This document shows, in pieces, positions 1 through 64,000 of a stretch of DNA of 64,000 nt. The stretch comes from Macrostomum lignano. Its lineage: Eukaryota. Each line of letters begins with the position of its first letter. Within the stretch, counting starts at the first letter, position 1. Where the stretch lies: NCBI GenBank assembly GCA_002269645.1, contig NIVC01000542.1:1-64000 (forward strand), written 5' to 3'. Below the pieces are notes generated by a model. The model had not been told where the DNA came from and did no database searches. It saw only the letters and a list, made by a program, of their open reading frames with translations. The translations under genes and the position numbers were made by a program.

Positions 1-3000
1 TAAGCGCCTGCACTAAGTGTCCACCGGGTAGCTTCGGCAACAAGAAGGGGTCCAAGGAATGCACCAAGTGTCCTGCTGGAAGCGTGTGTACCAACGGCGC
101 CTCCGAGCCGACCAACGGCGCCTCCGAGCCGACCAAGTGCAAGGCGGAACGTTTGCGATCGCCGGATCTAGCAAGTGTACACCGAGTCCACCGGGATCAT
201 TCGTCGACAAGACTGGCTCGACAAGCGCTAAAACCGTGTCCTGCAGGCACGTGGAGCGGTAAAGGCGCGGCCGCGTGTACGAACTGCGAGCCTGGAACAA
301 TCTCAACTGTCGGCTCTTCGGCATGCACCCAGTGCCCGGCAGGAAGCATTGCTGACCGAGCCGGGTTAAGCGCCTGCACTAAGTGTCCACCGGGTAGCTT
401 CGCCAACAAGAAGGGGTCCAAGGAATGCACCAAGTGTCCTGCTGGAAGCGTGTGTACAACGGCGCCTCCGAGCCGACCAAGTGCAAGGCGGGAACGTTTG
501 CGATCGCCGGATCTAGCAAGTGTACACCGAGTCCACCGGGATCATTCGTCGACAAGACTGGCTCGACAAGCGCTAAACCGTGTCCTGCAGGCACGTGGAG
601 CGGTAAAGGCGCGGCCGCGTGTACGAACTGCGGAGCCTGGAACAATCTCAACTGTCGGCTCTTCGGCATGCACCCAGTGCCCGGCAGGAAGCATTGCTGA
701 CCGAGCGGGTTAAGCGCCTGCACTAAGTGTCCACCGGGTAGCTTCGCCAACAAGAAGGGGTCCAAGGAATGCACCAAGTGTCCTGCTGGAAGCGTGTGTA
801 CCAACGGCGCCTCCGAGCCGACCAAGTGCAAGGCGGGAACGTTTGCGATCGCCGGATCTAGCAAGTGTACACCGAGTCCACCGGGATCATTCGTCGACAA
901 GACTGGCTCGACAAGCGCTAAACCGTGTCCTGCAGGCACGTGGAGCGGTAAAGGCGCGGCCGCGTGTACGAACTGCGAGCCTGGAACAATCTCAACTGTC
1001 GGCTCTTCGGCATGCACCCAGTGCCCGGCAGGAAGCATTGCTGACCGAGCCGGGTTAAGCGCCTGCACTAAGTGTCCACCGGGTAGCTTCGCCAACAAGA
1101 AGGGGTCCAAGGAATGCACCAAGTGTCCTGCTGGAAGCGTGTGTACCAACGGCGCCTCCGAGCCGACCAAGTGCAAGGCGGGAACGTTTGCGATCGCCGG
1201 ATCTAGCAAGTGTACACCGAGTCCACCGGGATCATTCGTCGACAAGACTGGCTCGACAAGCGCTAAACCGTGTCCTGCAGGCACGTGGAGCGGTAAAGGC
1301 GCGGCCGCGTGTACGAACTGCGAGCCTGGAACAATCTCAACTGTCGGCTCTTCGGCATGCACCCAGTGCCCGGCAGGAAGCATTGCTGACCGAGCCGGGT
1401 TAAGCGCCTGCACTAAGTGTCCACCGGGTAGCTTCGCCAACAAGAAGGGGTCCAAGGAATGCACCAAGTGTCCTGCTGGAAGCGTGTGTACAACGGCGCC
1501 TCCGAGCCGACCAAGTGCAAGGCGGGAACGTTTGCGATCGCCGGATCTAGCAAGTGTACACCGAGTCCACCGGGATCATTCGTCGACAAGACTGGCTCGA
1601 CAAGCGCTAAACCGTGTCCTGCAGGCACGTGGAGCGGTAAAGGCGCGGCCGCGTGTACGAACTGCGAGCCTGGAACAATCTCAACTGTCGGCTCTTCGGC
1701 ATGCACCCAGTGCCCGGCAGGAAGCATTGCTGACCGAGCCGGGTTAAGCGCCTGCACTAAGTGTCCACCGGGTAGCTTCGCCAACAAGAAGGGGTCCAAG
1801 GAATGCACCAAGTGTCCTGCTGGAAGCGTGTGTACAACGGCGCCTCCGAGCCGACCAAGTGCAAGGCGGGAACGTTTGCGATCGCCGGATCTAGCAAGTG
1901 TACACCGAGTCCACCGGGATCATTCGTCGACAAGACTGGCTCGACAAGCGCTAAACCGTGTCCTGCAGGCACGTGGAGCGGTAAAGGCGCGGCCGCGTGT
2001 ACGAACTGCGAGCCTGGAACAATCTCAACTGTCGGCTCTTCGGCATGCACCCAGTGCCCGGCAGGAAGCATTGCTGACCGAGCCGGGTTAAGCGCCTGCA
2101 CTAAGTGTCCACCGGGTAGCTTCGCCAACAAGAAGGGGTCCAAGGAATGCACCAAGTGTCCTGCTGGAAGCGTGTGTACCAACGGCGCCTCCGAGCCGAC
2201 CAAGTGCAAGGCGGGAACGTTTGCGATCGCCGGATCTAGCAAGTGTACACCGAGTCCACCGGGATCATTCGTCGACAAGACTGGCTCGACAAGCGCTAAA
2301 CCGTGTCCTGCAGGCACGTGGAGCGGTAAAGGCGCGGCCGCGTGTACGAACTGCGAGCCTGGAACAATCTCAACTGTCGGCTCTTCGGCATGCACCCAGT
2401 GCCCGGCAGGAAGCATTGCTGACCGAGCCGGGTTAAGCGCCTGCACTAAGTGTCCACCGGGTAGCTTCGCCAACAAGAAGGGGTCCAAGGAATGCACCAA
2501 GTGTCCTGCTGGAAGCGTGTGTACAACGGCGCCTCCGAGCCGACCAAGTGCAAGGCGGGAACGTTTGCGATCGCCGGATCTAGCAAGTGTACACCGAGTC
2601 CACCGGGATCATTCGTCGACAAGACTGGCTCGACAAGCGCTAAACCGTGTCCTGCAGGCACGTGGAGCGGTAAAGGCGCGGCCGCGTGTACGAACTGCGA
2701 GCCTGGAACAATCTCAACTGTCGGCTCTTCGGCATGCACCCAGTGCCCGGCAGGAAGCATTGCTGACCGAGCCGGGTTAAGCGCCTGCACTAAGTGTCCA
2801 CCGGGTAGCTTCGCCAACAAGAAGGGGTCCAAGGAATGCACCAAGTGTCCTGCTGGAAGCGTGTGTACAACGGCGCCTCCGAGCCGACCAAGTGCAAGGC
2901 GGGAACGTTTGCGATCGCCGGATCTAGCAAGTGTACACCGAGTCCACCGGGATCATTCGTCGACAAGACTGGCTCGACAAGCGCTAAACCGTGTCCTGCA

Positions 3001-6000
3001 GGCACGTGGAGCGGTAAAGGCGCGGCCGCGTGTACGAACTGCGAGCCTGGAACAATCTCAACTGTCGGCTCTTCGGCATGCACCCAGTGCCCGGCAGGAA
3101 GCATTGCTGACCGAGCCGGGTTAAGCGCCTGCACTAAGTGTCCACCGGGTAGCTTCGCCAACAAGAAGGGGTCCAAGGAATGCACCAAGTGTCCTGCTGG
3201 AAGCGTGTGTACCAACGGCGCCTCCGAGCCGACCAAGTGCAAGGCGGGAACGTTTGCGATCGCCGGATCTAGCAAGTGTACACCGAGTCCACCGGGATCA
3301 TTCGTCGACAAGACTGGCTCGACAAGCGCTAAACCGTGTCCTGCAGGCACGTGGAGCGGTAAAGGCGCGGCCGCGTGTACGAACTGCGAGCCTGGAACAA
3401 TCTCAACTGTCGGCTCTTCGGCATGCACCCAGTGCCCGGCAGGAAGCATTGCTGACCGAGCCGGGTTAAGCGCCTGCACTAAGTGTCCACCGGGTAGCTT
3501 CGCCAACAAGAAGGGGTCCAAGGAATGCACCAAGTGTCCTGCTGGAAGCGTGTGTACAACGGCGCCTCCGAGCCGACCAAGTGCAAGGCGGGAACGTTTG
3601 CGATCGCCGGATCTAGCAAGTGTACACCGAGTCCACCGGGATCATTCGTCGACAAGACTGGCTCGACAAGCGCTAAACCGTGTCCTGCAGGCACGTGGAG
3701 CGGTAAAGGCGCGGCCGCGTGTACGAACTGCGAGCCTGGAACAATCTCAACTGTCGGCTCTTCGGCATGCACCCAGTGCCCGGCAGGAAGCATTGCTGAC
3801 CGAGCCGGGTTAAGCGCCTGCACTAAGTGTCCACCGGGTAGCTTCGCCAACAAGAAGGGGTCCAAGGAATGCACCAAGTGTCCTGCTGGAAGCGTGTGTA
3901 CAACGGCGCCTCCGAGCCGACCAAGTGCAAGGCGGGAACGTTTGCGATCGCCGGATCTAGCAAGTGTACACCGAGTCCACCGGGATCATTCGTCGACAAG
4001 ACTGGCTCGACAAGCGCTAAACCGTGTCCTGCAGGCACGTGGAGCGGTAAAGGCGCGGCCGCGTGTACGAACTGCGAGCCTGGAACAATCTCAACTGTCG
4101 GCTCTTCGGCATGCACCCAGTGCCCGGCAGGAAGCATTGCTGACCGAGCGGGTTAAGCGCCTGCACTAAGTGTCCACCGGGTAGCTTCGCCAACAAGAAG
4201 GGGTCCAAGGAATGCACCAAGTGTCCTGCTGGAAGCGTGTGTACAACGGCGCCTCCGAGCCGACCAAGTGCAAGGCGGGAACGTTTGCGATCGCCGGATC
4301 TAGCAAGTGTACACCGAGTCCACCGGGATCATTCGTCGACAAGACTGGCTCGACAAGCGCTAAACCGTGTCCTGCAGGCACGTGGAGCGGTAAAGGCGCG
4401 GCCGCGTGTACGAACTGCGAGCCTGGAACAATCTCAACTGTCGGCTCTTCGGCATGCACCCAGTGCCCGGCAGGAAGCATTGCTGACCGAGCGGGTTAAG
4501 CGCCTGCACTAAGTGTCCACCGGGTAGCTTCGCCAACAAGAAGGGGTCCAAGGAATGCACCAAGTGTCCTGCTGGAAGCGTGTGTACAACGGCGCCTCCG
4601 AGCCGACCAAGTGCAAGGCGGGAACGTTTGCGATCGCCGGATCTAGCAAGTGTACACCGAGTCCACCGGGATCATTCGTCGACAAGACTGGCTCGACAAG
4701 CGCTAAACCGTGTCCTGCAGGCACGTGGAGCGGTAAAGGCGCGGCCGCGTGTACGAACTGCGAGCCTGGAACAATCTCAACTGTCGGCTCTTCGGCATGC
4801 ACCCAGTGCCCGGCAGGAAGCATTGCTGACCGAGCGGGTTAAGCGCCTGCACTAAGTGTCCACCGGGTAGCTTCGCCAACAAGAAGGGGTCCAAGGAATG
4901 CACCAAGTGTCCTGCTGGAAGCGTGTGTACAACGGCGCCTCCGAGCCGACCAAGTGCAAGGCGGGAACGTTTGCGATCGCCGGATCTAGCAAGTGTACAC
5001 CGAGTCCACCGGGATCATTCGTCGACAAGACTGGCTCGACAAGCGCTAAACCGTGTCCTGCAGGCACGTGGAGCGGTAAAGGCGCGGCCGCGTGTACGAA
5101 CTGCGAGCCTGGAACAATCTCAACTGTCGGCTCTTCGGCATGCACCCAGTGCCCGGCAGGAAGCATTGCTGACCGAGCGGGTTAAGCGCCTGCACTAAGT
5201 GTCCACCGGGTAGCTTCGCCAACAAGAAGGGGTCCAAGGAATGCACCAAGTGTCCTGCTGGAAGCGTGTGTACGAACGGCGCCTCCGAGCCGACCAAGTG
5301 CAAGGCGGGAACGTTTGCGATCGCCGGATCTAGCAAGTGTACACCGAGTCCACCGGGATCATTCGTCGACAAGACTGGCTCGACAAGCGCTAAACCGTGT
5401 CCTGCAGGCACGTGGAGCGGTAAAGGCGCGGCCGCGTGTACGAACTGCGAGCCTGGAACAATCTCAACTGTCGGCTCTTCGGCATGCACCCAGTGCCCGG
5501 CAGGAAGCATTGCTGACCGAGCTGGGTTAAGCGCCTGCACTAAGTGTCCACCGGGTAGCTTCGCCAACAAGAAGGGGTCCAAGGAATGCACCAAGTGTCC
5601 TGCTGGAAGCGTGTGTACGAACGGCGCCTCCGAGCCGACCAAGTGCAAGGCGGGAACGTTTGCGATCGCCGGATCTAGCAAGTGTACACCGAGTCCACCG
5701 GGATCATTCGTCGACAAGACTGGCTCGACAAGCGCTAAACCGTGTCCTGCAGGCACGTGGAGCGGTAAAGGCGCGGCCGCGTGTACGAACTGCGAGCCTG
5801 GAACAATCTCAACTGTCGGCTCTTCGGCATGCACCCAGTGCCCGGCAGGAAGCATTGCTGATCGAGCTGGGTTAAGCGCCTGCACTAAGTGTCCACCGGG
5901 TAGCTTCGCAACAAGAAGGGGTCCAAGGAATGCACCAAGTGTCCTGCTGGAAGCGTGTGTACGAACGGCGCCTCCGAGCCGACCAAGTGCAAGGCGGGAA

Positions 6001-9000
6001 CGTTTGCGATCGCCGGATCTAGCAAGTGTACACCGAGTCCACCGGGATCATTCGTCGACAAGACTGGCTCGACAAGCGCTAAACCGTGTCCTGCAGGCAC
6101 GTGGAGCGGTAAAGGCGCGGCCGCGTGTACGAACTGCGAGCCTGGAACAATCTCAACTGTCGGCTCTTCGGCATGCACCCAGTGCCCGGCAGGAAGCATT
6201 GCTGATCGAGCTGGGTTAAGCGCCTGCACTAAGTGTCCACCGGGTAGCTTCGCAACAAGAAGGGGTCCAAGGAATGCACCAAGTGTCCTGCTGGAAGCGT
6301 GTGTACGAACGGCGCCTCCGAGCCGACCAAGTGCAAGGCGGGAACGTTTGCGATCGCCGGATCTAGCAAGTGTACACCGAGTCCACCGGGATCATTCGTC
6401 GACAAGACTGGCTCGACAAGCGCTAAACCGTGTCCTGCAGGCACGTGGAGCGGTAAAGGCGCGGCCGCGTGTACGAACTGCGAGCCTGGAACAATCTCAA
6501 CTGTCGGCTCTTCGGCATGCACCCAGTGCCCGGCAGGAAGCATTGCTGATCGAGCTGGGTTAAGCGCCTGCACTAAGTGTCCACCGGGTAGCTTCGCCAA
6601 CAAGAAGGGGTCCAAGGAATGCACCAAGTGTCCTGCTGGAAGCGTGTGTACGAACGGCGCCTCCGAGCCGACCAAGTGCAAGGCGGGAACGTTTGCGATC
6701 GCCGGATCTAGCAAGTGTACACCGAGTCCACCGGGATCATTCGTCGACAAGACTGGCTCGACAAGCGCTAAACCGTGTCCTGCAGGCACGTGGAGCGGTA
6801 AAGGCGCGGCCGCGTGTACGAACTGCGAGCCTGGAACAATCTCAACTGTCGGCTCTTCGGCATGCACCCAGTGCCCGGCAGGAAGCATTGCTGATCGAGC
6901 TGGGTTAAGCGCCTGCACTAAGTGTCCACCGGGTAGCTTCGCAAACAAGAAGGGGTCCAAGGAATGCACCAAGTGTCCTGCTGGAAGCGTGTGTACGAAC
7001 GGCGCCTCCGAGCCGACCAAGTGCAAGGCGGGAACGTTTGCGATCGCCGGATCTAGCAAGTGTACACCGAGTCCACCGGGATCATTCGTCGACAAGACTG
7101 GCTCGACAAGCGCTAAACCGTGTCCTGCAGGCACGTGGAGCGGTAAAGGCGCGGCCGCGTGTACGAACTGCGAGCCTGGAACAATCTCAACTGTCGGCTC
7201 TTCGGCATGCACCCAGTGCCCGGCAGGAAGCATTGCTGATCGAGCTGGGTTAAGCGCCTGCACTAAGTGTCCACCGGGTAGCTTCGCCAACAAGAAGGGG
7301 TCCAAGGAATGCACCAAGTGTCCTGCTGGAAGCGTGTGTACGAACGGCGCCTCCGAGCCGACCAAGTGCAAGGCGGGAACGTTTGCGATCGCCGGATCTA
7401 GCAAGTGTACACCGAGTCCACCGGGATCATTCGTCGACAAGACTGGCTCGACAAGCGCTAAACCGTGTCCTGCAGGCACGTGGAGCGGTAAAGGCGCGGC
7501 CGCGTGTACGAACTGCGAGCCTGGAACAATCTCAACTGTCGGCTCTTCGGCATGCACCCAGTGCCCGGCAGGAAGCATTGCTGATCGAGCTGGGTTAAGC
7601 GCCTGCACTAAGTGTCCACCGGGTAGCTTCGCAACAAGAAGGGGTCCAAGGAATGCACCAAGTGTCCTGCTGGAAGCGTGTGTACGAACGGCGCCTCCGA
7701 GCCACCAAGTGCAAGGCGGGAACGTTTGCGATCGCCGGATCTAGCAAGTGTACACCGAGTCCACCGGGATCATTCGTCGACAAGACTGGCTCGACAAGCG
7801 CTAAACCGTGTCCTGCAGGCACGTGGAGCGGTAAAGGCGCGGCCGCGTGTACGAACTGCGAGCCTGGAACAATCTCAACTGTCGGCTCTTCGGCATGCAC
7901 CCAGTGCCCGGCAGGAAGCATTGCTGACCGAGCTGGGTTAAGCGCCTGCACTAAGTGTCCACCGGGTAGCTTCGCAAACAAGAAGGGGTCCAAGGAATGC
8001 ACCAAGTGTCCTGCTGGAAGCGTGTGTACGAACGGCGCCTCCGAGCCGACCAAGTGCAAGGCGGGAACGTTTGCGATCGCCGGATCTAGCAAGTGTACAC
8101 CGAGTCCACCGGGATCATTCGTCGACAAGACTGGCTCGACAAGCGCTAAACCGTGTCCTGCAGGCACGTGGAGCGGTAAAGGCGCGGCCGCGTGTACGAA
8201 CTGCGAGCCTGGAACAATCTCAACTGTCGGCTCTTCGGCATGCACCCAGTGCCCGGCAGGAAGCATTGCTGATCGAGCTGGGTTAAGCGCCTGCACTAAG
8301 TGTCCACCGGGTAGCTTCGCAAACAAGAAGGGGTCCAAGGAATGCACCAAGTGTCCTGCTGGAAGCGTGTGTACGAACGGCGCCTCCGAGCCACCAAGTG
8401 CAAGGCGGGAACGTTTGCGATCGCCGGATCTAGCAAGTGTACACCGAGTCCACCGGGATCATTCGTCGACAAGACTGGCTCGACAAGCGCTAAACCGTGT
8501 CCTGCAGGCACGTGGAGCGGTAAAGGCGCGGCCGCGTGTACGAACTGCGAGCCTGGAACAATCTCAACTGTCGGCTCTTCGGCATGCACCCAGTGCCCGG
8601 CAGGAAGCATTGCTGACCGAGCTGGGTTAAGCGCCTGCACTAAGTGTCCACCGGGTAGCTTCGCAAACAAGAAGGGGTCCAAGGAATGCACCAAGTGTCC
8701 TGCTGGAAGCGTGTGTACGAACGGCGCCTCCGAGCCGACCAAGTGCAACGCGGGAACGTTTGCGATCGCCGGATCTAGCAAGTGTACACCGAGTCCACCG
8801 GGATCATTCGTCGACAAGACTGGCTCGACAAGCGCTAAACCGTGTCCTGCAGGCACGTGGAGCGGTAAAGGCGCGGCCGCGTGTACGAACTGCGAGCCTG
8901 GAACAATCTCAACTGTCGGCTCTTCGGCATGCACCCAGTGCCCGGCAGGAAGCATTGCTGACCGAGCTGGGTTAAGCGCCTGCACTAAGTGTCCACCGGG

Positions 9001-10430
9001 TAGCTTCGCAAACAAGAAGGGGTCCAAGGAATGCACCAAGTGTCCTGCTGGAAGCGTGTGTACGAACGGCGCCTCCGAGCCGACCAAGTGCAAGGCGGGA
9101 ACGTTTGCGATCGCCGGATCTAGCAAGTGTACACCGAGTCCACCGGGATCATTCGTCGACAAGACTGGCTCGACAAGCGCTAAACCGTGTCCTGCAGGCA
9201 CGTGGAGCGGTAAAGGCGCGGCCGCGTGTACGAACTGCGAGCCTGGAACAATCTCAACTGTCGGCTCTTCGGCATGCACCCAGTGCCCGGCAGGAAGCAT
9301 TGCTGATCGAGCTGGGTTAAGCGCCTGCACTAAGTGTCCACCGGGTAGCTTCGCCAACAAGAAGGGGTCCAAGGAATGCACCAAGTGTCCTGCTGGAAGC
9401 GTGTGTACGAACGGCGCCTCCGAGCCGACCAAGTGCAACGCGGGAACGTTTGCGATCGCCGGATCTAGCAAGTGTACACCGAGTCCACCGGGATCATTCG
9501 TCGACAAGACTGGCTCGACAAGCGCTAAACCGTGTCCTGCAGGCACGTGGAGCGGTAAAGGCGCGGCCGCGTGTACGAACTGCGAGCCTGGAACAATCTC
9601 AACTGTCGGCTCTTCGGCATGCACCCAGTGCCCGGCAGGAAGCATTGCTGATCGAGCTGGGTTAAGCGCCTGCACTAAGTGTCCACCGGGTAGCTTCGCC
9701 AACAAGAAGGGGTCCAAGGAATGCACCAAGTGTCCTGCTGGAAGCGTGTGTACGAACGGCGCCTCCGAGCCCACCAAGTGCAAGGCGGGAACGTTTGCGA
9801 TCGCCGGATCTAGCAAGTGTACACCGAGTCCACCGGGATCATTCGTCGACAAGACTGGCTCGACAAGCGCTAAACCGTGTCCTGCAGGCACGTGGAGCGG
9901 TAAAGGCGCGGCCGCGTGTACGAACTGCGAGCCTGGAACAATCTCAACTGTCGGCTCTTCGGCATGCACCCAGTGCCCGGCAGGAAGCATTGCTGATCGA
10001 GCTGGGTTAAGCGCCTGCACTAAGTGTCCACCGGGTAGCTTCGCAAACAAGAAGGGGTCCAAGGAATGCACCAAGTGTCCTGCTGGAAGCGTGTGTACGA
10101 ACGGCGCCTCCGAGCCCACCAAGTGCAAGGCGGGAACGTTTGCGATCGCCGGATCTAGCAAGTGTACACCGAGTCCACCGGGATCATTCGTCGACAAGAC
10201 TGGCTCGACAAGCGCTAAACCGTGTCCTGCAGGCACGTGGAGCGGTAAAGGCGCGGCCGCGTGTACGAACTGCGAGCCTGGAACAATCTCAACTGTCGGC
10301 TCTTCGGCATGCACCCAGTGCCCGGCAGGAAGCATTGCTGATCGAGCTGGGTTAAGCGCCTGCACTAAGTGTCCACCGGGTAGCTTCGCCAACAAGAAGG
10401 GGTCCAAGGAATGCACCAAGTGTCCTGCTG
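1..10430 (+). repeat. Coding tandem array, 345-bp unit, about 30 copies
   Basis: Shadow ORFs recur at exact 345-bp spacing (7038/7383, 8760/9105/9450/9795/10140). Units differ only at a handful of sites. Confidence 0.97.
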
Positions 10431-11801
10431 GATATTTTTCTTCGACTTTGAATTCAATAGAATGCACCCCTAGTCCTGCTGGCTATTTTATAAATGGAGT
10501 CGGTTCGACCTCCTACAATCCTTGTCCCGTAGGCACCTGGAGTGGACTTGGTTCAAGTGCGTGTACTGCCTGCATCCCTGGATCATTTTCCTCGTCTGCT
10601 GGATCTTCTTCTTGCAGGCGATGTTCTCCTGGAACTTTTGCTAATTTTAACGGCTCAAGTGAGTGCAAACCTTGTCCGCCTGGCAGATACAGCGGCCATA
10701 GCGGTGCCTCTTTGTGCGAGTTATGCAATCCAGGCAGCTGGAGCCGTTCGGGTGCTTTGTCCTGCCGCTTGTGCCCCAAGGGTCATTTTTCGCCTGCTGG
10801 ATCAAGGCACTGCATTCAATGTTCGGGGGGCACTTTTGCAGATCGGGAGGGCACCGCTAGCTGCACGATGTGCCCCCCTGGCAGCGTGGCTGAGGAGCCT
10901 GGCTCTACGCGTTGCAGTCTTTGCCAGGTAGGGCAATACGCGCCAAGCCCTGGTTCAGACAAATGCTTTGATTGTTTCCCTGGCTACTTCACGAACAAAA
11001 CTGGTAGTAGCACCTGCACGGCCTGCCCCCCTGGCACGCGATCCAGTATTCAGCGGGCTACCGAATGCATACAGTGCAACTTGGAGAACAATTTGTCATA
11101 TCGATCTGGTATGAGCATATGCGACGAGTGCCCCGAGTTCGCCCCGACACTCACAAAATATAAATGTTATGGTGAGCTGATTTGATAAATTTATTTTCCG
11201 TTTTACTTTTTTGTAGTTAGCTTTTTGGGGACATTGTCAACGACTTGACCTGACAGGAGTTTATTGCTAATCGAGCGTCACAAGTTGTGGCCTGAGGCAG
11301 TCCCTGTGCCAGTAGGACGGGATACCAGCTTTGGAGCTATTTTTAGACATCTGTTCGGGACGGTACTCATAATTTACTTATATTGGAACTTATAAAAACG
11401 TGAATAAAAAATTATATCCACTTTCCCACCGACATTTAGATCGAGTTAATACCGAGTGCTCTTCTAAAGACGGCATATCGAAAACGTGCAGGTATTCTGT
11501 AGACTTGAATGTGTGGTCGTACGGAGTCGCTTACGCTGATGGTCCCGGGCGTGACTTTCTGTTTTACACGTTTTCGAAGACAGTTGATATAAAAAAGTTT
11601 CTTTTAATGGCAAAGTCAAACGCCAGAAGCAGCGCAGAGAACTTGAATTTCCGATGCCTGCCATCCGGCAAGGAGAAACACTTCCCAACGTTCAGGCGGT
11701 ACAATAACTTTGAATGCGCGAATGCGCAAGCAATGGAGGTCACGCCGAAGCCATATCACAAGGTCATCATTATGGAGTTGGCGTTTTTCTATAAAGAGTA
11801 G
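1..11801 (+). CDS. Giant cysteine-rich repeat protein (CxxCxxG / ephrin-receptor-like, GCC2_GCC3-type repeats), 5'-truncated, with a probable spliced C-terminal beta-sandwich domain
   Basis: About 30 copies of a 115-aa unit (CTNGASEPTKCKAGTFAIAG...CTKCPAGSV) run to about 10430, then diverged CxxCxPG repeats to 11171. There is a phase-1 donor G|GTGAGC at 11172 and a phase-compatible acceptor CATTTAG| at 11439. The last exon 11440-11801 ends ...IMELAFFYKE*, and AATAAA lies at 11837-11842. Single-base indels break the frame within 1-8400 and are probably consensus errors. The splice junction is inferred. Confidence 0.75.
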
Positions 11802-12074
11802 GCAAACGCCGTGCGAAACTGAGTATGCGCTGGATTAATAAAATACACAAGACTTGAATGTATAATCAAAATTTTGATTTTGCCTTTCGAGTGAGTCACT
11901 CGCATTTTATACTGTGCTGCTAACGACCACCAAGGTCATACAACTTACAGATTTGGTTTATAGCTTGCACATTCGTGGGGACATTTAATGTGAAAGCGTT
12001 TAGTGGTGAAACAGTTCATCGAGGATCCCGACAGTACGTTTGCACACGAGCAAATCCCACCGACATGTAGATCC

Positions 12075-12550
12075 TCAGAAAATCATGAAAATTATTTGCA
12101 AAGCTTCTTAACACTTCTGCACGCGTAGAATAATTCATTCATGGTCGAGAGCCTCCAAGGCACAAGAAACCGGCGTGTTGGACACTTCAGGCCCCATCAG
12201 AAAATCATGAAAATTATTTGCAAAGCTTCTGAACAATTCCGCACGCGTAGAATTCATTCATGGTCGAGAGCCTCCAAGGCACAAGAAACCGGCGTGTTGG
12301 ACACTTCAGGCCCCATCAGAAAATCATGAAAATTATTTGCAAAGCTTCTGAACAATTCCGCACGCGTAGAATTCATGCATGCTGGAGAGCCTCAAAGGCA
12401 GAAAAACCGGCGTGTTGGACACTTCAGGCCCCATCAGAAAATCATGAAAATTATTTGCAAAGCTTCTGAACAATTCTGCACGAGTAGAATTCATGCATGC
12501 TGGAGAGCCTCAAAGGCAGAAAAACCGGCGTGTTGGACACTTTAGGCCCC
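12075..12550. repeat. Tandem repeat, 119-bp unit, about 4 copies
   Basis: AGAAAATCATGAAAATTATTTGCAAAGCTTC...GGACACTTCAGGCCCCATC recurs; identical ORF starts at 12141 and 12260. Confidence 0.9.
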
Positions 12551-12872
12551 AATGCGCTCGTCACGTCTGCTAACACCTGCCATTTTTTCATGCGAACATG
12601 GGTGTGGCCGGTGGATCTCGAGTCCGTTTGCCACTTCTTGTTATCGATTGTCCAGTTTATGAAGTTTTAATTATATATTTAGTATAGGTGGATTACCTCC
12701 AAGGTTTCACTGACGTTTCTCACAATAGCACATGCGTATTGTTAAAATTTGTTTCATGGAGGCTGGCTTACTTTACTCTACAATTCCGTCACAGGCCTTC
12801 CGTGTGCATGCCCTCGTTGTCTCTGTTTACTCTGTTTTCTCTCCCTGTCTAGGCCACAGATACAAAAATAAC

Positions 12873-13278
12873 TAGATGGGCCACTCAGGCACATACTTAG
12901 CAAAACAGCTTTCTACTTTCAGTTCAGTAGCAAAGAAGAATATAGAAGCTATTTTATAAAAAGGCAGTTTAAAATGACTGATAAGTTTAGAAGCCCACAG
13001 AAGACGTAAACAACTTGCTAATTGGTTCACCCATAATGTACATTGGCCACTGGAATGTACATGGCAGCTTTAGGCTGGAATTCCGAGAACGGAAATAAAA
13101 TTGGTGGGGGGGGGCGGGCGAGGGGTAGTGTGGTGTGGAAAGGCGCGGTTGAAAGGTTGAAGCTGGTGGGTAAGAGCCAATAAATTGAGCCTTGACTTTA
13201 AAACACATCAAAATGCTTGTTTAACTTACTACTGAACTGAAAGTAGATTACACGCAAATGTGCTGAGTGGCCCATCTA
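12873..13278. mobile_element. MITE-like element with imperfect terminal inverted repeats of about 55 bp
   Basis: TAGATGGGCCACTCAG...CTACTTTCAGTTCAGTAG (12873-12930) is inverted at CTACTGAACTGAAAGTAG...CTGAGTGGCCCATCTA (13229-13278). No ORF inside. Confidence 0.6.
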
Positions 13279-13854
13279 ATTCTATTATAGTCTCGTTCTT
13301 CTTATCTCTCTCTTTCGTTGCCTTCTGGCTAACTGGATAAATGCAAAAGCCGTGTATCAGGAGGCTCAATTGAGACGGTTTCAATGCCAATTTTGCTTGG
13401 TCTTTTAAATAATTTGAATCAGAAATGATATTTCGGTTCCGGAGTTTTATTACTTTAAGATATCCGGGGTGAAAGCATCTCATTGACGTCTGGAGTGTTA
13501 GTGAGGTAAAAAACCATTCAACACGAGTCCCGAGTAAGCATATAAATCATCTATTCAATCAACTAATGTGAAGTTTAGCTTTTCAAATACAGACGCATAT
13601 GTAATCATAAATTACTTTTACATGTAAGAAATAAAGTGAAGAGAGCAGGCAGAATTTGATTAATTTGTTTTTTATAGAGAGAATCCAATCCAATCCAAAA
13701 AATCAATAATCGAACGCAAGTTCAGAGTAAGCAGGTTTGGGGCGCACAGGTCAGAGTTACCTGCACAGCTTATACCCGCAACTGCTAATAAGACACAGCG
13801 ACAAGGAATTGCGTCATACTCGTGCGGGAATTCTCGGGCAGCATCGGGCCGGGC

Positions 13855-16028
13855 TCACTTCTTAGCCGCCGGCGGCGCCTTGCTGCCATAGAGAATGCGG
13901 TTCATCTGCGTGTTCTGCTCGTCCATCTTGGCGTTCGTCTTGTCCGTCTTCACCGACATTCGCTCCAGCTGCGAGTTCTGCCTGTCGATCTCGCCGCCCA
14001 GCCCCATGGCCAGCTGCTTCAGCCGGCCCATGCCATGCTCCATCTCGCCCAGGTTTTCGCTGAACGCCCTGTCGTAGGAGGTCTGCGGCTGCTGCCGCTG
14101 CTGCTGCTGCTGGTAGCCGGCGGCCCCCGTGGCTGCGGCGCCAAAGGATGCCGCGGGCTCCTGGCGGCGAACGTGGAATGGAACAGCTGCTGTGAGACTG
14201 GAGACTGGACGCTCAGCAGTTCTCACCATTGAGACACTCAGCAGTCTCCCCATTGAGACACTCGGCAGTCTCCCCATTGAGACACTCAGCAGTCTCCCCA
14301 TTGAGACACTCAGCAGTCTCCCCATTGAGACACTCAGTCTCCCCATTGAGACACTCAGCAGTCTCCCCATTGAGACACTCAGTCTCCCCATTGAGACGCT
14401 CAGCAGTTCTCACCATTGAGACACTCAGCAGTCTCCCCATTGAGACACTCGGCAGTCTCCCCATTGAGACACTCAGCAGTCTCACCATTGAGACACTCAG
14501 CAGTCTCCCCATTGAGACACTCAGCAGTCTCACCATTGAGACACTCAGCAGTCTCACCATTGAGACACTCAGCAGTCTCACCATTGAGACACTCAGCAGT
14601 CTCACCATTGAGACACTCAGCAGTCTCACCATTGAGACACTCAGCAGTCTCACCATTGAGACACTCAGCAGTCTCACCATTGAGACACTCAGCAGTCTCC
14701 CCATTGAGACACTCAGTCTCCCCATTGAGACACTCAGCAGTCTCACCATTGAGACACTCAGCAGTCTCCCCATTGAGACACTCAGCAGTCTCCCCATAGA
14801 CACTCAGCAGTCTCGCCAGAAACCCAAATCTCACATGGGACACTAATAAATTTCAATTAGAGACACAGGAAACCCGAAATCTCAAAGTCCCCAAAGCTCA
14901 CCTGGGCAGCGACTCTCCTGGCCTCGGCGGTGGAGCTGACGGCCATGGCCTTGTCAAGGCTGGCGCCGGCGGGCTCGTACTGCTGCGCTGGCTGCTGGCG
15001 CTTCTTGGCCGAGTCGCCGCGGAACCAGTTCTTGACGCCGCCGAACATCGAGCTCAGGCTATTGATGTGGCCCTGCGATTCCTTCTGGACGGCCTCGATG
15101 TGGTCCAGCTTCTCCTCTGTTCGGTTCAGCACCTCGCCCTGCCTGACCAGCTCTTGGGCGGTGTCCACGCCCATGCTCTCGCTGCTGTAAATTGACTGAA
15201 GAGCCCGCCGTTGCGTCTCCAGCTGCCGGCTTTGCGAGGCCTGCAAGCCGGCATCAAAGGTGCACAAGCACATGTAATTTGAGTCTGCAGTGTTTAACTT
15301 CTCCTAGCCTCGCATACTGATGCATTCCCCAATCACAGAAGCCTCCCCCAGTCTTCTCCTCCCTTCGCTCCGGTCGTCTTATCCTCTGTCGATTTAAAAC
15401 TCGTCTCGACTCTTATTTTTGTCCCTTGCCTGTCCCTCTCCTAGTCTTATCTACTTCCAGACTCCCTCCACCCCATCTGCCCCAGTCTCCCTCCACCCCA
15501 TCTGCCCCAGTCTCCCTCCACCCCATCTGCCCCAGTCTCCCTCCACCCCATCTGCCCCAGACTCCCTCCACCCCATCTGCCCCAGACTCCCTCCACCCCA
15601 TCTGCCCCAGACTCCCTCCATCCCATCTGCCCCAGACTCCCTCCACCCCATCTGCCCCAGTCTCCCTCCACCCCATCTGCCCCAGTCTCCCTCCACCCCA
15701 TCTGCCCCAGACTCCCTCCACCCCATCTGCCCCAGTCTCCCTCCACCCCATCTGCCCCAGTCTCCCTCCACCCCATCTGCCCCAGACTCCCTCCACCCCA
15801 TCTCGCCAGTCTTCCCACCGATCCTCCGCGGTGACAGCAGCCGCTCACCTGCACCTGCTGCTGCACAGTCGACCGGCCTTCATAGCCGTAACCGCCGCCA
15901 GGATTGTAGGAGCCGAAGCTGCCAGCCTGCCGGTCCTGCCCAGTCTCGAACGGGTTCCGGCCGCCGCCGCCGCCAAGACTAAAGGGATTTTTATCCTCTG
16001 TGTAGAACGGGTTTCTGCTGTCAGACAT
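13855..16028 (-). CDS. SNAP29: Synaptosomal-associated protein 29 (Qbc-SNARE), about 274 aa
   Basis: Exons 16028-15849, 15240-14902 and 14160-13855, all phase 0 with GT-AG introns. N-terminal NPF motifs, first SNARE helix (QRRALQSIYSSESMGVDTAQELVRQGEVL), second SNARE helix (ENLGEMEHGMGRLKQLAMGLGGEIDRQNSQL), and no palmitoylation Cys cluster. Confidence 0.88.
14205..14810. repeat. Minisatellite, 24-bp unit (ACTCAGCAGTCTCCCCATTGAGAC) with 21-bp variants, SNAP29 intron 2
   Basis: Direct reading; about 25 copies. Confidence 0.95.
15460..15805. repeat. Minisatellite, 25-bp unit (CCCCATCTGCCCCAGTCTCCCTCCA), SNAP29 intron 1
   Basis: Direct reading; about 14 copies; G-rich on the sense (minus) strand. 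Confidence 0.95.
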
Positions 16029-16469
16029 TCCTACAGCTTGTCGCTGCAAATGGCGGCAGGAGAGAAAACTATGGGGGCTCTGCCAGCAAATAAGGCTCTC
16101 TATCTCTGTTTTAAAAGTAGGCTCACACCAGAACTGCGGTAGCCCCCGCTAGTGTACATTGCCCTCTGTCTCCAGAATATCTCTGCAAACAACCTCTATA
16201 CAAATACTGGTCTATTCTGATTCTAATAATAGCACAGACGTGCTCAGTGACTAAGCCTTTCCCTACCCGTAATTACGGCCCTCTTAAAAGAGCACCTCGT
16301 GACTCAATTTCGCTATTTGCAAACTGCATGGCTAACAACCTCGTATAAAAAATTCTAATAAGTCTACGCAGCTTTCAAAAATATGAATCATCTCAAATTA
16401 GTCAGACTCCAAACCGACTTGATGAAGCTTTAATTACGAGAAGCCCAGAAGCTGCTGCGATTGCAATTT

Positions 16470-16671
16470 AAACAAAACAAAACTTGCTAAGGAGACAAAG
16501 GGGGTCAAACAGGGTGGAAATGCACGCCAAGGCTCTCGAGTGTACAGCGGCCCCCTGCCGACTACTTATTTCCAAGAGAACGAACGCCAACTTAATGGGG
16601 CCGTGTGCGGACTCGAACCCGGGTAACCTTTACACGGGAGTCGGAGGCGTTGCGGCCGAGCTGCTCGGCCC
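16470..16671 (-). mobile_element. tRNA-derived element (pseudo-tRNA or SINE head)
   Basis: Minus strand 16671-16598 reads GGGCCG...GGGTTCGAGTCC...CGGCCC. The acceptor-stem halves pair and the B-box is intact, but the T-stem and anticodon stem pair poorly. A (TTTG)-like tail lies near 16470-16485. Confidence 0.5.
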
Positions 16672-16784
16672 TCTGAGCAGGGAGAACTTTTCTTTTTTTT
16701 CAATTGGAACCCTATGACCTTTTAGATCCCAAAACAATTAAATTAAATTAAATTAAAAAAAACAATGTCCAACTGGTCCAGGTC

Positions 16785-16990
16785 TAAATCCCTAATTGAA
16801 AATCCCATAATCCAGGTGTTAAATCCCTAATTGAATATCCCATCATCCAGGTGTTAAATCCCTAATTACAGATCCCATCATCCAGGTGTTAAATCCCTAA
16901 TTACAGATCCCATCATCCAGGTGTTAAATCCCTAATTACAGATCCCATAATCCAGGTGTTAAATCCCTAATTACAGATCCCATCATACAG
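16785..16990. repeat. Minisatellite, 35-bp unit (AAATCCCTAATTACAGATCCCATCATCCAGGTGTT), about 6 copies
   Basis: Direct reading; period 35 (16821/16856). Confidence 0.9.
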
Positions 16991-17178
16991 ATGTCAATCA
17001 CTATTCAATATCCCATCATCGAGGTTTTGGGATATTCAATGACTGACACATCAATGAATGACTGCAAAATGCTTCGCGCAAATCTCTCCGATATAAACAA
17101 AGGTCACTCGGCACCGCGCAGTGACCCAGCCAAAAGGCCAGCTACATGAAAGCCAGGTCAGTGAGCAGTTCTAAGAGG

Positions 17179-20101
17179 TCATTTTTCTGTCCTGCCAGCC
17201 AGCCGCTTAGCGAAGGTTTGCGCTACGATGAGCGGGAAGGCCAGCGTGGCGTCCGAGTAGACCTTCACAGGCCGCGCGTCCAGCCGGATTTTGCCCCAGC
17301 TGACGGCCTCGTCGGGCCTGGCGCCGGAGTCGCTGCCATCGAACTCCTGGCCGGTGTTGATGAACACGGCAAAGTTGGCCCCGTTGCGCATGAGGTTGGC
17401 ATTGCAGGTGTGGTGCTTCACGACCCCGCCGCCCAGCACTATCATGCCGGTGTTGCGGGCGAACACCGCCTGGCTGTTCACCAGCCGGATGTCCTCGATG
17501 GCGTCCAGGACGAGGCCGGGACTGCGGTAGCTGTGAAAGTACAGCACGTCGCCGCACGCGCCGTCTGTGATGGACGGGCAGAACACAGGGATGCCGTTGC
17601 GGTGGCACCAGTAGAGCACCGACTCGGGGCTGTTGATCTCTCTGGAAGAATATATTGGCATTTTGCGTTTTGGCTACGTAAACAGTAGTTCAATAGCACT
17701 AATCTACATAAGTCACTCATTAGTCTCACCCATGAGTCGCTCAATAGTCTCACCCATGAGTCACTCAATAGTCTCACCCATGAGTCACTCAATAGTCTCA
17801 CCCATGAGACTATCATCCATGACAGGAATGCATAAAGGACTCAGGACAGGAATGCATAAAGGACTCAGGACAGGAATGGATAAAGGACTCAGGACAGGAA
17901 TGGATAACGGACTCAGCACAGGAATGCATAAAGGACTCAGGACAGGAATGCATAAAGGACTCAGGACAGGAATGCATAAAGGACTCAGGACAGGAATGCA
18001 TAAAGGACTCAGGACAGGAATGCATAACGGACTCAGGACAGGAATGCATAAAGGACTCAGGACAGGAATGCATAAAGGACTCAGGACAGGAATGCATGAA
18101 GAACTCAGGACAGGAATGCATGAAGGGCTCAGGACAGGAATGCATAAAGGACTCAGCACAGGAATGCATGAAGGACTCAGGACAGGAATGCATAAAGGAC
18201 TCAGGACAGGAATGCATAAGGACTCAGGACAGGAATGCATAAAGGACTCAGGACAGGAATGCATAAAGGACTCAGGACAGGAATGCATGGAGGACTCAGG
18301 ACAGGAATGCATGAAGGACTCAGGACAGGAATGCATGAAGGACTCAGGACAGGAATGCATGAAGGACTCAGGACAGGAATGCATGAAGGACTCAGGACAG
18401 GAATGCATGAAGGGCTCAGGACAGGAATGCATAAAGGACTCAGGACAGGAATGCATAAAGGACTCAGGACAGGAATGCATGAAGGACTCAGGACAGGAAT
18501 GCATGAAGGGCTCAGGACAGGAATGCATAAAGGACTCAGGACAGGAATGCATGAAGGACTCAGGACAGGAATGCATGATGGACTCAGGACAGGAATGCAT
18601 AAAGGACTCAGGACAGGAACGCATGCAAGTCTCAGTTAAGAAGAGCCCCACCTGCCTAGGCGGTGAATGAGCTTAGATGGAGTCCAGTTGATTTTCTGCT
18701 CATTCTGCTCAGCCAGCATGACGTCAAGGATGGGCACCAGCCAGGACTCGAACGCGCAGTAGTTTTTGTTCGGCACCAGCAGGTTGCCGATCCGGTTGAT
18801 GCCGGCCTGACGCAGCTGCGCGCCCGGCCAGCGATGGAAGTCGCCGATGTAGGTGGGGTGCATGCACTTGATGAGGTCCTCCTCCACGGCGCCGCCGGTG
18901 GTGACGAGCACGTCAACCAGGTTGTGCTCGACCAGGTAGCGAATTGACTCGCGTACGCCGCTGGAGATCATGTTGGACGTGAAGGCCAAGAATATGGTGC
19001 AGTTCGTGCGGGCCCGGCCGTATGGATTCGGGTTGGACACCTCCGAGTCTCCATTGGCGGCTGCGGCACCCGCGGCTTCCTCCGGCTTGGCAAACTTGCA
19101 GTCGAGCATTCGGTTGATTTCGTCTATGGCCAGCGACAGGTTGGTGCCCTGCGGGTGAATCAATCGTATCTACCTGCCGATCTACAGTATCTACCTGCTG
19201 ATCTATTTACAGTATCTAACTGCCAATCTTCTACAGCATCTACCTGCCGATCTACAGTATCTACCTGCCGATCTACAGTATCTACCTGCCGATCTACAGT
19301 ATCTACCTGCCGATCTACAGTATCTACCTGCCGATCTACAGTATCTACCTGCCGATCTACAGTATCTACCTGCCGATCTACAGTATCTACCTGCCGATCT
19401 ACTTACAGTATCTACCTGCCGATCTATTTACAGTATCTAACTGCCGATCTACAGTATCTACCTGCCGACCTATCTACAGTATCTAACTGCCGATCTACAG
19501 TATCTACCTGCCGATCTACAGTATCTACCTGCCGATCTGCGGTATCTAACTGGCCGATCTATTTACAGTATCTAACTGCCAATCTACAGTATCTACCTGC
19601 CGACCTATCTACAGTATCTAACTGCCGATCTACAGTATCTACCTGCCGATCTGCGGTATCTAACTGCCGATCTATTTACAGTATCTAACTGCCAATCTAC
19701 AGTATCTACCTGCCGACCTATCTACAGTATCTAACTGCCGATCTACAGTATCTACCTGCCGATCTGCGGTATCTAACTGCCGATCTATTTACAGTATCTA
19801 ACTGCCAATCTACAGTATCTACCTGCCGACCTATCTACAGTATCTAACCGCCCATTTAACTACTGAACTGCAGCATCTAACTACTGAACTGCAGCACCTA
19901 CAGGGTAAGTAAGCAGAAAAGGTAAACATGAAGACTTACCTGAAAGCCTGTGGTGGCAAATGATTTCATCAGTGCTTCCAGTGACAGCCCGTCAGGCGCA
20001 TTGAAGTCGTGACCCTTGACCGGCGTGTCCACGTCTTCTGGCAGCTGGCCGGACTGCATCAGCACAGCCTGCTGGCTGATCTGCGGCGGCTGCTGAGACA
20101 T
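17179..20101 (-). CDS. DHPS: Deoxyhypusine synthase, 373 aa
   Basis: Exons 20101-19940, 19148-18652 and 17641-17179 sum to 1122 nt. Family motifs: TTGFQ|[69 protein letters not shown]. Confidence 0.95.
17715..18630. repeat. Two adjacent 24-bp minisatellites in DHPS intron 2 (TAGTCTCACCCATGAGTCACTCAA about 4 copies; GACAGGAATGCATAAAGGACTCAG about 33 copies)
   Basis: Direct reading. Confidence 0.95.
19167..19845. repeat. Minisatellite, 21-bp unit (GTATCTACCTGCCGATCTACA) with length variants, DHPS intron 1
   Basis: Direct reading; about 30 copies. Confidence 0.95.
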
Positions 20102-20224
20102 GGCTGAAGTGTCCGGGGAGTGCTTGAGAATGTACTTCTTTATCAAGTATTGCAACTGTCTTCGGTTCTAGTCAAAAAATTGCTAGGCAAAATACTTTAG
20201 AATGTTTTAGCATCATTTTACAGT

Positions 20225-20750
20225 ATTACAGTGAATATAGCAGTCGTAGTAGTATTAGTAGTAGTATCAGTATTAGTAATAGTAGTAGTAGTAGTATGAG
20301 TAGTATTAGTAGTATTAGCAGTATTAGCAGCAGTAGTAGTAGTAGTAGTAGAAGTAGTAGTACTAGTAGAAGTAGTAGTAGTAGTAGTATCAGTAGTAGT
20401 AATAGTAGTAGTAGTATTAATAGCAGTAGTATTAGTAGTAGTAGTGTTAGTAGTAGTAGTAGTAGAAGTAGTAGTAGTATTAGTATCAGTAGCAGTAATA
20501 GTAGTAGTGGTATTAGTAGTATTAGTATTAGTAGTAGTAGTATTAGTATTAGTAGTAGTGGTATTAGTAGTAGTAGTATTAGTATTAGTAGTATTAGTAG
20601 TAGTAGTATTAGTAGTAGTATTAGTAGTAGTATTAATATTAGTAGTATTAGTAGTAGTAGTATTAGTAGTAGTATTAGTAGTAGTATTAGTATTAGTAGT
20701 ATTAGTAGTAGTAGTATTAGTAGTAGTATTAGTAGTAGTAGTAGTAGTAC
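20225..20750. repeat. (AGT)n microsatellite with ATT interruptions, between MFSD9-like and DHPS
   Basis: Direct reading. Confidence 0.97.
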
Positions 20751-21233
20751 TAATTGTAGTAGAATATTATTTTTACTACACATTGGCATCCACGCTCAAG
20801 AGTCCGTGCTGTACCTTGCCAGGAAAGGTGGGCAGCAAAGTAATAAAAAACAAGTAAAAAACATTTTTGATTATGTTTGTTTATATTTTTGTCAAAACGA
20901 GAGATAAACAACGGAACATTGTGATTTTGTAGATTTTGTGCGATTCTGTGCAAAATCAGATCAGGAAAGACAGCTGGAAGTGCGGGCAAAGCGCCTGGCA
21001 CTTGGAATAATGCTCATACTGGGAACCAATGAAAATCAGGAACTCAAAGTTGGATCGCATCCCTTCCTGCCGTTCCTGGTGGTTAATTAAAATTATTCTA
21101 ACAGAAAATTACGATTAAAAAATCTATACAGACTACTTGCGCTTGCAATGCAGTAGGCAGGTAGCAAATTTTATAGCTTAAAATTTCAGATAAAAACTGG
21201 GGTGAAGACTCTAAAAACTGGGGTGAAGACTCG

Positions 21234-22515
21234 TCAGCGCGACTTCCGATCCGCATCCGGACAGCCAGCGGCCAGCCGTCCTCGCCGGCTCTGCAGCCAG
21301 TTAACCGCGGGAGCCGCGGCGGCCAGCGGGCAGGCCAGGCAGACGGAGATCAGCGCTGCAGCCGGCTGGCTCGGAGCTTCGTGGCCGGGCAGCGCGGCTT
21401 CGACGCAGCCGCCGAGCAGCGGAGCGAGCAGGCGGGCCAGCGAGTTCACCGACTGCGAGGCGGCCATAGCGTCGGTCAGGGCGGCCTCGGGACAGGCGAA
21501 GGACGAGCTGACAAGCCGGCAGCGCAGCAGGGTCGGGTAGGCGTCCCTGGCCAGGCCGTTGAAGAAGCTCAGCGGGGCCTGGGCGGCGGCGAACTGTGCC
21601 AGGCTGGTGACGAGACCCGAGGAGGCCAGTGAGAGGCAGGCGGCCTGGCCGGTGGCTGCCAGCAGCACCAGGCGGTCGGGGCCGAGGCCAGTGGCCGACT
21701 GCAGCGGCCCGACGACTAGGCCGGACAGCAGGCCGGAGACGGCGCCCAGCGAGGTGGCGAGGCCCGCGCCGGCGGACGAGGCAGAGAAGCGCGAGTTCAG
21801 CGCCAGGGCGAAGTTGTGCCGGAACAGCTGAGCGGCCAGCGACATCGGCAGCTGCAGCGTCAGCAGGTCGGCCACGGCCAGCGCCGAGGAGGTCGGAGTC
21901 GGCCTAGAACTCCGACCGGATGACTTCGGCGCCACCTCGGCAGCTGGCGCTGCTGCCGACACCGCGGTCGCGATGCCGACAGTCAAAAAGCCGACGCAGG
22001 CGAGGCCGGTCACCAGGCGAAAGCCGCCAAAGTCGAAGGCGACCCCGCCGACCATGGGCCCGACGATGAAGCCGAGGGAGGACAGCGTCGAGTGCGAGCC
22101 GAGCAGACGGATCCGGCGACTTTCGCTGACGTCAGGCGACGAGGCGAGCTGCGTCCGCTGCAGAGTCTGGGTGTGCTTGAACAGAGCCGTGATGAGGCGG
22201 AGGCTGGCTAGGCTGGGGAAGTCGGGCGGCCCGAGGCCCAACGCCAGGTAGCCCGCGGCGGAGGCCACGCAGCAAAGGCTGTGGGCGTTGCGGGCGCCGA
22301 ACCGGCGAACCAGGCGGCCCTGGGAGGAGGGAGGGCGCGAATTGGGAAGCCTAACTGAGCTGGGCTGGGAATGGGAAACTGAGACCAAGACTGACAGACT
22401 CAAGAGAAACCATCGGGTAGGGTTGCTCGCTTAACAACAATCAAGCAATGAAGCAATGAAGCAATGTTGATCAAGAGAAACCAGCAGACACAGACAGGCA
22501 GGCAGGCAGGAAGGC

Positions 22516-22548
<33 letters not shown>

Positions 22549-22556
22549 GGCCGGCA

Positions 22557-22601
<45 letters not shown>

Positions 22602-23095
22602 ACAGACACAGACAGGCAGACAGACAGACAGACAGACAGGCAGGCAGGCAGGCAGGCAGACAGACAGGCAGACAGACAGACAGACAGACAGGCAGACAGA
22701 CAGACAGGCAGGCAGGCAGACAGACACAGACAGGCAGACAGACAGGCAGACAGGCAGACAGGCAGACAGACAGACAGGCAGGCAGGCAGGCAGGCAGACA
22801 GACAGACAGGCAGACAGACAGGCAGACAGACAGGCAGACAGACAGACAGGCAGATAGGCAGGCAGGCAGACAGACACAGACAGGCAGACAGACAGGCAGA
22901 CAGGCAGACAGGCAGGAAGGCAGACAGACAGACAGACAGGCAGGCAGGCAGACAGGTAGGCAGGCAGGCAGGCAGGCAGGCAGACAGACACAGACAGGCA
23001 GACAGACAGACAGACAGACAGACAGACAGGCAGGCAGGCAGGCAGGCAGACAGACAGACAGACAGGCAGACAGACAGACAGACAAACAGACAGGC

Positions 23096-23128
<33 letters not shown>

Positions 23129-23135
23129 GGCAGGC

Positions 23136-23176
<41 letters not shown>

Positions 23177-23670
23177 GGCAGACAGACAGACAGACAGACA
23201 GGCAGGCAGACAGGCAGACAGACAAACAGACAGACAGGCAGACAGACACACAGACAGACAGGCAGACAGACAGTACACAGCAAAAGACTCACGCAAATCG
23301 AGCTTGAAAAAATCTGCACAGCTCCGTACTCGGACTCTGAAAAATCAAAGTTTCCCAGTAATGTCTCACTAAGATTGAAGCAACACGAATACTACTAATA
23401 GTAGTAAAATATTCGAGTAGTTTATTGGCTTACGAAACAATCCCATGTAGAACGGAGCCATGTCGATTTGTTTCAGGTGAATGGGCAGGCAGGTGATGAC
23501 CATGCTGACGCAGAACAGGTCCTGAGCAAATTACGAGTAAATGAAGGTAAGATAAGGCCGATGAGCCACGCTACAGCGCACTTGAGCAGTGAACTCACCG
23601 CAAAGCCTGCCAGGCACAGTAGAAACTGCCGCCTGTCAGATTGCGCCAGCTCAGCGACAAATAAGCCGGC
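21234..23670 (-). CDS. MFSD9: Major facilitator superfamily transporter, MFSD9-like, about 430 aa; no genomic ATG found
   Basis: Exons 23670-23599, 23521-23434, 23336-23293 and 22319-21234 are phase-consistent (1290 nt). They give AGLFVAELAQSDRRQFLLCLAGFA|DLFCVSMVITCLPIHLKQ...GLF|QSEYGAVQIFSSSIC|GRLVRRFG...LGFIVGPMVGG, which matches the MFSD9 N-terminal pattern as I recall it (DLFGVSM...YGILQLFSS) and MFS motif C. Confidence 0.75.
22485..23275. repeat. (CAGA/CAGG)n microsatellite, MFSD9-like intron 3
   Basis: Direct reading. Confidence 0.97.
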
Positions 23671-23719
23671 CTGAAGTTGAGGGGCGGTGGGCGAATGGCG
23701 AACGTTACGGGCAATCGTC

Positions 23720-24120
23720 AAGGGATAAGGGTGATTCTCATGGGACAAGGGGTGATTCTCATGGGACAAGGGGTGATTCTCATGGGACAAGGGGTGATTC
23801 TCATGGGACAAGGGGTGATTCTCATGGGACAAGGGGTGATTCTCATGGGACAAGGGGTGATTCTCATGGGATAAGGGGGGTTGCTCATGGGGTAAGGGGG
23901 GTTGCTCATAGGGTAAGGGGGTTGCTCATGGGGTAAGGGGGGTTGCTCATGGGGTAATTCGTGACTCTCATGGGATAAGGGATAAGGGGTGATTCTCATG
24001 GGATAAGGGATAAGGGGTGCTCCTCATGGGATAACGGGTGATTCTCATGGGATAACGGGTGATCCTGATGGGATAGGGATAGAGGGTGGTTCTCATGGAA
24101 TACTCGTACGGGTTGATTAT
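23720..24120. repeat. Minisatellite, 21-bp unit (GGGTGATTCTCATGGGACAAG), degenerating rightward
   Basis: Direct reading. Confidence 0.9.
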
Positions 24121-24934
24121 CATGGGATAATAAATGAGCGATTTTTCACGCCAAAAGTTTCAAGGGATAAAAGACGATTCTCAATGGACAATTGGCGACC
24201 CCATTTTGCTAGGAGTTCGAAAAGTTAAAATAAAGTCCAATTCGATTGAATCAGTTATTAATAACGAAAGATTTGATGACAGTTGTTAAATATATATTTA
24301 TCTATAGCTAATTGAAAATTCGTATCGAATAAAGATACGATAGCTAGTTAAACTAAATCACTACTTGACTCGCGCGGTTTCTAAAGCACAAAAAATCAAT
24401 TCCAATCCCGCCTTCCCCATCGCAACTGGCAACTAAAATTAGAGTTTTAAAAAGCCAGAGACCGGGTCGATCTGCTGGCTTATAACAAAAAAGGTCAAAG
24501 GGAAGACAAAGAGTCAAATTTGAAAACAAAACTCTGTCCAACCGCTGCTAAGCTACCGAATCGCTAAGAAAACACAGCATATCAAAGTGGGAATCGTGGC
24601 GCCATAATGATTGCAGACTAACAGAAATCTATTTTTAGAACAGAAAATCAATTACACAAGCCACTCCGAGGTGAAACAACATGCTCAGAAAGATTGAAAT
24701 GAGAATGCTCAAAAATAGCAAAACGTCTAATAACTAGCGCTAGAACTGTTAATGGCGGAGAACCGGGATTTCCTGGCTGAAGCTAGTGATGCTGGGCAAG
24801 GGATGCGGTGCTGTTGGTCTTGAAGCAAAATATGGGAAAAATTAAGCATAAAAAAGATAAATATTTGTACTTCTAAGACAAATTGTTAGCGAAAAAATCA
24901 TTGCCAGTCATTATTGGGCAGATAAGACATAGGA

Positions 24935-25556
24935 CATAGCAGAGATGGGATAACTCAGTGTGGCAGAGATGGGATAACTCACTGTGGCAGAGATGGGATA
25001 ACTCAGTGTGGCAGAGATGGGATAACTCAGTGTGGCAGAGATGGGATAACTCACTGTGGCAGAGATGGGATAACTCACTGTGGCAGAGATGGGATAACTC
25101 AGTGTGGCAGAGATGGGATAACTCAGTGTGGCAGAGATGGGATAACTCTATAGCAGAGATGGGATAACTCACTGTGGCAGAGATGGGATAACTCAGTGTG
25201 GCAGAGATGGGATAACTCACTGTGGCAGAGATGGGATAACTCAGTGTGGCAGAGATGGGATAACTCACTGTGGCAGAGATGGGATAACTCACTGTGGCAG
25301 AGATGGGATAACTCACTGTGGCAGAGATGGGATAACTCAGTGTGGCAGAGATGGGATAATTCACTGTGGCAGAGATGGGATAATTCACTGTGGCAGAGAT
25401 GGGATAATTCACTGTGGCAGAGATGGGATAATTCACTGTGGCAGAGATGGGATAACTCAGTGTGGTAGAGATGGGATAATTCACTGTGGCAGAGATGGGA
25501 TAATTCACTGTGGCAGAGATGGGATAACTCACTGTGGCAGAGATGGGATAACTCAC
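24935..25556. repeat. Minisatellite, 24-bp unit (GGCAGAGATGGGATAACTCACTGT), about 26 copies
   Basis: Direct reading. Confidence 0.95.
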
Positions 25557-26101
25557 CTAGAGGAATAATGAAAACACCTCACAAGATTAACAAGCAATGA
25601 ATGCTAAGAGGATAAATAATCGTGAAAAAAGCAAAATTAATCAAGGTGAATAGCAATGGCGATAGGCTAGTGAACCAATCAAGTCAAAGGTTACTACAAA
25701 AAGCGCAGCTCGGGTGCCGGTATTTCAACAATTGACGGCAAATCAATCTGTCTGAATGCCGATTATTTTGGCCGAAAAAATGCACTACGAAGATGATCGA
25801 GAGCGATGGGACTCGGGCGCATGCCACGATCGGGCTTCAGTGCCTCTGTTGCAAATTCCAAGAACCAGCAGATGCAGTAAGGCATCCACACTTTGGTTTC
25901 TTAGACCTCTGCCTTCTCAGACAATAGTATCAATATCTCAATTTAAACAAATTATTTCACTTTTCAAATCCTTAGCACACAAAACAGAGCAGGCCTTCAA
26001 AAACACTTATTTTCTAAGAAACTATGCGTTTAGTTCATCTACTTCTAGCGGTCCTTGCAAGACCTTTCCAGTCCAATCCAAACACTGATAGTCCATGACT
26101 A

Positions 26102-27688
26102 TCAAGCGGCGGCTCCGTCCTCCCTGGCCAGAACCACGGCACAGCGGCAGGGCAGGTACAGCTGCAGCGAGTTGCCGCGGCCGTCAAAGTCGCCAGGCTG
26201 GGTGAAGAATTGCGTATTCTCGTCCACTCGGTTGTGTCCGCCGAACTCCGGCCGGTCGGTGTTGAGCACAATCCGGTAGCGTCCGGGCTCGGCCACGCCC
26301 AGCCGATAGTCCGTGAAGCTGCTGGCCCAGTGCCAGTTGAAGGCGAACAGCAGGCCGCCCCGCTCGAAGGCCACCACCTTGTCGCCGTTGTGCTTCCTGG
26401 GCGCAAAGTTCGTTTTGGCGCAAAATTGCAACCTTTGGCGCATTTTTAACCTAAATTAGTCTGTTCAAAGTGCTCTAATGCGACCTCTTTGCCGCTCCAA
26501 TGCGGCCTGTTTTGGTGCTCTAATGCGGCCTGTTTTGGTGCTCTAATGCGGCCTGTTTTGGTGCTCTAATGCGGCCTGTTTTGGTGCTCTAATGCGGCCT
26601 GTTTTGGTGCTCTAATGCGGTCTGTTTTGGTGCTCTAATGCGGCCTTTTTCGGAATTTCCATATTAGACGCATCTCACTGAATCGCCGCCCATTCACCTG
26701 GTAATGTAACCGGGACCCCGGTGCAGCCAGCCGAACCGGGCCTCGGCCAGGTTCATAGCCGCATCAAAATTGTTGAGATGCTGATAGCGCAGCAGTTTGT
26801 CGTCAACCAGGTTGAACTGCCGCCTGGCATAATAGTAAGACTCGCCGTTGCCAAGCCGGGGGAAGTCCAGCCACTCGGGGTGCCCGAACTCGTTGCCAAT
26901 GAAGTTCAGGTAGCCCTCGCCGCCAAGAGCGTGCGTGATCAGGCGGATCATCTTGTGCAGGGCGATGCCCCGGTCGATGATGAGGGACGGATCGGACAGG
27001 GTGGACATGTGGGTGTACATCTCCTTGTCCATCAGCCAGAAGGCGATGGTTTTGTCACCGACCAGAGCCTGATCGTGCGACTCGGCGTAGGCGATGGCCT
27101 TCTCGCCGTAGCGCCGGTTCTCCAGCTCGAAGCAGATCTTGGCCACGTCCCAGTCCTGGTCGGGGACGCCCTTGAGCAGCTTGATCCACAGGTCGGGCAC
27201 GGCCATGGCCAGCCGGTAGTCGAAGCCGTAGCCGCCGTGCTCAACTGGCCGGCAGAGGCCGGGCAGGCCGCTGACCTCCTCGGCCACGGTGATGACAAAG
27301 GGGTGCGCCTTGTGCAGCAGCCAGTTGGCCAGGGCCAAGTACGTGAGGGACTCGGTGTCCACGCTCATGCCGAAGTACTCGTCGTAGTGGCCGGAGAAGT
27401 TGTGGTTGAGGCCGTGGTGGTGGTACAGCATGGACATGCAGCCATCGAAGCGGAATCCGTCGAAGCCGTACTCCTCGATCCACCAGGTCAGGTTGGACAG
27501 CAGGAAGCGGAGCACCTGCCAATTGTGAATGTTGGCACATGTACAAACCTTGCATTACTGCTTTCAGTAACTGATCTCTCACACAAAGCGCTAGTACACC
27601 TGTATCATACGTATCGTACATGTACATCAAAATGAGGATTAAAATACTGAAAACTGTTAGACGAATAGACACTAGGACACAGAGAGCC

Positions 27689-27742
<54 letters not shown>

Positions 27743-27758
27743 TCAGACAGACAGACAG

Positions 27759-27790
<32 letters not shown>

Positions 27791-29513
27791 AGACAGACAC
27801 ACACACACAGACACACACACACAGACAGACACACACATACACACAGACAGACACACAGACACACACACACACACACACACACAGACACACACAGACACAC
27901 AGACAGACACACAGACAGACACACAGACACACAGACAGACACACACACACACAGACAGACACACAGACAGACACACACACAGACAGACACACAGACAGAC
28001 ACACACACACACAGACACACGTGGATCAGCCCACCTCCAGACTGGTGTAGTTGAAAAGCCGGCTGTCCCAGAGGTCGTGCCGGCCGCGCGGCCCGTCATG
28101 AAAGTAGCAGTTGTTGCTGCCGTCGAACTGGTTGAGCCCGTCGATGGTGTTGTTGGAGGCGTGGCTGTGCACAATGTCCAGCAGCACGATGATGCCCATG
28201 CTGTGTGCGGCATCGATGAGCTGCTTGAGCTCGCAGGGGGTGCCGTAGCGGCTGGAGGCGGCGAAGAAAGAGGTGATCTGGTAGCCGAAGCTGGCATAGT
28301 AGGCGTGCTCCATCACGGCCATGAGCTGGATGCAGTTGTAGCCGAGGTCCCGCACCCTGGGAAGCACGCTCTCCCTGAAGTAGTCGTAGGTGGCCACGCG
28401 CTCCTCGGGCGAGCTGATGCCTACGTGGGCCTCGTAGATGCGCAGGCTGGCTGGCACCGGCGGTCTGGGCACGTTCAGCCTGCGGCGGGGTGAACAGAGT
28501 GCGGATGCTATTGAGACGAACAAGAAGCATGTTTTGGCCATGACTCCAAATAACTCTAGTGTGTACAATGTACTTGCATTCAAAAGTCCCATGCATGGCA
28601 ATTGGTAGAGTTCTTACTAAGTGCATTCATTCAACTTGGGTACAAGTGAGCGCCAACCTATTGGTCTATGTGCCAGCGGCCCAGGTTCGATTCCAAGTGC
28701 AGTCACATTAATTTGGGGCTAAACTGGAATCTTGGCTTGGGTCTGCTTGGGCGGAATGGGCAGCAATGCCTCTCACCGGTTATGTGACACACAACCCCCT
28801 GACTTCAATAAACAATGAGTGCGCACAAAAAACGACAGATTAAGTGCCTTCCTGTCACATATTAACTCCGGGAGAAGTGCTATGGCATGGTCAAAATACA
28901 TAGATTTTCAGGTGCACAGAAGGCAGACTGAATCCTCCATCGCGGCCAAAGTACACGATGCCCTAACCAGCTCAGCTGAGCAGGCCAAACTGTTTGCAGC
29001 TCACTTGTACGGCTTCGGCGGATTCCACAGCCGCTGTTCATAGACGGTGCCGCTGGGCGCTCCCTTTGGCGGCCGGGTCACGTAGGGCGCCCACGGCGAC
29101 AGCCGGTCGAGCCGCTGGCCCTGCGGCCCAATGATGAGCAGCTTGATCACCGAGTTGTGCTCAATGGCTGGCTTGCCATCTGGCTTGGGCGGAATGACCA
29201 GCGTCCACTTGCCGAAGGGCTGCTTCTCGAACGGGTACTGGTCCTCGTGCCAGTTGTTGAAGTCGCCGCGCAGGTAGACGGCCTGTGCGTTCGGCGCCCA
29301 CTCCTGGCAGCGCACCGTGCCGTCCGGGTCCACGCGGACGCCGAACTCGCGGTAGCCGTGCGACAGGCGCTCGATGCCATCGGCCTCTTCAATTCGACGC
29401 CATTCGCTGCGCAGGCAGTTGTAGCGCCGGCGCAGCTCGGTTTCGTAGCCTCGCAGGTAGGGATCGAACTTGAACAGCTCCTCGAGCTGCGGATTCTCGG
29501 GCGGCGCTTCCAT
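26102..29513 (-). CDS. GBE1: 1,4-alpha-glucan branching enzyme, 688 aa
   Basis: Exons 29513-29005, 28479-28035, 27515-26698 and 26396-26102 sum to 2067 nt. GH13 motifs: [36 protein letters not shown] (catalytic Asp), AEEVSG (catalytic Glu), [29 protein letters not shown]. Confidence 0.96.
26490..26650. repeat. Minisatellite, 23-bp unit (TGCTCTAATGCGGCCTGTTTTGG), GBE1 intron 3
   Basis: Direct reading; about 6 copies. Confidence 0.9.
27690..28020. repeat. (CAGA)n/(CA)n compound microsatellite, GBE1 intron 2
   Basis: Direct reading. Confidence 0.95.
28638..28706 (+). mobile_element. Degenerate tRNA-like/SINE fragment in GBE1 intron 1
   Basis: B-box CCAGGTTCGATTCC near 28681-28694; no convincing cloverleaf. 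Confidence 0.25.
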
Positions 29514-29556
29514 GGCGGGCTGCAACTGCAGGACTTTGGGACATGAGCGGCTGACT

Positions 29557-29726
29557 ATCTGTCTGCCTGTCTGTCTGTCTGTCTGTCTGCCTGTCTGTCT
29601 GTCTGTCTGATTGTCTGTCTGTCTGATTGTCTGTCTGTCTGTCTGATTGTCTGTCTGTCTGTCTGATTGTCTGTCTGTCTGTCTGATTGTCTGTCTGTCT
29701 GTCTGATTGCCTGTCTGTCTGTCTGA

Positions 29727-29757
<31 letters not shown>

Positions 29758-30140
29758 ATTGTCTGTCTGTCTGTCTGATTGTCTGTCTGTCTGTCTGATT
29801 GTCTGTCTGATTGTCTGATTGTCTGTCTGATTGTCTGTCTGTGTATATGTGTCTGCCTGCCTGTCTCTGTCTGTCTGTCTGTCTGTCTGTCTGGCTGTCT
29901 GTCTGTCTGTCTGATTGTCTGTCTGTCTGTCTGATTGTCTGTCTGTCTGTCTGATTGTCTGTCTGCCTGTCTGTCTGTCTGCCTGTCTGTCTGTCTGTCT
30001 GTCTGCCTGTCTGTCTGTCTGCCTGTCTGTCTGTCGCCTGTCTGTCTGTCTGTCTGTCTGCCTGTCTGCCTGTCTGTCGCCTGTCTGTCTGTCTGCCTGT
30101 CTGTCTGTCTGCCTGTCTGTCTGTCTGCCTGTCTGTCTGT
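29557..30140. repeat. (TCTG)n microsatellite directly upstream of GBE1
   Basis: Direct reading. Confidence 0.97.
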
Positions 30141-30734
30141 GCCTTAGTGTCTACTATTGCTTCTCTACGAAAAAATAGTTCAGGCAATTTTCATTTTGTT
30201 CAGGAATAACACCAAGGCACCTATATAATCATTACACCTGTATTTAACTGTAGCACACAAGCGTATCGAAGATTAACAGTATTTATATGCAAGACAAATG
30301 CTTTCAATTAAACCTCATTTACTGAAACATTTTGGAGGTGACAAGAAATGCAAAGAAAGAAGACTATTGGGCCACACAATTACTAAGCAGTTTGTACGTT
30401 ATTGAACTACGATAAGCTGAGATGAAGGGTTGAAGGGTCATAGCATGACTGGGTTGGGTTTAAAAATGACGTTAACTTTATCTACATCCCTTGACGAAAT
30501 ATAGTTTATAATATGGATTTTTATAATACCTGATTATCTTTGGTCATGAAACTCTGAGCATGCAAGACCATCGAGATGTTTAACGATGCTTTCGTTGAAT
30601 TTCTTTATAAATATAGACTTCAAGAATGTCAGCCATTCCAGCTCGAGAATTGCAAAATTCCAAGACTTTAACGGATTTTTGTCGCTCAAATGTCACCGAC
30701 AGACTTCCAGGACCTTCGGCGCGATATATTTGTT

Positions 30735-31095
30735 TGTCTGTCCCTCTACCTGTCTGTCCGCCTATCTGTCTGTCTGTCTACCTGTCTGTCTGTCTACCTG
30801 TCTGTCCGTCTATCTGTCTGTCCGTCTACCTGTCTGTCTGTCCGTCTACCTGTCTGTCCGCCTGTCTGTCTGTCTACCTGTCTGTCCGCCTGTCTGTCTG
30901 TCTACCTGTCTGTCCGCCTGTCTGTCTGTCTGTCTACCTGTCTGTCCGTCTACCTGTCTGTCCATCTACCTGTCTGTCCGTCTACCTGTCTGTCTACCTG
31001 TCTGTCTGTCTGTCTATCTACCTGTCTCTCTCTCTGTCTATCTACCTGTCTCTGTATATCTACCTGTCTCTCTGTATATCTACCTGTCTGTCTTT
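30735..31095. repeat. TCTG/TCTACC-derived degenerate microsatellite downstream of the RPP25-like gene
   Basis: Direct reading. Confidence 0.9.
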
Positions 31096-31163
31096 GTGAA
31101 TAACTCCGATTTAGCGATTCAGATAGACCCAAGCAAGCTCGGTGAGTCATCCATGATTTCCAA

Positions 31164-33335
31164 TTATTTCTCCTCGCCGCTTGGCGCCTCCCGCTTGGCG
31201 CTCAGCAGCAGCTTGGCGCCCTTCCTGGCCTTGACCTTGGTCACGTGACGCTTTGCCGGATTGCTGACCGGCGCGGCGCGCTGCCGGCCGGCCTCAGCTG
31301 GCAGCACGCTGCTCACGAAGTGAGCGGCAAAGTCCGAGCCGGCCGGCAGCGGACTAGCCGAGGCGGGCAGCTCCAGGCGGGACAGCAGGCAGCGAATTGC
31401 CGGGACCTCGCGGACCGCCTGCGGTGGTGACGAATAGCAACATGTGGCTGGCTGTGTAACTTGCCATTGTTGACTGGACAGGGTTATCAGATATTGCTCG
31501 TTAATGCTTGTGTTGTATTGCTCAATCGAGTTTAAAGAGTAATGCTCACTCGTGTCCAAAGGGTATCTATCGCTCACTCGTGTCCAAAGGGTATCTATCG
31601 CTTACTCGTGTCCAAAGGGTATCTATCGCTCACTCGTGTCCAAAGGGTATCTATCGCTCACTCGTGTCCAAAGGGTATCTATCGCTCACTCGTGTCCAAA
31701 GGGTATTTATCGCTCACTCGTGTCCAGAGGGTATTTATCGCTCACTCGTGTCCAAAGGGTATTTATCGCTCACTCGTGTTCAAATGGTATTTATCGCTCA
31801 CTCGTGTCCAAAGGGTATTTATCGCTCACTCGTGTCCAAAGGGTATTTATCGCTCACTCGTGTCCAAAGGGTATCTATTGCTCACTCGTGTTCAAAGGGT
31901 ATTTATTGCTCACTCGTGTCCAAAGGGTATCTATCGCTCACTCGTGTCCAAAGGGTATCTATCGCTCACTCGTGTCCAAAGGGTATTTATCGCTCACTCG
32001 TGTCCAGAGGGTATTTATCGCTCACTCGTGTCCAAAGGGTATTTATCGCTCACTCGTGTTCAAATGGTATTTATCGCTCACTCGTGTCCAAAGGGTATTT
32101 ATCGCTCACTCGTGTCCAAAGGGTATTTATCGCTCACTCGTGTCCAAAGGGTATCTATCGCTCACTCGTGTCCAAAGGGTATCTATCGCTCACTCGTGTC
32201 CAAAGGGTATTTATCGCTCACTCGTGTCCAAAGGGTATCTATCGCTCACTCGTGTCCAAAGGGTATTTATCGCTCACTCGTGTCCAAAGGGTATCTATCG
32301 CTCACTCGTGTCCAAAGGGTATTTATCGCTCACTCGTGTCCAGAGGGTATTTATCGCTCACTCGTGTCCAAAGGGTATTTATCGCTCACTCGTGTTCAAA
32401 TGGTATTTATCGCTCACTCGTGTCCAAAGGGTATTTATCGCTCACTCGTGTCCAAAGGGTATTTATCGCTCACTCGTGTCCAAAGGGTATCTATTGCTCA
32501 CTCGTGTTCAAAGGGTATTTATTGCTCACTCGTGTCCAAAGGGTATCTATCGCTCACTCGTGTCCAAAGGGTATCTATCGCTCACTCGTGTCCAAGGGGT
32601 ATCTATTGCTCACTCGTGTTCAAAGGGTATTTATTGCTCACTCGTGTTCAAAGGGTAGTTTACTGCCCATTTCGAATCTAAAGGTATTGAAGTTGACAAC
32701 AAAGGAGAATTAATGAAATGACATGACATGAAATGACTTGACATGAAATGACATGACACGAAATGACATAAAAAGACATGACATGGCATGAAATGACATG
32801 ACATGAAATGACATATGACATGAAATGACATATGACATGAAATGACTTGACATGACATGACACGAAATGGCATGAAATGGACGATACAAACGAACAACGG
32901 ACAGACGCAACCGACCTGCAGCCGGTCCAGCCCCGGCAGCTTCGGCTCGTAGAACTGGCGCATCTTCTGGTAGAACAGGCAGTTCGCCTGGTGCAGCTGC
33001 AGGCCACGGCTGTCGCACCTTCGCTTGGTCATCTCTGAGCAGGAGATCGCCTTCTCCAAGGCGTCTCCGTCCCCAGTCCACAGCACCTGGTCGATCGGGT
33101 GCAGCTTCGGCTTGGACTTGACATCCGCGTCAGCGTTGCCTAGCAACTGAGCCACCGCGTAGTCGACCAGACGGCCAGCCTTGCTGCCGGGCTTCACCTG
33201 CATCAGCAGGCAGAAGCGCCGCCCGCTGTCGGCTGAATCGGCCACGCCGCTGTCCGAACTCAGCACCGGCAGCTGGCCGGGAATGTCCGGTGGCTCGCTG
33301 ATGTGCACCGTCTCGCCAATGTTGTAGTGCTCCAT
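31164..33335 (-). CDS. RPP25L: Alba-domain protein, RNase P/MRP subunit p25-like, 224 aa
   Basis: Exons 33335-32916 and 31418-31164, phase 0. Alba/Rpp25-type segments MQVKPGSK, VLWTGDGDALEKAISCSEMTKRR, LHQ and FYEPKLPGLDRL|...VPAIRCLLS; basic C-terminal tail. Confidence 0.8.
31545..32655. repeat. Minisatellite, 28-bp unit (ATCGCTCACTCGTGTCCAAAGGGTAT[C/T]T), about 40 copies, RPP25-like intron
   Basis: Period 28 (31561/31589). Confidence 0.97.
32710..32880. repeat. (CATGA/AATGA)n pentamer repeat, RPP25-like intron
   Basis: Direct reading. Confidence 0.9.
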
Positions 33336-33484
33336 CGAGGTGAAAAGGCAGTTGCGGAGCTGCGGACTGAGCAGAGATTTGGAGACTCCCGATTTTGAAT
33401 CCGCTGAATTTCGGTGCTAAATTTAAATCTACTTGGCAACTGAGCGTTCACTGTCCTGTGCCCTGCCTTTTCCACTGCGGCAAT

Positions 33485-33890
33485 TTCTGTCTCATACTGT
33501 CCTGTCCACCGCTACATGCCTTCCTGTCTCATACTGTCCTGTCCACCGCTACATTCCTTCCTGTCCCATAATGTCCTGTCCACCGCTACAATCCATCTTG
33601 TCTCATACTGTCCTGTCCACCGCTACAATCCATCTTGTCTCATACTGTCCTGTCCACCGCTACAATCCTTCCTGTCCCATACTGTCCTGTCCACCGCTAC
33701 AATCCATCTTGTCTCATACTGTCCTGTCCACCGCTACAATCCTTCTTGTCTCATACTGTCCTGTTCACCGCTACAATCCTTCCTGTCCCATACTGTCCTG
33801 TCGACCGCTACAATCCTTCCTGTCCCATACTGTCCTGTCCACCGCTACAATCCTTCCTGTCCCATACTGTCCTGTCCACCGCTACAATCT
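33485..33890. repeat. Minisatellite, 37-bp unit (TACTGTCCTGTCCACCGCTACAATCCTTCCTGTCCCA), about 11 copies
   Basis: Period 37 (33791/33828). Confidence 0.93.
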
Positions 33891-34779
33891 CATCAGTGAT
33901 ATTGTCCAATACTTAGCTGGAGTTGCAGAACAATAAAAAACGCAGAGCCCAGCAAGGTGCAAGAGCTGGTGCCAATCTGTCTGAATATATTCCAAGATAC
34001 TAAAAGCTAAACTCGTATGCAAGAGCAGGAAAAGAAATGAAATAAAATATTTAATTAGCAAAATAAGCAGACGCAGCATTGGGGAAACCAACTGGCGGCA
34101 GATGCAGCTTTCCAATCGGTTTGCAGAATCCGGCAGTCAGCTGATCATGAGAGAGAGTCAGAGTCAGCAATAGTGTGTGCGCCAACAGCGGATTACAGGT
34201 AAAGGATTAAGCCTAATTAGTAGCATCATATCTCAAGACGTATACAATACATTTAGTTTATAAACAGATTAAGGCAGCCCAAACTGATGTGCGCAGGTAA
34301 TGGAAAGTTTAGTAAGCTGATTGGGGCTGTTTAACCCCGAGTGCAGTCGGTGCTGAGCTCTCATATCTCTGGTGCCAAAATGTGCCAACCAATCAGCGAA
34401 TCCGGCGAAGGGAACAAAGCAGGACATCAAACTGTTTATTGGCGGAGAATATGATAGGGTAATTTATGGAAATAACATGGAACAATCATGTACTCTGAGC
34501 CTTGCAGCTCAGATACATCGACATGGGAGCAGCAAAAAATAGAATAGCCTTCTGTCTGGCGCTGAGCTTATGAGACTACAGACCTTAAACTCGTATATAA
34601 GCTTGCCAGCGCTAAAAAAGGGCTTAAGTATATGCGAAATAACTGCTAATATAGTAAAATGAGTAACAGCCAGTCGCTTGTAGTCCTAGGCTCGAATCGC
34701 TCTCAGTCTGTTCCAACTTCACCCCACATGCTAGTGCAAAGAATTGAGAGAAATTATATATTGTATTATATATCCCCTG

Positions 34780-35045
34780 CAGTCTGACAGATCCCAGTTA
34801 GTAGAATTATCCCCTGCAGTCTGACAGATCCCAATTAGTAGAATTATCCCCTGCAGTGTGACAGATCCCAAAGTAGAATTATCCCCTGCAGTGTGACAGA
34901 TCCCAAAGTAGAATTATCCCCTGCAGTGTGACAGATCCCAAAGTAGAATTATCCCCTGCAGTCTGAAAGATCCCAAAGTAGAATTATCCCCTGCAGTCTG
35001 ACAGATCCCAAAGTAAAATTATCCCCTGCAGTCTGACAGATCCCA
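34780..35045. repeat. Minisatellite, about 35-bp unit (ATCCCCTGCAGTCTGACAGATCCCAAAGTAGAATT), about 7 copies
   Basis: Period 35 (34881/34916). Confidence 0.92.
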
Positions 35046-35644
35046 AAGCATCAATAAATCCCCACAAAAAGACCAATCCAAGAACTTCAAGAACTTATTT
35101 AAGGGCTTACAGAGTCAGGCTACCCATGGAGGTCAATAATTAATCACCAAAGGTAACAATCAAATTAAACGCGCAATTAAGACAAAAGTACAAGGATCAA
35201 GGATCAGCCACCGAAGTGGTTCCATAGCGGAACTCGTAGGCATTAAGCAAAGGGATTAGGGAGAGTTACAAACATGTAAATAAACAGTAAAAAGCATTTG
35301 CAATGCAAAGACAGTCTCTTAGATTTGGAATTCCAGTATAAAAAGCAAATGGGCTACAAAATGACGAAAGCAGTTACATTACAGCAAATTATACAATAGC
35401 CGTCAGCTCAGCTGAGCAATGAAAACAGATTGATTTCACAGGTGAATAACCCCCGACCACATCGACCGCAGGTGAATAAAAAAACATACCCAATCACTTC
35501 AAAAGTTCTTCAATTCAAAAAGTAACATTGCAGTTCCTTCGGTTTTTCTCCAGATGAAGAAAAATCTGTCTAAAAAAATCTTGTATTTCTACTTCAAGTA
35601 GAAAAGTTGATAAAATTCTATTATTATTCTTCTTTTTATACGCG

Positions 35645-35818
35645 CAATATTCTAATACTTCTACTGCAAGTAGAATAGTGGATACAATTCTATTTTTATT
35701 ATCAATTTTATAAGTGCAATATTCTCATATTTCTACTGCAAGTAGAATTGTGGATACAATTCTATTTTTATTATCAATTTTATAAGTGCAATATTCTCAC
35801 ATTTCTACTGCAAGTAGA
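35645..35818. repeat. About 70-bp AT-rich tandem duplication (about 2.5 copies)
   Basis: TTCTACTGCAAGTAGAA...GGATACAATTCTATTTTTATTATCAATTTTATAAGTGCAATATTCTCA recurs. Confidence 0.8.
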
Positions 35819-35891
35819 CATTAATGGATATCACCAGCGAGAGTCAGTCGGCAAAATCGCCATTGGCATGCTGGGCTAGATATCAAGTCTC

Positions 35892-38226
35892 CTACACTGA
35901 CTGAGTCGGGGGCTTCGGTGGACTCTTCAAGTCGTCGACATCGTAGACGTGAAACCAGGGCGAGGCGCTGCTGTGCGTGAGGAAATAATCCTTGAAATTC
36001 TTGAAGACGCCCTGGTTGAAGGGGCTCTTGAGCACCTTCGGCATGCTGGTCTGGAAGTGGGCGTAGCGGAAAGAATTAAATCGCTCGTTGGTTGTCATGT
36101 TGACGCACAGCATCTGCCACAGCTGGCTTAGCAACAGCATAGCAACCCAGAATAGGTACAGCGAGTCGAGGCAAGCGCAGAAGAATGCCCAGGTTGAGCA
36201 GATCGGAGTCCTGGTGAAAAGAGCCTTGAGCCCCACGGTGTCCCAGTCCAGGCTGCAGGAGCTGTCCGGGTGGTACACGTAGGACAGGAACATCTTCAGG
36301 AACATGGAGGTGCCGAGCACCACGCCGGTGAGGTAGCCAACGAAGGTGCGGTGGTTGGCCACGCCTACGCAGTTGTACACCCAGGGGCAGTGGTGGTCCA
36401 TGCGGGCCACACAGCGGCCGCACATGTCGCAGTGCTTGGACCGGAGCGGCTTCTGGATGAGACAGGTGGAGCAGAAGTTATCGAAGCTGGCCGATGGATC
36501 CTCGCAGGTGCGCACGATGGACTGCACGCGGGCGGTCTTGTCGATCTTCAGGAAGCCGGGGTCCCGCACAGCGCAGCGCCAATGAAAGTAGAACATGCCG
36601 GATATGACGGTGGTGAACAGCACAATGTCCCCATAGCTATTGTAGGGGAACATCAGCAGCACGCAGGTAGACGTCAGGATCACCTCGGAGCCCACGGCCA
36701 GCCCGAACGGCAGCAGCATGGGGTAGCGCAGGTCCAGGCACTTCCGGCTGAACACCAGGCGGAAGAACACGGCCAGGCCGACTAGTAGCGCCAGCTTCAG
36801 CACGTAGGAGATGGCGGCGTGGAAGATGAGGCCAGCGCAGGCCAGCAGGAGGCTGGGCACCGCCAGCATGCACCAGCGCCGGTTCTCCCTGGTGGCCAGC
36901 GACCGGAAGAAGCCGCCAGCGCTAGCCGACGAGTCGCGCAGCATCCCCCGGTCCGACATCATCTCCTTGAGCCGTTCGGCCAGCCAGCGCATTTTCTTCT
37001 GCTGCAGAATCTGCACGGGCGTCTCGCCGTTGGCGTTGATGGCCGTCCAGTCGACGCCGGCGCGGTCCAGGCAGCCGAGAACGATCTGGTTGCCGCCCAG
37101 AGCAGCAAAGTGCGCCGGCGTGTTGCCGCTGTTCGGCTCGGACGCGTTCGGGTTGGCGTCAAAGGCCAGCAGCACCCGGGTGGCGTCGGGCTGCAGCACC
37201 CTCAGCGCCGTCCACATGAGGGCCGTCATGCCTTTGCAGTCGCGCAGGTTGGGGTCGGCGCCCTTGGCCAGCAGGTAGGCCAGGATGTGCGTGTAGCCGA
37301 ACTGGGCAGCCAGGTGCAGGCAGGCGAGGCCCTCAGCGTCCGTCAGCAGCGGATTGGCGCCCATCCGCATCAGCAAACAGCAGGCAGACAGGTTGCCTTG
37401 GCGACAGGCCCAGTGCAGAGGGGTGCCCTGCGGTCATCAATGGCATTTCAGATAAGAAACGTAAAGAACAATTACGGAAATTACCCGATGCAAACGGCAC
37501 CAAGGCCAAGAAAGCAGCCCAGAGTCACTTGCATCACCTCAGAGTCGCTGCAGGTAACACAGGTAAAATAGGAATACGAGATGTCACGGCCGGTACAAGT
37601 CGCCTAAGTCGTAAGGCGTTTTTTACTGTCTGCGACTCAGAACCGACTCTGGGGCAACGCAAGTGACTCTGAGCACTTCTATAGTGACTCTTGGGCCGTA
37701 GAGTCGTATCTGAGACTATAATAGCTAAGACAGATTATGAATGAGTAATTCCCATATCTCTCACGACCCGCTGCCCCAGACCCCTATCCTTCCCAAGCCA
37801 GACCTGCAGATCGCCACCGGGACGGTCAACAATGGCACCGTGGTTGACCAGCATCTGCATGATCTCCAGCCTGTTGTTGATGGCGGCCCAGTGCAGCGGC
37901 GAAACGCCCTGACTGTCCAGCGTGTTGGCATCGAAGCCGCTGTTGAGCAGCTCGCGAACTCTTGGCACAACTCCGTACTGACAGGCCTTGACCATGTCCC
38001 AGTTGCTGGTGTCCTGTTGTACCTGCTGCTGCTGCTGTTGTTGCTGCTGGGTCTGCATCCGGTAGGCCGGGTCCACAGGATAGGCCTTGCCCTCCGAGTC
38101 CATGGGGATCGGAGCTGCGGCAGCTGCGGCTGCGGCGGCCATGGCGCCGGGTGTCATGCCGGCGAACGGGTCGTGGCCTCCGTGGCTGTGACCGTGACCG
38201 TGATCGTGACTGTGACCGTGGTGCAT
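35892..38226 (-). CDS. ZDHHC17: Ankyrin-repeat DHHC palmitoyltransferase (HIP14/ZDHHC17/13 family), 652 aa
   Basis: Exons 38226-37804 and 37427-35892, phase 0, 1959 nt. Ankyrin repeats (SPLHWAAINN, TPLHWACRQG, CLHLAAQFG, TALMW, TPAHFAA), TM segments, DHHC-CRD KPLRSKHCDMCGRCVARMDHHCPWVYNCVG, TTNE motif and SPFNQG. Confidence 0.95.
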
Positions 38227-39229
38227 TGCTGACTGCCTTTGGAGCTGAATATATTGAAGATTTTTTTAGCAGCTATCAATACGGCCGTGAGCACCATCTC
38301 CAATGCGACTTTACATGAATAACTGCATTGTTAATAAAGGTAATCAATAAGTTAATAAGATGGTTACCTAAGATAAAAATGATATTAATTTTTTTACTCG
38401 CATCAATGAGCACCTCAAGGTCCTCACCTATTGAAGTTGGCATCTTGACAAACTGCTACTTGTGACTGTGGGAACCTCAGTACATGAGTGTATGCAATAC
38501 ATCAACTATAGCTTGTATTTATATTGTATGACAAAGAATTAGCTTCATTCTTTGGGTTTATTCAACCCAATCATATTTGGCTTGGCTTAATAAAAATAGC
38601 TCTTATACCAATCATTTTATTTGGCATCCGAGTTGCTTTATACCTAAGTTGTACATTCTTAATTTTAGTGTTAGTTATACAAAATTATCAATTTTCATAG
38701 ATATATTCAAGATCACTAGAATATACGAGTACAATATGGAGATTGCAAGACAGCTTGAGTGACATTATTGCTAATCACTAGTCAAGTCTCAGAGAGAGAA
38801 CAATGCAGTCCTAATAACTAGCAAATCAATATGACTACTCAGCTTCTAGATCTAATGTTGCTACATCTATTATTGTTCTAGCATTCTTTACTAGTTCCAT
38901 GGTAATTAGCATCTGTAGTTATAACAACTAGTTTAATATTTAGCTTTCATATATACCTTTTAGAATTGCAACTTTTACTAGACCTAGAATTTAGTACATT
39001 TAGCAAAACTTATTACAAAGAAGATTCAATGCTAGAATTATTGTCATTAGACATTAATTAGTCTAAAATATACATTTTTAAATATTGTTTTTTCTAACAC
39101 TTATTGTTTTTGTTTGATGTTTAGACCATAGGCATAGCAATAAATTGTCTTAAATACTTGTAACTTAAATTAAAAGTTTTTGCCTAAAATGAAAACATTA
39201 GCTCTGCTCAATTTGACATTTTTCTGACC

Positions 39230-39795
39230 TGCAACAACTTGGGTCAGCTAATGGCCCAACATGATAGCTATAGTGGAAGAAGTTCATGGCTAGACTGTTG
39301 GCAATGTGGATGCAACAACTTGGGTCAGCTAATGGCCCAACATGATAGCTATAGTGGAAGAAGTTCATGGCTAGACTGTTGGCAATGTGGATGCAACAAC
39401 TTGGGTCAGCTAATGGCCCAACATGATAGCTATAGTGGAAGAAGTTCATGGCTAGACTGTTGGCAATGTGGATGCAACAACTTGGGTCAGCTAATGGCCC
39501 AACATGATAGCTATAGTGGAAGAAGTTCATGGCTAGACTGTTGGCAATGTGGATGCAACAACTTGGGTCAGCTAATGGCCAACATGATAGCTATAGTGGA
39601 AGAAGTTCATGGCTAGACTGTTGGCAATGTGGATGCAACAACTTGGGTCAGCTAATGGCCCAACATGATAGCTATAGTGGAAGAAGTTCATGGCTAGACT
39701 GTTGGCAATGTGGATGCAACAACTTGGGTCAGCTAATGGCCAACATGATAGCTATAGTGGAAGAAGTTCATGGCTAGACTGTTGGCAATGTGGAA
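39230..39795. repeat. Tandem repeat, 81-bp unit (80-bp variants), about 7 copies
   Basis: GCAACAACTTGGGTCAGCTAATGGCCCAACATGATAGC...GGCAATGTGGAT recurs. Confidence 0.93.
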
Positions 39796-41410
39796 TGATC
39801 AAAAAGAGCACAACCAAGGTGAGAAGACTCAGGACCCACTGTGGTCATCTACAACTGCCTAGTAATGATAATGGCATATACAACTTGAAGCAGATTGTGA
39901 TGCAGAATGCTCAGAAGCTGGCAGCCAATGAATAGGTCACTTGTGAGTTGCTAAGCTGGGTAATTGTGGGTATCAATGATGCTTAAAATAGTGACAATGA
40001 CTTTGTTTCACGGGAACCAGTTGGTGAACAACATTGCATTGAAATGAAAGGCAAAAACATCAAAATGAGTACTTCTCTAAAAAGAAACAGTTCTGATGCT
40101 AATATTGGTTTGGATGCTGATGGGGAAAAAAGAAGAAAAACTAATTATTGTTGATGAATATTGGCCACCAACTAGTTGCACTAGTGCTAAAAAGCATCTA
40201 AAACATCTAAATTAGAAATAGAGGGCAAACTTACAAAATACCAATTAAGCTAAATTATAGATAGTTTAAACAAATACAAAAAATGCAAATTAGCTACATT
40301 CTTTCTAAAAATAGGTAAGCAATATGTTGTGAGCTGTGCCTTGCAATGTCCTAAACCCTGCACTCTCTACCACAGAGGCACCTGATTGGCTAGCTAGCCT
40401 TCCCTTTTCTTTCTCTCTTACCCTTCAACTCTTTGAGTTTTGCCCCCATCCCCTAGCCTTGTATGGCTTAGCCCCACCTAGCCTCCTGTTTTCAACCAGT
40501 ATTTATTTGCATACATGGCCCATGCCTGGCTCTATCCTGCCCTGCTCTCTCTCTACTACTACGTACTTTGTGCTAGTGCAAGTCAGCAACAGTTGAGCAG
40601 AATAAAATATAGAGGCCAGGCCTATATGAGCACATCAAGTGACCCCTCCTAATAAGACAGTATTTGCTTTCATTCATTTCTCCTATCTTTATTATACACT
40701 TTTCTCACCACTATCTTCATTTGGGTCTACAAAGTGTCTATATGCCTCTAGACCTGTGCTCACCTTTGCTGCTGCTATAGCTACTTGCTCACAGCCTCCT
40801 TATCTATATCTACCTCTTGCTGTAGAGCTGGATGAGTGTCTGTACACTCCTAGCCTTTCTACTTCTATCTCAAAGTGTCCATACACCTTGGAGGTCATCA
40901 TTCTCTTACCTATCATACACAACAAGCTGTAGGCAGTCTAGTATTCAAATCCCCAATCACCCCATCTGCAGTCCATATGGATGGAAGCTGAAAATACAAT
41001 ATTATGGTTACAGAAAATATAAAATTACTATTATTATATAAACATTTTCAACAAACTTTTAAAGCTTCTAGGAACTTGTTTATAACTGTAGCTTTGAACT
41101 AATATACAAATATACATCCATATACTAAAATGGTTTGTCAGTATCTATGTTAGTTTGAGATTGATTCTGACAAAAAATGACTAATTTTGATAAATAAGTA
41201 ACTAACCAAAGATTTATTCAATATGGCAGGAATCAATATTTATATTTTATTTTAATCTACATTAAATCCATAGTCAGGATTATGTTAATACATGCACAAG
41301 AAATTTTCAAAAAATATTTTGATTATATACTATATTCAGTAGTTTATGCTAGACAAAATATACTCATTAATATATCAAATGTACTAGTGTGGTATGGCCC
41401 CTCAGATATA

Positions 41411-42762
41411 CTTCGGCTGTCCGGAAAGTCGCGAGAATGTATTTAAAAAACCAGTCAGAACTATCAAAAAACACGATAACAGCACTAGTTGGTAATGTAA
41501 TCTCCCCTTGCATTGATTACAGCTTGGCAATGGTCAACGAGTTGCTGAACCTCTCTTTTTAAACAATCTTCGTCAAGGCTTCTTGCCCACTGCAACGCAG
41601 CTTCTCGAACTTCATTGTGGTCGCTGAATACTCACCTGGAGAAATCATTCTTCATCCAACTGAACAAAAAACGGTCGCACAGATTGAAGTCTGGGCTGTA
41701 GGGACTCTGAAACACCAGCTGAACTCCACGGGACTCCATGTACTGCTGCACAGAACGAGCTACGTGAGGTCGCGCATTGTCCCACTGCCAAAGAACATCC
41801 GACAGGTGAATTGGCTTTGACCTCAGAGTACGCCATCGGTCTCCCATGTGCCGAATGAATTCAACTATGCCATCTGCATCAACAGTTTGCTTCAGGGCTG
41901 TGGATTTAATGGAGAAGCACTTGCTTGGAGTGAAAGCAACCAGAAGCATTGTCTTTGCATTCCCAACCGAGTGCCTGACAACCTGGGGCCAATGATCTCC
42001 TTGGCCAAGCCAGCACCTGTTGTTTTGCTTTGTGCCAGTGTTGTTCAGGTACACCCACGTCTCATCTTCCACCACGTACTTGTCGCAAAAGTTTTCCACC
42101 CCCTCGTTGTAAAAAAGCCTGCGGATTTGCTTGGCACAATTGATGCAAGCAGTCTTGTTCTCCTCGGATAGAGCATGAGGAACCCAGATGGCAGAAACGT
42201 TTCGAAGGTGCAAATCCTCGGTCAAAATTTTGTGCACTGTTGTTTTACCAACTTCCAAAAAGTCGGCGAGGTCTCGGACACTAACTTTTGAATCCTCTTC
42301 AACGAGAGCTCGGCAGGTTTCGATCAGTTCCGTTGTCCTTGTTGACTGTGGCTGGCCAGTCCGAGGAGCTGAGGCCAGGGGAAATGCTTCATCACGGAAC
42401 TTTGAGTACCATCTGTAAACCGTTGACTGACCTGGTGCGGCATCTCCATAAACTTTAAGTAGTTCGTCATAACAACTAATAGCAGAGATTCCAAGACAGT
42501 ATCTAGCGTAGGCATAAGCCTGGAAATCTTCCATTTTGACGAACTCGCTATTAAATTTTTCAAGCTTGATCACCGCGTTGCATTGGTTATTGAGCACTTT
42601 ATGCTGAGCTCGCCCCTGCCCCCAATTTTGCTGCTAGAATAACAAAAATTTTCACCATAGACATATATAAGTCTATTATTGAAATTTTATGTGTGCCATG
42701 TCATCAGCTTGCTGCTTTCTTGCTTGACTGACACATTCTCACGACTTTCCGGACAGGCGAAG
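41411..42762 (-). mobile_element. Full-length mariner (Tc1/mariner, DD34D) transposon, 1352 bp
   Basis: 30-bp TIRs CTTCGGCTGTCCGGAAAGTCGCGAGAATGT / ACATTCTCACGACTTTCCGGACAGGCGAAG (2 mismatches), with TA target duplication at 41409-41410 and 42763-42764. Confidence 0.95.
41485..42534 (-). pseudogene. Mariner transposase with one in-frame TGA (41632-41634)
   Basis: The frame starts MEDFQAYAYARYCLG and contains WVPHAL, VEDETWVY, WDNARPH and YSPDFNLCD (34 residues between D2 and D3). After the TGA it continues VFSDHNEVREAA...VINARGDYITN* to the natural stop at 41485. Confidence 0.9.
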
Positions 42763-43910
42763 TATTATAACATTGTGACTAATATTTAAATATTAATTAA
42801 TAACTTGCTTCATAATTCCTAGAAGCACCAACTACTAATATGCAATCATTAAGTTATGAATACTATACTAAGTTTGTTTTAATGCACTCAAATATTCACT
42901 CTAAATACTGCATGAATTGAATTCAAATTCCATGCTCCTTTCTTGCCTGGAACTCTCAATTGTGCTTTTCCCAGTTTTGTATTGGCTCTTACATAGCCTA
43001 GTCTTATGTGTTAGATTACTAAATATATATTATGTTAGTATAGAGCATGTAGCTAATTGAAATCAATGATCATGGATAGTGTTAAACATTGAAATATCAG
43101 AATAAGATAAAGTTTCTAAGTCTAAATATTAAAATATTAAATAAATATTAAATATTATTATACTTTAAGACTATGCTAGTAAGGGTCTAGGAGGCTGATT
43201 ACCTAATATATTTGTTTTGTCATTTAGTTTGGTGTTAAATATTTGTTAATTGTAACATAAGCTAACTATTCCTAACAATTAAAAATTGATAATTACCTAT
43301 TATAAGGCCATTAAAAATTACTTATATTCAATTAATGTAAACCTTAAGCTAAGCAATTTGTCTTTGATTGCTTTGTCATTTGATCATACCTTTGTTTGGT
43401 GGCAGCAAGCTATATTTTATATTATATCTTATAATTATTATTAGCATTGGGATATACAATATATCAAGAAATATTAGCCTCACTCTATTAGACCATCTCA
43501 AGGTAATACTCAATGGCTAGTGCAGCATAATAATAGAATTAACCTATTAACCTATTAATCACCATTATTGTGATTCAACAGTTTAAAAGTGTGGTGACAA
43601 TTAGCCCCTTAATTCCTAGCTAGACCATAGTCTGGAAGAAAGGTGGTATGCCAGATTAATGCAGCATATAATCATGACTTTTGGCATACATGGTACACTT
43701 TACATACAATTTTTTTTAAATCTGGCATACTATCTGGCATATAAAAATGGATAGTGAAAAAGTGGCATACATGTTCCTGCAGTTGCAGAATCAAATTGTG
43801 AAATAAAAGTAAATTTAAATGGAAAGTAGTTATTTTGAAAGAATGAAAGAAATCTTGGCATATATTGACTTCCCACTATAAAGAGTATCAGCTCTAAAGA
43901 GTAAAGAGTA

Positions 43911-45409
43911 ATTCCAATTTAATCCACACAGATCCATGTCAATAATTTATAGCTTATCCCCATGGCAGCTTATTGAAATAGCTGCCACCATTCAAGTCTA
44001 TAGGCTGTGTCAATAATTCCAATTTTATCCATATAGATCTGTGTTGATAATTTCTAGCTTATCCCCACTAGTGTTCCCACTCAGCAACTTTCATTTTTTG
44101 TGCCAAGCTATTCATTTTTGCTCCATGGATATTTTTTGTGCCATTATCACTCTATCTCTAAGGCTCTAATGCAGTATGATGCCTATTGAGATATTAAAAA
44201 AATCTCAAAACCTAACATCCAGGGACCTCAATCATAAATCATCCAGTTTTGGACGAGATAAAACACTACAACTTGGCAAAAAATGGGTAAAAATGGCAAC
44301 AATAGCATGCGCATGAGACATTAATTTTTCCAAATCAATACTGCAATTATAAAACATAATAGTTTCTATCTGACACTATCAGGGTTGGCTTTGTTATTCT
44401 AATGGTACATAAAAAGTATGTTAAGAGAATTTATATAAGAAGCATACAAAAAGCATACAAAAACATGGAAAAGGGTTACAATTTAGGTGCCAATTTTCCA
44501 CATTTTCAGATTTGCGCCAAACCTTATTAATTGCACATTTGTGCCATATTGCCTCATTTTCGGTCATGGTGCGAATTTGCGCCAGAGTGGGAGCACTGAT
44601 CCCCATGCATACATGCGCAACCTCCAAAATTCGGTTGGCTGTGTGACTTAGTTTTAACAAAATGAGATGTAGTTTTTGGCCAAAAATGCGACTTACATGT
44701 AAAAAAACCATAAAGCAAATTTAATGCAACTTTTGGTTTAGTAACCGGCAGGAGTAATATGACTGTCTTATTAAGCCAAAATGCCTCGTCAGCTACTTAG
44801 TATTACTACTTTGGTATTTTTTGGGTAAGCGTTTTTGCAACTTCCTTGGTTGGCCACCAAATCAGTTGGCCAGATCGGCCGACTTAGCCAACTGTTGCGC
44901 ATGTATGTCCCCATGGCAGCTTATTGAAGTAAAGAACCTTAAAATGAATCTGTTCAAAAACTATCTTTTTGTTTTCACTGTTTTACAAATCTTCCAAATA
45001 AACTACATGTACTAAGTACTAAATAGTATTGAGTACTTTATTAAAACTTTTTGTCATTAAAAGGTTAATTTTAAATATTTGCTTAGCTGCCAGCTTTGCT
45101 TAGAATGACCAAATGACCAAAAGATCAAGGCAAATAAGACTTGCAAAATTCAAAATTCAAAATTTAATAATAATGATAATATTACTAATAATAATGACAA
45201 TATTGATTTAATGTCAGTACATAGAACTAAACACAAACAACTACACAATCTTAGCCATGGGGATAAGCTGAAAATTATTGACATGGATCCATGTGGATAA
45301 AATTGGAATTATTGACATGGCCTATAGACTTGAATGGTTGCAACTATTTCAATAAGCTGCCATGAGGATAAGCTGAAAATTATTGACATGGATTTGTGTA
45401 GATAAAATT
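43911..45409. mobile_element. Non-autonomous element with inverted arms of about 155 bp
   Basis: 43911-44066 (GATCCATGTCAATAAT...AGCTTATCCCCATGGCAGCTTATTGAAATAG...TTCAAGTCTATAGGC) matches the reverse complement of 45257-45409. Confidence 0.65.
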
Positions 45410-46540
45410 AGACAATGGTGGATCTAGAGTTTCATTTTGAGGTAGGGGGCAATCCAAGTTTGGGGCATCAATACAAGTATAAGGGGCACCAAAAATGTGT
45501 GTATGGGGCAAAAAGTCAAGCTTAGGGGTGCTAAAATACATATAGTGCGCAAAAAATCAAGCTTAAAGGCACAAACAATGTCTTTAGAGGGCGAAAAATC
45601 AAGTTTAGGGGCACAAAAAATGCATTTAAAGGGCAAAAAGTCAAACATAAAGGTGCAAAAAAGGAGGTGAAAAATCAAGTATAGGAGGTACAAACCCAGG
45701 TTTTTTTAAGGGACGCAATATGTTTTGTCAAGCTATTTTGGCAAAGGGGGCAGCCACCCTCCCAACCCTCCTAAATCCACCCCTGAAATTAGAATTATCG
45801 GCATAGGACCATGTGGATAAGCACTTCCATATAATATAGGCCTATGCTATAATAATGTACTATAACTAGGTATCACAAATTTATGCCAGAAATGTCTGGT
45901 TCAAGTAGGCCTAGTATGATCCTAAAGTGTAATATTGAATAAGCACTATATTCCCAGATATTATTACAATGAAAATTCTTTTATGTAGCAAGGTCCTAGG
46001 TAGTTTAGTACTATATGCATAGCATATATCATGGAGCTAGCAAAGTTTTAATGTGCTACTTATAGCAGTGCATACTAAATTTTTTTAAGATGCCATCATT
46101 ATTATTAGAATTATATACTATGTCACATGGGAATTTTTGAGTTTTGTTTATGATGATATTTTATTTGTATTTAAATATTTTATGATAACATAAAAAATAC
46201 ATTGTTTTCATTAATGTAAGGTAAAAAAGTATAACTTTATTCAAGTTACTACAAAATTCAAGCATTTATTTGTGTTTTTAGATTTGCATTCTTTAGTTTA
46301 CAAGTTTTGAATACTTTACTTTTTCTAACATTGAGGACCTACCATAGCCTAGCTTACATGCAGGTTTTGCAACCCCTCTCTTGTTGGTCTACTAGTCTAG
46401 TCTATTGGCGCACACTAGATAGATTTGATCTAATGGCATAGTTAAGATTTTGAAATGAATGGATAACTGGTCTGAAATGTTAATCACAATAAAAAAAGTT
46501 ACTTTTTGTATTTTTTTTTGCTACATTTGCATTAAAAAAG

Positions 46541-47837
46541 GGCATTCTTTTGTCTTACGATGCCCAAAATTATATCTGTTTTGTCTTACAATGCCCAAAA
46601 TTGTATCTGTTTTGTCTTATGATGCCCATGTTAAATAAGCAAGAAGGCTTTAAAAATGTATACTTTATGACAGAAGAGTGCAGTGTTTCAAAGGTCTTAA
46701 ATTGAGTCACACAGTTGGTTTGTACTTCTGACTATATTTCCATGGAAATGTCTCAACTCACGCGCTTTAACATTGTGTCCGCCCTCATTAGCAATTGAAG
46801 CTGTCGAGCCATTATAATCCATTTCATTTTATAATGCCTTAGGCCATAGTCAGGAAGGTGGCATGTGTACGCCGGAATGAAATTCGGGTAGGGCTACCTA
46901 TGTATGCCAAATGTAACCATATGTACGCCAAATATACCGTAATGCACGCCGAATATAGGCCCTACTGTAATGCACCCATGCACGCCGATTAGTTAATTGT
47001 TTATCAGCTTATTAGGACGCTGAATGAAGTAAAAACCTTCCGTTGCAACGAATATTCGACAAGTTTGGTTGTTGTACTATACCAACAAGTTTAGTCTTTT
47101 TTAATTTGTTTAACTGAAGATGTTAAAATTAAAATGACCATTTTAAATTACTGTAAAGTTTTGGCAGAGATTTGAATAAGAATATACGGTAGACATAATA
47201 GAGAATTAGCACTGCCTTATATGCCAACCTTATATCCCATATCATGCCACATATTTGCAGCGTACATGGCATATGCTGAATGTACGCCAACTGTTGCAAG
47301 GCAGACCAAATGTACGCCAAATGTACGCCGAATATCTATGGCTATGCCTATGCACGTCGGAATTTTCGACGAAAAAGGCCACCTTCCTGACTATGGGCCT
47401 TAGGGCCTATGAATAATTATAACATCTGGGGCATTGCAAAACAAAATGGATATTATAGGCCTGGTGGGTTGGGTGATTATAAGAATGATCCTAGTGGGCG
47501 CTTTGTAGCCATGGCTAAAGAAGTGATAAACCAATTTAAGGACTTGAAGAAACCCCCTTCTCACTTTCGTCTTACGATGCCCAATGGCCAATGTATAATT
47601 CTAACACTTGCGGCATCGTAAAACAAAATGGAATATATAGCTTGACTTTCATTAACGAACAACAATCTATCAAGTATACGAAATACAAAATACGTGTATA
47701 GTCATAAAACAAAAATTATACAGAAACTACACCATCACGCCTATGCCATATGCTTTCTATGGGCATCAGCCATCATAAAACGAACAGGGGCCGTCCCATT
47801 GAAATGCATAGCAGGCATTGTAAGACGAAAGAATGCC
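46541..47837. mobile_element. Putative MITE-like element (outer) with 24-bp inverted ends
   Basis: GGCATTCTTTTGTCTTACGATGCC (46541-46564) versus GGCATTGTAAGACGAAAGAATGCC (47814-47837); internal GTCTTACGATGCCC subrepeats. Confidence 0.5.
46840..47402. mobile_element. MITE-like element (inner), TA-flanked
   Basis: TAGGCCATAGTCAGGAAGGTGGC versus GCCACCTTCCTGACTATGGGCCTTA; internal (T)GTACGCC subrepeats. Confidence 0.6.
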
Positions 47838-48978
47838 AAAAAAGTACTTGAATTTGTATTACTAATAATGGTCTAAAAAACATTAATTTATTAAAATCAG
47901 AAAAACCCATTTCTCACATTATTAGAATCTTAGATATCTGTCTTATCCTATCTATGCCCTATGGCATTTTGGGAACTCGGGGTTGTTATATGTAGACTAT
48001 GAGTGTAGTGTAGACCTAGCTGCCTAGTTAGTAAGTTTAAGCTAGTTATTATTCATTTATAGCGATCAAATCAAATCAAATGCTATAGGCCCTAATAAAT
48101 TAATTAAATGGTATCAATCGAATTACACAAGAAAATATAAAATAAAGTCGGTTTATAGGCACTGGTCATTGTACTAGCCTTTGGTTATGGCTTAAGTCTT
48201 ATCCTCCGACACACATTGTGGCTGAGGCCTTGGTGCGCCGTGCGGGTGCGAGTGCGAGTGGTTTTAACCGCTAAATTAAAGTCATTAAATTGTGTCCTAA
48301 ATTCTAGTTTAGCTAAATGCACTGTTATTGGTGACTAGACCTAGGTATACTAAACGCATACTGGACCGTAACCCTAGTAGTCTAGTTTGGAAGGCTCAGA
48401 GTGACGAGTGAGCTGGCTGGGGTTTGGGATTTGAGTAGAGTAGAGTAAATACGAGCTAATGGACCATGCAAAAAATTTCTGTGAAAAGACATCGTTTTTT
48501 AAATGTGTGCTTCATTCTAACAAAATTCTATGTATAAATTATATAGCACTAATAATAACGCTCACAAATAGGACTTTAAGGAATGGTGCAGTGCTTTAAT
48601 TTCATAATATATATTAAAGCAACTACTATAAAGATAGTATTTCGCTGCTGCGATATTTTTAACATCCAAAAGCAAGATCATTTTTAAATAACGCAAAGTT
48701 TCGTGTATGTCGATCACAGACCTAACGACGGACGGCCTTTTGCTTTTGCCCAGCCTCATTTGCTTTGCTCAATAGGTAATTTTTATTTCGAAACACTGTT
48801 AATAGGGCTTGAATAAGATTTATTATTGTTGCATCTTTGCATTTCCATCTGTTTGCATGTTCATAAAATTTAATTCTCATTACATCGCATTTCAGATCTT
48901 CAGTTTTCGAAAAATCTTGCTATTACGAGCCAAAACTCCGACCTCAATTTTCAGTTGTAAAAACTATACAGGTTTATC

Positions 48979-50444
48979 ATGAACCAGCAATCAAGAGCTT
49001 CGTCCAGAAGCTCTACACGTAGTCCAAAAGCGATGTACATTATGATGTCGTAAGTCTTGATTTTATGTGTTAGAATTGTATAATAACGACTTATGTACCA
49101 TAAACACGTAATTTATCAGCTAATTGCCCTTCTCCCCGAGTAGAGAGACTCCCCGAGACTACAGCGCCATTGGACAGCTAGGCAAGCAAGAACCGTCATT
49201 ATTTTCTGGCCACCCTGGTCGCCGCAACCAGCTGGTGCCGGATTCCTCTATCCTCCAATTGAAGCGCGCCTCACCGTTTAAACAGGCAGTGCAAGGCTCC
49301 CGGCTGCAGGTCAGGAAGGAGAGTCGCGGGCAGGTGAGTCCGGCAGATTGGTCCGATTGAAATACTCAAAGCTCAGTGGAAACGATTGGCTCAACTTAAT
49401 TCCTTATTCAGTCAGAGAAGCCACCGATGCATCCTGGCGAGGGCTTGATGGCCAAGACCGAGATTTCGGTAGACCGGGTCAGGAAGCAAATCTTGCAAGA
49501 CGAAGAGCCTACAAACCCTGGAAGCCGAAAATCTTCAGGTCGACTTCAAAAGGGACAGTGAGTACTAAAAGGGAAGCATGGCAGAGTGGTACAGCATTGT
49601 TATCCCGGGCGAAACAGTCAGTCGTGGCAACAATTTTATCTTAGATCTCTTGCTTGTTGCCACTAGTCAATGCCTATGAATGTCAAGCTCGATAGTATGC
49701 ATGATTCAAGCCATGTCAATTCCGAGGACCACTGTATATACAGTGGTCCTTGGTCAATTCATGGAAAGTTATAGCTGCCGTAAATCCTGTGGTAGTGTGG
49801 TGGAAGACAGAAGAACGCCTTCCACTGGCTGTACATGTAGTTTCCAACTAAAGATGTCGTTGCGCTATTTTCGATCTGCAATATCTGCAATTATACTCCA
49901 TTTTCGCTTTCAGTCTACAACCAATGCGGCTGGCTCGAGTGCACGGGCCCTCCATGCAGCAGTGCTGCGGAATTCTGCCTCGTGAGTTGCTAAAATTCTG
50001 ACTTCCTATGATCAATCTTTGATTGGCCTTCCCGTTTTTGTTCTATCCAGAACTATATTTTGCTTCTATATAGTTTTGAGTCCGATGAAAAGTTTAGAGC
50101 ACATTTTTAAGTGGCCCGCTTGCACCCCGAACCGTGCAGAGAAAGCGGTGAACATTTTCGGCGTGACAGCGACGGTCCAGCGCCACGGTCAGATCATCGC
50201 CAACCTGGACTCGACCCGCCAGATGTACCAGGCCCTCATGAGCCAGTACGCCACGGCTGCGGCGCCGGCTCCGGGCGGGTCAGGCGGGCGCGGCCGGTTC
50301 CGACCTGACACTTCCGAGTCCATGCACCGAACTTCCATCGCCTCCGAGGAGGAGCTCGACGACTCCGGTGATTTTGTCAGCGACGATGAACTCCAGACCG
50401 GCCGTGGCGGCGGCGGCGGCGGCGACAGTTGGCCCTTTGACTAA
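48979..50444 (+). CDS. Possible multi-exon gene of unknown function
   Basis: ATG exon 48979-49049 ends in GTAAGT; an exon-like block at about 49914-49981 is bounded by TTTCAG and GTGAGT; a GC-rich terminal coding-like block at about 50140-50444 reads KAVNIFGVTATVQRHGQIIANLDSTRQMYQAL...DSWPFD*. I could not phase it fully and recognise no family. Confidence 0.3.
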
Positions 50445-51282
50445 CGGCAGTCTCCTAAAGCCTGATGACTCACTGGAATTTGCTGATGTACAGATTCGAC
50501 TTCGTGGGCTGAGAGACGCCTTCAGAAAAAAACTTTTCGTTCACTGCTCAGTAGAGTTAAAAATCAATTCCTGCAATCTTATCTTTGCAGAACAAATGCT
50601 GAAACTGCTGATTTATATTAATGCCTACATGATTCCTGAATCATCTTTTGCTCCACTTTACACCAAGTACAACTGACAGAAGTGCAGATTTATTTACTGT
50701 AAAATCCATGCGTGTCCTAACACACGTGGTTCAAGCGTTTTGTTCTTCATAGATTCTGCATAGAGTAGTCATGATTGAATGGGCGGCGCCTGACAGTTGG
50801 TCACTCACAGCCAAGACCGCCATGAGTGCTCGTCGTATATCTTATAAATTCTCCCATCTTATAGGTGGTGATGGATGCAGCAACCGTGCGACGTTGCCAT
50901 CCAATGCATGCGTAGGTAAACTCTATTTTCAGCAATCTGACAGTTCGCTCGCCTTAAGGTACTTCAGTTTAGTGTAAGCCAGGTACTTTGGCGCTGCCAG
51001 CTAATCAGACGCGCTACTGACCTAATCGGTCCCCTAATTTGAGTCCCCTAACTCATTTTTCACCCAACCATCTATTTTCTCCGAGTGCAGAGTCATTACA
51101 GTCCAGATGTCATTTGTCACGAACCTCACTACACTACTGCACAAGACTGTTCTCACCGCCCATTCTCACTGCGAATCAGGTACGTGTGCAAGCGATTTTT
51201 TTTTTTTTTCGAGAAAGATTGAAATTGTGCGCGAATTCTAAGTGTGAATTTAGCGCTTCATCAGTTTATTTGAATGACAGCC

Positions 51283-53980
51283 TCAGTTGGTATAGAAGGC
51301 GATCTCGCTAATAGAGATGAATTGGCGCTTCTTCCAGAAACTCAGCTCGGCTTTTTTTACCCCATTGGCGACGCAGAAGTCAATCAGCAGGTAGTTGTTT
51401 TTGGTGGCCTTCTTGCCCCTTTTGGAGTCGATGGCGCATTCAAAAGCATTGGGATGGAAGGTGAGTTTTATGTCATACAGCTTATCAATTGGCGATCCGG
51501 CTTTGTTCCAAATCACTACTCTGCGCACGTTGACTGGCACTCGGAAGGCGTATTGGAGAAAGGTGCGCGGATTATACAACCGGTGCTTGACTTGGAACTC
51601 CAAATTGCCCGAGTCGCCGCTCGTTTTCAGGTCGTTATCGATTGTTTGGCGGCACATCTTCACTGCCGTTTCTCCAAAACGCCTCAAAGGATTTTCGCAG
51701 GTTACGTCTGCAACCCTTTCTGAAAAGGATCGGATGGAGTTATTTAACTTGACGCGTTCGACTAGTGAAACACAGCTGCCATGACTTACTCAGGCACTTG
51801 CTGCCCTTGAGAGCGACTTCGGAATCGGGGCACACATCGCGGGTGCACTTCTCTGCACCAGGTTCACTCGAGCTACCAGCAGGACATGCGGTACATTTCG
51901 ATGCTCCAGTTGACGCGAATGTCCCGGCCTTGCAGCTGGTACACTTCTTCGCACCTGGTCCACTTGAGCTACCAGCAGGACATGCGGTACATTTGGATGC
52001 TCCAGTTGACGACGCGAATGTTCCGGCCTTGCAGCTGGTGCACTTCTTCGCACCTGGTCCGCTCGAGCTACCAGCAGGACATGCGATACACTTTGATGCT
52101 CCAGTTGACGCGAATGTCCCGGCCATGCAGCTGGTGCACTTCTTCGCACCTGGTCCGCTCGAGCTACCAGCAGGACATTCGGTACATTTCGATGCTCCAG
52201 TTGACGACGCGAATGTTCCGGACTTGCAGCTGGTACACTTCTTCGCACCTGGTCCGCTCGAGCTACCAGCAGGACATTCGGTACATTTCGATGCTCCAGT
52301 TGACGACGCAAATGTTCCGGACTTGCAGCTGGTACACTTCTTCGCACCTTCGCCACTCGAGCTACCAGCAGGACATTCGGTACATTTCGATGCTCCAGTT
52401 GACGACGCGAATGTCCCGGCCATGCAGCTGGTGCACTTCTTCGCACCTGGTCCGCTCGAGCTACCAGCAGGACATTCGGTGCATTTCGATGCTCCAGTTG
52501 ACGACGCGAATGTTCCGGCCATGCAGCTGGTGCACTTCTTCGCACCTGATCCGCTCGAGCTACCAGCAGGACATTCGGTACATTTCGATGCTCCAGTTGA
52601 CGACGCAAATGTTCCGGCCTTGCAGCTGGTGCACTTCTTCGCACCTGATCCGCTCGAGCTACCAGCAGGACATTCGGTACATTTCGATGCTCCAGTTGAC
52701 GACGCAAATGTTCCGGACTTGCAGCTGGTGCACTTCTTCGCACCTGATCCGCTCGAGCTACCAGCAGGACATTCGGTACATTTCGATGCTCCAGTTGACG
52801 ACGCAAATGTTCCGGACTTGCAGCTGGTACACTTCTCTGCACCAGGTTCACTCGAGCTACCAGCAGGACATTCGGTACATTTCGATGCTCCAGTTGACGA
52901 CGCGAATGTTCCGGCCTTGCAGCTGGTGCACTTCTTCGCACCTGGTCCGCTCGAGCTACCAGCAGGACATTCGGTACATTTCGATGCTCCAGTTGACGAC
53001 GCAAATGTTCCGGCCATGCAGCTGGTGCACTTCTCCGCACCTGGTCCACTCGAGCTTCCAGCAGGACATTTTTTGCAGTTGGCTTGACCGGCCTGAGAGG
53101 CGAAGCTACCAGAGGAGCACGGAGCACAGGTCGCGGCGCCAGCGGTCGCAGAGAATCCGGCCTTGCAGCTGGTGCACTTTACCGCACCTTCGACACTCGA
53201 GCTGCCAGCGGAACACTTGCTGCAACCTGTTGCTCCGGCTTCACTGGCAAAGTATCCAGCTGAACACGGGGTGCAGGTCGATGATCCGGTTGCTGAGGCG
53301 AATGTCCCGGGCTTGCAGCTGGTACAACGCGCTGCACCTGGTCCACTCGAGCTGCCTGTCGGACACGGAGTGCAGCCAGTGGATCCTTCCGGCGAGAATG
53401 CGCTGAAAGTTCCTGCCATACAGACGCGGCATTTTCTGTTGCCTTCAAAGCTTTTTGCGTTGCCAGCGCTGCATGGAACGCACAGTGTTTTATCTTTGTC
53501 GCTAGGCTCGTAGCCTTTCGGACACTCGGAGAAGCACTGCGCACTTTTGCAGGTGGAAGTGGTGCACGCGATTCGCACTTTGTCGCACTTATCCGCCGTT
53601 CCTTTCAGCTGGTTGTTCTTCGGCTCCGTTGTCGAACCATTGTGCACTTGAAAATTCACGAACGTTGCCGACTTTCTGTCCTTGGTGGCGTCGAAATTGA
53701 AGTAGGAGAATTCGGAACTCCTGCCGTTGGCCCGATACTTGTGGGCTGACTTCCCAGTCTTTTTGCCGTTGGCTAGCAGGTTCTGGTTCTTCAGGCCTTC
53801 CATCAGGTTGCTGAAGTCTTTGATCACCGAGTTCGCAATGCTACCGAGTAGCTGCTTGATGCGCGGTGCAGTGCTGTTTGTTTTAGAAGCTTTGGGCGGC
53901 TCGGATCGGGCAGTTGATGCAGCCTCACACGGTGAAGCTGCAAGCATCATGGCCAGCAGCACCAGGTATTTGAGGTTCAT
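51283..53980 (-). CDS. Secreted cysteine-rich repeat protein (CxxCxxG repeats) with a C-terminal discoidin/galactose-binding-like domain, 875 aa
   Basis: Signal peptide MNLKYLVLLAMMLAASPCEA. Exon 1 is 53980-51790, followed by a 70-nt GTAAGT...TTTTCAG intron (51789-51720, phase 1) and exon 2 51719-51283 (KRVADVTC...ISEIAFYTN*). Total 2628 nt; AATAAA on the minus strand at 51270-51265. Confidence 0.85.
51850..53060 (-). repeat. Coding tandem repeat, 99-bp (33-aa) unit CTSCKAGTFASSTGASKCTECPAGSSSGPGAKK, about 12 copies
   Basis: Direct reading; 96-bp variants lose one Ser and keep the frame. Confidence 0.95.
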
Positions 53981-56900
53981 TTTGACTGACTTTGTTTGAA
54001 TTCAAAGACGCTCTAAATTGCTTTTCTATTTTTGAAAAAATATCTTAACTCTAATTTAGCTTTTCAAAATACCTCAACTCGTTGCTTAAATAGTGAGTAG
54101 CTTTTGTTGAAAAATGAATTACAAGAATTGAAAGAGCTTTGCTGATCTGCATTGCATGAATTCTCCGCATTCCATTAACCATTGGTGCATTTTACGAAAT
54201 TAATCTTTAAAGTTTTACCAAAAACGCTTTAAAAATTCAGAATTAAAAGTTTTAACTTTTTAGAAAAAGTTTTTTGCATTTTCGGCATTCGAATTGTAGC
54301 TTTTAGAATTCCTTAAATTATTTTATCTGAGACCGGAAGCCCGCTTCAGAGCTTTTCTCCCAGCTGCTTCTGTTTTTTTGCTTTGATAACGCTTATTTAG
54401 CTCTCTAATCCCACCGCCTCCCATCCTGACCCCCTCTAATCTCACTTGTCTGATCTCCCCCACTTTACTCCTTTCTATAATCTGAGCCTCTCTAATCTCA
54501 CTTCTCCTAAACTCCCCTCTCTAATCCATTTTCCTGTCTGGGCCTGTCTAATCCCAGATCCTCCCCATTTCACCTGTCGAATCCCACCTTGCTATAACTC
54601 TGACCTTTTCTAATAACGTTTTTTTAATCCAAACTTTTTATCTGAAACGAGAAACTTGAAGCCGAGATGTCACTTGCGACCATCAGCTGGTTGGTCTTCG
54701 ATATGTTTTGATATGATATAAATGTATAATATATTATAGCTTTCTGCAGCCCATTTGGGCCTTCGCGCATAGAATTGAATCCAAGATAGGTTTGCTAATG
54801 TAACGAAGCTTTTGTCTATGGTAGCAAGGCTGGCACAGCGGCTTTTAATTTGGTCCGACAAGCATCAATTTGGTCCACAATGATATATTCTTCTGCACTA
54901 TTTTTGAGTGTTAATGTTATTAGCGTAATGACATTGTTTAGCAATTTGACGATCATTATTCGCATTTTTTATGCAGAACTGCCTACCGGCGCTCGCCAGA
55001 CAATCGTTGTCATGCACCGGGACCGCTGATTATGTATCCCCCCACTTGCCCCGGGCGAACGTCTATGGTTTCAGTGTAAATTTCATTTATTTGCATCGGT
55101 GCAGATAAACGGTTTATTTCACTCGCCCAAAGACAATATTAAAACGCTGCTTCTAACTGCTCAATTGGCTACATAGAGAGAGTTGTATAGAAATAGAGAG
55201 GTATACAGACCACAGACATCAAATCATTTTTTAAAATTGTCTTAACGTTCTTAAATATGGGGGTTCTGCCCCCACACCCCCGCAAGGGGGCTGGGCGCCC
55301 CCTTGACCCCGCTTTCCCTGTTACGCTGCTTCTACTTTTAAGTGGTGCAGGATGCATCACATATTCCCCATTAATACCAAGTGTCTAGGGGAATAATGAA
55401 GAATATATACAATTTATCCATTAATACTCAAAAATAGTGCAGTAGAAACATTGCTATGCGCTTTCGTCTATGGCATTAGTTGACGCCGGAAGGAGTCGAG
55501 GAGGGGGGAGAGTGAGAATGGGGGTGTGGGGCAAAGCCCCCACTTTTACAATGAAAAGTAGATAAATTTTAGTCTATGGCCCACATCGACATTAATATGC
55601 ACTGTAGTTTTTTGACCCCATAAAGAGGGAGACAGAAGGTTTAAGAAAACTGAGTAGAAAGACAGCAGATTTGATTGCTTGCATCTTTCATTTACGCAAA
55701 CGAAATCGCCATGGCTGACGCTGAGCCAACTACAGTGGCAGAAGTTCTGCCTCCTCTATTTAACCACGGAGCTATGCCGAATGGTGAGATATCAGGAGTA
55801 ACATCCGGCGAGTTCGACTTGATTTGCACGTCATTCGATCATGCCCAAGGTCATTAGACAGTCGAGATGCAGCGAACCGCTATAGATTCTCCGAGAAAAA
55901 CTGCTCGAGGCTTTCGCTATCTTCATGAGTTTATGAAGAACGTCAGTGAGAAAGCAGGCCTTACTAAGGTGTACACCGACCGCTGCATATGGTAGGTAGT
56001 TTGACCTGTGCTTTTTCCCATCATATTCATAATGTTTTTCTGTAAACACCTTTGCATCTACGAGCGTAGATTAATCAGTTGCCAACTTTTCTTAAACTGC
56101 AGAGTAACTACATGTAGAGCGTGCCACCTGGATGCCTGTGGCCAGACTATTCAGGAGACCTTGCTCATCACTGGGCGAAAGTGTGAGCGAACTGTTAAGC
56201 GCTACTTATCGAGGCGACGTGGGACATCTCTGGCTGTGGATCAGGCGCTGAATCATGCAGTTTCCGAAACTAATGTCAATAAGATCGTTAAGCTAGCTCG
56301 TCCAAAATCCTTTTTGAGTGACGTTTCTGTGTAGGCCTGGTATTAACTGATTAACATACGATTTCTTTGTTGATGTTACAGGATTGTACTGAAACACAGG
56401 GCTTAATGCCCTGAATATGCGCCGTAGTACATTCGGCCTTTCTTTTGCCGATGTCTGCTTGGCCACGTTTAACTTTATATTTATTTTACTTATTTCGAAG
56501 CGGTTTGCCTTTAGTTAGGCTCTTGTGCTCAATACTGGCAAATAAAATAGTCTATGATCATGCTTCGGTTAAAAATAAACTTAAATCTGCTCGGGCAACA
56601 GCCAGCCCGCAGCACCTCCCCACTTCAAAAGTTTACAGTTCATTCTTTGAAATGTACTCTTGGCTTAGTCAACAGTCTTTCACTTCTCCGAGGTTGCGGT
56701 TGCTGCTGCTCCGCTCCTGCACCGGCTCTGGTTCTCCAGGGAACGTATCTGGAAGTTGATCCACCTCACTAGCACCGTCAGCAACCAGTTGTTCCGAGCC
56801 AGTGCTCTTGTCGCCACCAGACTGAAAACAGTTTTTGATGTTTTTCTAACATAAAAAAATAAAGTTTACCCTCTGTTATTGTTTAGATTGCGGTTGCGTG

Positions 56901-57789
56901 TTAATGTCCAAAATGACATTAACACGCATCCCACGCGCGTGTTATTGTCACCAAAAGTGCATAGCAATGCTTCATTAGCAACTGCTGCAGAGAAGCAAGA
57001 TCAGACCCAAAATTGTGGAACATGTGCTGGGCTGTCGAACTGATGCCATTGGCTTCTTGATCGAAGCACTCGACAGAGGTGAACACCTAAAGGACATGCA
57101 AAGGGTTGCAAAAAGCTACAGTTCCCTTCGTAGCGACTCCAGCAAGCGTCAGCGCAGGGCCGCGGGTTCACCTTTCTGGATATCCGGGCTCATCAGCTAA
57201 ACACAGACTGGCACCTGCAGCCGCATCAGCTCTGTTTGCTCATTTGCTCTCTCAGGGTTGGCTGCAGTTGTTGTCCGGGGCAACCAGATTAGAGCAAAAC
57301 CGAGCCAGCCGCACACGTTGGCTGAAATTTCCCGGCTTTGCCCCACAAAGCATGAGCAGCGATTCAGCCACTGACTTCGCCTCCTTCTGATTCAGCCACA
57401 GATTTCTTAATCTTATCTCGCTGCTAGCTTTGCTGCTATCAAAGCAGCGGCTTTAGAGCAAGAAGAGCAAGAAGTTCTCTCAAGGCTGAACTTCGCTGCA
57501 TCCGCAGAGGTGCAGGCAGTGCGGGGCCACCTCAGCAGCTTTGCCACCTGAGAGGCGGCTGTTTGCACACGGGCAGGAACTGCAAACTGCTGGACCACCG
57601 AAGCCATTCGCCTGCCAGCCTCCCCTGTGCGTCTTCTCAGCCTCTCCGCCTCATCTGCCACCCATTCTCAGCGATTCCAGCCTCCGCCTGTTGACTCTCT
57701 TCGCCATCCCCCAACAAAACTGGCTTACTAAACTCTGCTCAAACATTTCCCCTTCAATTTTCCTAACATCCCAGAGCCCCGTGAGGCAG

Positions 57790-60700
57790 CATGTACCAGG
57801 AATTCCTGCAGCAGAACTCGGCAGTTTCGACCCCCAGAAGCTGCGGCGAGGGACCTTCAAGCAGCCCGCCAGCTGACGCTGAGGATGAAGCTGAAGTGTC
57901 CGAGATTGCCTCGACCGATGAAGCGCAGGCGCCCGAATCTGGGGTGAGTTTTTAGCTGCAGTCATGGCGGACATGTGCTTAAATGGCAGATTTTTGTGGA
58001 TGGTTGGCTGCAGTATGAGCTATTCGGAGTTCACGTACTTGCACAACCGGAGTTCACGTACTTGCACAACCGGAGTTCACGTACTTGCACAACCGGAGTT
58101 CACGTACTTGCACAACCGGAGTTCACGCACTTGCACAATCGGAGTTCACGCACTTGCACAACCGGAGTTCACGCACTTGCGCAACCGGAGTTCACGCACT
58201 TGCACAACCGGAGTTCACGCACTTGCACAATCGGAGTTCACGCACTTGCACAACCGGAGTTCACGCACTTGCACAACCGGAGTTCACGCACTTGCACAAT
58301 CGGAGTTCACGCACTTGCACAATCGGAGTTCACGCACTTGCACAACCGGAGTTCACGCACTTGCACAACCGGAGTTCACGCACTTGCACAACCGGAGTTC
58401 ACGCACTTGCACAACCGGAGTTCATGCACTTGCGCAACCGGAGTTCACGCACTTGCACAACCGGAGTTCACGCACTTGCACAACCGGAGTTCACGCACTT
58501 GCACAACCGGGGTTCACGCACTTGCACAATCGGAGTTCACGCACTTGCACAACCGGAGTTCACGCACTTGCACAACCGGAGTTCACGCACTTGCACAATC
58601 GGAGTTCACGCACTTGCGCAACCGGAGTTCACGCAATTGCACAACCAGAGCTCATGATCACTCGTAATCAGCACCAATATTTTTCTCATCAAATCAGGAT
58701 CCTCCATCACCGTCTCCGCCCCCGGCTCCTCCGCCACCTCCGCTGGGAGCGCGGGACATTGATCCTGGTGACATCCACGATGAGGACTGGGAGCTTCGGC
58801 CCCCCGTGGTGCTGCTTCCAGGCGGCCGCGATCGCGGCGGCGGATACCGGCGGAGCCACCTGGCCGCCTCCGATGACGAGAACGACTTCTCGTCCGAATA
58901 CCTGGACGAGGAGGGAGCGTCCATCGAACCAAGCGATCAGGTGCGCATTGAAACTGTTTTTTGTGTGCTGAAGTTTCTGACGAGCTCGCAAATAGCGGCA
59001 AATTTGCGCTTTTCGCTACTTTCAGTAGATGACACAGATTTAGATATTTTTGTCCATGGCCATCGTACACTTCATCTAATTGTTTTTAGTAAAAGGTAAA
59101 CAACAGATATTTAAAAAGGTACCTAAAAATGACACCGATTAAGAATCAACTAGACGCCTGTAAGATTCGATTAGATGGCTGTAAGATCAAATTAGACGGC
59201 TGTAAGATCCGGTTAGACGGCTGTAAGATCCAATTAGACGGCTATAAGATCGGGTTAGACGGCTGTAAGATTCGATTAGACGCCTCTAAAATCCGATTAG
59301 ATGGCTGTAAGAATCAATTAGGCGCCTCTAAAATCCGATTAGACGGCTCTAAGATCCGTTTAGGCTTGTACATACATACATACATATAAACTTTTCAGGT
59401 TTGGTTATATAGAGATTTCACACTTTTCTCATTTATAACAAATTTGGATATTTCAACGACAATTAAAAAAGTTTGCCTAATTGCCGGCAAAGGCTTGAAA
59501 GGGAATGTCTCGAAGAACATTATACTTCGCAATATGCATCAAACCACTTCTTCACTTGGCCTTGGGGCGAATCAATTATTCAGCTTTTATCGCCATCGCT
59601 TAGTTACCAGACCGCTGTGCCGACTGCAGCGCACAATGCGCGCAATCCAACCTGGCGGCTAGCGGTGAGCAGGGGAAGCTGAGGCTGAGGCAGAAACGTG
59701 GTGGGGAGGGGGGCAGGTGAGGAGCCTGGCTGGGTGGGAGGCCGGGAGAACAATGCTATTGCTTGTGAAGCAAGGAGTTGTTGCTCTAGCAGACTTGAGT
59801 ACAGCGGCTGCAGGCGGCTCAGGCCTGGTCTACCCAGCAGTGCAGCAGAGCAGGACAGGAATGGAGAGCTGGGGACAGAGGGGATATTTTAGATGCAGGC
59901 CGGAGGGGGGGAAATAATCCCAGAATCTGAACGGGAAGGAAACTGATGGGCGACAGAACCGCCCAGAAGGAGAGAGCAACAAGGCAGAGCTGGCTGGAGC
60001 AGCGCTCCAATTCGACACGGCGATAAAAGCCACTCGAGCAGCTGAGCAAGCGCGGCAATTTTAGGCCTGAGCGCATTGCATGTATTCCGCCCTGCGGCTG
60101 CGACTGACTCCAACACCTGCTGCTGCTGCTCAGAGCCACAAGGAGGTGAGAGCTGGGAGTAAAAGGAACTCTGCATCCCGAATTCGCTGGCCACTGCTGA
60201 GGGTTGGACTTGCACGTGAGAATATCTGGCACCAATCTGAATTCAATGCCATTGTCATTTATTTATGAGGCTAACTGCGGTGATTGCGATGAGCTCATTT
60301 CTTGGAATAATTTTATTACTTACTTACTTACTCACTCACTCACTCACTCACTCACTCACTCACTCACTCACTCACTCACTCACTCACTCACTCACTCACT
60401 CACTCACTCACTCACTCACTCACTCACTCACTCACTCACTCACTCACTCACTCACTCACTCACTCACTCACTCACTCACTCACTCACTCACTCACTCACT
60501 CACTCACTCACTCACTCACTCACTCACTCGCCAGCCGGCCGCGACCGCAGTCGCTCACTCAGTCGCGGACTTCGAAGCCGCGGCGATGCGCGCAGCTGAG
60601 AGAGCCGCCGACGCGGCCGCCGCTGACCGCCGCTACGTCTTCGTGGCGCAGACTTCGGCCACGTCCCGGACAGAGCAGGACGAAGCAGCCGGGCAGCGCC

Positions 60701-62374
60701 GGGCAGCCCAGAGGCAGCAGCCCAGAGACCTGTCCGACTCCGAGATGGACGACTTCACCGCGCCACCGGCGCACTTCAACGGTGAGCTTCGTTTGAAGTT
60801 GGCTGTCGGGCAATTGCACCTCCGGCTGTGCTCTGCGGCTGTGTGATTTGCATCTGCGGCTGTGATTGCATCTGCGGCTGTGTGATTGCATCTGCGTCTG
60901 TGTGATTGCATCTGCGGCTGTATGATTGCAGCTGCGGCTGTGTGATTGCACCTGCGGCTGTGTGATTTGCATCTGAGGCTGTGATTGCATCTGCGGCTGT
61001 ATGATTGCATCTGCGGCTGTGTGATTGCACCTGCGGCTGTGTGATTGCATCTGCGGCTGTGTGATTGCATCTGCGGCTGTGTGATTGCATCTGCGACTGT
61101 GTGATTGCATCTGCGGCTGTGTGATTGCATCCTGTGATGCATACAGGACTATGAAGGCCAGCCCAGGCCGCTGTGCCTCAAAACTGTGAGCTGCAGCTGC
61201 GCGCAAAATCCTGGCTAGCTTCCAGACGTCACTCTATCCATCACTCCATCCATCACTCTATCCATCACTCCATCCATCAATCCATCCATCACTCTATCCA
61301 TCACTCCATCCATCACTCCATCCATCACTCCATCCATCACTCTATCCATCACTCCATGCATCACTCCATCCATCACTCCATCCATCACTCCATCCATCAC
61401 TCCATCCATCACTCCATCCATCACTCTATCCATCACTCCATGCATCACTCTATCCATCACTCCATCCATCACTCTATCCATTACTCCACTCTATTCATCC
61501 CTCCATGCATCACTCCATCCATCACTCCATCCATCACTCCATCCATCACTCCATCCATCACTCCATCCATCACTCCATCCATCACTCCATCCATCACTCC
61601 ATCCATCACTCCATCCATCACTCCATCCATCACTCTATCCATCACTCCATGCATCACTCTATCCATCACTCCATCCATCACTCCATCCATCACTCTATCC
61701 ATCACTCCATCCATCACTCTATCCATCACTCCATCCATCACTCTATCCATCACCCTATCTATCACTCGATCCATCACCCTATCTATCACTCTATCCACCA
61801 CTCCATCCATCACTCCATCCATCACTCTATCTATCACTCTATCCATCACTCTATCTAGCACTCCATCTGTCTTTGCATCAATCTGTTGATGCAGATCTAC
61901 ATTTTAGAAACAGCTGAGTTCCTCTATCAGCACAAAAATGGAAAGGCAAGGCGGGCTTCGGGCTCCGCGGCCCGGCAGTCCCAATCAAGACGGCATGCTG
62001 AACAGTGGAAAAGAGAAATGGAGCGAAGTGGCGGGCTTCGGGCTCCGCGGCCCGGCAGTCCCAATTACGACGGCATGCTGAACAGTGGAAAAGAGAAATG
62101 GAGCGAAGTGGCGGGGGGGCGGCTGCGCTGGAAGGCGACATTCAGCCGGTGGCGCCAGTTGCCCCTGGCAACAGAGATAAGGGGGCCAGAGCCAAGGGGA
62201 GAATGGAGACGATGGGAAGAGGAGGATGAGGAGGAGATGCTGAGGGACGCTGGATCTGAAGGAGGGGGGGAGGAGGTGGGAGAAAAAGCGACAATTCCGT
62301 ACACTTTTTTTAATTCCCACGGAGGCGGATTTTTCAGCCTCATTGACGAGGAAGACAATGCGACAAAAATTTAA
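57790..62374 (+). CDS. Probable orphan multi-exon gene (low-complexity, acidic/Pro-rich)
   Basis: GC-rich blocks with splice sites: about 57790-57943 (...AQAPESG|GTGAGT), 58698-58940 (DPPSPSP...EPSDQ|GT, phase 0-0), 60535-60781 (phase 0-1) and about 61910-62374 (phase-1 acceptor, ends in a stop). No recognisable domain; intervening exons are uncertain. Confidence 0.4.
58025..58645. repeat. Minisatellite, 23-bp unit (GCACTTGCACAACCGGAGTTCAC), about 27 copies
   Basis: Direct reading. Confidence 0.96.
59150..59365. repeat. Minisatellite, 21-bp unit (TAAGATCCGATTAGACGGCTG), about 10 diverged copies
   Basis: Direct reading. Confidence 0.88.
60318..60529. repeat. (CTCA)n microsatellite preceded by (TTAC)3, ending at an acceptor
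   Basis: Direct reading. Confidence 0.97.
60825..61130. repeat. Minisatellite, about 20-bp unit (GCGGCTGTGTGATTGCATCT)
   Basis: Direct reading. Confidence 0.92.
61230..61860. repeat. 12-bp unit repeat (CCATCACTCCAT)
   Basis: Direct reading. Confidence 0.95.
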
Positions 62375-62559
62375 TTTCGATGCTCATCCGTGAGGAGCAG
62401 CTTGAGAGGCTGAATTAATTTTCCTATCGATTACTGGGAAACAACATTTGGCCCGTAAATTTGTTCTGTGCAGGTACGAATGACAAGTACAGAGCCAGAC
62501 ATTTATGACTCATCTACCGATTCAAAGTTATAGAGTGACAGACAGAGTGACAGATCGAG

Positions 62560-62800
62560 TGATACATAGAGCGACACATGGAGTGATACATTAGAGTGAT
62601 CCATAGAGTGTTACACAGAGTGATACACAGAGTGATACATAGAGTGATACACAGAGTGATACATGATGTAATACACAGTGATACATGATGTAATACACAG
62701 TGATACATGATATAATACACAGTGATACATGATGTAATACACAGTGATACATGATATAATACACAGTGATACATGATGTAATACACAGAGTACATAGAGT
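62560..62800. repeat. Degenerate GTGATACA-based repeat (22-bp unit GTGATACATGATGTAATACACA)
   Basis: Direct reading. Confidence 0.85.
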
Positions 62801-62969
62801 GATGCAGATAGGGTGACATTTAGAGCGATAAGAAAAGTGACAGACAAAGCGCCAAAAGAGTGACAAAGAGAGTGACATGCTGAAGTGCCAGATGTAGCGA
62901 TGAATAAACTGGCTAATGAAGTCCTCGTCACGGCGACAGTTAGTCCGCATGCAGGCGCTCACAGCTCAC

Positions 62970-63570
62970 ACAGGGTCATCATCAACCATGCACACTCTCT
63001 GTGCCTCGGAGACAGGGTCATCATCAACCATGCACACTCTCTGTGCCTCGGAGACAGGGTCACAACCATGCACACTCTCTGTGCCTCGGAGACAGGGTCA
63101 TCATCAACCATGCACACTCTCTGTGCCTCGGAGACAGGGTCATCATCAACCATGCACACTCTGTGCCTCGGAGACAGGGTCATCATCAACCATGCACTCT
63201 CTGTGCCTCGGAGACAGGGTCATCATCAACCATGCACACTCTCTGTGCCTCGGAGACAGGGTCACAACCATGCACACTCTTTGTGCCTCGGAGACAGGGT
63301 CACAACCATGCACACTCTTTGTGCCTCGGAGACAGGGTCACAACCATGCACACTCTTTGTGCCTCGGAGACAGGGTCATCATCAACCATGCACACTCTCT
63401 GTGCCTCGGAGACAGGGTCACAACCATGCACACTCTCTGTGCCTCGGAGACAGGGTCATCATCAACCATGCACACTCTGTGTGCCTCGGAGACAGGGTCA
63501 CAACCATGCACACTCTCTGTGCCTCGGAGACAGGGTCACAACCATGCACACTCTCTGTGCCTCGGAGGCT
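62970..63570. repeat. Minisatellite with about 42-bp and 36-bp variants (GAGACAGGGTCA[TCATCA]ACCATGCACACTCTCTGTGCCTCG)
   Basis: Direct reading. Confidence 0.93.
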
Positions 63571-64000
63571 GGCACTCATGGGTGAGAAAAGCACAACAGG
63601 CCCCTGACCGATGAGCCTTAAAAATGAAACGGGAATCGAACCCACCAACTGCGGCACCAGAGCGGAGACAGGAGCCGAAAAATCACGCTGAAAAGAAATA
63701 TGGAGTGGCACATGGAGTGCCGAGAACCCCGTGAACAAGCTTTTTCACTTTTCTTGCCATTCCCAAGACTGCATCTTTCAACAAAGGAACTTCCTAAGAG
63801 CCAAGAAGCGGAGCGTCAACCAGGAAAACGCAGAATTCTAATCGGGTGGATGCGGAAAAAAGCATGCATTGTCTTCTGTAGGATTTCCCGCGGGACGCGA
63901 AGACAGACTCTGGGCATCAGGCAAGGAGAGGCACAGATGGCTGGCAGCCGGGCCGGGACAGTCAAGACACAAGCACCTGCAAACCCTCACAGAGCAAACA

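Follow-up and report, generated by a model that had tools for sequence, protein, structure and literature searches.

A tandem array of near-identical cysteine-rich modules as the probable 3′ end of a gene for a very large secreted protein in Macrostomum lignano

The window analysed here, a 64,000-nucleotide stretch of contig NIVC01000542.1 of the flatworm M. lignano, begins with a long array of cysteine-rich coding repeats in which the reading frame is broken many times, which raises the question of whether the array still belongs to a functional gene. Taken together, the evidence makes it probable that a real gene coding for protein has its 3′ end in this region, that its product is a very large secreted protein and that the indels are artefactual. 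The array comprises the following features.

Positions 1–113, forward strand: the last 113 nt of one more 345-bp unit, aligning to consensus positions 233–345.
Positions 114–10444, forward strand: 30 units of 345 bp in tandem, with a 12-Cys module of 115 aa encoded by each and no introns (TRF, unit-by-unit alignment, Pfam PF07699).

Across window positions 1–10444 the period is 345 bp, with 30.3 copies that are 99% identical, and TRF reports a single array at 114–10432 (period 345, 30.0 copies, 99% matches), in which individual units are 343, 344 or 345 bp long. The consensus unit translates into 115 aa with 12 Cys arranged in sub-repeats of the form CxxC..PxG[ST][FWI], and two units match PF07699 with an E-value of 8e-27 (93.3 bits). 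When the units are projected onto the consensus frame, the encoded protein is identical throughout, with two exceptions: two units carry K10N, and unit 30 differs in its last four residues, which mark the transition from the array to the tail. The module has a net charge of +7, and the protein is cationic with a Cys content of 10.4%. TRF, the unit alignment and the consensus translation thus bear out the about 30 near-identical 12-Cys modules described in the first-pass annotation, and since bases 1–113 are a partial unit, the array and the 5′ part of the gene extend past the left edge of the window, as had also been noted. The array is followed by a tail, an intron and a last exon.

Positions 10445–11171, forward strand: diverged Cys-rich repeats of about 242 aa, with 27 Cys and three N-x-S/T sequons (translation; Pfam PF07699, E 8e-29; composition).
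Positions 10557–10841, forward strand: an in-frame GT..AG stretch of 285 nt, treated as an intron in the UniProt models A0A1I8H4D0 and A0A1I8JM00.
Positions 11172–11439, forward strand: an intron of 268 nt, GTGAG...TTTAG, phase 1 (sequence; splice reproduced in an M. lignano protein model).
Positions 11440–11801, forward strand: the last exon, encoding a 120-aa C-terminal domain with 4 Cys of no known family, with the stop codon TAG at 11799–11801.
Positions 11837–11842, forward strand: an AATAAA polyadenylation signal, 36 nt past the stop codon.

The diverged repeats share the exon and frame of the last array units, are 44% identical to the module and score 99.6 bits against PF07699. The last exon has 120 codons and is entered in phase 1, and the 11171/11440 splice recurs in an independent protein model from M. 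lignano, with the sequence ...KYKCY|DRVNTECSS... at the junction. The UniProt fragment A0A1I8H4D0 (Macrostomum lignano) agrees with the 3′ end in 336 of 337 residues and has the identical splice, and two M. lignano copies both keep the tail and last exon open and spliced, with 98–99.7% conservation between them. The GT/AG sites, the TAG, the AATAAA and the splice in the model therefore agree with the 3′ gene structure first proposed from the sequence alone. Within the tail, the alignment blocks 1–107 and 203–432 of the models flank the 285-nt stretch, with the junction codon A|AT encoding N; either this stretch is an intron that is spliced optionally or the gene models are in error.

Against the reading as a real gene stands the fact that the frame is not open in the assembled sequence as given. 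The array carries 21 one-base deletions and two one-base insertions in 10.3 kb, located just after window bases 145, 230, 458, 632, 705, 1492, 1836, 2525, 2869, 3558, 3902, 4148, 4245, 4491, 4588, 4834, 4931, 5177, 5908, 6252, 7631, 7703 and 8392, and each frame shift is soon met by stop codons. The longest in-frame run, 8393–11171, has 926 codons (about 1,046 aa including the last exon), and the ORF at 8342–11185 is open for 947 codons and matches PF07699 with 295 bits (E 7e-90). A protein of more than 3,800 aa, as originally claimed, therefore has no corresponding ORF in the window, although a length of about 3,850 aa is reached after conceptual correction of all 23 indels. The first-pass annotation had listed frame breaks only as a condition for refutation, yet they are a main feature of the sequence as given. 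Long antisense ORFs in the array, such as that at 8296–10467 (723 aa), were rejected as coding, with only a marginal Pfam DUF match compared with 295 bits on the forward strand.

The pattern of variation bears directly on the origin of the indels. The six substitution sites (consensus positions 18, 30, 243, 249, 291 and 345) all fall on third codon positions (p of about 0.0014), and five of them are synonymous. The four recurrent deletion sites (345/1, ten times; 248/249, five times; 290/291, three times; 18, twice) all coincide with four of these six substitution sites, a coincidence with a chance probability of about 3e-8. Substitutions at third, synonymous positions together with deletions on the same sites point to a constrained coding array with consensus artefacts rather than to a dead satellite. 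Elsewhere in the window coding stretches stay intact, namely a 746-aa ORF of a paralog and exons of 494 aa and 389 aa, so that the indels are specific to the near-identical array; the 746-aa ORF is itself a 99-bp coding array with 93% identity. The known M. lignano assemblies were built from PacBio CLR reads (Mlig_3_7 with Canu and Pilon). Simple and tandem repeats make up 15% of the genome, which also contains 180 Mb in duplicated blocks that are at least 95% identical (PMC5730564). The most likely source of the 23 indels is the consensus or polishing step of long-read assembly, with artefacts arising where the piled-up reads, derived from other units, collapsed haplotypes or homeologs, disagree. 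In units 3–11 presence of the deletion repeats regularly with a period of three units (C,D,D three times), which random errors would not produce, and the artefact reading accordingly needs in-register disagreement between collapsed copies.

The strongest competing explanation is that the frame shifts are real, the array being a coding satellite that became a pseudogene recently and is still undergoing homogenisation, with its indels spread by unequal crossing-over. The sheer number of frame-breaking indels fits such decay, neighbouring units share deletions in the higher-order C,D,D arrangement that unequal exchange predicts, each deletion can also be explained by a short homopolymer that has contracted, and the databases contain neither a multi-module protein nor a transcript-derived model. 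However, substitutions confined to third positions and largely synonymous are unexpected under neutrality, four independent real deletions would have had to fall on four of the six variable sites, and the tail and last exon have kept their open, spliced and conserved state in both copies. We consider this explanation unlikely, while granting it appreciable weight.

For a real gene, the identity and predicted structure of the module become the central matter. The assignment to PF07699 (Ephrin_rec_like, formerly GCC2_GCC3), suggested from the Cys motifs at first sight, was confirmed with 93–295 bits against a gathering cut-off of 23.1. In a 50-sequence alignment the Cys and Gly columns (CxxC...G) are invariant or nearly so and in register with family members, and homologues with 30–40% identity occur in many eukaryotes. 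No protein with several such modules was found among 5.8 billion database proteins, Pfam detected only Ephrin_rec_like and overlapping TNFR-type models in the visible part, without EGF, CUB, sushi or any other partner domain, and an Rfam scan of the whole window gave no match. AlphaFold modelling, which the first-pass annotation had proposed for one module and for the last exon, had opposite outcomes for the two parts. Two modules modelled with AF2 formed a confident ladder (pLDDT 90.3, pTM 0.75), in which only the junction residues 117–130 fell below 50, so that the module is predicted to adopt a TNFR/Eph-CRD-like disulfide-ladder fold. In Foldseek this model matched chains of the mastigoneme protein MST1 first (E 1e-12, TM about 0.7), followed by ELAPOR1, TNFR family members and the EphA2/B2 CRD, while the best phmmer match in the PDB was also MST1 (E 7e-38, MST1 residues 1627–1831). 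The idea of a disulfide-stabilised extracellular rod gains from these results, the best sequence and fold matches both being the MST1 rod.

The last exon, modelled as a single sequence, reached a pLDDT of 36 and no confident fold. The domain has no match in Pfam or NCBIfam, its profile has none among PDB sequences, and HMMER found no credible homologue among 1.84 billion representatives. Three HMMER matches with E-values from 4e-5 to 1e-4 were judged spurious, since all three proteins are unrelated and have internal repeats; one is a Sod_Cu-like repeat protein, another a LysM protein, and the third has no credible domain. The searches thus reveal no recognisable lectin or discoidin-type domain, and the carbohydrate-binding head that had been proposed for this end of the protein finds no backing.

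A second gene in the window shares the architecture of the array gene.

Positions 51286–53980, reverse strand: a paralog with Ephrin_rec_like repeats.

Both genes have their repeats in one large exon, followed by a phase-1 intron, a 4-Cys last exon and then AATAAA, whereas the paralog has 33-aa units in about 12 copies at 93% identity, a total of about 870 aa and an intact frame. The two last-exon domains are 23% identical, a marginal similarity (z = 2.7; 35 of 2,000 shuffles reached the score), so the case for their homology is mainly that they occupy the same position, follow an intron of the same phase and have their four Cys in register; a word-index search with the last exon of the paralog gave no match. 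Exact look-ups in public contigs with the paralog ORF, the last-exon ORF and an M. lignano protein that shows the splice retrieved no record. The N-terminus of the paralog (at 53980), MNLKYLVLLAMMLAASPCEA, is signal-peptide-like as judged by eye only. This start and the matching architecture suggest that the array product, whose own N-terminus lies beyond the window, is secreted as well.

Under the preferred reading, a giant exon of at least 30 homogenised 345-bp units and diverged repeats, followed by the short last exon, would encode a secreted product of at least about 3,850 aa. The 115-aa module, with seven CxxC-type sub-repeats, would fold as a TNFR/Eph-CRD-like ladder of six disulfides, and the modules may stack end to end into a stiff rod, with possible hinges at the module junctions. 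At about 11 Å per disulfide rung, as in MST1, a module would measure about 6–7 nm and the visible part about 200 nm, and the charge of +7 per module would let the rod bind polyanionic glycans or surfaces. The rod may lend structure to a secreted matrix, be it mucus, a gland secretion or a surface coat, and the orphan 4-Cys C-terminal domain could form the terminal piece by which rods are anchored or joined end to end. There is a slim chance that the protein is an animal counterpart of a mastigoneme-type filament, that is, a cationic rod of at least 200 nm that the flatworm secretes as an undescribed extracellular fibre in the matrix of mucus, rhabdites, glands or ciliated epidermis, and whose cap belongs to a fold family so far confined to Macrostomum.

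A more specific role in the temporary adhesive of the M. lignano duo-gland system, as a glue or cohesive fibre comparable to Mlig-ap1/ap2, appears improbable. The protein is huge, repetitive, Cys-rich and cationic like the known adhesive proteins, but the two proteins identified in the published work, which combined screens, mass spectrometry of footprints and RNAi, have other repeats and domains, and the present gene was not reported there (PMC6410801); the flatworm adhesion papers checked do not mention an ephrin-receptor-like protein. The literature searched yielded no papers linking Macrostomum to ephrin-receptor-like or GCC2 domains, and no expression, localisation or functional data for the gene.

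It is very improbable that only the 3′ part is expressed, as a product of about 1,000 aa from 8393–11171 and the last exon with the upstream array untranslated or non-genic. The 947-codon ORF is open and the only database gene models found, two 337-aa fragments, sit at the 3′ end; but both begin mid-module, like truncated models, there is no evident signal peptide or plausible context for a start, the frame of the module is reached from the ATG at 8342 only through the shift at 8392, and the upstream units give the same module with synonymous-only variation. That no gene model beyond these two fragments was found, and no multi-module protein in the databases, counts against a transcribed and translated array. 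It is scarcely credible that the product is a variable protein of a surface coat, anchored in the membrane like Giardia VSPs or the surface antigens of ciliates, since, despite the CxxC repeats and a weak Pfam VSP match in the tail, PF03302 scores 20.4 bits against a cut-off of 31.4 bits, the C-terminus is hydrophilic (...ELAFFYKE) and lacks a transmembrane helix, a CRGKA-like tail and a hydrophobic GPI signal, and the organism is an animal.

If its frame is intact, the protein would be among the largest of this model animal for regeneration and bioadhesion, and the gene is essentially absent from the annotated proteome, which illustrates how genes with near-identical arrays fall out of annotation. 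Deletions lying exactly on synonymous variable sites offer a way to separate consensus artefacts from real decay in such arrays. The confidently predicted rigid disulfide ladder, nearest to the rod of an extracellular filament, makes the product a candidate structural fibre of flatworm secretions, possibly with biomaterial follow-up as was done for the Mlig-ap proteins.

Among known systems, Mlig-ap1 and Mlig-ap2 of the same species are likewise giant, with long internal tandem repeats, Cys-rich parts and positive charge (PMC6410801), but they differ in repeat units and domain sets, having KR-rich regions, 255-aa and 221-aa repeats and vWD, TIL, EGF, TSP1, LDLR and C-type lectin domains (PMC6410801). 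These repeats and domains are absent here, where Pfam shows only the ephrin-receptor-like and TNFR-type models, and identity with either protein was therefore rejected; no sequence relationship was found, and the kinship with flatworm adhesives hinted at in the first-pass annotation is not supported as it stood. The closest solved structure by both sequence and fold is MST1 of Chlamydomonas reinhardtii (PDB 8tx1, 8wa2 and 9b4h), in which a Cys-rich tandem forms a disulfide ladder with a spacing of about 11 Å inside an extracellular filament (PMC10602792). MST1 is about 25% identical to the module and lacks near-identical tandem modules, and a filament of the present protein would be hypothetical. 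Its nine Ig-like domains, hydroxyproline-rich polyproline-II helix and C-terminal helix have no counterpart in the visible 3′ part, which covers about 3,850 aa (the gene extends further 5′, beyond the window) and ends instead in the 4-Cys domain without a proline-rich tract. The other Ephrin_rec_like proteins (ELAPOR1/2, SVEP1, SCUBE and the Cys-rich region of PCSK5) share the repeat family, the CxxC...G spacing and the predicted TNFR-like ladder. Unlike these relatives, the present protein combines sub-repeats into a 115-aa super-module, carries at least 30 copies of it at more than 99% DNA identity in one exon and ends in an orphan 120-aa domain.

The repeat and the 3′ end of the giant cysteine-rich gene, which lies on the forward strand at 1–11842, are real. 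Tandem Repeats Finder reports a single array at 114–10432 with a period of 345, 30.0 copies and 99% matches, and a single frame of the consensus unit gives a 115-residue module with 12 cysteines (NGASEPTKCKAGTFAIAGSSKCTPSPPGSFVDKTGSTSAKPCPAGTWSGKGAAACTNCEPGTISTVGSSACTQCPAGSIADRAGLSACTKCPPGSFANKKGSKECTKCPAGSVCT), which confirms the array of near-identical cysteine-rich 115-residue repeats described in the first-pass annotation. Bases 1–113 align with the final 113 positions of the 345 bp unit; therefore, the array continues past the left edge of the window, as had also been proposed. By eye, the module consists of seven CxxC..PxG[ST][FWI] sub-repeats of ~16 residues each, and TGSTSAKPCPAGTWSGK is an example peptide for the array-encoded protein. 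Cys makes up 10.4% of the module and small residues (G, A, S, T and P) 62%; the module has a net charge of +7 and a pI of 8.9, and it contains no N-glycosylation sequon, whereas the diverged repeats downstream contain three. Higher-order structure is present at 803–5274 (units 3–15): units 3–11 form a three-unit super-repeat of 345 + 344 + 344 bp, in which site 345 is C, deleted and deleted, and units 12–15 are four identical units of 343 bp. The array was thus built or homogenized in blocks. The GC content is 60% in the homogenized array (1–10444; GC3 of 0.62), 53% in the diverged tail and 46% in the last exon, and GC-biased gene conversion during homogenization could be the cause of the higher value in the array.

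The diverged repeats, the phase-compatible last exon and the poly(A) signal first described after the array are each present and can be read from the DNA as follows.

10445–11171, forward strand: diverged repeats (tail), ~242 residues with 27 Cys, carrying on the frame of unit 30
after 11171, forward strand: donor of the last intron, GTGAG
11440–11801, forward strand: last exon, preceded by an AG acceptor, phase 1, 120 codons, stop codon TAG at 11799–11801
11837–11842, forward strand: AATAAA

When the tail and last exon were used as a protein query against UniRef, one close match was obtained: A0A1I8JM00, a 337-residue M. lignano fragment named 'Ephrin_rec_like domain-containing protein', which shares its cluster with a second 337-residue fragment, A0A1I8H4D0. 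The window is identical to A0A1I8H4D0 at 336 of the 337 aligned residues and is 98.2% identical to A0A1I8JM00, which identifies the DNA as M. lignano and means that a second copy exists, either an allele or a homeolog. Both fragments read ...KYKCY|DRVNTECSS..., which is the junction predicted from the window DNA and thus an independent reproduction of the last intron and exon. Both also skip 10557–10841 within the diverged repeats as an in-frame GT..AG intron of 285 nt; either this is a real optional intron inside a coding exon, or its prediction is an artefact. A collection of 5.8 billion proteins contained none with several such modules, and no exact match to the window products or to an M. 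lignano protein with the same last splice was found in public contigs.

Every test run placed the product in the Ephrin_rec_like repeat family. Pfam Ephrin_rec_like (PF07699, formerly GCC2_GCC3) was matched by modules and tail alike with scores far beyond the cut-off, in agreement with the kinship first suggested, with weaker overlapping matches to NCD3G, TNFR_ELAPOR1_6th and TNFR_c6, all of the same cysteine-ladder architecture; the antisense ORFs of the array gave no Pfam match comparable to that of the forward strand. At 30–40% identity, many eukaryotes contribute database homologues, which are cysteine-rich repeat proteins without a name. Among PDB sequences, the Chlamydomonas mastigoneme protein MST1 matches best (E of 7e-38, residues 1627–1831), followed by ELAPOR1. 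An AlphaFold2 model of two modules (window 8720–9409), based on an alignment of 50 sequences, shows short β-hairpins with a pLDDT of 90.3 and a pTM of 0.75. The pLDDT falls below 50 only at the module junction (residues 117–130, ASEPTKCKAGTFAI), which may be a hinge or may merely reflect thin alignment coverage. In a Foldseek search of the PDB with this model, the MST1 chains ranked top (E of 1e-12, TM of about 0.7), and ELAPOR1, TNF-receptor family ectodomains and EphA2/EphB2 cysteine-rich domains followed. The matching region of MST1 is a disulfide ladder with ~11 Å spacing within a stiff extracellular filament (PMC10602792).

The window contains a second Ephrin_rec_like repeat gene, a paralog of the giant gene, among the following features.

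14857–15273, minus strand: possible SNARE-like coiled-coil protein, no Pfam match at the threshold used
17179–19163, minus strand: deoxyhypusine synthase
21234–22403, minus strand: MFS transporter
26694–29525, minus strand: glucan branching enzyme with CBM48
32631–33335, minus strand: Alba-domain protein
35892–38226, minus strand: ankyrin-DHHC palmitoyltransferase
39230–39794: tandem repeat, 81 bp × 7, 99% identity
41632–42597, minus strand: mariner/Tc1-like (Mos1-like) transposase, 321-residue ORF with Mos1-type HTH and DDE_3 matches
51286–53980, minus strand: paralog, complete, two exons, frame intact
14208–14818, 17821–18624, 24939–25556, 31544–32662 and 58025–58654: examples of minisatellites
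22490–23273, 27679–28017 and 29558–30140: long (ACAG)n/(TCTG)n tracts

The remainder of the window holds ordinary animal genes with intact exons, in agreement with the M. lignano genome as published (PMC5730564), and those at 13855–38226 are all on the minus strand. The transposase ORF lies within an AT-rich island (35% GC, ~40–48 kb) between flanks of 50–60% GC. Over 12075–63567, introns and intergenic DNA are dense in minisatellites with 20–40 bp units, 90–96% identical, in 10–40 copies, a density that matches the repeat-rich genome of this species.

The paralog starts with a signal-peptide-like sequence (MNLKYLVLLAMMLAASPCEA) and ~170 residues of unique N-terminal sequence, followed by ~12 units of 33 residues (99 bp, 93% identical) that match Ephrin_rec_like (Pfam E of 1e-79), a GTAAGT donor, a phase-1 intron, a last exon of 141 residues and AATAAA. 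This last exon (51286–51708, minus strand) is distantly similar to that of the giant gene and is the sole plausible relative of the latter, with 23% identity. Both follow the repeats and an intron of the same phase, four cysteines align in register, and the two have in common motifs such as FL.Y.F....V.[IV][KR][KR], although the score of their alignment alone is marginal (z = 2.7). The giant gene's last-exon domain (120 residues, 4 Cys) has no match in Pfam or NCBIfam or among PDB sequences, all matches from an exhaustive search of 1.84 billion representatives were judged spurious, and a single-sequence AlphaFold model was poor (pLDDT of 36). For the domain of the paralog, the protein database searched likewise contained no homologue. 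These results therefore speak neither for nor against the carbohydrate binding first assigned to this head, and a lectin function is speculation; the most fitting description is an orphan domain restricted to Macrostomum.

An ORF of the size originally stated, over 3,800 residues, is absent from the window, where the frame is broken by 23 one-base indels. The ORFs over the array form a staircase of 100–480 residues hopping among the three forward frames, and the sole long one (8342–11185, 947 residues) contains the longest truly in-frame run, 8393–11171, of 926 codons. In a unit-by-unit alignment to the consensus, the units measured 343, 344 or 345 bp, and 21 deletions and two insertions, all of a single base, were counted. 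On the consensus frame, the encoded module is the same in all 30 units, apart from a K10N change present in two of them and the four terminal residues of unit 30, at the transition from the array to the tail. Only six sites in units 1–29 carry substitutions (consensus positions 18, 30, 243, 249, 291 and 345); each of the six lies at a third codon position (p of about 0.0014) and five are synonymous, which is the mark of a constrained coding sequence and not of a neutral satellite. Twenty recurrent deletions are confined to four sites, each among these six variable positions, a coincidence with a chance of about 3e-8 for 345 positions.

Position 345/1: G, C or deleted
Position 249: T, C or deleted
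Position 291: C, A or deleted
Position 18: G, C or deleted

If the frameshifts were real, the array would be pseudogenized. The regular pattern of C, deleted, deleted at position 345 in units 3–11 speaks for this and counts against an artefact, which would then need in-register conflict between collapsed copies and not random error. However, the deletions sit on synonymous variable sites of a gene otherwise under purifying selection, and real deletions limited to such sites would make little biological sense. Coding sequence elsewhere in the window has long intact ORFs, including the 746-residue paralog, a tandem array with a unit identity of only 93%. In DAG-based PacBio consensus calling, a node supported by under half of the reads receives a negative score and is left out; the known M. 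lignano assemblies derive from PacBio CLR reads (Canu and Pilon for Mlig_3_7), which may not describe the window's own assembly. A consensus caller that omits a base where stacked reads conflict would leave such deletions at variable sites, and the conflicting reads could derive from other units, collapsed haplotypes or homeologs. The M. lignano genome contains 180 Mb of duplicated blocks that are at least 95% identical (PMC5730564). The 23 indels are probably, but not certainly, assembly artefacts, an explanation that we clearly favour over pseudogenization, and the giant ORF is present only once they are corrected.

By analogy with MST1, each module would form six disulfides and span ~6–7 nm, and the 30 visible modules would reach ~200 nm, with the junctions as possible hinges. 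Neither a transmembrane segment nor a hydrophobic segment of the GPI type is present in the C-terminal sequence, and the N-terminus of the paralog resembles a signal peptide. The product is most likely to be a secreted, cationic, disulfide-laddered rod, which would serve as a structural part of an extracellular matrix or secretion and bind polyanionic glycans. The disulfide-stabilized extracellular rod of the first-pass annotation is reasonably supported by homology and prediction, whereas its adhesive role is speculation.

With respect to known systems, a VSP-type membrane antigen was rejected, with a score under the cut-off and no membrane anchor, as was identity with the adhesive proteins Mlig-ap1 and Mlig-ap2, the repeats and domains of which differ (PMC6410801); such a protein is not mentioned in the flatworm adhesion papers checked. 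In its likely mode of action, the giant-gene product comes closest to the rod segment of MST1 without being an orthologue: the polyproline-II tail of MST1 is absent, and no Ig domain appears in the part covered by the window. The giant gene adds to a known domain family a new and very large member, from a model flatworm, that has almost no annotation. It matters chiefly because its product is a candidate for a structural fibre and because it illustrates how near-identical coding arrays are lost from annotation.

What the first reader, a model, noticed from the sequence alone, without database searches (positions are those of the whole stretch)
13855..38226. Six unrelated housekeeping genes in one co-oriented, operon-like train
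Seen: ZDHHC17, RPP25-like, GBE1, MFSD9-like, DHPS and SNAP29 all lie on the minus strand, 1.1-2.6 kb apart, and much of each spacer is tandem repeat. Each start has an AG acceptor just upstream: CTTCAG|CC-ATG (DHPS), CTGTAG|GA-ATG (SNAP29), TTGCAG|6 nt-ATG (GBE1), CCGCAG|24 nt-ATG (RPP25-like) and ATTCAG|18 nt-ATG (ZDHHC17). Known: flatworms and nematodes resolve polycistronic pre-mRNA by spliced-leader (SL) trans-splicing. Inference: one promoter upstream of 38.3 kb drives a cluster of about 25 kb linking palmitoylation, RNA processing, glycogen synthesis, transport, eIF5A hypusination and membrane fusion.
Basis: partly seen in the sequence, partly recalled or inferred. Interest (0 to 1): 0.75.

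Follow-up and report, generated by a model that had tools for sequence, protein, structure and literature searches.

The report
Flatworm spliced-leader operon cluster, already annotated
Six unrelated conserved genes of the flatworm Macrostomum lignano lie head-to-tail and are most likely made from long multi-gene transcripts cut up by spliced-leader trans-splicing, a gene arrangement already published for this species and already reflected in this locus's public annotation.

Summary
The window is bases 1-64000 of Macrostomum lignano contig NIVC01000542.1 (assembly Mlig_3_7). The six minus-strand genes are real: ZDHHC17, an Alba/RPP25-like gene, GBE1, an MFS transporter, DHPS and a SNAP29-like gene. 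They lie 1.1-2.5 kb apart, and 22-57% of each spacer is tandem repeat. The operon reading is largely right but not new. GenBank locus tags come from a pipeline that names genes after the RNA-seq "transcriptional unit" (TU) they were cut from. ZDHHC17 and GBE1 share the prefix Mlig003792, although the g1 tag for the window's ZDHHC17 is inferred. MFS, DHPS and SNAP29 share Mlig033358. The 5'-partial annotated CDSs of ZDHHC17, Alba, GBE1 and SNAP29 begin within 0-2 nt of an AG, as expected at spliced-leader (SL) sites. Four of six genes carry the published trans-acceptor motif [T/C]TNCAG, against 6% of random ATGs. No TU joins GBE1 to MFS in any of three assembly copies, so one promoter for all six is unproven. 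A bare AG upstream means nothing, because 87% of ATGs have one. Repeat-inflated operon spacers in this species were described in 2021. The MFS gene has no genomic start codon and probably uses the AUG that ends the SL. Interest is low.

The parts
35892..38244 (-). ZDHHC17/HIP14-type palmitoyltransferase. Exons 38244-37804 and 37427-35892, ATG at 38226. The trans-splice acceptor ATTCAG ends at 38245.
   Evidence: Pfam Ank and DHHC domains. 100% identical to P0001, BOX15_Mlig003792g1. P0001 begins LQRQSAM, the first codon after ATTCAG.
33367..35891 (-). Spacer ZDHHC17 to Alba: 2525 nt, 36% tandem repeat (37-, 35- and 72-bp units).
   Evidence: The total is 2525, 4019 and 5004 nt in the three copies, but the non-repeat core stays at 1.58-1.61 kb.
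31164..33366 (-). Alba-domain, RPP25-like gene. Exons 33366-32916 and 31418-31164, ATG at 33335. The inferred acceptor GCTCAG ends at 33367. The 1497-nt intron holds the ATGAC repeat and the 28-bp x40 array.
   Evidence: Pfam Alba. Best PDB match is RNase P p25, E=0.002. The model follows the annotated duplicates PAA48604.1 and PAA79118.1. The gene is not called in this contig in GenBank.
29520..31163 (-). Spacer Alba to GBE1: 1644 nt, 57% tandem repeat ((TCTG)n-type arrays).
   Evidence: The non-repeat core is 0.68-0.70 kb in all three copies.
26102..29519 (-). GBE1, 1,4-alpha-glucan branching enzyme. Exons 29519-29005, 28479-28035, 27515-26698 and 26396-26102, ATG at 29513. The acceptor TTGCAG ends at 29520, and a second acceptor CTGCAG lies 6 nt upstream.
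   Evidence: Pfam CBM_48, Alpha-amylase and Alpha-amylase_C. The 690-aa model exactly matches PAA81261.1, BOX15_Mlig003792g2. The CDS starts right after TTGCAG. Copy 3 uses CTGCAG.
23671..26101 (-). Spacer GBE1 to MFS: 2431 nt, 40% tandem repeat. This is the only junction never bridged by a shared TU prefix.
   Evidence: There are 11 sense-strand GTGAG sites in the 24-bp array.
21234..23670 (-). MFS transporter. Exons 23670 (annotated 23661)-23599, 23521-23434, 23336-23293 and 22319-21234. There is no in-frame genomic ATG before TM1. The candidate acceptor CTTCAG ends at 23671 and is in frame.
   Evidence: The 426-aa model exactly matches PAA81260.1, BOX15_Mlig033358g8. Pfam MFS_1. The ORF upstream has no ATG. 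TM1 is conserved in homologues.
20104..21233 (-). Spacer MFS to DHPS: 1130 nt, 50% tandem repeat ((TAG)n-like).
   Evidence: The non-repeat core is 0.56-0.59 kb.
17179..20103 (-). DHPS, deoxyhypusine synthase. Exons 20103-19940, 19148-18652 and 17641-17179, ATG at 20101. The acceptor CTTCAG ends at 20104. Both introns are filled with 21- and 24-bp arrays.
   Evidence: The 373-aa model is identical to PAA81259.1, BOX15_Mlig033358g9.
16044..17178 (-). Spacer DHPS to SNAP29: 1135 nt, 22% tandem repeat.
   Evidence: An older gene model (UniRef A0A1I8H433, from an earlier assembly) fuses DHPS and SNAP29 through this spacer.
13855..16043 (-). SNAP29-like Qbc-SNARE gene. Exons 16043 or 16036-15849, 15240-14902 and 14160-13855, ATG at 16028. 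There are two candidate acceptors: TTGCAG ending at 16044 and ACAAG ending at 16037.
   Evidence: The 276-aa model exactly matches PAA81258.1, BOX15_Mlig033358g10. PDB hits to SNAP25 and SNAP29. Copy 3 protein begins RQAVGMS, the window copy VGMS.
38245..51739 (.). AT-rich region upstream of the train. GenBank calls no gene in 38245-48244; 48245-51739 was not covered by any annotation lookup. It must contain the outron and promoter of the first unit. It holds a mariner-like element at about 41408-42765.
   Evidence: No called gene in L002 positions 1-10000. GC 35-42%. Transposase domains. 33-bp inverted ends.

Best explanation
This is a Macrostomum lignano operon cluster resolved by the spliced leader (SL). 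RNA polymerase II makes long precursors that cover several genes: at least ZDHHC17-Alba-GBE1 as one unit and MFS-DHPS-SNAP29 as another, and possibly all six together. Each upstream cistron is cleaved and polyadenylated. Each downstream cistron receives the capped 35-nt SL (ending in AUG) at a 3' splice acceptor 2-31 nt upstream of its own ATG, or directly in frame with the ORF for MFS, which has no ATG. The kilobase-scale spacers are short unique intercistronic cores (about 0.6-1.6 kb including the 3'UTR) inflated by fast-evolving tandem arrays, as already described for this species. Shown here: gene identities, gene order and strand, exon models, spacer make-up, acceptor motifs, agreement of annotated transcript starts with AG sites, and shared TU-derived locus tags. 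Inferred: actual SL addition at each site, co-transcription, the number of promoters, and use of the SL AUG as the MFS start codon.
For: (1) Organism and contig were identified and the window coordinates equal the contig coordinates. (2) Published biology: one SL, 30% of genes trans-spliced, 15% in operons, acceptor motif [T/C]TNCAG, repeat-adjusted intercistronic peak near 100 bp with a 1-kb cut-off, operons of up to 9 genes (PMC8629364). (3) Annotation method: TUs assembled from RNA-seq, clustered at 95% and given a shared prefix, then cut into genes at SL-read peaks and poly(A) sites; for example, TU Mlig030697.1 yields genes .g1 and .g2 (PMC5730564). (4) Tags at this locus: GBE1 is Mlig003792g2, and the Mlig003792 prefix also covers the ZDHHC17 copies (g1, g4) and Alba (g5). 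MFS, DHPS and SNAP29 are Mlig033358g8, g9 and g10, and a second copy carries g2, g4 and g6. (5) The 5'-partial CDSs start 0-2 nt after an AG in ZDHHC17, Alba, GBE1 (two neighbouring AGs in different copies) and SNAP29 (two AGs). By my estimate, 4 of 5 partial CDSs doing so by chance has a probability of about 0.005. (6) [T/C]TNCAG lies within 24 nt of the start in DHPS, GBE1, MFS and SNAP29, against 6% of all ATGs, a binomial probability of about 2e-4. (7) In three assembly copies the spacers differ up to 2-fold in length while the non-repeat cores stay constant, matching the published picture of repeat-inflated operon spacers. (8) A chimeric DHPS-SNAP29 gene model exists in an older annotation. 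Such chimeras are treated as traces of polycistronic precursors in PMC12582326. (9) All six genes have human homologues, the class enriched among SL-spliced genes.
Against: No reads could be inspected, so SL addition and co-transcription rest on locus-tag semantics and annotated CDS starts. The g1 tag for the window's own ZDHHC17 is inferred, because P0001 has two accessions and one displayed name. The GenBank records carry no UTRs, so true intercistronic distances are unknown. For ZDHHC17 to Alba and GBE1 to MFS the non-repeat distance (1.6 and 1.45 kb including the 3'UTR) may exceed the published 1-kb operon cut-off. TU prefixes are split differently in the other two copies; in copy 2, ZDHHC17, Alba and GBE1 each have a separate prefix. 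The MFS annotated start is not next to an AG and differs between copies. Canonical AATAAA is absent from three spacers. StringTie-type assemblies can merge neighbouring same-strand genes through read-through transcription.
Confidence: 0.75

Rival explanations
1. There are six independent genes, each with its own promoter in the preceding spacer. Each makes a monocistronic pre-mRNA whose outron is replaced by the spliced leader (SL). The shared TU prefixes would reflect read-through transcription or assembly merging.
For: About 60% of SL-spliced genes in this species are not in operons. The spacers keep 0.56-1.6 kb of unique sequence, enough for a promoter. TU prefixes are fragmented in copies 2 and 3. 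The raw spacers are 10-25 times the roughly 100-bp mode of operonic distances.
Against: Shared TU prefixes in the window cover ZDHHC17-GBE1 and MFS-DHPS-SNAP29, and a second copy repeats MFS-DHPS-SNAP29. The authors state that TUs tend to break in repeat-rich operon spacers, so fragmentation is expected. Three spacers are under 1 kb after repeat subtraction even with the 3'UTR included. Six of six genes on one strand has a chance probability of about 0.03.
Confidence: 0.2
2. One reading: one promoter upstream of 38.3 kb drives a single precursor of about 24.4 kb covering all six genes.
For: All six genes are co-oriented with no intervening gene. Every gene, MFS included, has a plausible acceptor. 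MFS has no ATG of its own and so depends on splicing to something upstream. Operons of up to 9 genes are reported. TUs are known to break at repeats.
Against: No TU prefix bridges GBE1 and MFS in any of three copies. That spacer has about 1.4 kb of unique sequence and 11 consensus-like GTGAG donors on the sense strand. If transcribed, these would compete with SL addition at the MFS acceptor. The MFS annotated 5' end looks like a TU end rather than an SL site.
Confidence: 0.3
3. The co-orientation is chance, the genes are conventionally transcribed and capped, and the AGs are irrelevant or belong to cis-spliced 5'UTR exons.
For: 87% of ATGs have an AG within 30 nt upstream. A 6-gene same-strand run has a chance probability of about 0.03.
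Against: The annotated 5'-partial CDSs start at AG sites in 4 genes. The trans-acceptor motif is enriched. The annotation pipeline places such boundaries from SL reads. No upstream 5'UTR exons are annotated.
Confidence: 0.04

Closest known systems
Macrostomum lignano operons / multi-gene transcriptional units (Wudarski et al. 2017, PMC5730564; Ustyantsev & Berezikov 2021, PMC8629364)
   Same: Same species and assembly. One 35-nt spliced leader ending in AUG. Conserved, functionally unrelated genes. Acceptor motif [T/C]TNCAG. Intercistronic regions inflated by tandem repeats. Locus tags that group these genes into TUs.
   Different: Nothing in kind. With six genes it would sit in the rare upper tail (75% of operons have 2 genes, 18% have 3, the maximum is 9). 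Two spacers may exceed the authors' 1-kb repeat-adjusted cut-off.
Caenorhabditis elegans SL2-type operons
   Same: A polycistronic Pol II precursor. The upstream gene's 3' end formation is coupled to trans-splicing of the downstream gene. The genes are functionally unrelated and broadly expressed. Operons hold 2-8 genes.
   Different: C. elegans uses a dedicated SL2 for downstream genes and spacers of about 100 nt. M. lignano has a single SL, and here the raw spacers are 1.1-2.5 kb, rich in tandem repeats.
Operons of parasitic flatworms (Schistosoma, cestodes; Protasio 2012 as cited; PMC12582326)
   Same: A flatworm SL ending in AUG, SL-resolved polycistrons, and chimeric gene models as traces of precursors.
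   Different: Candidate operons there are defined by spacers of 300 bp or less (median 99 bp in S. mansoni). Conservation of this particular gene set could not be tested.
SL 3'-terminal AUG as initiator methionine (Cheng et al. 2006, J Biol Chem 281:733, as cited in PMC9851317)
   Same: The MFS ORF has no genomic ATG before its first transmembrane helix, and an in-frame CTTCAG acceptor would place the SL AUG 3 codons before the annotated start.
   Different: It is not shown here that this acceptor is used. The annotated 5' end lies 9 nt downstream of it, and an unannotated upstream exon is not excluded.

Membership tests
M. lignano SL-resolved operon (criteria of PMC8629364) | Immediately adjacent genes on the same strand with no opposite-strand gene between them | tested here: met
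   GenBank gene calls plus the Alba model show six consecutive minus-strand genes. The next gene downstream is convergent, at 8342-11801 on the plus strand.
M. lignano SL-resolved operon (criteria of PMC8629364) | Downstream genes are SL trans-spliced (SL-containing reads at the 5' end) | tested here: inconclusive
   The evidence is indirect only. The 5'-partial CDSs begin 0-2 nt after an AG for ZDHHC17, Alba, GBE1 and SNAP29. DHPS is uninformative because its CDS is complete. The MFS start is not at an AG. No reads were available.
M. lignano SL-resolved operon (criteria of PMC8629364) | Repeat-adjusted intergenic distance under 1 kb | tested here: inconclusive
   Upper bounds (stop to acceptor, minus TRF-covered bases) are 702, 563 and 886 nt for Alba-GBE1, MFS-DHPS and DHPS-SNAP29, which meet the criterion. 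For ZDHHC17-Alba and GBE1-MFS they are 1609 and 1455 nt, which depends on the unknown 3'UTR length and on interspersed repeats.
M. lignano SL-resolved operon (criteria of PMC8629364) | A precursor transcript (transcriptional unit) spans several genes | tested here: met
   The locus-tag prefixes Mlig003792 (ZDHHC17, Alba, GBE1) and Mlig033358 (MFS, DHPS, SNAP29) show this, and the naming rule is documented. It is not met for the GBE1-MFS junction.
M. lignano SL-resolved operon (criteria of PMC8629364) | One promoter per operon, with no internal transcription start | not testable with these tools
   This needs RAMPAGE, CAGE or chromatin data, and no eukaryotic promoter model was available.
C. 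elegans-type (SL2) operon | A specialised SL for downstream cistrons and a spacer of about 100 nt | tested here: not met
   The species has a single SL. The raw spacers are 1130-2525 nt. The mechanism is analogous, but this is not a member of that type.
SL-AUG-initiated ORF (Cheng et al. 2006 type), for the MFS gene | No in-frame genomic ATG upstream of essential coding sequence, with an acceptor in frame with the ORF | tested here: met
   The ORF is open from 23853 with no ATG. The first Met lies after the conserved TM1. CTTCAG|GCC GGC TTA TTT is in frame.
SL-AUG-initiated ORF (Cheng et al. 2006 type), for the MFS gene | The SL is actually joined at that acceptor | not testable with these tools
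   No reads were available. The annotated starts (F or V codon, copy-dependent) do not abut an AG.

The most novel reading that the evidence does not exclude
All six genes form one operon of about 24.4 kb driven from the AT-rich region upstream of 38.3 kb, which would put it among the largest in this animal. Its intercistronic regions tolerate kilobase-scale, rapidly changing tandem arrays, including arrays carrying consensus 5' splice sites. One cistron (MFS) has no start codon in the genome and obtains it only from the spliced leader.
Probability: 0.25. Interest if true: 0.4.

Novelty: already known. Interest (0 to 1): 0.2.

Why it matters
It matters little beyond confirmation. Spliced-leader operons with repeat-inflated spacers are published for M. 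lignano, and this locus is already annotated as multi-gene transcriptional units. The locus could still serve as a compact test case for three questions. How much repeat expansion can an intercistronic region tolerate? Do donor-bearing repeats interfere with SL addition? Is an ATG-less gene translated from the SL AUG? All three can be tested in a flatworm where transgenesis works.

Tried and rejected
(1) I looked for direct transcript evidence. The protein collection holds no Logan or transcriptome contigs for these M. lignano proteins; the clusters contain only NCBI and UniRef entries, so no SL-bearing cDNA could be read.

(2) I searched paper text and supplements for the locus tags and found nothing.

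(3) I tried synteny in another species. The closest non-Macrostomum ZDHHC17 hit sits on a 7.8-kb ENA contig with unrelated neighbours. The 59%-identical M. lignano paralogue is UniRef-only, with no contig. Conservation of the gene order outside recent duplicates is therefore untested.

(4) I looked for poly(A) signals. AATAAA/ATTAAA is absent from three of five spacers, so 3' ends could not be placed.

(5) I searched the window for an SL RNA gene or any Rfam family and found none.

(6) I looked for dispersed repeats in the unique spacer cores. None is shared within the window, and genome-wide repeat status is unknown.

I worked around this with homology hits and exact cluster look-ups.

(8) Brute-force intron enumeration was too ambiguous or too slow. 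I replaced it with constrained models, which exact matches to GenBank proteins then verified.

Full report
**What the window is.** The 494-aa ORF at 35892-37376(-) is 100% identical to a GenBank protein of the free-living flatworm Macrostomum lignano. The locus returned for that protein aligns to the window at 100% with identical coordinates. The window is therefore bases 1-64000 of contig NIVC01000542.1 of assembly Mlig_3_7, GCA_002269645.1. Two further copies of the whole region exist in the assembly: NIVC01004105.1 (copy 2) and NIVC01000652.1 (copy 3). They are about 97-99% identical in unique sequence. This fits the known duplicated large chromosome of the sequenced line.

**Checking the observation.** All six genes are real and lie on the minus strand.
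- Pfam and PDB comparisons support ZDHHC17 (Ank and DHHC domains), GBE1 (CBM_48, alpha-amylase, Alpha-amylase_C) and DHPS (DS domain).
- They also support an MFS_1 transporter and an Alba-domain protein. The Alba protein's only PDB relatives are RNase P p25, weakly at E=0.002.
- The sixth gene encodes a SNAP25-family protein with two SNARE motifs and N-terminal NPF motifs, i.e. SNAP29-like.
- 'MFSD9-like' could not be confirmed. The protein is divergent and has only 7 distant relatives.

I rebuilt the exon models and verified four of them by exact identity to GenBank proteins:
- GBE1, 690 aa, PAA81261.1
- MFS, 426 aa, PAA81260.1
- DHPS, 373 aa, PAA81259.1
- SNAP29, 276 aa, PAA81258.1

The Alba gene is not called on this contig. 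It is intact when modelled on its annotated duplicates. The submitters removed transcripts overlapping repeat annotations before deposition, which may explain its absence.

Two corrections follow from the models. DHPS begins at 20101 and has three exons. The Alba gene ends at 31164, because a 1.5-kb intron contains the 28-bp x40 array.

The stop-to-next-acceptor spacers are 2525, 1644, 2431, 1130 and 1135 nt, and 36, 57, 40, 50 and 22% of them is tandem repeat. The next gene downstream is convergent. Upstream, GenBank calls no gene for at least 10 kb. That stretch is AT-rich and carries a mariner-like element.

**Are the acceptors meaningful?** An AG within 30 nt upstream occurs at 87% of all ATGs in the window, so that criterion alone is worthless. 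The published M. lignano trans-acceptor motif [T/C]TNCAG occurs at only 6% of ATGs. Here it is present at DHPS (CTTCAG), GBE1 (TTGCAG), MFS (CTTCAG) and SNAP29 (TTGCAG). By my binomial estimate, 4 of 6 has a probability of about 2e-4.

The GenBank CDSs give stronger evidence. The submitters defined mature mRNA boundaries by mapping SL-containing reads and poly(A) reads, then ran TransDecoder. A 5'-partial CDS therefore starts at the first full codon of the transcript.
- The ZDHHC17 protein begins LQRQSAM, the codon right after ATTCAG.
- GBE1 begins PAM, right after TTGCAG. In copy 3 it begins one base after the neighbouring CTGCAG.
- Alba begins one base after GCTCAG.
- SNAP29 begins right after TTGCAG in copy 3, and two bases after ACAAG in the other two copies.

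The SNAP29 (CTGTAG) and RPP25-like (CCGCAG) sites lie inside the annotated transcripts. The MFS start does not abut an AG and differs between copies, so it looks like an assembly end rather than an SL site.

**Evidence for polycistronic transcription.**
- *How the tags are made.* In the annotation, RNA-seq assemblies called transcriptional units (TUs) were clustered at 95% identity and given a shared name prefix. Many TUs were recognised as trans-splicing precursors holding several genes, and they were cut into genes named prefix.gN. The published example is TU Mlig030697.1, with genes .g1 and .g2.
- *Tags on the window's contig.* GBE1 is Mlig003792g2. ZDHHC17 carries the same prefix, but its number (g1) is inferred, because the protein has two accessions and only one displayed name.
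- *Copy 3.* Its ZDHHC17 and Alba are Mlig003792g4 and g5.
- *The second prefix.* MFS, DHPS and SNAP29 are Mlig033358g8, g9 and g10 in the window, and g2, g4 and g6 in copy 2.
- *What follows.* Unrelated genes can share a prefix only if some assembled transcript spans them. At least one TU therefore runs from ZDHHC17 to GBE1, and at least one runs from MFS to SNAP29.
- *Older chimera.* An older annotation contains a chimeric DHPS-SNAP29 protein that enters SNAP29 at the TTGCAG acceptor. Such chimeras are used as traces of polycistronic precursors in a recent flatworm study.

**Spacers.** Ustyantsev and Berezikov (2021) showed that distances between trans-spliced neighbours in this species collapse to a peak near 100 bp once repeats are subtracted. 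They used 1 kb as the operon cut-off. Across the three copies of this locus, spacer lengths vary up to 2-fold: 2525, 4019 and 5004 nt for ZDHHC17 to Alba, and 1130, 1051 and 715 nt for MFS to DHPS. The non-repeat cores stay constant at about 1.6, 0.7, 1.45, 0.57 and 0.9 kb, 3'UTRs included. Three junctions meet the published cut-off outright. Two depend on the unknown 3'UTR length. Canonical poly(A) signals did not locate the 3' ends.

**One operon or two?** No TU prefix bridges GBE1 and MFS in any copy. That spacer keeps about 1.4 kb of unique sequence. Its 24-bp array carries 11 sense-strand GTGAG donor-like sites, which would compete with SL addition if transcribed. On the other side, the authors note that TUs break in repeat-rich operon spacers, and MFS cannot be a self-sufficient first exon. 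Its ORF has no in-frame ATG upstream of the first transmembrane helix, which is conserved in homologues. An in-frame CTTCAG acceptor with a good pyrimidine tract lies 9 nt before the annotated start. The SL ends in AUG, and flatworm SL AUGs are known to act as initiators for some mRNAs (Cheng et al. 2006, as cited in PMC9851317). The simplest reading is that MFS is trans-spliced and starts at the SL AUG, giving M-AGLFVAEL.... I put a single six-gene operon at about 0.25-0.3. I put 'operonic, with at least two multi-gene units' at about 0.75. Six independent promoters get about 0.2.

**Comparison and novelty.** This works like C. elegans operons but is not of that type. The species has no dedicated SL2, and the spacers are kilobases rather than about 100 nt. 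It fits the already described M. lignano operon class, repeat-inflated spacers included, and the locus's own locus tags already encode the multi-gene units. Six genes would be rare: 75% of operons have two genes, 18% have three, and the maximum is nine. That is still within the published range. The finding is therefore a correct reading of known biology, with some wrong details and an unproven single promoter.

**Limits.** No RNA reads, UTR annotation, cap-site data or other Macrostomum genomes were reachable. Everything about actual SL addition and co-transcription rests on the annotation. Synteny outside recent duplicates is untested.

Noticed in passing
window 114-10432 (+), gene call 8342-11801 (+): A 345-bp unit is repeated 30 times at 99% identity and encodes Ephrin_rec_like/TNFR-type cysteine-rich repeats. 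Only the last part is annotated (1063 aa), and it converges on SNAP29. Further upstream the ORFs are only about 325 aa long and spaced about 1033 nt apart, so either the array has periodic frame breaks or the assembly has errors.
   Followed up: partly
window 51740-53980 (-): An intact 746-aa ORF begins with a hydrophobic, signal-peptide-like N-terminus (judged by eye, not tested) and has 16 Ephrin_rec_like repeats, built on a 99-bp x12.5 coding array. No gene with this product is on record.
   Followed up: partly
window ~41408-42765: A mariner/Tc1-like element has 33-bp inverted ends (94% identical) and a 321-aa ORF (41632-42597, minus strand) with HTH_48 and DDE_3 domains. It sits in the gene-free region upstream of ZDHHC17.
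   Followed up: partly
L004 position 9999-10000 (copy 3, NIVC01000652.1), equivalent to window 38245-38246: In copy 3 the ZDHHC17 acceptor reads ATTCTG instead of ATTCAG, yet the annotated CDS starts at the same base. Either that copy has lost its acceptor and the annotation reflects multi-mapped reads, or this is an assembly error.
   Followed up: no
window 29520-29531 and 16037-16049: Tandem alternative acceptors: CTGCAG and TTGCAG lie 6 nt apart before GBE1, and TTGCAG and ACAAG lie 7 nt apart before SNAP29. Annotated transcript starts use different ones in different copies.
   Followed up: partly
window 23661-23853 (-): The MFS ORF has no in-frame ATG upstream of its conserved first transmembrane helix. 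An in-frame CTTCAG acceptor at 23671-23676 would let the spliced-leader AUG serve as the start codon.
   Followed up: partly
window 38244, 29519, 23670, 16043: The terminal AUG of the spliced leader would be in frame with the main ORF, with no intervening stop, at ZDHHC17 (+6 codons), GBE1 (+2 codons, in the window copy only; copy 2 has one extra C), MFS and the TTGCAG site of SNAP29 (+5 codons). At DHPS it opens a 15-codon overlapping out-of-frame uORF. Four of six in frame is not significant (p about 0.1).
   Followed up: partly
window 24939-25556 (-): The 24-bp tandem unit in the GBE1-MFS spacer reads CACAGTGAGTTATCCCATCTCTGC on the sense strand. It carries both a consensus-like 5' splice site (GTGAGT) and a pyrimidine tract followed by CAG. 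That gives 11 donor-like sites upstream of the MFS acceptor.
   Followed up: no
window 13855-38244 and loci L001, L004, L005, L006: Nearly every intron and spacer carries its own tandem array (periods 4-72 bp). Array lengths differ up to 2-fold or more between the three assembly copies, while flanking unique sequence is 97-99% identical. The arrays therefore turn over very fast, unless some are collapsed in the assembly.
   Followed up: partly

Follow-up and report, generated by a model that had tools for sequence, protein, structure and literature searches.

An MFSD9-like transporter gene of the flatworm Macrostomum lignano that probably takes its start codon from the spliced leader

Background

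The Macrostomum lignano gene Mlig033358.g8 (also written Mlig033358g8), on the minus strand of its scaffold, encodes a conserved protein deposited as GenBank PAA81260.1 and marked "partial"; its first coding exon contains no ATG, which raises the question of where its translation begins. A preliminary description, made from the DNA alone, had proposed that the initiator is supplied by a trans-spliced leader ending in AUG, on the assumption that the DNA came from a flatworm. This assumption turned out to be right: the window, i.e. the whole stretch of 64,000 nucleotides analysed here, corresponds with 100% identity to bases 1-64000 of scaffold NIVC01000542.1 of the M. lignano Mlig_3_7 assembly (GCA_002269645.1).

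M. lignano has a single 35-nt spliced leader, CGGTCTCTTACTGCGAAGACTCAATTTATTGCATG, whose 3' end, TTTATTGCATG, closes with an ATG (PMC8629364, PMC5173321); a longer form has also been described (PMC5173321). The leader of this species does, then, end in the AUG on which the proposal depends, and it contains no other ATG. The terminal ATG of the Macrostomum leader has been termed a start codon (PMC10468722), and the flatworm leaders reported so far all end in ATG (PMC12582326). From the figures given in PMC8629364, about 45% of conserved M. lignano genes can be estimated to be trans-spliced.

Results

A search with the protein returned a 97%-identical M. lignano match, also flagged "partial", and the best animal match was a barnacle (Pollicipes) MFSD9-like protein, with 32% identity. 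Other top matches (P0010-P0017), unnamed in their library, carry the helix-1 motif GFLDLFGVSM. The MFS_1 profile (PF07690) is matched over its whole length, positions 1-347 of 347 (E = 1.2e-15; 57.8 bits, the cut-off being 33.4 bits), as in MFSD9 and TetA-like MFS_1 transporters. The GFxDLF motif in helix 1 and a short cytosolic N-tail are shared with MFSD9-type proteins, from which the M. lignano product differs in that identity is just 26-37%; its motif A is degenerate (GRLVRRFGARN). On these one-way matches, and after the Pollicipes protein, which is named MFSD9-like, we class the product as an MFSD9-like MFS_1 transporter.

As had been described, the first coding exon directly follows CTTCAG| at 23671. 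The minus strand reads ...ccaccgcccctcaaCTTCAG|GCCGGCTTATTTGTCGCT... around this point, or ...CCACCGCCCCTCAACTTCAG|GCCGGCTTATTTGTCGCTGAG... over a longer stretch, placing the exon start at 23670. Exon 1 (23599..23670, minus strand, as are the exons that follow) is 72 nt long, has no ATG, is followed by a GTGAGT donor at 23598, and encodes AGLFVAELAQSDRRQFLLCLAGFA, which comprises the N-terminal tail together with the initial half of transmembrane helix 1. Exon 2 (23434..23521), beginning with DLFCVSMVITCLPIHLKQIDMAPFYMGLF, contains Met32, which lies halfway through helix 1 and is the first in-frame ATG that the genome offers. Exon 3 (23293..23336) encodes QSEYGAVQIFSSSIC, with a spliced product identical to PAA81260.1, and exon 4 (21234..22319) contributes the remainder of the MFS_1 domain and the stop codon. 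The four-exon model (23670-23599, 23521-23434, 23336-23293, 22319-21234) yields 429 amino acids without Met, i.e. PAA81260.1 plus three more N-terminal residues, AGL; adding a leader-derived Met brings the protein to 430 residues, close to the length originally suggested.

The putative trans-splice acceptor, CTTCAG (23671..23676, minus strand, with its AG at 23672-23671), is the same in three paralogues and fits [T/C]TNCAG, the top motif at M. lignano trans-splice sites (9551 of 21754; PMC8629364). It is preceded by a 40-nt tract, 70% pyrimidine. The presumed outron includes 41 nt of unique sequence (23677..23717, minus strand) between a minisatellite and the acceptor, where CCTTGAC and GTAAC may be taken as branch-point-like. 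Conservation of the acceptor region was considered as evidence and dropped, neutral DNA being already about 96-97% identical between paralogues; that the last 60 nt ahead of the acceptor are identical carries little weight, because the paralogues are just about 3-4% diverged.

When leader and exon 1 are joined at 23670, they are in frame with no stop between them and translate to MAGLFVAELAQSDRRQFLLCLAGFA (MAGLFVAEL...), 430 amino acids, in agreement with the M-AGLFV... product of the preliminary description. The junction reads ...UUGCAUG|GCC..., a good Kozak context (GCAUGG, with G at -3 and G at +4). The MAGLF... product was absent from the protein collections searched (full-length homologue search, exact look-up and N-terminal search). 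Within the 64-kb window, the search for the leader or an SL RNA gene gave a single match with three mismatches, which is at chance level.

Might the genome itself supply an initiator further upstream? The frame of exon 1 remains open for 255 nt, up to a TGA at 23928-23926, and this stretch, which reads ...SHENHPL(x7)...YPLTIARNVRHSPTAPQLQ, contains not one ATG. It enters the minisatellite of the presumed outron (23718..24102, minus strand), made of 21-28-bp units with the transcribed-strand unit GAATCACCCCTTRTCCCATGA, for which Tandem Repeats Finder reports a period of 21 and 16.5 copies at 23718-24075. Each unit contains one ATG, and all are out of frame in the window copy. Two earlier readings of this region are thereby borne out: the upstream frame runs into a 21-bp minisatellite with no in-frame ATG, and the apparent M at 23853, in the open reading frame 23473..23853, is a TTG. 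The whole spacer up to the stop codon of the upstream gene, GBE1 (26102), measures 2431 nt and contains 8 ATGs in frame, each of which meets a stop before exon 1, and 23 out of frame.

An upstream exon with an in-frame ATG, so far undetected, might be cis-spliced to the acceptor at 23671, and the fact that parasitic flatworms widely use the same acceptors for cis- and trans-splicing (PMC12582326) lends this alternative some ground. If any GT is allowed as a donor, the 2.4-kb spacer does offer nine phase-0 ATG...GT candidates, but a GT[AG]AG donor is missing from each of them, and a search of the same spacer for ATG-started open stretches ending in phase 0 at such a donor found none, as expected from the earlier remark that no convincing ATG-bearing exon lies before the GBE1 stop. 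Such an exon is also absent from all six public models of the gene and its paralogues, which are RNA-seq- or transcript-informed and represent three paralogous loci, and it would lengthen an N-terminus that is already of normal length. We regard a cis-spliced initiator exon as very improbable.

The N-terminus indeed appears to be complete, with Met alone missing, because once the leader Met is added the conserved Asp of helix 1 becomes residue 26, against a median of 22 (interquartile range 16-31) in 98 Met-initiated homologues. Helix 1 of MFSD9-type proteins has its homologue in exon 1 (FLLCLAGFADLFCVSM, vs LYLVGFLDLFGVSM in the relatives), position 1 of the MFS_1 profile aligns at residue 19 of the 430-aa protein, and the hydrophobic peak centred on residues 25-32 includes Met32; for these reasons a start upstream of about codon 16 is needed.

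Translation from Met32 (MVITCLP...) would follow two UniProt entries, A0A1I8H4C4 and A0A1I8FHY5, which start there and lose half of helix 1. Met32 would be the first AUG of an mRNA starting at about 23661, as annotated, and it is the choice of automated pipelines. Yet it lies within the hydrophobic core of a helix whose conserved part aligns with codons of exon 1, in a domain that begins at residue 19, and the lone exon 1 change between paralogues, a CTA to CTG substitution, is synonymous. A start at Met32 is given very little credence here. In the 255-nt stretch, among the candidate exons of the spacer and at Met32, we thus find no genomic AUG that would give the full-length conserved protein.

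The gene is functional and its ORF is under purifying selection: the three copies differ pairwise by 12 synonymous and 7 nonsynonymous codons, by 12 and 6, and by 8 and 4, and the sole indel among the three ORFs is a whole 4-codon block.

All six public models of the gene and its paralogues lack both an initial Met and an upstream exon, and they start within -11 to +12 nt of the acceptor. The three Mlig_3_7 CDSs, all "partial", begin 9, 9 and 12 nt past the AG, so that none of the three starts exactly at it and the annotation pinpoints no trans-splice peak there. In the pipeline behind these models, leaders were trimmed, units were cut at trans-splice and poly(A) signals, and TransDecoder was then run (PMC5730564); genes using the leader AUG come out as 5'-partial because the leader is trimmed before ORF calling. 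The gap of 9-12 nt was considered as a sign of another splice site and rejected as such, since the CDS of the neighbouring SNAP29-like gene likewise falls 9 nt short in two paralogues and begins exactly at the AG, after TTTGCAG|, in the third (L001). The 9-nt shortfall is an annotation effect.

The opposite offset is seen in the ML2 models, three of which (UniProt A0A1I8I1F4, A0A1I8FQD5 and A0A1I8FEC2) start with QLQAG, 9 nt before the AG. These models, we take it, derive from exonerate-polished transcripts, in an annotation presumably made with MAKER. Local alignment of a leader-bearing transcript to the genome, with exonerate-like scores, begins 11 nt upstream of the acceptor, at CTCAAC, by a small score margin; there CTCAATTT of the leader matches genomic CTCAACTT, CAA (Q) becomes the first full codon, and the exact QLQ start is reproduced.

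The leader might instead be joined at another in-frame AG. One candidate is GCTGAG| at 23650, with the product M-LAQSDRR...; others are the in-frame GAG| sites of the minisatellite, which would lengthen the N-terminus. The frame is kept at all of these AGs, and with Mlig_3_7 models starting 9-12 nt past CTTCAG the exact site is left unfixed by the annotation. None of them matches [T/C]TNCAG, however; the annotated CDSs contain bases upstream of 23650, and the ML2 models reach no further than 9-11 nt upstream of CTTCAG|, short of the repeats. The chance that one of these sites serves as the acceptor seems to us slight indeed.

The ML2 models of this locus are poor in general. UniProt A0A1I8F5Y1 (P0009), of 876 aa and named "RibD_C domain-containing", combines antisense MFS sequence, sense MFS sequence and DHPS with many frameshifts, and was set aside as an artefact of noisy assembly; A0A1I8H4C4 and A0A1I8FHY5, with their start at Met32, are truncated, and one older ML2 model is a frameshifted fragment named "Derlin". 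The identifier Mlig033358 was not found in literature text or supplements.

Comparison of the paralogues limits one of the original observations. The lack of an in-frame upstream ATG stands for the window copy, but it is not a conserved trait: at two paralogous loci, L001 (position 9875) and L003 (position 9878), both equivalent to about 23784 in the window, a minisatellite ATG lies in frame, 114 nt upstream of exon 1. This ATG arises from differing lengths of the repeat and of a poly-C run, and would give an N-terminal extension, MSNPPLSHENHPLSHENHPYPLTIARNVRHSPTAPQLQ. The upstream frame is thus labile, and possibly prone to assembly errors.

The in-frame ATG at -114 in L001 and L003 is also the main ground for supposing that there is no trans-splicing at all and that translation begins in an unspliced leader, in the paralogues g2 and g11 at the minisatellite ATG (MSNPPLSHENHP...QLQAGLF) and in the window copy at a near-cognate codon. 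The frame is indeed open for 135-255 nt upstream, and the ML2 models take in 9 nt upstream of the AG. On the other side, the window copy has no ATG and its frame is set by repeat and poly-C length; any longer leader would include no fewer than 9 out-of-frame ATGs in 330 nt; and TransDecoder would extend the ORF if transcripts reached upstream, whereas the Mlig_3_7 CDSs all start after the AG. Moreover, the three ML2 models share one end point, QLQ, a pattern that suits an alignment artefact better than ragged pre-mRNA. We consider initiation on unspliced RNA quite improbable.

A related idea, to which we attach only a very small probability, is that the paralogues start differently, g8 strictly on the AUG supplied in trans, and g2 and g11 also having gained a genomic in-frame ATG through minisatellite slippage. 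Were this so, RNAs of g2 and g11 that are not trans-spliced would encode a 38-residue N-terminal extension, and the gene would be caught in passage between dependence on the leader and independence from it, with repeat length as the driving factor.

Exact look-ups of the reconstructed neighbours identified GBE1 as Mlig003792g2 (partial), DHPS as Mlig033358g9 (complete) and the SNAP29-like gene as Mlig033358g10 (partial). The MFS gene (g8), DHPS (g9) and the SNAP29-like gene (g10) share the prefix Mlig033358, consecutive numbers and the minus strand (window 13855-23670); by the authors' naming they are one annotated polycistronic unit, with the MFS gene first. The MFS-DHPS and DHPS-SNAP29 spacers measure 1130 and 1135 nt; subtracting tandem repeats leaves about 563 and 886 nt. 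With respect to the operon spacer threshold of 1 kb used for M. lignano (PMC8629364), the repeat-adjusted spacers are below it, in genes of the same strand and of a common annotated unit. The GBE1-MFS spacer of 2431 nt comes to about 1430 nt after the same adjustment.

The putative acceptors of DHPS and of the SNAP29-like gene lie 2 and 15 nt before their own ATGs. In DHPS (20103..20110, minus strand) ACTTCAG|CC is followed by an ATG at 20101, the offset of 2 nt that had been noted, which holds for the window copy, as does the offset of 6 nt noted for GBE1. The same offset of 2 nt claimed for SNAP29, on the basis of CTGTAG|GA ATG, is probably wrong: the annotated CDS contains bases upstream, and that of the L001 paralogue begins exactly after TTTGCAG|. 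With this acceptor, ending at 16044, and its own ATG at 16028 (16028..16050, minus strand), 15 nt further on, the leader ATG would be in frame in SNAP29 too (RQAVG-MSD...). In GBE1 two acceptors lie in tandem at a distance of 6 nt (CCTGCAG|TTGCAG|; window 29511-29532, minus strand; L001 3180-3210; L003 3915-3940), and 1-nt indels between these and the gene's own ATG distinguish its paralogues (CCCGCC, CCCCGTC, CCCCGCC). The leader ATG is in frame in some GBE1 copies only, and this stretch therefore behaves as UTR.

Introns and spacers of the cluster almost all hold long micro- or minisatellites (22490-23273, 24939-25556, 17821-18624, 19166-19852 and 20238-20762), including an (ACAG)n array of 198 copies and others built of 24-bp, 21-bp and TAG-rich units; copy numbers vary between paralogues. 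Elsewhere in the window, positions 114-10432 are occupied by a tandem array with a period of 345 bp (115 codons), in 30 copies, 99% identical and with 60% GC, probably coding for the repeat units of a large protein rich in Cys; an annotated gene of 1063 aa enters this region from about 11801.

Discussion

Taken together, the evidence makes it probable that this MFSD9-like gene, having no start codon of its own, takes its ATG from the spliced leader. What can be read directly at the locus is the exon structure, the frame, the lack of a genomic ATG, the acceptor consensus, the complete N-terminus and the purifying selection on the ORF; from these, and from the published leader sequence, we infer that the leader is actually joined at 23670 and that ribosomes start on its AUG.

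According to this model, the Mlig033358.g8 pre-mRNA would be trans-spliced, the 35-nt leader being joined to CTTCAG| at 23671/23670. The reaction would discard an outron full of out-of-frame ATGs and, in L001 and L003, the in-frame ATG at -114 as well, leaving the leader as the sole 5' UTR. The last AUG of the leader, with the GCC codon supplying its +4 G, would serve as the first codon of a 430-aa protein, M-AGLFVAELAQSDRRQ-[TM1].... The predicted leader-exon 1 junction is TTTATTGCATG|GCCGGCTTATTTGTCGC, i.e. TTTATTGCATGGCCGGCTTATTTGTCGC, and the predicted N-terminal peptides are (Ac-)AGLFVAELAQSDR or MAGLFVAELAQSDR.

If the model holds, the transporter would be made from trans-spliced RNA alone, and trans-splicing would be obligatory for its expression. 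Against the model, the MFS gene is the first of its unit, so that trans-splicing is not required here to split off an upstream cistron. In practical terms, the value of the observation lies in mending "partial" and truncated database entries. In GenBank the protein and its paralogues are entered as "partial", and UniProt has truncated or oddly started versions; with the leader ATG added, the protein is most likely complete. Other 5'-partial M. lignano models may be similar cases, because the pipeline trimmed the leader before ORF calling.

The arrangement resembles the M. lignano polycistronic units described by Wudarski (2017) and by Ustyantsev and Berezikov (2021), in that its genes have one prefix and one strand, with repeat-adjusted spacers below the 1-kb threshold; the MFS gene is the first of its unit, and the upstream GBE1 belongs to another one, Mlig003792.

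As to initiation, donation of the initiator Met by a flatworm leader was shown in 2006 (Cheng, Cohen, Ndegwa and Davis, J Biol Chem), and the frames concerned are called "slORFs" in PMC9851317. In Schistosoma mansoni, as that work is quoted in PMC9851317, 28% of trans-spliced transcripts carry the leader AUG in frame, and it is required by more than 40 cDNAs. The present gene is like this class in having a leader that ends in AUG, a leader AUG in frame, and an acceptor that directly precedes an open, conserved frame without an AUG of its own. It differs in belonging to the free-living Macrostomum rather than to Schistosoma, and in having two paralogues with a repeat-borne, in-frame genomic ATG in the outron; and while the 2006 work drew on cDNAs and translation assays, use of the AUG is here inferred. 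The locus is thus a plausible further case of a known class, and calls for no new mechanism.
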